Below are positions 1-32,000 of a stretch of 32,000 bases of DNA, piece after piece. The notes beneath the pieces were generated by a model. It was given only the letters and a program-made list of their open reading frames with translations. It was not told the origin of the DNA and did no database searches. The stretch comes from Puniceicoccales bacterium (lineage in GTDB: Bacteria > Verrucomicrobiota > Verrucomicrobiia > Opitutales > JAIRLG01), in NCBI GenBank assembly GCA_031288595.1, contig JAITRB010000007.1, positions 30,001-62,000 of the forward strand, written 5' to 3'. A program made the position numbers and the translations under genes. Numbering within the stretch: the first letter of the stretch is position 1; the number at the start of each line of letters is the position of its first letter.

Positions 1-1000
1 CTTGCGTTTGAGGAGAGAAGTCAGTCACAGCGAAAATCGACAGGCCTAAATCCCGATGGCGGTTCTCCTCATGAGCTCCCTTGAGATTGCAAACATGAAG
101 AATTTAGATGGGATGAATTTTCATCGGAGGAGATCGATTGATGAGCGGAAAAAGGATCCTCCGATAAAGGGAAAGCCGTGGATTTTCGCTCTTGAAGAAT
201 AGGCGCTACAGGACTATCGCGAAAATAGATATGGCTTCGATAAGCCTACCGGCGAAGGAGACGAAGAAAGAACCTAGGGACCGTCTTTTCTCAGTTTTGC
301 GGTCAATCCTATTTTCGGCCCTCCACAGGTGGATCGCCTCCCCATCATGCTGGGTGTAGTGGCTTCGAGGACGTTCCCAGTGGGTGACTGCTTAAATCCG
401 CTGAGAATAGGACGATTTCCCAAAAATAAGGACCACAGGGTATAGGCCTTTCATAGGGAGGAGTTTTTTTTCTTCCGGAGTACTGACAGAAGAAGGACAT
501 AACGATCCGTCCGCAGGCGGCCTTCTCCTTTACCCACATCACGCGGTTTGCGCCGATGGCGAGGCTCTATCACGCAGCGCGTCCGCTCTGCCGCAAAAGG
601 GTGCCTTGGATCGATGAGGAAAAGGACATCCCGAATGCTCGGGACTATGAGTAGCCTCGACGATATTCAGAGACTTTTATTGACCTAATAGGAATCCGCA
701 ATGGTGGATCTCAGCTTCATCGCCGCTTCCATCGAAGCGGAAGTGACCGGTGAGTAGAAAACGTGTTGGGGAAGCGACCCAAGCGATCCTCGCGTCGCTA
801 TGGTCGGCCTAGCTTCCGCTCGATTGCCTGCCTACATGGCTGCCAATCCCTTCGGCGGAAATAAGAGGCGGGGCGGACGGGTCTTAATGTCCATCTCCGC
901 TTTGGGAGACTAGGAATGCATGATCTGGGCGTCTATTTCCTCCTCCACGGCAGCAGCCTGCAAGACGTTGGCACTCGATCTGGGCTCTGTCCATATAGGC
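1..1000. other. ORF-poor, lower-GC stretch; possible decayed gene remnant(s)
   Basis: No ORF longer than 65 aa in any frame in the track, against near-complete coding density elsewhere. Hand-translated frames give short plausible peptides broken by stops. The 60-nt lines I counted are about 40-52% GC. I recognise no RNA-gene motif (tmRNA, RNase P, SRP). Confidence 0.35.
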
Positions 1001-1001
1001 G

Positions 1002-1319
1002 ATGATCTCACGAATTATACCCATACATCCCCCTATGCCTGATCTTGAACCGAATCACGATCGGCCAGTGCTGCCAGACGGCGATTCCCCTAAGCACTTC
1101 AATCTCTACGGCGAGCGCCTCGATGCCGGTCCGATGGAAAATTGGGAACAAACGCTTGACGGAAGAAGCGCGGAGCAGTTGGCAAAATTGGGAAAAATTT
1201 TGGCTAAGACTGTGTTGGAGGATGAGGCCGACAGCGTTTTTCTGAAAAAAGTAGGTTTCCCTAGAAACGGGAAAATGTGGAGGAGCGAGCAGGACGAACG
1301 GATCATTGCAGCTACTTGA
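1002..1319 (+). CDS. hypothetical small protein (doubtful; may be a gene fragment)
   Basis: 105-aa ORF with balanced, non-repetitive composition. It is fully overlapped by a 118-aa ORF on the other strand, has no motif I recognise, and sits at the edge of the ORF-poor stretch. Confidence 0.25.
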   Translation: MISRIIPIHPPMPDLEPNHDRPVLPDGDSPKHFNLYGERLDAGPMENWEQTLDGRSAEQLAKLGKILAKTVLEDEADSVFLKKVGFPRNGKMWRSEQDERIIAAT

Positions 1320-1360
1320 GCCGCAGGCAGCGGAGGCAATTCTTGGGAGAATTGGGGTCC

Positions 1361-2779
1361 TCAACTCCGGCGGAGATGCTGGTTGGCGATGGAGATGCCG
1401 CTCAGCATAGAGCCGATGATGCCGAGATAGCCCTGGTCGGTCCCGCAGAGCTGGAGGCCTTCGAAGGGCAGCTGTCCGCTGAAAACCTTGTGCGGCGTGC
1501 CGTAGATCGCGCCGTTGATATGGCCGGTGAAGCGCTCAAAGGTGTAAGGGGTAAAGGCATCGAGGTCCAGCAACTGAGGGGTTTTGACCTCGGCTGAGGG
1601 ATGGAGGAAGCGGAGGATGCTTTGGGCCTTTTCGAACAGAGCATGCGCCTGCTCCCGCTTGGCCTGGGCATAAGCTTCGGGCCCTTCATCGGCCAGGATT
1701 GCCTTCCAACGGGTCGCATTGGCCAGTTGGGTGATGCGCAGAATGCCTTCGGGCAGGCGGCGGTCGAGGCCATAGCGGTAGTTGTTGGGCAAACAGAGGA
1801 GGCCGGAAGAGGGCCCGACCAGGCCCGTGGGTTGGCGGTAGTGGAAGCGCTCCTGCTCTTCGAAGAAGACGATCGTATCGTCCCAGCCGAGTTCGCGAGG
1901 CTCCTCCTTGAGAACGGCGATGGACTCGCAGAAGGCGAGCTTTCCTGCGGAGGCCAGGGCCGCGTCTCCCTGGCCGCAGAGCCGCATCGTCTCGACGTAA
2001 CCGATGCTGGAGAGAATGTGCTCGGCCGCCAGGTAGGAACCGTCCTGCAAGATGAGACCGCGTACCTTTTTCTCCTGAATGTCGATGCTCTCGACAGCGC
2101 AGCGCATCCGCCGCTCCCCGCCCAGTTCCCGGAAACGCTGAGTCAGAAGGCGCAGGATGCGCCGGATTCCCTCGAAGGGCCGGGCGAAGCCTTCCAGGAA
2201 AATCGAGCGGAAGAGGATGGAAAAACTCGGCCAATCGATGTCATCCTCCCTAGAACCGCCGTAGAAGAGAATCGGCATCAGCAAAATGTCCTCCAGGCGC
2301 GGGCATTGCAGCTGCTCCTCGAGGATTTTTCTTGCCGAGACAAAGGACTCCAAGGGCTGGAATTCCTCCTGACGGATTCGGATGAGCAGTTGGAGAAAGG
2401 CATCGATGCGCTGGGGAAATTGCTCTGCCACCTGCTGCTCGAAGCAGGAGAAATCATTCGTGAAGCAGAGTACCTGGCCTCCAATGAGGATGCGGGAAAT
2501 GTTCTGTTCGCAAAGATCGAAGAGCTCGCGGGTGATGCGGAGCTGGCGCAGGATCCGGTTGAGCGGAGAGTGTTGGATCCCCTGACGGACGAAGTTAGTA
2601 ACCGCGTGCAGGCCGACGTCGAACTTGCGGCCGAGTCGGCTGTAGAAACTATTCAGCCCACCCACGAGATGGTGCTTTTCGAGGATCAGGACGCGCTTGC
2701 CGTACTGGGCGAGCCGGATGCCAGCTGCCAGACCGGACATGCCTGCGCCGATGATGACGGAATGATAGTTCTTATCCAC
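1361..2779 (-). CDS. NAD(P)/FAD-dependent oxidoreductase (phytoene-desaturase/amine-oxidase-like family)
   Basis: 472 aa. The N-terminal dinucleotide-binding fingerprint is VIIGAGMSGLAAGIRLAQYGKRVLILEK followed by GG. Length and layout are typical of CrtI-like flavoproteins. Substrate cannot be assigned. Confidence 0.85.
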   Translation of the reverse strand: MDKNYHSVIIGAGMSGLAAGIRLAQYGKRVLILEKHHLVGGLNSFYSRLGRKFDVGLHAVTNFVRQGIQHSPLNRILRQLRITRELFDLCEQNISRILIGGQVLCFTNDFSCFEQQVAEQFPQRIDAFLQLLIRIRQEEFQPLESFVSARKILEEQLQCPRLEDILLMPILFYGGSREDDIDWPSFSILFRSIFLEGFARPFEGIRRILRLLTQRFRELGGERRMRCAVESIDIQEKKVRGLILQDGSYLAAEHILSSIGYVETMRLCGQGDAALASAGKLAFCESIAVLKEEPRELGWDDTIVFFEEQERFHYRQPTGLVGPSSGLLCLPNNYRYGLDRRLPEGILRITQLANATRWKAILADEGPEAYAQAKREQAHALFEKAQSILRFLHPSAEVKTPQLLDLDAFTPYTFERFTGHINGAIYGTPHKVFSGQLPFEGLQLCGTDQGYLGIIGSMLSGISIANQHLRRS

Positions 2780-2967
2780 GCTTTCGCGGTGAGGAAAACT
2801 CTACGACGCCGGGAGAGAGAAATCAAGGCAGAAAGCGATGGAGAGGCGTGGAGATGTGGGAAATTTCCCCTCAACCCTCTTCGGGGACGGATCTGGGTGT
2901 CGAGAGCGGAGTCGAGCGTGGAGTGGACCGGGGGAATAAGGGGTTTGAGGATTGTTGGCGATTTGTC

Positions 2968-3068
2968 GGCTGCCGCCTTTGGTGCGGAGGGACGAGGCGG
3001 AAGCGCCTCGCCTCTCCGCACGGCCCGCGGAGCGGGCTGGAAGCCGAAGGCTTCCAAAGGCGGCGGCC
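2968..3068 (-). repeat. cloverleaf-type intergenic palindromic element, copy C (subfamily C/D)
   Basis: Closing stem 2968-2982 / 3054-3068 (14-15 bp, one G-U). It encloses a 17-bp hairpin (2983-3020, one mismatch and one G-U), an 8-bp hairpin cggcccgc-gga-gcgggctg (3021-3039) and the 6-bp/3-nt-loop hairpin gaagcc-gaa-ggcttc (3040-3054). Read on the minus strand the order is short-medium-long, as in the other copies. It lies 40 nt downstream of the recJ stop. Confidence 0.8.
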
Positions 3069-3108
3069 CAGGGATGCTTGAAGAAATCCTGGGCTGGAGT
3101 GGAATGGA

Positions 3109-4833
3109 TCAGGAGCTGGAGAGCTTCCAGTCGAGCAGCTCGCTGCGGACGGAACGGCGGCCCTGCCAGGATTCCCTCAAGAGACGGATGGCCAGGTCGA
3201 GCGAGCGCTTGGCGGGGGGGATCCTTCGGGCACCGTTCCAGTAGAGGCAGGGGAATGGGTCCTGTGCCTCACGCTTCAAGAGGAGCCGAAGGTGCTTTTT
3301 GTTCTTCCCAAATGGCTCGGCTGCCCTGTCGAGAAAGACCTGCTTCAGGGCGAAAATGGGCTCCGGATTGTCCTGACCGAAGGGGCGCAGGTTTTCCAAG
3401 TCCACCAGAAATGGCCCGTCGATGTCGTCCAATGAAAGGGTTTGGGTGATGAGCAGCTCATCCCCCTCTCTCGAAAACTTTTGCCGAAATGTCCGAACGG
3501 ATTCCTGAAAGGCTTTTTGGAAGAGCGGAACATTTTCCGGTTTGAGGGAAATGCCCACTGCCAGGGGATGGCCACCCCAGGATTCCAGCAAGGACGCACA
3601 GGGGCTCAGGATTTCGATCAGGTTGTAGCCCGCCACGCTGCGGCCAGAGCCCTTGGCTAGCCCGCGTTCCTCGCCGAGGACGATGCAGGGCCGGCGGTAG
3701 TTGCGGGCGAACTTGCCGCAGACGATACCGACGATGCCGGAGTGCCAGGCCGGGTTGGAAAAAAATATCCCGGGCAATTCTTCGCTTTGCCGGAAGAGCT
3801 CCTCCGCTTCGGCCAGAATCGCCCGCTCGATTCGCTGCCGCTCGGCGTTCATCTCGTCCAGGCTCTGGGCGAGGAGCCTCGCTTCCTCAGAATTTTCGGC
3901 GAGGAGCATCTGGACCGGTATGACCGCATCGGCCAGGCGACCACTGGCATTGATCCGTGGGCCGAGCTTGAAGGAAATGTCCTCCGGAGCGGCAGACTGA
4001 GATTCCGGTATCTGGGCGACGCGGCAGAGGGCCTCGATGCCCGGGCGCCGCTTGCAGGCGAATTCGTTCAGGCCGTAATGGGCCAGAATGCGGTTTTCCC
4101 CAAGCAGTGGGACGAGGTCGGCGATCGTTCCCATGGCGACCAGGTCCAGCTCCTGGCGGATCGAATAGCTCAGGGCGCAGGGATCCTTCTGGGCTCGCAG
4201 GTGTTTAAAAAAACCATGGATGAGCTTGAAGACCAGTCCGGCGCTGCAGAGGGAGAGCCAGGACGGATGGGCCGCCGCATCGAAGATATGGGGATTGACA
4301 AGGATGCAGTCCGCTGGCAGGGCATCGTTGGACTGATGGTGATCCAGGATCAGGACATCGATGCCTGCGGCCCGCAGGCACCGTACCTGTTCGACCGCAT
4401 TGGTGCCGCAGTCCAGGGCTATGAGCAGGCGCGGCGAGGATTTCTGTCGCAGGCGCTCGATGATTTCATCTGACATCCCGTAGCCCTCGGTGAAACGCCG
4501 AGGGATGAAGTACTGCGGCTCTAGGCCGCAGTGCCGTAGCAGGCGGACGAGCAGGGTAACGCTGGTGACGCCGTCGACGTCGTAATCGCCGATGATGCTG
4601 ATGGGCCAGTGCTCCCGGATGGCGCACTCCAGCAGATCGACCGCCTCCCGCAGATGGGTGATGGCGAAGGGATCGGTGAGCTGGGAGAGGCGGGGATGGA
4701 GAAAGTCTTCCGCCTCCTGCGGCGTCCGAATTCCTCGGGTGCTCAGGATTCTGGCGATGATAGGGTGGATAGAACGCTGGCCATAGAGCTTCGCTGCCTT
4801 TTCCTCACTCACCTTCAACCATCGCCAGTTCAC
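3109..4833 (-). CDS. recJ: single-stranded-DNA-specific exonuclease RecJ
   Basis: 574 aa with DHH-family motifs (GDYDVDGVTS, LILDHHQS) and a DHHA1-type region (GGHPLAVG). The GTG start overlaps the secDF stop by 4 nt (GTGA), consistent with translational coupling. Confidence 0.95.
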   Translation of the reverse strand: MNWRWLKVSEEKAAKLYGQRSIHPIIARILSTRGIRTPQEAEDFLHPRLSQLTDPFAITHLREAVDLLECAIREHWPISIIGDYDVDGVTSVTLLVRLLRHCGLEPQYFIPRRFTEGYGMSDEIIERLRQKSSPRLLIALDCGTNAVEQVRCLRAAGIDVLILDHHQSNDALPADCILVNPHIFDAAAHPSWLSLCSAGLVFKLIHGFFKHLRAQKDPCALSYSIRQELDLVAMGTIADLVPLLGENRILAHYGLNEFACKRRPGIEALCRVAQIPESQSAAPEDISFKLGPRINASGRLADAVIPVQMLLAENSEEARLLAQSLDEMNAERQRIERAILAEAEELFRQSEELPGIFFSNPAWHSGIVGIVCGKFARNYRRPCIVLGEERGLAKGSGRSVAGYNLIEILSPCASLLESWGGHPLAVGISLKPENVPLFQKAFQESVRTFRQKFSREGDELLITQTLSLDDIDGPFLVDLENLRPFGQDNPEPIFALKQVFLDRAAEPFGKNKKHLRLLLKREAQDPFPCLYWNGARRIPPAKRSLDLAIRLLRESWQGRRSVRSELLDWKLSSS

Positions 4834-7361
4834 TGTCCATCGCTCCTTTCAGGGCATGGGTCCACTTCCATCTTCGACTTGTTCGGGAGCAGTTCATGGG
4901 TCTCCACATGCCGCCGATCTCCCCGATGCCAGCCGTAGAGAATCGGGGTGGCGGTGAAGATGGAGGAGAATGTCCCGACGATGATGCCGAGGCTGAAGAT
5001 CAGCGCGAGGTCCCGAACGACGCCCAGGCCAAAGCAGAGTAGGGTCAGCGACGACAGCAGCGTGGTGGCACTGGTCAGCAATGTGCGGGAGAGGGTGCGG
5101 TTGATAGCTAAATTGATGACCTCGTAGAGCGAGAGAAATGGATTGAGCCTGAGCTCTTCACGAATGCGGTCGAAGATGATGATCTTATCGTTGATGGTGT
5201 AGCCGATGGTCATGAGAATAGCGGCGATCATCGGGGCCGAGAACTGGCGGCCCAGCAGCACGTACAGGCCGATTGTGATCCAGGCATCGTGGAATGTCGA
5301 CAGCACCGCACCGATCCCATAGCCCATTTCGAAGCGGAAGGCGATGTAGATCAGAATGCCGACGAGAGCGAGGGCCACCGATAGCAACGCGTTCCAGCGC
5401 AGGGATTGGCTGACCGAGGCCCCGATGCTGCTCTCACGGATGAGACTGAGCTGGGCATCCGGATACTGATTCTGCAGGGCCTGGACGATGGGACGGCCCT
5501 GCCCCACTTCGGTTTGAATTCTCAGAACTTCCGTCGCCTCGCCGATGGCACTCTGGTAGGTCGGAATCACCTCGCCTAGTTTTTCCGAGTCCGCTACGGA
5601 CTGAATCTCGCGCAGACTCAGCTTCTGCCCGAACTGCAGCAGCACCTCATCGCCGCCGCGAAAATCGATGCCGTAGGCATGGCCACCGCGGAGGAGCATG
5701 GCAAAGGAACCTGCCAACAGAAGGGCGATGGACAGGATATAGGCCGGCTTGCGTAAGCGGAGAAAATCCCAGGACGTAGCGGGAATCCAGGCCGGTGGGA
5801 CGAGCTGCTTCCAGCCAGCAGCAATACCGAGCTCCATCAGAAATCGGCTGCTGAAAAGGGCACAGAACATCGTGGCGAAGAAGCCGATGGCCAGGATGAC
5901 CCCGAAGCCACGCACTGGCCCCGTGCCGAGCCAGATGAGAATTGTGGCCGTGAGCAGCGAGGTCAGGTTGGAATCGAGAATGCTCGTGAGTACCCGCCGA
6001 TAACCCTCCTGCAGGGCTTGCAAGGCCTGTTTCCCTCGCCGCAACTCCTCCCGAATGCGCTCCAAAATAAGGATATTGGCATCGACTCCCATCCCGATGG
6101 TCAGGATCAGGGCCGCGATGCCGGGCAGGGTCAGGGTGGCCCCGATGTGGGCCATGATGCCCAGCACCAGAAGGGCATTGATGCCCAGGGCAAGAACGGC
6201 GATGAAACCGGCGAATCGGTAGTAGATCGTCATGAAGAGGATGACAATGCCGATGCCGACTAGAGAGGCCCGGATCGAATTGCTGCGCGCGTCATCGGCC
6301 AGCGAGGGCCTGATTTCGTTGAGTTCCACCACGTGCATCGCGAATTCCAGCGGATTGTTGAGGACATTGCTCAGCTCAAATGCCTCCCGTTGGGAAAAAT
6401 CTCCCGAAATACTCGCCTGGCCGCCCTCGATTTCCTGCCGGATAACCGGCGCCGAGTAAGGCTTGCCGTCGAGGACGATGGCCAGCTGATGGCCGACATG
6501 ACGGCGGGTGACCTCGGCAAAGCGCTCCCGGCCCTCGGCGGTCATGCTTAGGCTGATCTCATAGCCGCCATAGGCATTGGTCATCACCTGGGCGCTCTGG
6601 ACGGATTTCCCGGTCATCTCCGGAACGCGCTTGATGAAATAAGGGAGCTTCTGTATCTGACCTGTCTTGTGATCTTCCCGTTCTAGAGCGAGCAGTTCAT
6701 AGCCCAACGGCGGGGTATCGGAAAAGCTTGTGGGGTGCTGCTGCGGATGGACGAGGCGGAACTCTAGTTTGGCTGGTTTCTTGAGGACATCGATGACCTC
6801 AGGGTTATCCTTGGTGGAAATGCCCGGGAGTTGAATCTCGATCTGGCGCTCGCCGCGGGCCCGCAGAATGGGCTCCGTAACGCCCAGACCGTCGATGCGC
6901 CGAGACATAATCTCGATGGCCTTGGCGAGAGGCATTTCCGTCCGCACACCGGAGGAATGTGCCTGCTCGTCGATTTCCAAGACGAAGGATACCCCACCGG
7001 CCAGGTCGAGACCTCGGGGAAGGGAGCTCTGGCATTCTTTCAACAGGGTGCGGAGCAGAAGGCCGTTGCGCCGCTCGACGTTCTTGAGGTCACCGAGCCG
7101 GATGTCTGGGAAAAACTTAGCCAGATCGACCTCCTCCTCCTGGGCTAGGCGCTGAAGGGCGAGATAGAGCGTGGAATCATGCCCTACAGCCACTTCCTCC
7201 TGGGCCCGTCGGAGCAGGATTTGAAATCCCTCCGCTTCTGCCCTAGCGCGATGCTGGATGAAGTCGTCGAACGGTCGTGAGCGCAGAGGCCGGAGGCTAT
7301 ACCCAGACCACAGCGCGATGAGAAGGGAAAAAATACCCTTGAGCCAGAGAGATCTTTTCAT
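4830..7361 (-). CDS. secDF: protein translocase subunit SecDF (fused SecD-SecF)
   Basis: 843 aa with an N-terminal TM helix, a large periplasmic domain, then two blocks of six TM helices with SecD- and SecF-type conserved segments (GIDFRGG, TINDKIIIFDRIRE). It sits downstream of yajC as in the canonical yajC-secD-secF arrangement. Confidence 0.95.
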   Translation of the reverse strand: MKRSLWLKGIFSLLIALWSGYSLRPLRSRPFDDFIQHRARAEAEGFQILLRRAQEEVAVGHDSTLYLALQRLAQEEEVDLAKFFPDIRLGDLKNVERRNGLLLRTLLKECQSSLPRGLDLAGGVSFVLEIDEQAHSSGVRTEMPLAKAIEIMSRRIDGLGVTEPILRARGERQIEIQLPGISTKDNPEVIDVLKKPAKLEFRLVHPQQHPTSFSDTPPLGYELLALEREDHKTGQIQKLPYFIKRVPEMTGKSVQSAQVMTNAYGGYEISLSMTAEGRERFAEVTRRHVGHQLAIVLDGKPYSAPVIRQEIEGGQASISGDFSQREAFELSNVLNNPLEFAMHVVELNEIRPSLADDARSNSIRASLVGIGIVILFMTIYYRFAGFIAVLALGINALLVLGIMAHIGATLTLPGIAALILTIGMGVDANILILERIREELRRGKQALQALQEGYRRVLTSILDSNLTSLLTATILIWLGTGPVRGFGVILAIGFFATMFCALFSSRFLMELGIAAGWKQLVPPAWIPATSWDFLRLRKPAYILSIALLLAGSFAMLLRGGHAYGIDFRGGDEVLLQFGQKLSLREIQSVADSEKLGEVIPTYQSAIGEATEVLRIQTEVGQGRPIVQALQNQYPDAQLSLIRESSIGASVSQSLRWNALLSVALALVGILIYIAFRFEMGYGIGAVLSTFHDAWITIGLYVLLGRQFSAPMIAAILMTIGYTINDKIIIFDRIREELRLNPFLSLYEVINLAINRTLSRTLLTSATTLLSSLTLLCFGLGVVRDLALIFSLGIIVGTFSSIFTATPILYGWHRGDRRHVETHELLPNKSKMEVDPCPERSDGQ

Positions 7362-7463
7362 GGTGTTTTTTTACACTGGAACAAATGCTCCCCTGTCGCC
7401 TCGCCGGATCTCTCCCCCCTGTCGAGCTTTTCATCCGCTCCTCCCTTGGGCTGGATTTTTATC

Positions 7464-7880
7464 TCATCTCTGCGCCCGCGTTCCCTCTGGTGGGGATCCA
7501 GAAGCCCTTTCCGCTTGCTGCGACAGCTTGCACTGAACGGAGGCTTTGTGGATCTCGATCTTCACGTTATCGGCGATTTTGATGACGAAACGATCCGGTC
7601 GGACGGAGACGATACTGGCATAGATCCCGGCGCTGGTCAGGATCTCGTCGCCGCTCTTCAGCTCCTGGAGCATTTGGGCGTGCTGCTTCTGTCGCTTGCG
7701 CTGGGGCGCGATCATCAGGAACCACATGCCGGCAAAGAGCAGGAGGAAGATGAGAATGGAAATGCCTCCGTTCGGCGCTGCGACCGGTACTTCCGAAATG
7801 ACCAGATGGAGATGCTTCAATCCTCTCATGCTTTGGGGAAAGCAAGGACAATCATTGCTCGAGCGCAAGAAATTTGTCAT
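7464..7880 (-). CDS. yajC: preprotein translocase subunit YajC
   Basis: A single TM helix is followed by the conserved YajC core (MIAPQRKRQKQHAQMLQELKSGDEILTSAGIYASIVSV). The gene lies immediately upstream of secDF. The start is uncertain: the internal ATG at 7829 gives a more typical 121-aa protein. Confidence 0.85.
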   Translation of the reverse strand: MTNFLRSSNDCPCFPQSMRGLKHLHLVISEVPVAAPNGGISILIFLLLFAGMWFLMIAPQRKRQKQHAQMLQELKSGDEILTSAGIYASIVSVRPDRFVIKIADNVKIEIHKASVQCKLSQQAERASGSPPEGTRAQR

Positions 7881-8023
7881 ACAGAGTCCTGATGCGAGGA
7901 ATAAAAAGAGATCTCCTCCTCTCCTGCCCTACAAGCTCGCTATCCATTGACTGCTTTCTGTTGCTTGCGGTTTAGTGAAGATTCATTACCCTTCAACAGT
8001 GGCCTGAAGTGGAGTAGGATTAT

Positions 8024-9454
8024 ATGGGTGGGGTTAAGATAGAGAGGATGGTTCAGCTTCCATCGGGAATGTCCGCTGGAGGGTCCAATAGCCTGGGAGT
8101 TCTTCAGAAAAGTGGGCATCAATTTTTTAAGCTATCCGATTTAGCGGAATCTGGACCTATTCAGCAGGGTAGTGCTAGCTCTGGGGCTAGTGCTGCGGGT
8201 TATGCAGGAACAGTTCAGAACATCAGGGACGAAATCCTGGATTCCGTGAGGTCGCGATCTCTGATGGATCGTATACGTGATCCCCGTAATCATGCGGCGA
8301 AGACCCAGATCCTGCAGCTGGTACAACTATCCGCGAGGGAAAATCGAGAGGCAAATGCTGCAAATGCCTTGATATCGCTTATGCACGATACGGGTGCGAG
8401 GCCTCTTGTTACCAGTGCCTTGGCATCTGCCATGGGTAGCGCCCCATGGGTAGCCGAGCGCAATACAAAAATAGCGAGTGGTGTGTTGAATACGGATACT
8501 CTGGCCGCCGATGCAGCCCGGTTTTACGGCATGCTGGACAATCGCTCTCGGGATGGCGTTGATTTCAGACAAGCTTTCCAAAAAACCTTTTCCCAGCTTG
8601 GAAATCATGGAGTACTTAAGGACGGCAATTCCTCCTTCTGGAAAGCCATGAGTGGCTTGGAGCCACAGGAACGTCTTCAATTCCTCCAGATGACGAAAGC
8701 GTGTGGTGTTCAGGAGAGTTTTGAGCTTGCTCCCAGAGATTTGATGCTAGGTAAATTGGGCGTAAAAGCGGGAAGTGAGAAACCTTGGGATGCCATGCTG
8801 CAGGTGCAGTTGATAAAGGTCGGGGCTCGACAGATAGCGAGTTATCGAGACTTGGAGACTCAAATCCTAATCCCCATAGGGAACGTGCATAGAAGTGAAT
8901 CTGGAGTAGCTACTGCCGTGGCACACCTGAGAAACGCTGGGAGCCGAAATGATGCCTTACAGCGTTTATCAGCTGTAAGTACGCAAATAGAGGCATTGCG
9001 AGGAGCTATGGCAAGCCTACCTGAAGATTCATTTGTGGCAGGTGTGCAGCGTGCATTTAAGGAGCGTGCCGAAATTTTGGGCGAACAGCGGACCTTTTTG
9101 ACTTCTGATAGACCGTGCGCGCAGATGATTGAGCAGATGCAGCGGCGGACGCTCGAGGCTCTGAGGGGGATGTACCGTTTTATTCCTTATGCAGCAGGAG
9201 GAAAGGACCTTAGATATCCCAATTTGGAGGCGCGTTATAGGGGCACTTCTCCTAGCAGTAAATCGATCCCAGATCAACTGGCTGAGGCCATACAGAATAT
9301 CAGAAGCAATATCGATACGAAATCAACTTCGGGGCCAGGGAACAGTGGCTTTGGGGAGTATGAGGCGAGTCGCATTAGGGTATTTTTGAAAAAAGCAGAA
9401 GAGATCTTAAATCTCTCCCCAGAAGATGTGTCGTCAGCCGTAAGTAATACCTGA
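8024..9454 (+). CDS. hypothetical protein, compositionally atypical orphan
   Basis: 476-aa uninterrupted ORF with GGAG about 11 nt upstream of the ATG. No signal peptide or TM segment. It has a Ser/Gly/Ala-rich N-terminus and then a helical-looking sequence. The lines I counted average about 50% GC with many A/T-ending codons, unlike the flanking genes. No family recognised. Confidence 0.7.
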   Translation: MGGVKIERMVQLPSGMSAGGSNSLGVLQKSGHQFFKLSDLAESGPIQQGSASSGASAAGYAGTVQNIRDEILDSVRSRSLMDRIRDPRNHAAKTQILQLVQLSARENREANAANALISLMHDTGARPLVTSALASAMGSAPWVAERNTKIASGVLNTDTLAADAARFYGMLDNRSRDGVDFRQAFQKTFSQLGNHGVLKDGNSSFWKAMSGLEPQERLQFLQMTKACGVQESFELAPRDLMLGKLGVKAGSEKPWDAMLQVQLIKVGARQIASYRDLETQILIPIGNVHRSESGVATAVAHLRNAGSRNDALQRLSAVSTQIEALRGAMASLPEDSFVAGVQRAFKERAEILGEQRTFLTSDRPCAQMIEQMQRRTLEALRGMYRFIPYAAGGKDLRYPNLEARYRGTSPSSKSIPDQLAEAIQNIRSNIDTKSTSGPGNSGFGEYEASRIRVFLKKAEEILNLSPEDVSSAVSNT

Positions 9455-9546
9455 AGGCAAATCTCCGCGAGAAAAATTCTTTCGAAATAAGGACCCTAGC
9501 GCTAGATCCAGGGATCTGTAACTCTGGCTGTGCCCAGATTTTATTT

Positions 9547-10464
9547 CTACGCTTCCCGATGGCGGGGATTTAGATAGGCCAGGAGGATGTCGCTGACAAA
9601 GTTGAGGGTGATGACAGCGGTGGCGTAGAGAATCGTAATACCTAGGATGAGGGTTGTGTCGCGATTGCTGATGGACTGTACCAAAAGCCGTCCCATGCCC
9701 GGCACCTGGAAGACCGTTTCGACGATGAAGGAACCGGTGATCAACCCGGCCACAGTAGGCCCTAGAAAGGCGATGACCGACTGGATACCGTTGCGCAGGG
9801 TGTGGAAGAGGAAGATGCGTCCCTCAGACAGGCCGCGGGCCCGGGCTGCCCGGATGTAGTCCTTCTGCAGCACTTGGGAAAGTCCATTGCGGGTCAGACG
9901 GGCGATGTAGGCAGCGTAGACCAGGCCCAGCGTGAGCGCGGGGAGGATCTTCTGATTCCAGTTCTCCCAGCCGGTGCAGGCCACCCAGTGGAGTCGGTAG
10001 GCAAAGATATAGGCGAAGAGCGGACCCATGACGAAGGTGGGGAGGCAGATGCCGAACATCGCGAGGCCCATGCAGCCCGTGTCGACCCAGCTATGGGGAT
10101 GAAAGGCGCTGAACGAGCCCAAGACGAGACCCAGCACGAGAGCCACCAGCAGCGCATAGCCACCGAGCTCGACACTGACCAGGATTTTCTGCTGGACAAG
10201 TTCCTTTACGTCCCAGCCAGCATATTTGTAGGAAGGGCCTAGGTCACCTTGGAAAAGCCGGAACAGGTAGCGCCCGTACTGCTGCAGCGGACTGGCGTTG
10301 AGACCGTAGCGCTCGTTCATGGCCGCCTGGATTTCCGGTGGTACCCGTCTCTCCGCGTCAAAGGGCCCTCCCGGGGCCATCTGGGTTAGGAAAAAGGTCA
10401 TGGTGATGACGCAGAAGAGTACTGCCAGTGTCAAAATCAGTCGTTTGAAAAGGAACCGAAACAT
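9547..10464 (-). CDS. ABC transporter permease, OppB/DppB family
   Basis: 305 aa with the typical N-terminus (LKRLILTL...FFLTQMAPGGPFD), six predicted TM segments and an EAA-type loop region (YIRAARARGLSEGRIFLFHTLRNG). Confidence 0.9.
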   Translation of the reverse strand: MFRFLFKRLILTLAVLFCVITMTFFLTQMAPGGPFDAERRVPPEIQAAMNERYGLNASPLQQYGRYLFRLFQGDLGPSYKYAGWDVKELVQQKILVSVELGGYALLVALVLGLVLGSFSAFHPHSWVDTGCMGLAMFGICLPTFVMGPLFAYIFAYRLHWVACTGWENWNQKILPALTLGLVYAAYIARLTRNGLSQVLQKDYIRAARARGLSEGRIFLFHTLRNGIQSVIAFLGPTVAGLITGSFIVETVFQVPGMGRLLVQSISNRDTTLILGITILYATAVITLNFVSDILLAYLNPRHREA

Positions 10465-10470
10465 GTTGTT

Positions 10471-11454
10471 TTAGAGGTAGCGGATGAAGGCCTTGACCCG
10501 TAATTCCTGAATCCAGCGCTCGTAGCGTTCCTGCTGCCGCTGCTCCAGAAGGTTTTCCTGAAGCGAGGCGTAGACCTCAGGTAAGGCTTTCCTGTGGGCC
10601 GGCTGCTGCCCGCTCAGGTGGAGCAGGACGAAGGCCTGGGGGAGCTCCAGCCAGGGTGTATTCTCACCCTCGCCGAGTTCCTGAACGGCCTCCTGTAGCT
10701 CCGGCCGCAGGTCATCCAGTGCTGTCCAGCCGGGATTCTGGTACTGAAGGGCCGGCATTTCCCTCTGCCAGAGAAGACAGTTCTTGGCCAAGTCATTCCC
10801 GGATTGCCATGTCTTTAGCAGGGACGCGAGCTGTGGCCGGAGCGAATCCCTTTCCGCCTCATCCCTATAGGGCATGATGGCCTCTTGCAGCTGCAGCTGC
10901 GCCTTCTGGTAAGATTCCTCCGGGTGCAGGCGGTAGTGGTCCATGAGCTCCGAAGGGCAGATGGGGTCTTTGATCTGCTCCTGTCGCATGAAGTGGACGA
11001 TGGCGTGCTGGCGGATTTCCTCCTTGAGCTCCTGGATGGACTTGCCGTGCTGGTGGAGGTAATCCGCGAGGAGTCGCCGCTGATTGTGGAAGCGATTCTG
11101 GAGATGTTCCTGGTAACGCTGCTCGACGAAGGAGGGGGGAATCTTCCCCTTCCGGCCTTCGAAGTCCCTGACGATGAGCCGGCGATCGATCATTTCGTCC
11201 AAATGCTGCCGAAGGGACTTGGGATCGCCCGCCATTCGGGTCTCCGTTTCAGGAGTGGCCTGCGCTGCCTGATGGTTCTGCTCCAGCTGCCAGGAAGTAA
11301 TGGCTTGATCCTCCACGAGGGCGACGAGGCGGTTGGAAAAGGACGAGGGCAAAGCATCTGAGCTCGACAGCCCCAGTGCGCATATCACGGACATGAGGGA
11401 TGACCGACACTGCATGGTGCTTCCGAACGCTGAGGAGATTATTCCGCGTTTCAA
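10471..11454 (-). CDS. SurA-like periplasmic chaperone / peptidyl-prolyl isomerase family protein
   Basis: 327 aa with a signal-peptide-like N-terminus (possible later starts at 11415 or 11394). There is a SurA N-domain-like pattern (LDEMIDRRLIVRDF...) and a C-terminal helix (WIQELRVKAFIRYL). Any parvulin domain is degenerate. It ends 6 nt before the permease gene. Confidence 0.55.
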   Translation of the reverse strand: MKRGIISSAFGSTMQCRSSLMSVICALGLSSSDALPSSFSNRLVALVEDQAITSWQLEQNHQAAQATPETETRMAGDPKSLRQHLDEMIDRRLIVRDFEGRKGKIPPSFVEQRYQEHLQNRFHNQRRLLADYLHQHGKSIQELKEEIRQHAIVHFMRQEQIKDPICPSELMDHYRLHPEESYQKAQLQLQEAIMPYRDEAERDSLRPQLASLLKTWQSGNDLAKNCLLWQREMPALQYQNPGWTALDDLRPELQEAVQELGEGENTPWLELPQAFVLLHLSGQQPAHRKALPEVYASLQENLLEQRQQERYERWIQELRVKAFIRYL

Positions 11455-11592
11455 GGAGAAAAAGGACCGAGGGTGTGTGGCTGTCTTTGGATTCCGGAGG
11501 AATCACCCACGGAGTGGGTATCCGCCAGGCTGCAGCCTGGCGGCAAAGACAGCCACAGATAGCCGGTACGAGGCCTGGGTTCTGAAACGGTA

Positions 11593-13539
<1,947 letters not shown>

Positions 13540-13717
13540 GGGAGATAAGTATACACAGAAAATTCTCCCCTGGGCAATCCAGAAGCAGCGGTGTGGATGA
13601 AAAGAGTATCCGAGCGACCGAAAATGAAGCGGCGCAGCGGATTTATTCAGAAGGGCCAGGCTTCTCCTTTCGATTTTAGGGAGCTTGGGCTAGGGGAAAC
13701 TGGCCGTGATCTTTTTC

Positions 13718-13813
13718 CTGCCGGCTTTCGATTCCCAAGGAATCTCGCCCGCTTCGCGGGCTCCCCTGAGGGCCCAGGACGTCGTCCTGGGCCCTCAGGG
13801 GGAAAGCCGGCAG
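13718..13813 (+). repeat. cloverleaf-type intergenic palindromic element, copy E (subfamily E/F)
   Basis: Perfect 12-bp closing stem ctgccggctttc / gaaagccggcag (13718-13729 / 13802-13813). It encloses gattcc-caa-ggaatc (13730-13744), gcccgc-ttc-gcgggc (13747-13761) and a perfect 18-bp hairpin (13763-13801). Confidence 0.8.
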
Positions 13814-13967
13814 CTCTCCCAGGACCCTTCCCCTATCTGCCAAATCCTCCCTGCGCCAATCGCGGCCTTCTACGAACTCTCCTCATCCTTCTACGAGCGC
13901 TTTTCCTGTAACGGCTCTTCCTCCCTTGGAACTTGACAATGGAAGCTCGAAAATACTCTCCTGCACT

Positions 13968-14192
13968 GTGAGAGATGATTATTTAAAGCTGGCACAGGAG
14001 AGAGTCGATGATCCGCGCATCCTGGTCAATCTCATATCCCAGCGGGTACGCCAGTTGCGCTTCGGGGCAAGACCGCTGGTCGAGACCCTGGAACGCCTGG
14101 ATCCGGAGGATTTGGCGCTGCGGGAGATCATGGCCGGCAAGATTTCCTACGAACTGCCCGGTGCCGTGAGCTCTTCGCCGGAAGAGAGCTGA
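13968..14192 (+). CDS. rpoZ: DNA-directed RNA polymerase subunit omega
   Basis: The conserved omega core is present (RILVNLISQRVRQLRFGARPLV ... DLALREIMAGKI). There is no in-frame ATG. I prefer the GTG at 13968 (74 aa); the track's TTG at 13926 is the alternative. Confidence 0.85.
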   Translation: MRDDYLKLAQERVDDPRILVNLISQRVRQLRFGARPLVETLERLDPEDLALREIMAGKISYELPGAVSSSPEES

Positions 14193-14290
14193 GCCCGTTC
14201 CCCTTCTCGAGGGTATTTCTTCCTCGTTTTATCGGCGTCTCTCAAAGCGCGGGTTGACGCTGTCTCCGCTCTGGCCACGCTGGGTGCCCC

Positions 14291-14755
14291 ATGGTGGAAA
14301 TTCTCAACCGCAAGGCCTCTCACCGCTACCTGATCGGAAATACTTTTGTCGCGGGAATCGTGCTGCAGGGCACGGAGGTGAAATCCATCCGGGCCGGTAA
14401 GGCCCAGATTGCCGATGCTTTTGTCACCATCGACCGCTTGGGGAATGCCCATCTGCTCAATGCGCACATCGAGAGCTATGCCTTTGGCCATTCCCAGAAC
14501 CATCTTCCGGACCGCTCGCGCCGCCTGCTCCTGCACCGGGGGGAGATCCAGAAGCTGCGCGAGGCCATTGAGCAGGAGGGGCAGTCCGTCATCCCGCTCA
14601 AACTCTATTTCGAGCGCAGCTGGGCGAAGCTGCTGGTGGCGGTTTGTCGAGGCAAGAAGCTGCATGACAGTCGCGAATCCTTGAAGGAGAAGACGGTTCA
14701 GCGCGAGACGGAGCGCTTTCTGAAAAGGAGGATAAGCGGCGGCAGGAATGGATGA
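14291..14755 (+). CDS. smpB: SsrA-binding protein SmpB
   Basis: 154 aa with a typical SmpB sequence (NRKASHRYLIGNTFVAGIVLQGTEVKSIR ... RRLLLHRGEIQKL ... GQSVIPLKLYF) and a basic C-terminal tail. Confidence 0.95.
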   Translation: MVEILNRKASHRYLIGNTFVAGIVLQGTEVKSIRAGKAQIADAFVTIDRLGNAHLLNAHIESYAFGHSQNHLPDRSRRLLLHRGEIQKLREAIEQEGQSVIPLKLYFERSWAKLLVAVCRGKKLHDSRESLKEKTVQRETERFLKRRISGGRNG

Positions 14756-14777
14756 AACCCCCTTTCCTAAAAAATCC

Positions 14778-14805
14778 AAGACCCCGGCCCATCCGGGTCT
14801 TTTTT
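14778..14805 (+). terminator. putative intrinsic terminator after smpB
   Basis: GC-rich hairpin aagacc(c)gg-cccat-ccgggtctt with one bulged C, running into a T6 tract. It lies about 25 nt after the smpB stop. Confidence 0.55.
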
Positions 14806-15031
14806 GAGGCTGGAGGCCTGCGCCAGCTGCAGCATCTCCTCCCCAAGAGCGGGGAAGCGATGATGGCTAGGAGCCCGGAGTCGGAGAAGGGGAGAGGCGC
14901 AAGGTCGGCAATTCCCTAGCACTTCCGCTGATTGGCCGGAGATTAGCAGAGGCTGAAACGTAAAAAAGTTTTACATGAAGCGGAAACTTCTTATACTGCC
15001 ACTACATTTTTTGTTTTTTGGGAATTTTCTC

Positions 15032-15059
15032 TTGACGCAAGGGGGAAGGCCTCTACACC
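15032..15059 (+). promoter_or_regulatory. possible sigma70-type promoter for rpsT
   Basis: TTGACG (15032-15037), a 16-nt spacer, then TACACC (15054-15059), preceded by a T-rich UP-like tract. The ATG is at 15075. The -10 element is weak, so this is tentative. Confidence 0.3.
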
Positions 15060-15074
15060 TGATGCCCGTTAAAG

Positions 15075-15326
15075 ATGGCAAATAAGAAGGCATCTCTGAA
15101 AAGCATCCGCCAGGCAGCAGTGCGGACGAGGAGCAATACCAGTGCCCTGAGTCGGCTCAAGACCTTGGCGAAAAAAGTGGCCGCCCTCGCCGGAGCAGAG
15201 CCGGAGAAGAGGCGTGAGGCAGCTATTCGCTATGTCTCGGCGATGGATAAGGCTCAAAAGGTCGGCCTCATTCATGCTCACAAATCGGCCCGCTGCAAAT
15301 CCATTATGGCTGCGTATATATTTTAG
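15075..15326 (+). CDS. rpsT: 30S ribosomal protein S20
   Basis: 83 aa, very basic, with the typical S20 N-terminus MANKKASLKSIRQAAVRTRSN. Confidence 0.95.
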   Translation: MANKKASLKSIRQAAVRTRSNTSALSRLKTLAKKVAALAGAEPEKRREAAIRYVSAMDKAQKVGLIHAHKSARCKSIMAAYIF

Positions 15327-15378
15327 ACTTTTAGGAGATCTAAAGTGTCTCCTAAATATACCATCCATATCCCATCCA

Positions 15379-15411
15379 GCCCCTGGTACTCCGTACTGGG
15401 GGCATTTTTTT
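15379..15411 (+). terminator. intrinsic terminator downstream of rpsT
   Basis: 11-bp stem gcccctggtac-tcc-gtactgggggc (two G-U pairs) followed by a-ttttttt. A weaker 8-bp hairpin (15331-15355, ttaggaga...tctcctaa) lies just after the stop codon. Confidence 0.7.
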
Positions 15412-15776
15412 ATGATTTATTCGGGGGACTTCTACGAGGGATTTTTTTCTGGACTCCTGCTCCAGCATCCAGCCCTGGCCGCGCGTCCCAGGGGGGCGAT
15501 GGCTTTTCAGCCTAGACCGCTCCTGAAGCACCCCGACCCGTATCGAGCTGAGCCTTCGGTGGCCATGCCGGCTGTCTGGTCGTCTCTTTCGGTCCGGGAA
15601 GAGGGAGAACTTGCCTATTCGTCTCCAGGAATATCCGGAGCCAGCTCGTGGAGAGTTTGAGAAGAAATGGGGAATAGAGGCAAAGGCCAATATCCTGAAG
15701 ACCGATACGGTAGACAGCGCAGAGCACTTTCTCCAAGAAAACCTGTTGGCTTGGTGCTAGCCCTCTTCGGTTTTTC

Positions 15777-15861
15777 TGGTGCTCAGGAGGGGATTTGAAC
15801 CCCTACACCTTGCGGCATACGCCCCTCAAGCGTACGTGTCTACCGATTCCACCACCTGAGC
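15777..15861 (-). tRNA. tRNA-Leu (anticodon GAG), CCA encoded
   Basis: The reverse complement folds as a class II tRNA. It has a 7-bp acceptor stem (GCTCAGG/CCTGAGC) and a 3-bp D stem. The anticodon stem TACGC/GCGTA carries the loop TT-GAG-GG. There is a 13-nt variable arm, a T arm AGGGG-TTCAAAT-CCCCT, discriminator A and a terminal CCA. Confidence 0.9.
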
Positions 15862-15989
15862 CACGCTTCCTCCGCCGAAGGAAGAAGGTGCCAGCTATTG
15901 ACGGGGATTGACATTTGTTCGCAACAAAAAAGGTTGTGTGGAGAACGATTTTCCGGATGTTTCCAGACAGTCCATCGGGAAGGTGTGTT

Positions 15990-17630
15990 ATGGGAGATAT
16001 TACGAACGGCCAAGCGGGCGAGGAAGAGGAGGCGAAGGAAGCGCTGTCGGACTTTCAGAAGAGCCTCGAGGCGATTCAGTTCGCTCCCGAGTGGACACAG
16101 CGGCCGGAACGCCGAGCATATCGTGCCTCCGAGCCCACCGGCGACCCTCGGAGCCATCGGCCAAAAAGTTCTTTCTCTTCACCAAAGGACCGACGTCCCC
16201 ACTTCGAACGGCACAGTGGGAGCGAGAGGACGCGTCCTCCTTACGACCGGAGGGAGAGGAATCCGGGCTACCGCGGAGAATTCAGAAGCACTGAGACAAA
16301 GCCCCGAGAGCTCTTTGAGCCCATCATCGATGCGGCCTTTTATCCGGAGGACAAGGCAGTGGAATTACTCGTCTCGACGCTTCGCAGTTCGGGCAAGACC
16401 TATGAATTATTTCATCTCACCCAGCTGATCCTGGAAAAGCCGGAGCGCTTCGTCGTGGTCATACGGCGCCGACCGGAGAGCCATGGGGAGATCCTGCCGC
16501 TCTACCTCTCGCTCCTCGATAACCTCCCCTTCGAGAGCGAGAGGGAAACGCTGAACTATATCCTACAGCAGCATCTGGACGAGTTCTTCTCCATCGAAGA
16601 GCTGGATATCGAGCCGCCGAAAGGAAAATTCTCCTGTGTGCACCGCTGCGGACTCACGAAGAAACTGCTCGCAGCGCCCAATGACCACCGCTACAAGGAG
16701 ATTCTCCGCGAGCATTTTCAGAACGAGATCCGTGACCTGAGCTACGAAAATTTCTGCTCCCGCATCGAGACAACGCAGGAGAAGGCCGACATTCAAGCCT
16801 GGATCGAACAGATGTCGCACCGCAAGGTCTATATACCGAGGGAATTGCCCGAGGGGGTAGTGGAGCCCGTGCGACTGGAGTCTCTGAACGACGTCCGGCA
16901 GTACTGTCTGGACCACTTTCGCGAGCGCCTGATCCGCTCCTCCTCCAGTTTGCGGATTTCGGGATCGGCCCTGGCGCACCTTCCCCTGCGGCGGATTCGG
17001 CGTTCCATCGAGCTCCTCTGGCAACAGCAGCGGCGCTTCCCTTGGGAAACCGCCCATAACCTGTGGGGATGCTTGCGTCGGGCGCATTGCTGGCTCTACC
17101 GAAAAAAGGTCGGCGATAAGCTCATCACGTTCGCCTGCGCCGTGAAGCGCAAGATTCGGACCGGTAAGGAGGTATTCGAGCCGGAAATCCGATCGGTGCT
17201 CACCTGGCTCGAGGCCCATCCTATGTCCACGCGTCAGGAATTGGCGGCGGAAGGGATGCCTCAGGCGGTTCAGGAGCTCACCTGGTTGATCCAGGCCGGT
17301 TTCGTGACGGAGTTCGAGGATGGCCGGCTATTCCTGCCGAAGGTCATGGCCGAGCCTGTCCGGAAGGCGGCTTCGGAGGAGAACAGCGGGATCTCTAGCC
17401 CTCAGGAAAGCGAACTGGGGGAAATTTTGGACGAGGGCCTATCGGCGGAGGGAGACGAGAGCATTGCGGCCCCTGAGCCTGTATCGCCTGAGCCAACTCA
17501 GGGGATCTCGCTTGAGCCAACGGCCCTTGCGGAGCTGCCACCGAAGGAACTCAGCGTGCCGGAGGAGCTCCCGACAGCGCTCGCCCTGCCCATGGAATCC
17601 ATCGAGTCGGAGGAAGAGAAGGGAAGCTGA
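15990..17630 (+). CDS. hypothetical protein with Arg/Pro-rich N-terminal region and acidic C-terminal tail
   Basis: Long ORF (the track starts at 15915). The ATG at 15990 is preceded by GGGAAGG. The N-terminal ~110 aa are low complexity (RPERRAYR...DRRERNPGYRGEFR). The central ~350 aa look globular. The C-terminal ~90 aa are acidic and Pro/Glu/Ser-rich. No family recognised. Confidence 0.75.
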   Translation: MGDITNGQAGEEEEAKEALSDFQKSLEAIQFAPEWTQRPERRAYRASEPTGDPRSHRPKSSFSSPKDRRPHFERHSGSERTRPPYDRRERNPGYRGEFRSTETKPRELFEPIIDAAFYPEDKAVELLVSTLRSSGKTYELFHLTQLILEKPERFVVVIRRRPESHGEILPLYLSLLDNLPFESERETLNYILQQHLDEFFSIEELDIEPPKGKFSCVHRCGLTKKLLAAPNDHRYKEILREHFQNEIRDLSYENFCSRIETTQEKADIQAWIEQMSHRKVYIPRELPEGVVEPVRLESLNDVRQYCLDHFRERLIRSSSSLRISGSALAHLPLRRIRRSIELLWQQQRRFPWETAHNLWGCLRRAHCWLYRKKVGDKLITFACAVKRKIRTGKEVFEPEIRSVLTWLEAHPMSTRQELAAEGMPQAVQELTWLIQAGFVTEFEDGRLFLPKVMAEPVRKAASEENSGISSPQESELGEILDEGLSAEGDESIAAPEPVSPEPTQGISLEPTALAELPPKELSVPEELPTALALPMESIESEEEKGS

Positions 17631-17648
17631 TTCCCTATCCTGTTTTCC

Positions 17649-18803
17649 ATGGAAGCGGGGATTCCCTATGATCGTCACCATCCCTTTGAAGCGACCCTGC
17701 TGTCCCGTCGTTCCCTCTGCCGCGGCGAAACGGAGCGGGAAGCCTATCACCTAGTTATCGATATCCGTAGGAGCCAGTGGCACTACAGCTGCGGCGATTC
17801 CTTGGCCATTTTGCCCCAAAATGATCCCAGGTGCGTGTCTGACCTCTTGCAAAGGCTCTGTCTGGAGCCATTGACCCTCATCACACTGCCGTCTTCCGGT
17901 GTTCCAAAGCCCCTGCGCTTGGTACTGGAGGAAGAGCTCTGCCTCAACCATCTCCCGAAGTCTTTCTGGGAATTTCTGCGCCGGAGGGTGGCAAAGGATG
18001 GCGAGCTTTACCGGAAAATCCCTGTTGGCGAGAGCGAGGGATGGGAGAATTTTCTCAAGAATCACACGTTGGCGAAGGCGCTGGAACTGTTTCCCGATTT
18101 TCGCTGCACGGCCCAGGAGCTAGTCGAGCATCTGCGCCCCATGCTCCCACGCCTCTACTCCATCGCCTCCGCACCGACCCTCTTCCCCGAAGAGGTTCAT
18201 CTGGCCATCGTGATGGTGAAGTACGAGGACATTTACGGAGAAAAGCGCCACGGCGTCGCCACTCGCTACCTCTCACCGGAAGGGATACCGGTCGGCGGGC
18301 GCTGCCGCTGCTTTCTCGTGCGTTCCCATTTCCGCCTTCCGGAGGACATTCGGCGTGACATGATCCTGGTCGGCCCGGGCACCGGCGTCGCACCTTTTCG
18401 CGGTTTCATCTGGGAATACGCCGCCCAGCGGGAAGCTGGGAAGGAAACAGGCCGGACCTGGCTCTTCTTTGGCAGCCTCCGAAGGCATTCCCATTTCTAT
18501 TACCAGGAAGAATGGGAGGAGCTGATGGCCCGAGGGGTTCTCACCCATTTGGACTGCGCCTTTTCCCGCGACCAGGCAGAGAAAATCTATGTCCAACATC
18601 GGCTGCTGGAGCACGGGCCGGAACTGGCCCGATGGATTTTGGGAGGAGCTCATTTCTACATCTGTGGCGACGCAAGTCACATGGCCAAGGATGTCGAGGC
18701 TGCCCTGCTCCAAATCCTGTCGGTCCATGCTCATCTGTCGGATCCCGGAGATTATTTGCGGACGATGCGCCGCGAGAAGCGTTACCAGAAGGACGTCTAT
18801 TGA
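17649..18803 (+). CDS. CysJ/CPR-type FAD- and NADPH-binding reductase (FNR-like module only, no flavodoxin domain)
   Basis: 384 aa with the FAD-binding motif RLYSIASAP, the NADPH-binding motif LVGPGTGVAPFRGF, YICGDASHMAKDVEAAL, and the family-typical C-terminus RYQKDVY. Confidence 0.85.
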   Translation: MEAGIPYDRHHPFEATLLSRRSLCRGETEREAYHLVIDIRRSQWHYSCGDSLAILPQNDPRCVSDLLQRLCLEPLTLITLPSSGVPKPLRLVLEEELCLNHLPKSFWEFLRRRVAKDGELYRKIPVGESEGWENFLKNHTLAKALELFPDFRCTAQELVEHLRPMLPRLYSIASAPTLFPEEVHLAIVMVKYEDIYGEKRHGVATRYLSPEGIPVGGRCRCFLVRSHFRLPEDIRRDMILVGPGTGVAPFRGFIWEYAAQREAGKETGRTWLFFGSLRRHSHFYYQEEWEELMARGVLTHLDCAFSRDQAEKIYVQHRLLEHGPELARWILGGAHFYICGDASHMAKDVEAALLQILSVHAHLSDPGDYLRTMRREKRYQKDVY

Positions 18804-18870
18804 GCAGCCCAGGGAAGTCCTTGTTTCCCGAGTGATGGGGCGAGGGGAACTGCGGGAGAAAGGGTGTGTG

Positions 18871-18984
18871 CCTGGCTTTGCCGCCTTGGTGACGGAGAGG
18901 GAGAGGAAAGCTTGCCTCTCCCTCTCCGTCGCGGCCCGCGGAGCGGGCCGTGGGCCCTGCGGGCCCCCAAGGCGGCAAAGCAGG
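18871..18984 (-). repeat. cloverleaf-type intergenic palindromic element, copy D (subfamily C/D)
   Basis: Closing stem 18871-18889 / 18967-18984 (18 bp with one bulged G). It encloses a perfect 16-bp hairpin (18891-18930), a perfect 8-bp hairpin cggcccgc-gga-gcgggccg (18932-18950) and gggccc-tgc-gggccc (18952-18966). It shares a 17-nt identical hairpin core with copy C. It lies 36 nt downstream of the thyX stop on the minus strand. Confidence 0.8.
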
Positions 18985-19020
18985 GACTGATCTGGGAGCT
19001 TTTAAGCCCCTGGGGCGTGC

Positions 19021-19782
19021 TTATTCGCCGTCGGGCTTTTCGGTTTTGGGAGGCTGGAACGGCGGCTTTCGGCCGCAGCTGAAGGCGGGGGATTCGAAGC
19101 AAACTCCCCATTGTTCGCAGGAGGGGCCGGCGTGGCTGAAAAGAGTAGGAGAGATATTTTGGACCCATTGCCCCATGCGCCGGGCCAGGGCACGGATTTC
19201 CCACTGGGCACGGCTACAGCAGCGGAGCTGAAGAAAGTGGAGCAGCGAGCGCGCATTGAAGGTGGCGACCAGCTTCGTCTCGGCGGCGTTGGGCAGGACA
19301 AAACGGGCATCCTCGTTTGCCGATTCCCTTTTGCATCCGCTTTTCTGCATCCGCTCGCGCAGGCGTGCATAGGTCTCGCCGGCTTGGCGCATGAAGGCCT
19401 CATAGAGCCTTTTGGCCTCTTCATCTCGGGCGATGGAGGGGGGGAGGATGTAGTCCAATTCCTCCCCTTCGGCGCAATAGCGCTGGCTCTGCTGAGAATA
19501 GGAGGCTATCCGGTGGCGGATGAGTTGGTGCGAACAGGCCCGGGAGATCCCCTCGATGGCGAAGGTGAAACTGACATGTTCCAGCGGCGAGGCATGCCCC
19601 ATCATCAGGACGTTCTGCAAAAAATGCTCCCGCTCTTCGGCGGAGATCTTTCCGGCTCTCCGCGGCTGCACGACTGTGTCCATCACGAAGCCGGAGCTGT
19701 AGCACTGCCGAAAAGCGGCGAAGACGATGTCCTCGGCGTCAGGGGTATGGGCCAGCAATTCCACGTGCAGGATTTTCCGCAT
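19021..19782 (-). CDS. thyX: FAD-dependent thymidylate synthase ThyX
   Basis: 253 aa with the ThyX signature RHRIASYSQQSQRY and the conserved N-terminal and C-terminal blocks. Confidence 0.95.
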   Translation of the reverse strand: MRKILHVELLAHTPDAEDIVFAAFRQCYSSGFVMDTVVQPRRAGKISAEEREHFLQNVLMMGHASPLEHVSFTFAIEGISRACSHQLIRHRIASYSQQSQRYCAEGEELDYILPPSIARDEEAKRLYEAFMRQAGETYARLRERMQKSGCKRESANEDARFVLPNAAETKLVATFNARSLLHFLQLRCCSRAQWEIRALARRMGQWVQNISPTLFSHAGPSCEQWGVCFESPAFSCGRKPPFQPPKTEKPDGE

Positions 19783-19878
19783 GGGCAGGTCATCTTTAGG
19801 TTCCGCTGCTCCTTGGCAAGCAGGGCTTCTTCTCTGATCCCAGAAAGGCGAAAGGAGTTTTGATTTTCGGAATTCCCC

Positions 19879-20781
19879 TCAGCGCGTCGCTTGCTGATCT
19901 TCCTTCGCCTCTTTGCCTTTTTCCCCCTTGTCCCCTCGTCCTCTTTTAGGACTCAGGCTTTGGCCGATGCTGAAGACACGCGCGGTCTCGATGCCATCCG
20001 CCTCCACGCGTCGCAGCGTGACCCGGGACTCCGGGAGATCGATGTCCGAGAGGATGTAGAGTACATTGTTGATGCTGACCGAGTCCCCGACGTTCTTGAG
20101 CACATGCGTATCGCCGGATTTCAGGGAACGGAAGACAATGGTGTGGACATTGTCGTAGAACTTCCGCTCCCGCCCCAGATCGATGTACTGTTCGGTCTCC
20201 AAATCGTAGATGGTCACGACGGGCTCCTGGAGCTTGACCCCTTCTTCCGTCTCGATGGCGATGAGCTTGAAATCCGAAACCGATATTTTGGAACTGGGAA
20301 TGGCGTGTCCCAGGGTGCAGCGAAAGGTATGCTTCTGCTGCAGATCGTTCAGCATGATGATGTAGTCCTTGTAGGAGGCCTTGGCCTTCGGCCGCTCCAG
20401 CACATAGCCCTCGAACTGGATACGGTAGGGCGTTCTCTGGAAGGAAATCAGCTCCAGCTCGAACTCCAGCGGATCGGAGACATATTCCGGAAGTTCGGCC
20501 GACAGGGTCTTGCCGATAGAGGTGATCTGCGGTGGGGTGAAGAGGTCGAAGAGCCAGGTGGGGCCTAGGGGAAGGGCCTCTGGATTCCTCCATTTCAGAT
20601 AAGGCGGCAAACGGTAGTTTAGGATCTCTTCCTTCGGCGCGGGATATTGGTGGTAATCCCCCCCTTCCAGCGAGGGGAGAACAGGTTTCGTGTCCTGGTA
20701 ATTCAGGAGAAGGTAGGCCTTGATACCTCCCAGAGTTCCCAGAGCGAGGAGTACCCACATCAGCTGTTTCCGAAACGTCAT
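19879..20781 (-). CDS. membrane-anchored hypothetical protein (PilP-position member of pilus-like cluster)
   Basis: 300 aa with a single N-terminal TM helix (LMWVLLALGTLGGIKAYLLL), a beta-rich-looking body and a Lys/Gly/Glu-rich tail. It starts 13 nt after the upstream gene of the same cluster. Confidence 0.7.
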   Translation of the reverse strand: MTFRKQLMWVLLALGTLGGIKAYLLLNYQDTKPVLPSLEGGDYHQYPAPKEEILNYRLPPYLKWRNPEALPLGPTWLFDLFTPPQITSIGKTLSAELPEYVSDPLEFELELISFQRTPYRIQFEGYVLERPKAKASYKDYIIMLNDLQQKHTFRCTLGHAIPSSKISVSDFKLIAIETEEGVKLQEPVVTIYDLETEQYIDLGRERKFYDNVHTIVFRSLKSGDTHVLKNVGDSVSINNVLYILSDIDLPESRVTLRRVEADGIETARVFSIGQSLSPKRGRGDKGEKGKEAKEDQQATR

Positions 20782-20794
20782 GATCGATCCGAAA

Positions 20795-21670
20795 TTACAT
20801 GAGTATATTTCCGGCCTGTTCGTTGAAGCCGAGCCACTCCAGGGTTAAAGTGATCCGCGAATAGCCCGAGGCCACCACGATCTTGGCGTTGTCCTTCGGG
20901 GCCAGCCGTTCCGCCGGTTTGATGGATAAGCCGCGCAGCACGAAGGGCAGCTGTTCCTTCCGCATATGGTTGATGAAGTTGCGCAGCGTCTTGCTGTAGT
21001 CCTCGAAGACGATCTGCACGCACACCGAACTCACCTTCCCCTTTGAGGAGGACAGCCGGTGGAAGCTGCTCATTGGGAAAGTATCTCCCTCGCCCTTGTT
21101 CTTGCTGTCGGAAGACAGGGCCTCGCGTTTGACCGAGATCAGGTTCATGCCGCCATCTTGGGAGGAGAAGAGCAGGCCTAATACTTTCTCCATCACGAAG
21201 GTCTGCTCCCAGAGGTCTTTCAGCGCTGTTTTGGGAGGGCTGGTATTTTTTTTGACGAAGCTCGAAAAACCGAAACTGATCTCCGTGGGATAGCGTACCC
21301 CCAGGAGGCCGGCCTGTTCTCGCATGCGCTGCTCGAAGGCCGCGACGGCGAAGAAGAAGTCGACGGTGTTTTTGGGAATCTGCTGCTCGGAGCCCAGCGT
21401 CGAGTGATCGTAATAATCCTCTAGCAGTCCATAGACCAGGAGCGCGTAGGCGTTGGCATCGCTCCGCGCCTGCATCAATGTGCGGCGACTGATGGGGGGA
21501 TCCTGCGCGAGCAACTGGGACTTAAACTGCTGCAGCTCCGCTATGAGCCCTTGCAGGGTCACTTTCAGGGATTGTTCCGCGGTGATCTGTTGCCAGAGAG
21601 AGACGACGGCTGACGCGAAGAGGAGCGTGGCTCCTAGAAAGAAACCGTGCCGTCGGAAGAATTTCATCAC
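20795..21670 (-). CDS. membrane-anchored pilus-associated protein, Amuc_1100-like / PilO-position
   Basis: 291 aa with an N-terminal TM helix, a coiled-coil-like segment and a C-terminal alpha/beta region. Its start overlaps the PilM/N-like gene's stop by 4 nt (ATGA). Position and architecture resemble the Amuc_1100 family of Verrucomicrobia; this is from my recollection, not an alignment. Confidence 0.65.
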   Translation of the reverse strand: MMKFFRRHGFFLGATLLFASAVVSLWQQITAEQSLKVTLQGLIAELQQFKSQLLAQDPPISRRTLMQARSDANAYALLVYGLLEDYYDHSTLGSEQQIPKNTVDFFFAVAAFEQRMREQAGLLGVRYPTEISFGFSSFVKKNTSPPKTALKDLWEQTFVMEKVLGLLFSSQDGGMNLISVKREALSSDSKNKGEGDTFPMSSFHRLSSSKGKVSSVCVQIVFEDYSKTLRNFINHMRKEQLPFVLRGLSIKPAERLAPKDNAKIVVASGYSRITLTLEWLGFNEQAGNILM

Positions 21671-23286
21671 AGGGCAAGAGGGGTTTCTTTGCGGAGCAGA
21701 AGGTCAAAACTGAAGGCGACGGTGTGCTCGTCCTTCACGAAGAGTTGGATATTCTGTAGCTCTTTCACGAAGGGAACTTGCTGCATGTTCTGCAGAAACT
21801 GAGCCATCTGTCGCTCAGTATGCGCTTGTCCCAGTGCTTCGGTCGTCAGCATACTTCCCCTCATCGTTATCTGGGGCGATGCGGCCTCCAGCTTCCAGTC
21901 CCATTCATCGAACCACAGGGTCTGGGCCTTAGCCGTCTGCTCCTGAAGGCTGTTGAAGAATTTCAACCAGGCATCCTGGTGGTCCACCAGCGAGCGAATG
22001 CGGTCGGCATCCTTCCGCCTCGTCGTGATCTGTTCCTTGGCGGCGGCTATCCCTTTTTCGATCTGCACGGCTTCCCGTTGAAAGGCTTTCAGTATGACGA
22101 TCTCGTGCCTGGCCGATTTGTTTTCTGTCTGCAGCAGGGACATCTCTCCGAAGAGAAGGATCGAGGCGATGAGTACAGAGGCCAGAATCCACGCTTTGCA
22201 GCGCGTGAAGTAGTAGTCCGCCTTCCAGGATGCAGGGATCATGTCCATGAAAAACGCAGAGCCCTTGCGGCGATTCCTGGTGCTGGTCATGCCGTAGGCC
22301 GCGATCAAAGAGGGCTCGAGAACGGCTTTCATTTCCTTCGGGCCCCGTCTTTCGTAGCTGAACCTAAAGTGCTCGGATGCGGGGATGACGCTCTTGCCTG
22401 CATCCGCCAATACCTTTCCCACGAAGGCGTAGGCCGACGAGTGATAGGCCCCGAGAACGGCCTGGTGATACTCCTTCCCGGACGCTTCTCGATACAGGGC
22501 GAGTTCGGCCTGTTTGAACTTTGCATGCAACTGCTGCCGCGCCTGGGCGCCACAGGCACCGGCGGCGGTGGTCGGATCGGCAGCCAGTATCTCCTGCACG
22601 ACCCGCGTATCGTCCGATATTCCCTCCCCAAGGGCAGGGATGATTTCCCTAAAACTCTTCAATAGACCCAGATGCTCGTGGGGAATGGTGCTCATCCTCG
22701 TCTTTTTTCCCTCCTGGAAGCAGAGAGTGATGACATGCGCTCCGACGTAGACGAAAAGCGTCGGGTCTTTGCAGCTCGCCTGCTCGAAGCGCAGCAGGGC
22801 CAGGAGACTATCGACAAAGACGTGCCGGACGGAGACATAGCGCTTGGCCAAGATTTCCAGCCATTTCTCCAGAAAATCCCGCTTGAGGGCGAAGCAGGGG
22901 AGGTCCTTTTCCTTGCCGAAAGCGCTGATGAAGCCCGTGATCCATTTCTCGCTTGCACCTTCGGCCTCGCGCATCGACCGCTGGAACTCGAAGTCGATGG
23001 CCTGTCGGTAATGTGGCTTTGAGATGGCGGGTATATCCAGCTGCCTGAAGGCCACAGCTTCGCTGGGCACGATGACGGAATGGATCTTCTGTCGCACGTG
23101 AAGGGGGAGTTTTTTGATCCAAGCGTCAAAGGCCCTGAGCCACTCCTCTTCGCCGTGAGTCCTGAGCTCTTGACCCCAAATGCGCGCTATGCGCCATGTG
23201 CCCAGTCTCTTTATCCAGCGCACGATGGCGAAGCACGACGCATTCCCCAGTAGGATAAACTTCTCCCTGCTCAACCCAAACCCCAT
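21667..23286 (-). CDS. fused PilM-like (actin-fold) / PilN-like protein (GspL-like architecture)
   Basis: 539 aa. A ~360-aa cytoplasmic region is followed by one TM helix (AWILASVLIASILLFG), a coiled coil and a small C-terminal domain. This is the layout of PilM plus PilN or of GspL. The nucleotide-binding motifs look degenerate. Confidence 0.65.
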   Translation of the reverse strand: MGFGLSREKFILLGNASCFAIVRWIKRLGTWRIARIWGQELRTHGEEEWLRAFDAWIKKLPLHVRQKIHSVIVPSEAVAFRQLDIPAISKPHYRQAIDFEFQRSMREAEGASEKWITGFISAFGKEKDLPCFALKRDFLEKWLEILAKRYVSVRHVFVDSLLALLRFEQASCKDPTLFVYVGAHVITLCFQEGKKTRMSTIPHEHLGLLKSFREIIPALGEGISDDTRVVQEILAADPTTAAGACGAQARQQLHAKFKQAELALYREASGKEYHQAVLGAYHSSAYAFVGKVLADAGKSVIPASEHFRFSYERRGPKEMKAVLEPSLIAAYGMTSTRNRRKGSAFFMDMIPASWKADYYFTRCKAWILASVLIASILLFGEMSLLQTENKSARHEIVILKAFQREAVQIEKGIAAAKEQITTRRKDADRIRSLVDHQDAWLKFFNSLQEQTAKAQTLWFDEWDWKLEAASPQITMRGSMLTTEALGQAHTERQMAQFLQNMQQVPFVKELQNIQLFVKDEHTVAFSFDLLLRKETPLAL

Positions 23287-23542
23287 CTCTGGAACGAGCG
23301 TATGCGTTTTCTCTGCGGCGTCAATCGTTCCTCTTTTCGTCCCTGCTTTTTTCTCAAGCCCCAGGCTCCATGATCGGCGCTCCTCTCCGGATTTTCGTTC
23401 GGGGAAAAATGCTTTATTGGAAAAAACTCCTCGGCGAAGGAGGGCTGCCCCGTCGATCTGCTCGGCGATTCCGATTCAGTGCCCCCAGTATTTTCCCTTT
23501 GTGTAGGGAGGAATTTTTCTCCATCTAGGGAGGGTGCAAGGG

Positions 23543-24769
23543 ATGGAAGAGCCTATCGTCATCACCGGAGTCGGTCTCACGGCGCCCAACGGCAATACTC
23601 TGGAAGAGTTTCGGCGCAATTTACTGGCGGGATTCAGTCGGATACAGTGGCTGGAGGTGCGCCATATGGGTCGGGTGCCGGCCGGAGTCTGCGACTTCGA
23701 TGTCTTGCGCTACCAGGGCCAAAAGGAGATCAAGAACGGTACCCGTGCGGGCAGCATCGCTCTCTACTGTGCCCATGAGGCTCTGCAGGATGCCGGCATC
23801 CTGCTTTCGGAGCGTGATCTCTCCCGAATCGGGATCTACATCGGCATCACGGAGCATGGGACGGTCGAGACGGAGAATGAGATCCATGCGCTATCGCTCT
23901 TCCACTACGACGTCCGCTACTGGTCGCACCACCACAACCCACGGACGATCGCCAACAATCCGGCCGGAGAGGTCAGCATCCAGCTCGGCATCACGGGGCC
24001 GCACTATACCCTGGGGGCCGCCTGTGCGGCCGGCAACATCGGGATCATCCAGGCGGTACAGATGCTGCGCCTCGGGGAGGTCGACCTCGCCCTGGCCGGT
24101 GGGGTCAGCGAGAGCATCCGCTCCTTCGGCATCTTCGCGGGCTTTAGGAGCCAGGGGGCGCTCGGCCATGGAGAGGATCCCAATACTGTCAGCAGGCCCT
24201 TCGACCTTGGGCGAAATGGGATCGTCATCAGCGAAGGGGGATGCCTCTACACGCTGGAGCGGCTCTCCGATGCCCGGAAGCGGAGGGCGAAGATCTATGG
24301 GGAAATTGCCGGCTACGCCATCAATTCCGATGCCGCCCATGCGGTGCTGCCCAATCCCCAGCGCCAGGCGGAGTGCGTGCGTCTGGCTCTGCGGCGAGCC
24401 CGACTGAACCCCCAGGACATCGATATCCTCAACACCCATGCGACCTCCACCATCCAGGGAGATCGGCAGGAGTGCCTCGCCGTGCGGGAAGTCTTCAGCT
24501 CCTGTCCGAAGACCTTTATCAACAACACTAAGAGCTTCATCGGCCATGCGATGGGGGCCGCCGGTGCGCTCGAGTTGGCCGGCAATCTACCGGCTTTTGA
24601 GGACCGTCAGGTCCATGCGACGATCCACATCGAGCACCTGGATCCCCAGTGCGAGTTGCCGAATCTCGTCTGCAACGAAGTGCGTTCTGTCCCCGAAGTC
24701 CGCACCATCCTTAACACCTCCTTCGGCATGCTGGGGATCAATTCCGTCGTGATCGTCCGGAAGCTCTGA
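23543..24769 (+). CDS. fabF: beta-ketoacyl-ACP synthase II family protein
   Basis: The Cys-His-His catalytic triad contexts are present: GPHYTLGAACAAG, NTHATST and GHAMGAAG. The ATG at 23543 lies 8 nt after GGGAGGG (the track ORF starts at GTG 23534). Confidence 0.9.
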   Translation: MEEPIVITGVGLTAPNGNTLEEFRRNLLAGFSRIQWLEVRHMGRVPAGVCDFDVLRYQGQKEIKNGTRAGSIALYCAHEALQDAGILLSERDLSRIGIYIGITEHGTVETENEIHALSLFHYDVRYWSHHHNPRTIANNPAGEVSIQLGITGPHYTLGAACAAGNIGIIQAVQMLRLGEVDLALAGGVSESIRSFGIFAGFRSQGALGHGEDPNTVSRPFDLGRNGIVISEGGCLYTLERLSDARKRRAKIYGEIAGYAINSDAAHAVLPNPQRQAECVRLALRRARLNPQDIDILNTHATSTIQGDRQECLAVREVFSSCPKTFINNTKSFIGHAMGAAGALELAGNLPAFEDRQVHATIHIEHLDPQCELPNLVCNEVRSVPEVRTILNTSFGMLGINSVVIVRKL

Positions 24770-24796
24770 GGGGAGAAAGGCTTGGGATCTTTAGGA

Positions 24797-24906
24797 GGAG
24801 CAATGGCCGCTTTCGGAGAAAGCTCGGCGCTTCGGCCCGAAGGGCCGGAGCGCCGTGTCTTGACTGGGCCGGCTCCGCCGGCCCAGTCAAGACAGGCCAT
24901 TGCGCC
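24797..24906 (+). repeat. cloverleaf-type intergenic palindromic element, copy A (subfamily A/B)
   Basis: Closing stem 24797-24808 / 24895-24906 (12 bp, one mismatch). It encloses gctttc-gga-gaaagc (24809-24823), a 14-bp hairpin with one G-U (24825-24855) and a perfect 18-bp hairpin (24856-24894). It starts 27 nt after the fabF-like stop. Confidence 0.85.
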
Positions 24907-24995
24907 TTACCCATTGCACCCTAGCAGGGCCTATGCTCTCTCTCCGCCATCTTTGGCCTTGCCTCCCCGAGAACTCTCCCGTAAATAAGGAAAAC

Positions 24996-25448
24996 ATGCT
25001 TGCGGACATCGAGAAGATCCGGCAACTGGCGGCGGTGATGGCGGAGGTCGGCCTTACGGAGATCGAGGTGGAGGGAGAGGGAGGCCGAATCCGCCTATCC
25101 AAACAGGCGGCTTTGACCTCAGTGGCGACCTGGCCGCCGACAGAGCTGGAATCGACGCCCTTGCCCAAGCCTTCGACGGCTTCTGGAACATCGAGTCCCT
25201 ATGGGGATTGCCGGACGATCGAATCGCCTCTGGTGGGGACTTTCTACCGCGCAGCTACGCCTGATGGGGAGGCGCTGGTCGCGCTGGGAGATCGGGTGGC
25301 AATCGGCACACCCGTCTGCATCCTAGAGGCCATGAAGGTCATGAACGAGATCCTCTCGGACGTGGAGGGGACGGTGGTCGAGATCCCCGTCCAGAATGCT
25401 GAGCCTGTGGAGTTCGGCCAGGTGCTCTTTTACATCCGGCCCGCCTGA
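24996..25448 (+). CDS. accB: acetyl-CoA carboxylase biotin carboxyl carrier protein
   Basis: The biotinylation motif EAMKVMNEI is present, with a Pro/Ala/Ser-rich linker before the lipoyl-like domain. The ATG at 24996 avoids overlap with the repeat element (the track ORF starts at 24900). Confidence 0.9.
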   Translation: MLADIEKIRQLAAVMAEVGLTEIEVEGEGGRIRLSKQAALTSVATWPPTELESTPLPKPSTASGTSSPYGDCRTIESPLVGTFYRAATPDGEALVALGDRVAIGTPVCILEAMKVMNEILSDVEGTVVEIPVQNAEPVEFGQVLFYIRPA

Positions 25449-25458
25449 GCCGCTCGCC

Positions 25459-26814
25459 ATGATCCGAAAGCTGCTCATCGCCAACCGCGGGGAAATCGCC
25501 GTCCGCATCCTGCGGGCTTGCCGGGAGATGGGCATCGAAACTCTGGCAGTCTACTCCCAAGCTGATCGCTCTTCCCTGCATGTCCAGCTGGCCGACGAAG
25601 CCATCTGCATCGGGCCAGCCGCGGCGTCTGAGAGTTACCTCCGCCTGGACCGCATCCTCAGCGCCGCTGAATTGGCCAATGCCGATGCCATCCATCCGGG
25701 CTATGGTTTTCTCTCGGAAAATCCGAACTTCGCCCAGCTCTGCGAGGACTGCCGCATTCGCTTCGTGGGGCCGAGTGCAGAGACGATTCGGCAGATGGGG
25801 GACAAGGCACGGGCCAAGGAGGTGGCCAGACGTGCCGGTGTGCCGACGGTTCCGGGTAGCGAGGGCGTCTTGGCCGATGAGGGGGAGGCCCTGGCCCTGG
25901 CGGAAAAAATAGGCTGGCCGGTTCTGCTCAAGGCGGTGGCCGGCGGCGGTGGCCGGGGCATGCGCCTTGTGTCGCGGCCGCAGGATTTGTCTCAGGACTT
26001 CCTGCTCGCCTGCCACGAAGCTGAAAGGAATTTCGGCCGTGGGGAGCTCTATCTGGAGAAGTACATCGAGGCACCGCGGCACATCGAGCTTCAAATCCTG
26101 GCCGATGCCCAGGGACACTGCGTCCACCTCGGCGAGCGCGACTGCTCCGTCCAGCGCCGCTACCAAAAGCTGATGGAAGAAGCTCCCTCTCCTTTTCTCG
26201 ATGAGCCGCTGCGCCGGCGGATGGGGGAGGCGGCCATACGCATCGCCCAGAATGCCCACTATGAGGGGGTTGGTACCGTCGAGTTCCTCGTCGATGGGCG
26301 GAAGAACTTCTACTTCATGGAGATGAATACCCGTCTCCAGGTGGAGCACGGGGTCACGGAGGAGGCGACGGGCATCGACCTCGTCCAGCAGCAGCTGCGG
26401 GTGGCGATGGGGGAGCCGCTATCCCTGCGTCAGGAGGACATTCATTTCATAGGCCATGCGCTGGAGTGCCGGATCAATGCCGAGGATCCGGAGAGGAATT
26501 TCGCACCCAGCCCGGGAAGGATTTCCCTCTACCATGCCCCGGGAGGTCCTGGCATTCGGATGGACTCATCGGTCTACGGCGGCTACGAGATCCCAACGCA
26601 CTACGACAGCCTGGTCGGCAAGCTCATAGCCACCGGAGCGACGCGGCCGGAGGCGATCCAACGCCTGGAAGGCGCGCTGGCCGAGCTGCGCCTCGAGGGC
26701 ATCGCGACGACGGCTCCTCTGGTCAGAGAGATCCTGCGAGACGAGGATTTCCGCGAGGGCCGTGTGACGACCCATTTTCTCCAAAACTTTCTCGGGCGCA
26801 GCCGCAGCGCCTGA
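25459..26814 (+). CDS. accC: acetyl-CoA carboxylase biotin carboxylase subunit
   Basis: The N-terminus MIRKLLIANRGEIAVRILRACREMGI, the ATP-grasp motif GGGGRGMRLV and EMNTRLQVEH are present. The ATG at 25459 lies 10 nt after the accB stop. Confidence 0.95.
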   Translation: MIRKLLIANRGEIAVRILRACREMGIETLAVYSQADRSSLHVQLADEAICIGPAAASESYLRLDRILSAAELANADAIHPGYGFLSENPNFAQLCEDCRIRFVGPSAETIRQMGDKARAKEVARRAGVPTVPGSEGVLADEGEALALAEKIGWPVLLKAVAGGGGRGMRLVSRPQDLSQDFLLACHEAERNFGRGELYLEKYIEAPRHIELQILADAQGHCVHLGERDCSVQRRYQKLMEEAPSPFLDEPLRRRMGEAAIRIAQNAHYEGVGTVEFLVDGRKNFYFMEMNTRLQVEHGVTEEATGIDLVQQQLRVAMGEPLSLRQEDIHFIGHALECRINAEDPERNFAPSPGRISLYHAPGGPGIRMDSSVYGGYEIPTHYDSLVGKLIATGATRPEAIQRLEGALAELRLEGIATTAPLVREILRDEDFREGRVTTHFLQNFLGRSRSA

Positions 26815-26823
26815 TGGCTCACC

Positions 26824-28239
26824 GTGGACTCTGCGAGCGCATTTAAAAAGGATTCCCTGCAGCTCGTCCTCGTGGGACGGCCCAACGTCGGCAAGAGCCG
26901 CCTGTTCAACCGCCTCTGTGGCCGACGCATCGCCATCGTCCACGACCAGGCCGGTGTGACGCGGGATGTCCTCGCCGAGGAAATTTCCCCGGGAATCGTC
27001 CTCCTCGATAGTGGGGGCATCGGCCTGGTCTCCGACGAAAAAGCGGTACTGCTTCGGGCAGTGGAGGAACAGGTCGACTTCGCCATCGCGGCGGCCGACC
27101 GGATTCTCCTCGTCGTCGATGCCTCCGTCGGCTGCCTGCCAGTGGATTTCGAAATCGCCCAGGAGCTCCGCCATTCCGGCAAACCGATTCTCCTCCTGGC
27201 CAACAAGGCCGATGTCGGGGAGCAGCGCCTCCAGCTCGACAGCTTCTACGCATTGGGCCTGGGACCACCTCTAGCCATCTCCGCTGAGAACGGCCAGGGC
27301 GAGGAGACCTTGCGGCGGGAGATCGAGACGTGGGCCCAGAAGCACCTTCGGCCGCGGCCCAAGACAGACGAAGGGATAAAGCCCATTACCCTTTGCTTCG
27401 CCGGTCGGCCGAACAGGGGCAAGTCATCGCTCATCAATGCCCTACTGCGGGAGAAAAGAGCGGTGGTCTCGCCCGTTCCGGGAACGACGCGGGATGCGAC
27501 GGCCTATCATCTGGATTTTTCGAGCACCGGTGGCGAGAGCTTCCGCTTCCGCCTTCTGGACACGGCCGGCGTTCAGGCGAAGAAAAAGCTCGCTTCACCG
27601 GTGGATTATTTTTCGCAAGTCCGAACGGGAAAGGCCATCGCCGAAGCCGACATCGTCTTCCTGGTCGTCGATGCGCTCAGCGGTCTGACCCGCTCAGACC
27701 AGCTGCTCGCCATGCGGGTGCTCGAAGCGGGCCGAGGCCTGCTCCTCGTCGTCCATAAGTGGGACTTGGCCGAGACGGCCTTTCGAGAGGGGAAGCTGGA
27801 AAATTACAGGACACCGGAGGATTTTCAAAAGGATTTTCTCGGAGCCGTTCGGCGGGAACTCCCCTCGCTCCCAGGACTGCCCGTCCTCTTTACATCTATC
27901 CATGCGGCCGATGGAGCTAAGATCCTTTTAGAGGAGGCCCAGGGCCTCTACGCTCGCCTGGCTCAGGCTCTCCCTACGGGGCTGCTCAATCGAACGCTGC
28001 AGAGGCTGATGGAGGCCCATCCGCCGGCCCTCGCCGTCGGTCGACGGTTCAAGATCTACTACGCGACCCAGACGGGAAACTTTCCCTTCCGCCTCAAAAT
28101 TTTTTGCAATCGCCGAGAGCGCCTGGCGGATTCCTATCAGCGCTATCTGGAAAATGGTCTGCGGAAACAGTTCCATCTGGAAGCCTGTCCGCTCCGCTTC
28201 GAATGGGTGGAAAAGGAAGGTCGCCCATCGTGCCTCTGA
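26824..28239 (+). CDS. der: ribosome biogenesis GTPase Der (EngA)
   Basis: Two tandem GTPase domains carry P-loops GRPNVGKS and GRPNRGKS, plus NKAD and HKWD G4 motifs and a KH-like C-terminal domain. The start is GTG. Confidence 0.95.
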   Translation: MDSASAFKKDSLQLVLVGRPNVGKSRLFNRLCGRRIAIVHDQAGVTRDVLAEEISPGIVLLDSGGIGLVSDEKAVLLRAVEEQVDFAIAAADRILLVVDASVGCLPVDFEIAQELRHSGKPILLLANKADVGEQRLQLDSFYALGLGPPLAISAENGQGEETLRREIETWAQKHLRPRPKTDEGIKPITLCFAGRPNRGKSSLINALLREKRAVVSPVPGTTRDATAYHLDFSSTGGESFRFRLLDTAGVQAKKKLASPVDYFSQVRTGKAIAEADIVFLVVDALSGLTRSDQLLAMRVLEAGRGLLLVVHKWDLAETAFREGKLENYRTPEDFQKDFLGAVRRELPSLPGLPVLFTSIHAADGAKILLEEAQGLYARLAQALPTGLLNRTLQRLMEAHPPALAVGRRFKIYYATQTGNFPFRLKIFCNRRERLADSYQRYLENGLRKQFHLEACPLRFEWVEKEGRPSCL

Positions 28240-28270
28240 GAACAGCATTCCTCAGGGATGGTATTTTGGG

Positions 28271-28372
28271 GGCGCAATGGCCGCTTTCGGAGAAAGCCCT
28301 CCCCGGGCGCGGCCGCGCCCGGAGGTTCGTCCTAGTGCCGGCAAAGCCGGCGCCAGGACGGGCCATTGCGCC
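28271..28372 (+). repeat. cloverleaf-type intergenic palindromic element, copy B (subfamily A/B)
   Basis: Perfect 12-bp closing stem ggcgcaatggcc / ggccattgcgcc. The first hairpin is identical to copy A (28283-28297). The second hairpin spans 28298-28325 (5+6 bp with a 2-nt bulge). The third spans 28328-28360 (15 bp, one mismatch and one G-U). It starts 31 nt after the der stop. Confidence 0.85.
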
Positions 28373-28505
28373 TTGCGATGAGAAACAGACCATGCATTTT
28401 CGCTTTTGCCTCGGACATGAAAATGAGTATTTTCTCCTATTGACAGTGCGGGCGAGGTTATAAGTTCGCGCATCCTTCGAATAGCCGCATTCCATCTATG
28501 AGCTA

Positions 28506-30065
28506 ATGGCCAGACAGATTCTTTTCTTCTCCGTGACTGTACTACTGGGAGGGAGTCCGCTGATGGCGGCGGGAATATCGAGTCCGAGGGTGCTGCGCTG
28601 GGCAGCAAATCCGGAAAGCGGACCACCTTATGCGTTTTTTTCCTGGAAGCAATCCTCGAAGCGAGTCAACGGGATGGATGCCGATGTGATTCGGGAAGTG
28701 GCCAAACGCCTGGGCTGCGAGGAGCGCTTCTACATCAATGACTGGGACAACCTGATCCCAGGCCTGCGCCGTGGGCTCTACGACGTCGTGATCAATGGTA
28801 TTGTCGCGCCGGAACGGCCGATGCCCGGGGTGATCTTTACCCGGCCCTATTTTCGCGGAACGCGCCAGCTGGTCATCCGGCGGGATGAGGAAAAAATCGT
28901 CAACCTGGCAACGGCCCAGGGCTATCGGGTGGGCCTCATTCCGGACGCATGTACGCATGAGCTATTGGAGGCCTATCCCGGGATCAAGCTGCTGTACTAC
29001 ACCGACGAGTACGAGGTGTTCTTCGACCTCAAGCGCGGGCAGATCGACGCCATCCTGATGGATAGCCCTGGTGTGCTCTACCACAGCTCGATCCAAGCAG
29101 ATACGCGGGTGCTCGAGGAAGCGGTGGTGGAGCTGGAGTACGTCATGGCGCTGCGGGCCGAGGATGGCGAGTGGCTGGAGAGGATCAATCGAGCGTTGGA
29201 GGAGATGAAGGCCGACGGCAGCCTCTTGGCCATCATGCGCTACTGGGGACTCTGCCAAAAACCCTTCTGCCAGATGCTGGGTATACCGGAAGAACCGCTT
29301 CCGGAATTGGCATCTGTCCCGGGCTACAGGCAATTTCTGGAAAACGTTCAGTCGCCCACATCCTGGCAGGAGTTCACCGAGCGTTACCGGAAGATTTTGC
29401 CCCTGCTGGGCCAGGCGGCGCTGATCACCCTGGAGCTCTCCATCGTGTCGATGGGTATTGCGGTGCTGCTGGGCCTCCTGCTGGCCCTGCTGCGGCTCTA
29501 CGCACCACTTGCCATCCGATGGCTGGCCATTCTGTGGATCGAATTCCTGCGTGGCACACCGCTGCTGATCCAACTCTTCTTCATCTTCTACGGCCTGCCC
29601 TTCATAGGCATTTCCCTGCCGCCCTTTTGGGCAGCGGTTCTGGCCCTGGGACTGAACTACTCCGCCTTCGAAGCGGAGAACTATCGGGCGGGCCTGTCCT
29701 CGGTCCCCCGGGCCCAGATGGAGGCCGCCAGGGCCCTGGGCATGACCCAGTTCCAGGCTCTGCGCCACGTAATTGTCCCCCAGGCCTTTTCCTTCGTCCT
29801 GCCGCCCATGACCAATGATTTCATAGCCCTTTTGAAGGATTCCTCTCTGGCCTCGCTGGTCACGATGGTCGAGCTGACCAAGACCTATGCCCTCCTGGCC
29901 AATTCCTATTTCGATTTCTTCGGTACCGGTCTGGTGGTGGCCCTGGTCTACCTCCTCATCGGTCTGCCCTTTTCCTATCTCGCCCATTTGGCGGAGCGCT
30001 ACATGTCCCTGGAAAAACAGGCCTATCGAGGAGTATATGCGCGGCGGAGGAGGAATCGGGGCTAG
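28506..30065 (+). CDS. amino-acid ABC transporter, fused periplasmic substrate-binding protein and permease
   Basis: 519 aa with a signal peptide and a family-3 solute-binding domain (~250 aa). This is followed by a HisM/GlnP-type permease (FLRGTPLLIQLFFIFYGLP; EAA loop ARALGMTQFQALRHVIVPQA). Confidence 0.9.
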   Translation: MARQILFFSVTVLLGGSPLMAAGISSPRVLRWAANPESGPPYAFFSWKQSSKRVNGMDADVIREVAKRLGCEERFYINDWDNLIPGLRRGLYDVVINGIVAPERPMPGVIFTRPYFRGTRQLVIRRDEEKIVNLATAQGYRVGLIPDACTHELLEAYPGIKLLYYTDEYEVFFDLKRGQIDAILMDSPGVLYHSSIQADTRVLEEAVVELEYVMALRAEDGEWLERINRALEEMKADGSLLAIMRYWGLCQKPFCQMLGIPEEPLPELASVPGYRQFLENVQSPTSWQEFTERYRKILPLLGQAALITLELSIVSMGIAVLLGLLLALLRLYAPLAIRWLAILWIEFLRGTPLLIQLFFIFYGLPFIGISLPPFWAAVLALGLNYSAFEAENYRAGLSSVPRAQMEAARALGMTQFQALRHVIVPQAFSFVLPPMTNDFIALLKDSSLASLVTMVELTKTYALLANSYFDFFGTGLVVALVYLLIGLPFSYLAHLAERYMSLEKQAYRGVYARRRRNRG

Positions 30066-30075
30066 GGATCCACTG

Positions 30076-30179
30076 GGGCCGGCTTTCGATGCCGGAGGCA
30101 TCGCTGCCCCCCGCGGCTTGCGCCGCGGGGGGCGGCCAAGAGGGAAAGCCAGGGAGCTTTCCCCTTGGAAAGCCGGCCC
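30076..30179 (+). repeat. cloverleaf-type intergenic palindromic element, copy F (subfamily E/F)
   Basis: Perfect 12-bp closing stem gggccggctttc / gaaagccggccc. It encloses gatgcc-gga-ggcatc (30088-30102), a 15-bp hairpin with one G-U (30103-30136) and a 12-bp hairpin with one bulge (30137-30167). It starts 10 nt after the ABC transporter stop. Confidence 0.8.
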
Positions 30180-30404
30180 AGACCCCAGCTCTCTTCGCAG
30201 CCCAGACGCTTCGGGTTTTGGGGGCCCCGAGATACTGGTAGCGGAGCACTTGAGTATCCCTTCCGGAGAGACGCAAAATTTCTCTGAAGTGGCCTCGAGA
30301 CAAGACGGCGAAAAAGGATCCCTGAAAAGGGATCTGAGACAGCGCGGTGAAAAAACATTGCTATCCGGCCGGCGATCGATTACTCAGGGGAATCCTCGTC
30401 CGAC

Positions 30405-32000
<1,596 letters not shown>

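Follow-up and report, generated by a model that had tools for sequence, protein, structure and literature searches.

The window analysed here is a 32-kb stretch of DNA from an uncultured termite-gut-type Verrucomicrobium, a member of a clade of uncultured Puniceicoccales (Opitutia, Verrucomicrobiota). It carries seven copies of a palindromic repeat of about 100 bases, with a cloverleaf fold, located between genes (Table 1). Five copies lie between co-directional genes, one in a convergent and one in a divergent spacer; none is inside a gene. An initial annotation had counted only six, because just one of the two plus-strand copies #2 and #3 had been listed, under the name of E. The coordinates and stop-codon distances that it gave for its copies all check out, and its statement that no copy interrupts a coding region agrees with a zero overlap with the supported genes of the window. 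Its description of a single family of structured intergenic repeats with a definable polarity also stands.

Table 1. Copies of the repeat in the window, and the one known structured RNA found there. Stems of element C are read on the minus strand; L numbers designate loci of related genomes.
Element	Subfamily	Coordinates	Strand	Setting	Closing stem	H1	H2	H3	Site or copy also in
C	3	2968..3068	-	40 nt past recJ stop, sense, co-directional	GCCGCCTTTG/CAAAGGCGGC	GAAGCC-ttc-GGCTTC	CAGCCCGC-tcc-GCGGGCC	long, purine-rich	
#2		11476..11557	+	smallest copy; 35 nt past clpX-like stop, antisense to that gene; ends 21 nt upstream of SurA-like gene start	TGTGGCTGTCTTTG/CAAAGACAGCCACA	GATTCC-gga-GGAATC	ACCCAC-gga-GTGGGT	CCGCCAGGCTG..CCTGGCGG	
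#3	2	13718..13813	+	divergent, between clpX-like gene and smpB	CTGCCGGCTTTC/GAAAGCCGGCAG	GATTCC-caa-GGAATC	GCCCGC-ttcg-GCGGGC	perfect, 18-19 bp	
tRNA-Leu		15777..15861							
D	3	18871..18985	-	35-36 nt past thyX stop, convergent; also 67 nt past stop of plus-strand reductase gene					L034/L035, L001
A	1	24796..24907	+	26-27 nt past fabF stop, sense	GCAATGGCC/GGCCATTGC	GCTTTC-gga-GAAAGC	14 bp	18 bp	L002, L033, L034, L035, L036
B	1	28268..28375	+	28-31 nt past der stop, sense	identical to A	identical to A	unrelated to A	unrelated to A	L002 (partial), L033
F	2	30075..30180	+	9-10 nt past stop of ABC SBP-permease gene, sense	GGGCCGGCTTTC/GAAAGCCGGCCC	GATGCC-gga-GGCATC			L033

The architecture is the same in all copies of the window: a closing stem of 9-15 bp surrounds three hairpins, H1, H2 and H3, in a unit of 80-115 nt. 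H1, with its 6-7 bp and its loop of 3 nt, adjoins the 5' strand of the closing stem. Compared with shuffled sequences, the folds have z-scores of -6.3 to -11.9, far beyond chance. Polarity had been defined by the place of H1, a rule that holds in the seven copies of the window and in some 22 related copies. It is independently supported by a covariance model, which scores the strand so defined 30-50 bits higher (80.6 bits on the minus strand vs 35.2 on the plus strand for C; 67 on the plus strand vs 22 on the minus strand for #3), and by a T-run 5' of most copies of subfamilies 1 and 2, immediately adjacent in the case of #3. Within subfamilies the cores of the closing stem are conserved, in the manner of terminal inverted repeats (CCGCCTTTG/CAAAGGCGG, GCCGGCTTTC/GAAAGCCGGC and GCAATGGCC/GGCCATTGC). 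Comparison of relatives establishes sequence homology among copies across loci and genomes. The covariance model of subfamily 3 detects subfamily 2 copies at 36-81 bits and has zero matches outside the clade, and a strict scanner found no look-alike among Opitutales loci that are more distant and total about 330 kb.

Both strands of the stems show almost exclusively Watson-Crick pairing. Of some 750 pairs per strand, about 1% are G-U, 10 on the sense and 8 on the antisense strand. In the subfamily 3 alignment, 19 of the 37 pairs display double compensatory changes; about 45 such double changes were counted, and one-sided cells number only 4. The signature of a strand-specific RNA, namely G-U pairs or one-sided changes restricted to the transcribed strand, was looked for in these stems and is absent. 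The loops, nearly all of 3 nt and closed by C-G, are not conserved in sequence, and the junctions contain almost zero unpaired nucleotides. In subfamily 3 the loop triplets are complementary to the ones found in subfamilies 1 and 2. H3 is hypervariable in sequence, as are the outer stems, and both are still perfectly paired. H1, H2 and the core of the closing stem are GC-rich even in genomes of 47% GC.

Copies come and go among relatives. Insertion polymorphism between related genomes, as is expected of MITEs, is seen at three sites: between accC and der, where L002 has a copy and the window and L033 a gap of 9-19 nt; between yajC and secDF, where L037 and L041 have copies that the window lacks; and downstream of the ABC gene, where a second copy is found in L033 only. 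Elements also nest. In L002 and L033, H3 of the fabF element and of the der element contains a complete, inverted subfamily 2 copy, and at two loci subfamily 2 copies are placed exactly at the H3 apex of other elements. In L033, clustered copies face opposite ways (1-104 and 113-228). The paralogues L038 3888 and L038 7259 share 93% identity, confined to the core; homology goes no further, with no direct target-site duplication in this pair and with flanking bases that are mutually complementary. Likewise, paralogues have different sequences in the outer extensions of the closing stem, and these extensions stay complementary. Contig breaks coincide with elements, and an indel at the apex of H3 of element D distinguishes contig L001, of the same strain, from the window. 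Other copies last: those next to fabF and thyX persist across lineages with 63% Der identity and GC contents of 47% vs 59-65%. The fabF-downstream copy keeps the same site, in sense, 10-35 nt past the stop, in six genomes, and the der and ABC copies are likewise fixed. Density reaches 7 copies per 32 kb in the window and 9 per 13.7 kb in L033, which makes hundreds of copies per genome plausible.

The place of the elements with respect to genes asks for a separate discussion. Five sense copies had been noted shortly past stop codons, and a strand-specific role in RNA, or an oriented insertion, had been derived from this bias. Distances and strands are confirmed, but the orientation of D is uninformative because it lies between convergent genes, either orientation being 'sense' to one neighbour, and an antisense copy had gone uncounted. 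For random intergenic placement in the window, the probability that at least five of seven copies be sense and within 44 nt of a stop is 0.0003-0.002, for a 44-nt threshold that was set post hoc; for orientation taken by itself, P=0.11. Across the clade, 7 sense copies vs 4 antisense are found at 11 independent sites, to which two nested antisense copies must be added; in related genomes antisense copies occur at yajC->secDF, recJ->GT8, 4HBT->TLC and in nested positions. In the wider sample the distance from the stop spans 0 to 874 nt. Sense polarity past stops, if true, would have meant a new 3'-end RNA signal: with 7:4 in the clade and P=0.11 in the window, the evidence does not support it, and any RNA effect at 3' ends is best read as orientation-independent. 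The part of the proposal that survives is closeness to the upstream stop, as six of ten independent sites are within 44 nt of it, in either orientation. A location near the stop of the upstream gene has modest support. This is already known behaviour of REP-type repeats, mostly located past the ends of coding regions, in spacers that separate unidirectional or convergent ORFs (PMC3733652).

We best read the elements as a lineage-restricted, modular family of REP/MITE-like DNA repeats with an unusual four-way-junction fold. They are probably dispersed palindromic DNA repeats of a single Puniceicoccales clade, behaving as REPs, BIMEs or MITEs do, and spread and kept up at the level of DNA. The conserved inverted-repeat core pairs as the closing stem around two short hairpins, which are fairly conserved, and a long one, which is hypervariable, an arrangement predicted to fold into a four-way junction in each strand of the DNA and in RNA copied from either strand. 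Their spread and their perfect self-complementarity may both come from DNA-level processes, among which we consider mobilisation in trans by a putative enzyme, gene conversion between copies, and template switching during replication, which would homogenise arms and invert loops. Elements would accumulate just past stops because insertions there spare coding sequence as well as the promoter of the next gene. Once transcribed, copies would make very stable 3' structures in either orientation. E. coli REPs protect or attenuate transcripts, and the present elements may do the same, as a side-effect or by co-option, with no strand specificity. Several observations sit uneasily with this account. 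None of the window genes (32 kb) encodes a transposase or RAYT domain, and we also count against it the lack of a target-site duplication and of a GTAG or CGTC tag. The GC-rich H1, H2 and closing-stem core in 47% GC genomes suggest a sequence-specific constraint, such as a binding protein, and the fixed copies at fabF, der and ABC may have been kept by selection for a local function and not by passive residence. The sample is also limited, with some 30 copies and 11 independent co-directional sites, and comes from regions syntenic with the window.

A rival explanation, the first option of the initial annotation, makes the element a dedicated strand-specific cis-acting RNA of mRNA 3' ends, acting as exonuclease barrier or factor-dependent terminator or attenuator and selected in sense 10-40 nt past stops. 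Four of the five co-directional copies of the window are indeed sense, at 9-40 nt past the stop, relatives preserve both place and orientation of the copies next to fabF, der and ABC, the folds are extremely stable, and compensatory A-T to G-C changes are found in the closing stem of the fabF element. We nevertheless deem it unlikely. Antisense copies lie at similar distances (35 nt for #2, 42 nt for L038 7259), others occur elsewhere (L037 5626, L038 3888 and the nested ones), and divergent spacers have copies as well (#3; L033 1-228). Stem pairing is Watson-Crick whichever strand is read, with no sense-strand excess of G-U, the loops are triloops and not the stable tetraloops typical of RNA, and the 0 to 874 nt range of stop distances is hard to accommodate. 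Finally, the organism uses ordinary intrinsic terminators, and the elements have no Rfam match.

A true preference of a mobile element for sites just past stops, for example by homing into pre-existing terminator-like hairpins or palindrome centres, refines the second option of the initial annotation and seems to us no less doubtful. It fits outer stems that vary yet remain complementary, without direct duplication, as if the core had become centred in a palindrome; it fits the subfamily 2 copies at H3 apices, and the six sites in ten near a stop whatever their orientation. Against it, no empty site with a matching hairpin was recovered (yajC-secDF and accC-der are not alignable between filled and empty states), no T-tract follows the elements, though insertion into terminator loops would leave one, and no enzyme is known for such homing. 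Homogenisation by template switching explains the variable, complementary outer stems equally well. A more daring variant, to which we give a similarly slim chance, is that of a self-nesting palindromic mobile DNA. A cloverleaf core of about 95 nt would be inserted or copied specifically into existing hairpin apices, travelling single-stranded and folded into a four-way junction on which a structure-specific enzyme would act, with the 5' T-run as cleavage or target motif. This would explain the recursive palindromes, the flanks that are complementary and not directly duplicated, and the presence of subfamily 2 exactly in H3 apices at two separate loci.

The remaining two proposals fare worse. 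BIMEs are sites for gyrase and IHF, and the elements might similarly be DNA binding sites of a structural or topological protein organising the chromosome, their hairpin potential being incidental to a dyad-symmetric recognition sequence. Conservation of GC-rich cores at 47% GC, symmetric Watson-Crick character and independence of orientation would agree with this. Yet a duplex site does not need H3 and outer stems that are hypervariable and perfectly paired, nesting and copy-number turnover are unexpected for organisational sites, and we regard it as very improbable. As for independent genes for trans-acting small RNAs of tRNA-like or Y-RNA-like form, the four-helix cloverleaf with its long closing stem evokes them, but ARAGORN and Rfam detect only the true tRNA-Leu, junctions have almost no unpaired nucleotides, loops are not conserved, promoter or terminator signals are not associated with the elements, and these occur in both orientations, inside operon spacers, so that the idea hardly deserves credit.

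If the elements are as abundant as local density indicates (one copy per 2-5 kb), they would account for several percent of the intergenic sequence in this clade of termite-gut-type MAGs. They break metagenome assemblies at predictable places. They also offer a clean example from nature of very long multi-branch palindromes with perfect pairing, whose sequence turns over and whose shape is kept, a useful system to separate selection on RNA from template-switch upkeep of hairpins in DNA. The family is a place to seek a mobilisation mechanism that does not involve RAYTs.

It remains to compare the elements with known systems. They had been held not to be canonical intrinsic terminators, and this is borne out: they resemble these in being GC-rich structures shortly past stops, but the 3' T-tract is missing in all flanks, the T-run, where present, is 5' of the structure, and there are four helices. 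True hairpin-plus-T-tract terminators follow smpB and rpsT in the same window, and the scan that flags them flags no element. With Rfam 15 covariance models (E<=1), tRNA and tmRNA included, the sole match in the window is the tRNA-Leu of Table 1.

In the BOX elements of Streptococcus pneumoniae, boxA and boxC are the ends and boxB, between them, varies. Our elements resemble BOX and MITEs in their size of about 100 nt, in conserved terminal inverted repeats that pair as the closing stem, in a modular interior, in a presence that varies among relatives and in adjoining genes, with which they are likely co-transcribed. They differ from BOX and from the MITEs used for comparison (Correia/NEMIS, ERIC, RUP, bcr1 and Nezha; Delihas reviews PMC2229807, PMC3184786) in having neither direct target-site duplication nor known parent IS, in an interior made of three separate perfect hairpins, wholly changed in sequence yet paired, and in nesting at apices.

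Template switching creates and maintains perfect hairpins, expands the arms of inverted repeats and inverts spacers (PMC8794818, PMC8604942, PMC13100816). Arms that are perfectly Watson-Crick despite sequence change recall this process, or quasipalindrome correction, as do the loop triplets of subfamily 3, complementary to those of subfamilies 1 and 2 as spacer inversion would have it, the apex indel between near-identical strains, and palindromes that seemingly extend outward. Template switching is mutational and acts locally, and does not alone account for the homologous copies dispersed at many loci.

Biology of the REP/RAYT type had been put forward as the natural comparison, rightly in our judgement, the reference set being the REPs of E. 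coli and Pseudomonas and the GTAG repeats of Opitutus terrae (PMC3733652, PMC3116915). A REP or REPIN is an imperfect palindrome of about 20-40 nt, as a single stem-loop or an inverted doublet, with a conserved, unpaired GTAG or CGTC tetranucleotide at one end, whereas the elements have 80-115 nt and four helices; their hairpins are self-complementary, whereas REP doublets pair between two inverted REPs. The GTAG/CTAC tag is not conserved in the boundary-aligned flanks of about 29 copies, CGTC appearing only at the foot of H3 of B and in the hosts of nested copies, and the RAYT, an IS200/IS605-type Y1 transposase whose gene the repeats flank in REP/REPIN systems, is not seen in the 32 kb examined. 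All the same, the elements share with REPs, BIMEs and REPINs the nature of GC-rich, palindromic, intergenic repeats of high density (PMC3733652, PMC3116915), and they lie, as these do, mostly between co-directional or convergent genes, downstream of ORFs, as is the case in the window. As in those families, subfamilies coexist in one genome, copies cluster in opposite orientations, vertical persistence is long, and stable RNA structures are to be expected upon transcription.

The intergenic sequences of the window, read and folded, contain seven repeats with one common architecture. A closing stem of 9-15 bp is directly abutted by three hairpins, leaving 0-3 unpaired nucleotides at the junction: H1 (6-7 bp and a 3-nt loop), which flanks the closing stem on its 5′ side, a position that defines the polarity of the element, H2 (6-15 bp) and H3 (9-19 bp), the most variable of the three. 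Minimum free energies range from -56 to -97 kcal/mol and, relative to dinucleotide-shuffled sequences, fold z-scores lie between -6.3 and -11.9. The initial annotation had six copies; its coordinates agree with ours, but the count is seven, either #2 or #3 having been passed over. A purpose-written scanner, searching DNA for a closing stem with three hairpins, matched precisely these seven elements in the window, and about 330 kb of DNA from more distant Opitutales gave it no match. Run on the window, all 4227 Rfam families (E<=1) and ARAGORN had as their sole match a tRNA-Leu, which is a genuine tRNA. A metagenome scan with the subfamily 2 pattern returned four unrelated contigs with no elements on them, and viral contigs gave no match.

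Repeats of the window and other features discussed in the text (codes beginning with L are contigs of related bacteria)
Feature	Sequence	Coordinates	Strand	Class	Same-strand gene upstream	Distance from stop (nt)
Element C	window	2968-3068	-	subfamily 3	recJ	40
Element #2	window	11476-11557	+	divergent relative of subfamily 2		
Element #3	window	13718-13813	+	subfamily 2		
Element D	window	18871-18985	-	subfamily 3	thyX	35-36
Element A	window	24796-24907	+	subfamily 1	fabF	26-27
Element B	window	28268-28375	+	subfamily 1	der	28-31
Element F	window	30075-30180	+	subfamily 2	ABC SBP-permease	9-10
Simple H3 of A	window	24856-24894				
Simple H3 of B	window	28325-28357				
Nested cloverleaf	L002	1500-1680		subfamily 2		
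Nested cloverleaf	L033	1655-1810		subfamily 2		
Nested cloverleaf	L033	5415-5570		subfamily 2		
smpB	window	14291-14755				
Terminator after smpB	window	14783-14797	+			
rpsT	window	15075-15326				
Terminator after rpsT	window	15379-15403	+			
ClpX-like ORF	window	11593-13539	-			
Inverted repeats in ClpX-like ORF	window	11906-11934; 13332-13354				
Three-ORF cluster	window	19879-23286	-			
atpG-atpD	window	30405-32000				
Small cloverleaf	L037	10100-10176				

Annotation of the window genes by Pfam and NCBIfam agrees with the neighbours and stop distances first put forward for A, B, C, D and F, and confirms that coding regions are left uninterrupted, none of the seven elements overlapping a supported gene. 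The other two, #2 and #3, lie respectively 35 nt past the clpX-like stop, in antisense orientation, and in a divergent intergenic region. Element D sits between convergent genes, and is thus 'sense' to one neighbour in either direction. A 3′ T-tract follows none of the seven; in agreement with the initial annotation, they are not canonical terminators, and we reject the intrinsic terminator as their identity. Canonical terminators made of a hairpin and a T-tract are nonetheless present after smpB and after rpsT (S20 by NCBIfam): ordinary intrinsic terminators are in use alongside the cloverleaf repeats. Read in their own polarity, several copies (A, B, #3, L002 3853, L033 7724, L033 12270, L034 7956 and L037 5626) have a T-run, often GGGATCTTTT or TTTTGGGG, directly before the 5′ end of the closing stem, in copies sense and in copies antisense to neighbouring genes; the aligned flanks hold no matching 3′ A-run, and the arrangement makes no terminator whichever way it is read. 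A CAGCTCT-like motif occurs in some of the 3′ flanks.

The ClpX-like ORF encodes 648 aa, of which the ClpX model covers residues 180-526 only. Long low-complexity extensions lie on either side, N-terminal (~180 aa) and C-terminal (~120 aa), and neither has a family match. Each holds a perfect inverted repeat, of 10 bp in the former (TTCCGGAAAC ttt GTTTCCGGAA; 13332-13354) and of 13 bp with a 3-nt spacer in the latter (CGGGAATCGGTGG gga CCACCGATTCCCG; 11906-11934). A perfect 13-bp inverted repeat is well above chance expectation in 32 kb, and both could be in-frame remnants of hairpin-type repeats. In the window atpG-atpD come after an ABC transporter gene, not after atpA, and in L033 (7945-12127) atpD and atpC are separated by a 416-aa ORF with no family match. 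The clade seems to have a split or rearranged atp operon. Finally, a cluster of three ORFs without Pfam domains, among them weak matches to Akkermansia pilus-associated families (Amuc_1100/Amuc_1101, PilM-like), adjoins thyX in relatives too.

The nearest relatives of the window are metagenome-assembled genomes (MAGs) from the same kinds of samples (uncultured Puniceicoccales; Opitutia, Verrucomicrobiota). Through Der and SecDF homologues we gathered about 130 kb of same-clade DNA: L001, from the same species; L002, L033, L037 and L041, with Der or SecDF 85-90% identical to those of the window; L039 and L042 (71-78%); and L034, L035, L036, L038 and L040 (63-75%, with a GC content of 46-49%). 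Among the DNA searched, the elements are confined to this clade. They fall into three subfamilies. In the first (A, B) the closing stem is GCGCAATGGCC and H1 GCTTTC-gga-GAAAGC; in the second (F, #3) these are GGGGCYGGCTTTC and GATKCC-nnn-GGMATC, with H2 often GGCCCGC-nnn-GCGGGCC; in the third (C, D) they are GCCGCCTTKG and GRRSCC-ttc-GGSYYC, with H2 GGCCCGC-tcc-GCGGGCC and a purine-rich H3. With a covariance model built from subfamily 3 copies alone, subfamily 2 copies score 36-81 bits when read in the assigned polarity and 30-50 bits lower on the opposite strand, with no match outside the clade. This strand preference argues that the polarity definition adopted in the initial annotation, based on the H1 arm, is sound; in most subfamily 1 and 2 copies polarity is also marked, independently, by the 5′ T-run. 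Contig L037 ends in a different, smaller cloverleaf, 96 nt past recJ and made of three 15-18 nt hairpins in a 13-bp stem (GGGGCCCCGGGAC); outside all three subfamilies, it may belong to a fourth.

It had been claimed that five of the six copies then counted follow stop codons closely and in the sense orientation. When insertion was modelled as random in the emptied intergenic regions of the window, with random orientation, the probability of at least 5 of 7 copies being sense and <=44 nt from a stop was 0.0003 – or 0.002 when each copy was re-placed in its own intergenic region – with a 44-nt threshold picked post hoc in both cases. Orientation by itself gave P = 0.11, so that it is closeness to stops, not polarity, that is notable in the window. 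A wider census covered some 30 copies with gene context, orthologous copies being counted once; it is small, comes from regions syntenic with the window and relies partly on automatic gene calls. Among co-directional genes, seven sites are sense (after recJ, fabF, der, the ABC gene, accC in L002, and second copies after the ABC gene in L033 and after yajC in L041) and four antisense (#2, the subfamily 1 copy after yajC in L037 and L041, and the copies after recJ and 4HBT in L038), to which two nested antisense subfamily 2 copies are additional. Seven of eleven does not differ from 50% (two-sided binomial P ~0.55, calculated from the counts), and the claimed sense bias is not supported. Divergent intergenic regions also hold copies (#3; L033 1-228), and the distance to the upstream stop varies from 0 to 874 nt. 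Closeness itself stands, with modest support, stripped of its restriction to sense: six of ten independent sites lie <=44 nt from the upstream stop, four sense and two antisense, and it is thus not tied to orientation. Nor did orientation give a signal when scored against the G-rich strand, the putative leading strand (5:2 in the window, 5:4 in L033). Closeness to stops is behaviour already described for REP-type repeats, most of which lie past the end of an ORF, where neighbouring genes are unidirectional or convergent (PMC3733652).

Could the elements nevertheless act as strand-specific RNA at 3′ ends? A selected RNA of this kind is expected to accumulate wobble pairs and tetraloops. Here the stems are nearly all Watson-Crick, G-U making up ~1% of pairs and being as rare on either strand (10 on the sense and 8 on the antisense strand, summed over co-directional copies), and no strand asymmetry in folding energy or G-U pairs, taken as a marker of RNA-level selection, was found. 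Nearly all loops are of 3 nt and C-G closed, and, with the arms taken in the same order, the loop triplets of subfamily 3 (TTC, TCC) are complementary to those that subfamilies 1 and 2 carry (GGA, GAA). In an alignment of subfamily 3, two-sided changes affect 19 of 37 pairs, with just four one-sided cells. Such stems and loops are the hallmark of DNA palindromes whose symmetry is maintained on both strands. Template switching during replication creates and maintains perfect hairpins, homogenises and expands the arms of inverted repeats and inverts their spacers (PMC8794818, PMC8604942, PMC13100816); it would yield exactly such 'compensatory' patterns without selection on RNA. We therefore regard a strand-specific 3′-end RNA element as unlikely.

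Related genomes differ in which elements they carry. The accC-der spacer is 395 nt long with a subfamily 2 copy in L002, and 9-19 nt in the window and L033; yajC-secDF carries copies in L037 and L041 and none in the window; in L033 the ABC gene is followed by a second copy, and a further one lies in the convergent region after atpC. At a finer scale, L001 matches the window over 7.5 kb (18688-26225) with 99.89% identity and five differences, one of which, a 4-nt indel with a substitution, falls exactly at the apex of D H3 (18907-18916), where L001 has AAAA and the window AAAGCTTG, a version that extends the palindrome. Copies are also nested. In L002 and L033 an entire subfamily 2 cloverleaf sits, inverted, within H3 of the fabF element, and in L033 another does so within H3 of the der element. 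In the corresponding places A and B have a simple hairpin, made of the subfamily 2 closing-stem sequence without its interior (..GCCGGC nnn GCCGGC..), and the two states may reflect either filling or collapse. That the elements truly home into the apices of hairpins, or into palindromes that resemble terminators, is a reading which these nests favour but which we consider unlikely. Two L038 paralogues are 93% identical across a core, CCGCCTTTG...CAAAGGCGG, where homology ends; the flanking bases differ between the copies and yet pair with each other instead of repeating, so that no direct target-site duplication is present there. A search of the aligned flanks for such duplications and for GTAG/CGTC tags found neither. 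Filled and empty sites gave no insertion boundary, as between yajC and secDF the window and L037 cannot be aligned beyond the genes themselves.

Several contigs start or end inside an element (L033 1-104, L002 1-60, L035 1-92, L037 10100-10176). The elements evidently break short-read assemblies of related MAGs, which indirectly supports a high copy number. In L042 (1340-3016; contig with 79 Ns) the Der homologue P0004 is called at 558 aa, against ~470 aa in relatives; a nearby repeat has probably misled assembly or gene calling.

Some copies persist. The one downstream of fabF is present in all six genomes where the spacer was recovered, including lineages in which Der is only 63% identical and GC content is 47%. 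The closing stem of this copy is kept, with one compensatory A-T to G-C change, as is H1, while H2 and H3, wholly different in sequence, are still paired. The thyX-downstream copy is also conserved in relatives. The family is thus old in the clade, and it has expanded in the high-GC branch. Persistence is compatible with vertically inherited REPIN-like populations (bioRxiv 10.1101/2021.07.10.451892), and would also allow for local selection of some function at certain sites.

On balance, we think it reasonably probable that the elements are a modular DNA repeat of REP/MITE-like type, restricted to one lineage and unusual in folding as a four-way junction. They would be propagated, presumably with mobilisation, and kept self-complementary by DNA-level processes, and be tolerated in the stop-proximal portion of intergenic regions; once transcribed, they could fold as very stable 3′ structures in either orientation, with possible effects on the RNA. 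That they are sites for a DNA-binding protein seems very unlikely, and that they are small RNA genes barely credible. Readings as tRNA-like, ribozyme or retron-like elements were rejected, the junctions being essentially devoid of unpaired conserved nucleotides and no associated genes being present.

In the literature searched, no such four-helix repeat is described. The elements resemble REPs and BIMEs in where they lie, how densely they occur, how they cluster and how they divide into subfamilies, but two defining features of REP are missing: the short single palindrome and the GTAG/CGTC tag. With MITEs and BOX elements they share size, terminal inverted repeats, modularity and insertion polymorphism, but not a direct target-site duplication. 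Mixing REP and MITE features, being no terminator and matching no Rfam family, they therefore stand outside any named family.

Follow-up and report, generated by a model that had tools for sequence, protein, structure and literature searches.

An intergenic repeat family with a four-way-junction topology in a clade of uncultured Puniceicoccales

Small palindromic repeats of the REP, BIME and MITE kind belong to the parts of bacterial genomes that are least understood, and the well-studied ones are all single hairpins or pairs of hairpins. A REP sequence is one imperfect hairpin of ~20-40 nt with a conserved GTAG-like 5' tetranucleotide beside it, and two of these make up a BIME or REPIN; genomes with such repeats also carry the gene of a RAYT, a Y1 HUH transposase, flanked by the repeats. 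Stems enclosing small palindromes are known from the T-shaped repeats of parvoviruses including AAV, from integron attC sites and from the ends of IS200/IS605 elements, all of which are recognised as folded single strands; the AAV repeat has two inner arms and occurs in two arm orders (flip and flop). Correia/NEMIS, ERIC, BOX and RUP elements are spacer-dispersed sequences of ~100 nt with terminal inverted repeats and stable predicted folds, namely a single long imperfect hairpin, and are usually accompanied by a related IS and by target-site duplications; BOX elements have a modular build (PMC10969869; PMC3049150). Furthermore, the GC clusters, double-hairpin elements and repetitive hairpin-forming elements of mitochondria (yeast, Allomyces, sponges) are small GC-rich palindromes spreading through spacers, which merge, shuffle and insert into one another, while changes concentrate in the loops and the hairpins are kept (PMC4478555; PMC2800124).

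Here, we analyzed a repeat family of an uncultured Puniceicoccales bacterium whose shape is new among these repeats. Like REP, BIME and REPIN sequences it is high-copy, GC-rich, strictly intergenic and often placed just 3' of genes; it occurs in both orientations and shows long vertical inheritance, as they do (PMC3333891; PMC8049555), its hairpins probably act as single-stranded DNA, and no target duplication accompanies it. It differs from them in that its unit is an indivisible closing stem with three different hairpins, in that the GTAG-like tetranucleotide is missing and in that copies nest in each other's arms. The size, terminal inverted repeats, dispersal in spacers and stable predicted fold are shared with the Correia/NEMIS, ERIC, BOX and RUP group, unlike which the present fold is branched, nearly perfect and free of duplications, and is common to subtypes unrelated in sequence. 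The mitochondrial elements are organellar, with one or two hairpins and no enclosing stem, whereas the present family is bacterial and chromosomal and forms a fixed four-way junction. Two arm orders are found here as in AAV, with three inner arms instead of two; moreover, the AAV repeat, attC sites and IS200/IS605 ends belong to larger replicons with a dedicated Rep protein, integrase or transposase, whereas the present structure stands alone in spacers. Since both the single short hairpin and tetranucleotide of REP sequences and the target duplication of MITEs are absent, we place the family among the palindromic intergenic repeats but outside both of those families.

The element from which the analysis started lies in the spacer between a beta-ketoacyl synthase gene (fabF-like, 23534-24769) and the gene of a biotin-carboxyl-carrier protein (accB) in the window, i.e., the whole 32,000-nt stretch of DNA that was analyzed (Table 1). 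Its layout is GGAGCAATGGCC, short arm, a single T, medium arm, long arm and GGCCATTGCGCC, the T being the 1 unpaired junction nucleotide. The sequence-only reading had described a closing stem around three abutting hairpins, and both folds bear this out: the RNA minimum free energy was -93.1 kcal/mol (z -13.2; not reached by any of 200 shuffles) and the DNA minimum free energy was -58.9 kcal/mol (z -14.1), which no shuffle matched. The closing stem itself stands, its given length of 12 bp being slightly generous because it comprises 11 pairs and an A/G mismatch. The element had also been called the type copy of its family, a rank it does not hold: together with the copy at 28271 it forms the minor subtype A and reaches 16.8 bits in the covariance model of the main family, as compared to 22-110 bits for subtypes B, C and E.

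Table 1. Features of the element in the fabF-like/accB spacer, further copies in the window, subtypes, and element-bearing contigs of relatives (handles beginning with L; percentages are protein identity to the window).
Feature	Position	Strand	Description
Whole element, subtype A	24797-24906	+	closing stem and three hairpins, short-medium-long order on + strand
Closing stem, 5' arm	24797-24808	+	GGAGCAATGGCC; partner 24895-24906, 11/12 positions paired, one A/G mismatch
Short arm (hairpin 1)	24809-24823	+	GCTTTC-GGA-GAAAGC; 6 bp, C-GGA-G triloop; identical in 28283-28297 and L002
Medium arm (hairpin 2)	24825-24855	+	CGGCGCTTCGGCCC-GAA-GGGCCGGAGCGCCG; 14 bp including one G-T pair, GAA loop
Long arm (hairpin 3)	24856-24894	+	TGTCTTGACTGGGCCGGC-TCC-GCCGGCCCAGTCAAGACA; perfect 18 bp, TCC loop, tip GCCGGC-TCC-GCCGGC
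Closing stem, 3' arm	24895-24906	+	GGCCATTGCGCC; pairs with 24797-24808
Subtype-A copy	28271-28372	+	32 nt past der stop codon; closing stem and short arm as at 24797, other arms differ
Subtype-B copy	30076-30179	+	closing stem GGGCCGGCTTTC, short arm GATGCC-GGA-GGCATC; 11 nt past ABC-transporter stop codon; 21.8 bits
Subtype-B copy	13718-13813	+	spacer of divergent ClpX-like gene and rpoZ starts; 66 bits
Subtype-E copy	11476-11557	+	closing stem TGTGGCTGTCTTTG, short arm GATTCC-GGA-GGAATC; between ClpX-like and SurA-like genes, both on - strand
Subtype-C copy	18875-18981	-	closing stem GCCGCCTTGG; convergent spacer of sulfite-reductase-like gene and thyX; 92 bits
Subtype-C copy	2968-3068	-	41 nt past recJ stop codon (recJ on - strand); 72.8 bits
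Subtype A			closing stem GCGCAATGGCC; short arm GCTTTC..GAAAGC
Subtype B			closing stem GCCGGCTTTC; short arm GATNCC..GGNATC
Subtype C			closing stem GCCGCCTT(T)GG
Subtype D	L136:2047-2138		closing stem GCTCCGGCGATCC; AT-richer arms
Subtype E			closing stem GGCTGTCTTTG
L002			92%; GC 0.65; several copies, one nested; contig starts and ends within copies
L139			91%; GC 0.63; one copy, cut by contig end
L134			85%; GC 0.63; one copy
L136			81%; GC 0.62; three copies
L138			79%; GC 0.48; one copy
L143			77%; GC 0.46; two copies
L140			76%; GC 0.47; three copies
L145			74%; GC 0.48; two copies and one cut by contig start
L135			72%; GC 0.64; one doubly nested copy; probable further copy at N-gap
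L137			70%; GC 0.63; two copies and one with N-gap

Five further elements had been claimed in the window, at 2968, 13718, 18871, 28271 and 30076. All five fold alike on both strands (z -6.7 to -11.2), and only the third coordinate had to be moved, to a true start at 18875. A structural scan for exact inverted 8-mers 40-150 nt apart that enclose at least three internal hairpins, with more than 80% of the bases paired, recovered these six elements and added the copy at 11476-11557, so that the repeat family is retained while the number of copies in 32 kb becomes seven rather than six. The same scan gave 0 matches in dinucleotide shuffles of the window (n = 20) and one marginal match in 774 kb of unrelated metagenome contigs, used as negative control. 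All seven copies are intergenic and six of them start 11-72 nt past a stop codon, the exception being 13718. In the copies at 18875 and 2968 the short-medium-long order reads on the - strand, i.e., they belong to the same family in opposite orientation.

The earlier statement that the element falls in no nameable repeat class agrees with the searches, in which Rfam, tRNA finding, terminator scanning, BLAST and the literature gave no match. At the gathering threshold, Rfam reported only the tRNA at 15780-15861 in the window, and the best sub-threshold score on the element was 22 bits against a threshold of 52, so that a known ribozyme or other Rfam family is rejected for lack of any score near threshold. 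ARAGORN found only the tRNA-Leu at 15777-15861 in the window, and with the Rfam tRNA model likewise silent on the elements, a tRNA-like identity was discarded. Neither blastn against plasmid and phage collections nor a scan of viral contigs for the type-A core gave a match, a metagenome scan for GGCTTTCGATNCCNNNGGNATC hit at least 120 loci, all of them chance matches without the closing stem among the matches listed, and a full-text literature search brought up no account of a bacterial repeat in the form of a cloverleaf or four-way junction. Retron non-coding RNAs also consist of a closing stem and hairpins; this identity was rejected in view of the missing reverse transcriptase gene and the seven copies in 32 kb. 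An intrinsic terminator was rejected as well, as no T-run follows any of the seven copies on either strand and a terminator scan of 13000-32000 called none of the five copies there terminator-like. Ordinary sites of a hairpin with a T-run exist elsewhere, one of them just before the 28271 element.

The repeat unit is the whole four-way junction. Exactly three arms were counted in all 24 complete copies that were decomposed, the closing stem measured 10-16 bp with 0-4 unpaired junction nucleotides in the 19 copies tabulated, and elements were 79-113 nt long, or up to 274 nt when nested, in common with MITEs, which have terminal inverted repeats and a size of ~50-500 bp; the arms are of 6-21 bp with 3-nt loops. 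Subtypes B, C and E have in common the short arm, a medium arm GGCCCGC-NNN-GCGGGCC and a long arm that is often purine-rich and whose tip resembles GAAAGC..GCTTTC, and sequence-unrelated subtypes such as D have the same topology. The modules GCCCGC-NNN-GCGGGC and GCCGGC-N3-5-GCCGGC were not found outside elements in the window. A covariance model trained on ten type-C copies alone scored untrained type-B copies at 58-73 bits (~22 bits for the one at 30076 in the window), a type-E copy (L137:5894-6006) at 44 bits and a nested copy in L135 at 35 bits, and also recovered two partial copies at contig starts; types B and C as unrelated families were therefore rejected, and the two are taken as one family. 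Type A scored only 16.8 and 11.1 bits, and nothing was found at E<=1 in ~165 kb of other relatives (L003-L013).

Contigs of relatives were gathered via protein searches, and the element-bearing ones (L002, L134-L140, L143 and L145; ~113 kb in sum) hold ~30 copies, about 1 per 4 kb and all intergenic. The nearest genomes to the window bear termite-gut-style MAG names. The check for further copies suggested by the sequence-only reading thus gave additional ones in the window and in these contigs: within a single clade of uncultured Puniceicoccales the elements are numerous and lie between genes, and extrapolation from these ~113 kb would give hundreds of copies per genome. No elements were found in the relatives L003-L011. 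Lineages with 67-92% protein identity have copies at orthologous sites, some of them shared at only 67-76%; the shared spacers are clpX-surA, sulfite-reductase/thyX, ABC-transporter/atpG, fabF-accB and that after der. Individual orthologs are L002:1417-1690 for the fabF-accB element, with closing stem and first hairpin unchanged and the same medium-arm base under a longer tip; L002:5545-5638, partial at a contig end, for 28271; a copy at the contig end of L139 for 30076; L137:5894-6006, L138:1397-1475 and L143:11664-11742 for 11476; and L134:1434-1540 and L143:3987-4090 for 18875. Near-identical relatives of the 13718 copy are found at L136:1926-2021 and L136:3025-3128. Presence and absence in relatives, which had been proposed for comparison, do differ: the two spacers flanking the ABC-transporter gene of L142 (74% identity) are unstructured at positions occupied in the window, L139 and L140, and the elements at L002:3856 and L135:3795 are without counterpart in the window. 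Several contigs start, end or have N-gaps inside elements, as would be expected of a repeat that is hard to assemble. An assembly artefact was rejected, since copies at orthologous sites are present in independent NCBI, JGI and Logan assemblies.

Pairing within the elements is almost perfect and does not distinguish between the strands. In 20 complete copies 86.5% of the bases are paired, with near-equal fold energy on both strands, and the 987 pairs include 17 G-T (~98% Watson-Crick), next to 8 A/C mismatch positions and 1 other mismatch. C-GGA-G, C-GAA-G and the complements of these make up most of the loops (C-GGA-G in 16 of 54, most others TCC, TTC, AAA or GAA); in DNA, minihairpins with a GNA triloop and a closing C:G pair are exceptionally stable (PMC3201870; PMC13037366). 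Covariation, another check that had been proposed, was strong and exceeded shuffles in both alignments. In the alignment of 11 copies of types A, B and E (A1), 93% of the cells were paired, 11 of 24 pairs had changed on both sides, and the covariation score was 0.29 as compared to 0.12 shuffled (0 of 500 as high) and 0.00-0.09 with partners slid; in that of 10 type-C copies (A3), 21 of 38 pairs had changed on both sides and the score was 0.39 as compared to 0.18 shuffled (0 of 500 as high) and 0.12-0.20 slid. Comparisons of orthologs and paralogs counted 34 two-sided changes that left the pair intact, 7 one-sided changes, 6 other changes and 97 whole pairs gained or lost. Between the copy at 18875 and L143:3987-4090, from lineages at 67% protein identity with genome GC of 0.59 and 0.46, the scaffold is retained, and the long arm goes from GGAGAGGGAGAGG to AAGAGAAAAAAATG with the partner strand changing in step. 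Moreover, otherwise identical arms carry GGA or TCC loops alternately.

Such changes bear on how the pairing is maintained. Template switching homogenises and expands the arms of inverted repeats and inverts their spacers (PMC8604942; PMC8794818), and the symmetric changes and loop flips seen here fit template switching during replication, which on this sequence evidence may operate in the family. As template switching is also known to create and maintain hairpins (PMC8794818), the elements might be a mutational by-product only, i.e., palindromes that grew in place in GC-rich spacers with no copying between loci, and the symmetric changes, the gain and loss of whole pairs and the inversion of loops would all be in line with this. 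We consider it highly improbable: sequence is shared among unrelated loci and among genomes in the closing stems and in the short and medium arms, two copies in L145 are ~95% identical and the arm count is always three, none of which is expected from independent local origins, and this explanation is thus largely refuted.

The L145 copies (2792-2899 and 9022-9129) are mutually inverted and have unrelated flanks, L136 has two similar type-B copies ~1 kb apart, and nesting was observed twice: L002:1417-1690 contains a full inverted type-B element, with the GCCGGCTTTC closing-stem start, at the long-arm tip of the fabF-accB copy, and in L135:3795-3995 a type-B element lies within the long-arm tip of another type-B element. 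Target-site duplications, which had been proposed as a check along with presence and absence, were not detected: no flanking direct repeats were found at 17 copies, nor at the L145 pair. Likewise, no conserved flanking motif, including a GTAG-like 5' tetranucleotide, no consistent polarity between T-rich/A-rich flanks, purine-loop strand and arm order, and no transposase or other dedicated enzyme in the 32-kb window were found. An alignment of filled and empty sites (L140, L142 and the window) was not clean because the spacers are too diverged, being unalignable past a conserved block upstream of atpG.

Copies are found in both orientations, and with respect to transcription they point either way. 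One arm order is in weak excess relative to the upstream gene, being seen at ~10 of 13 independent sites. Hairpin-dependent transposition of the IS200/IS605 type goes with a strand bias relative to replication; in the window, a small sample, 5 of 7 copies agree in arm order when read on the G-rich strand. The orientation relative to genes bears on an explanation at the RNA level, according to which the elements would be host-selected structured RNAs that work in either orientation and block 3'-to-5' exonucleases, insulate cistrons, terminate transcription or are targets of RNase III or another RNase. Such roles have been shown for some REP and Correia elements. The position shortly after stop codons, the occupancy of the same spacers across lineages, the strong covariation and the marginal excess of short-medium-long order in the sense direction speak for it. 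Against it, G-U accounts for only 1.7% of the pairs and A/C mismatches, which read as G-U on the opposite strand, occur about half as often, which indicates that pairing is preserved on both strands and not on a transcribed one. Moreover, the 11476 copy, like its orthologs, runs antisense to the genes on either side, the 13718 copy lies between divergent starts upstream of a predicted clpX promoter, no copy is followed by a U-tract and none of the five scanned is called terminator-like, L142 is without an element at a site occupied in relatives, and the GNA triloops are a signature of DNA stability rather than a typical RNA one. A role of this kind appears rather unlikely but is the main rival of the explanation preferred below.

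A second host function, at the DNA level, would be that of structural sites, in which a cruciform or a Holliday-junction-like fold of the lagging-strand template is bound by a junction- or hairpin-specific protein or absorbs supercoils between transcription units. Binding of gyrase, IHF and Pol I at BIMEs has been proposed. That the strands fold equally well with 0-4 unpaired junction nucleotides is in accordance with this function, the constant number of three arms suggests recognition of shape and not of sequence, and the positions between transcription units, including convergent and divergent spacers, are conserved. On the other hand, no candidate binding protein was found, presence and absence differ between relatives, nesting and near-identical dispersed copies are unexpected of fixed architectural sites, and extrusion of four arms from a duplex would presumably be energetically demanding. 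We regard this function as improbable.

Taken all together, the evidence speaks more for a mobile element or a site acting as DNA than for an RNA made from one particular strand, because ~98% of the pairs are Watson-Crick, the strands fold equally, orientation is mixed and one copy occupies a site between divergent starts, and because copies nest, vary in presence and absence and are near-identical at unrelated loci. The sequence-only reading had offered an RNA module, a DNA cruciform and a mobile element side by side; of these, the DNA-level and mobile candidates are favoured, and the RNA module, if strand-specific, is not. Our best explanation, which we put forward with moderate confidence, is a REP/MITE-like repeat acting at the DNA level that is copied whole and kept paired by replication template switching. 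The unit of ~80-110 nt would consist of a terminal inverted repeat of 10-16 bp, the closing stem, around exactly three hairpin modules, so that either single strand could fold into an almost gap-free four-way junction. We propose that it multiplies by copy-and-paste without target duplication through a hypothetical enzyme, for which the folded single strand would probably be the recognised form, comparable to hairpin-dependent transposases of the IS200/IS605 type or those associated with REP sequences. Intramolecular template switching in replication would keep the arms perfect, which may account for homogenised arms, symmetric indels and inverted loops, and with arms homogenised in this way base-by-base selection would not be needed for pairing. 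Copies may survive chiefly just 3' of stop codons, where insertions would be harmless or mildly useful as stable 3' structures.

Two observations sit less easily with a REP/MITE-like repeat of this kind. The scaffold was kept through a GC shift from 0.46 to 0.59 and sites are shared at 67-76% identity, a pattern that resembles selfish DNA less than a host function under purifying selection; furthermore, the post-stop position (6 of 7) and the arm-order bias (~10 of 13) would also fit a role as RNA. Going further than the REP/MITE-like account, the elements could constitute a class of mobile DNA that was not previously described and is defined by structure: a single strand folded as a perfect Holliday-junction-like four-way structure would be recognised by its shape and land preferentially in the long-arm tips of resident copies, via a hypothetical junction-specific enzyme of this Puniceicoccales clade. 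Recognition of shape rather than sequence would explain why all sequence-unrelated subtypes have three arms, and preferential landing in long-arm tips would give self-similar nested copies; we nevertheless consider this class unlikely and offer it as speculation.

In this family, the shape seems to be the constrained feature: the branched topology survives complete turnover of the arm sequences and a large GC shift, and its invariance points to recognition of the shape of the DNA (or RNA). Through such recognition, a junction-specific enzyme not known so far or a novel kind of punctuation between transcription units could come to light. Moreover, the family may serve as a natural test of whether template switching keeps long stems perfect without selection on each pair. 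For the genomics of the clade, the elements break short-read assemblies and may thereby contribute to the fragmentation of MAGs.

Short-read contigs of the Puniceicoccales clade were found to begin, stop or carry N-gaps within the four-way-junction elements (see table), and the Logan contig L001, which bears the atpG gene of the window, begins 37 nt past the copy at 30076. The element repeats appear to fragment short-read assemblies of the clade. Beside one element, in L002, a contig of a relative, accC is succeeded by a truncated der 5' end and by a second copy of the junction between accC end and der start (L002:3680-3800). A type-B element comes next, and the first long ORF beyond it does not start until position 4075. 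The gap between accC and der in the window is just 10 nt. The arrangement in L002 resembles the outcome of a local duplication or rearrangement adjoining the element.

With regard to the immediate surroundings of the elements, a simple scan detected small terminator-like hairpins followed by T-runs directly before the window copies 28271 (type A) and 13718 (type B). The former pair lies at the der 3' end, where the four-way-junction element and the candidate for an ordinary terminator are therefore distinct neighbours. Elements may also adjoin each other: in the contig L136, a type-B copy (1926-2021) and a copy of the AT-richer type D (2047-2138), both complete and unrelated in sequence, form a tandem pair of four-way junctions with merely 25 nt between them.

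Table. Coordinates of contig interruptions, terminator-like hairpins and long ORFs
Feature	Source	Positions	Remark
Contig break/N-gap inside element	L002	1-60	
Contig break/N-gap inside element	L002	5545-5638	
Contig break/N-gap inside element	L135	5423-5545	
Contig break/N-gap inside element	L137	3263-3306	
Contig break/N-gap inside element	L139	1728-1799	
Contig break/N-gap inside element	L145	1-75	
Terminator-like hairpin, T-run	window	28246-28260	before 28271
Terminator-like hairpin, T-run	window	13688-13705	before 13718
Long ORF, no Pfam match	window	8024-9454	
Long ORF, no Pfam match	window	15915-17630	
Long ORF, no Pfam match	window	19879-20781	
Long ORF, no Pfam match	window	20795-21670	

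The roughly 55 nt immediately 5' of the atpG start codon (GAAAAAACATTGCTATCCGG..GATCGATTACTCA..; window 30349-30404) form a block that is kept in the relatives' contigs L140 and L142, the remaining spacer being unalignable. Rfam returned nothing at the gathering threshold for this block, which might serve the atp genes as a promoter or 5'-leader element.

Among the window proteins, the ClpX-like AAA ATPase (11593-13539, minus strand) comprises 648 aa. Its counterparts in the closest relatives of high GC content span 623-649 aa, and most Puniceicoccales homologs about 530-550 aa. These lengths suggest that the N-terminus is extended by about 100 aa or that the start codon was called too early. 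Four long ORFs (291-571 aa) had no match in Pfam; genes of similar length, matched by length and position, occupy syntenic positions in relatives (415 aa in L138; 613 aa and 555 aa in L135 and L143).

A layout unlike that of the four-way-junction element was observed 3' of the fabF-like gene in L005 (11240-11675), a Puniceicoccales relative with a GC content of 0.40: a unit of some 230 bp is present twice in tandem, each copy being a row of several GC-rich perfect hairpins without an enclosing stem (DNA fold z -10.7). This array may represent a related or parallel hairpin-repeat system of the low-GC lineage.
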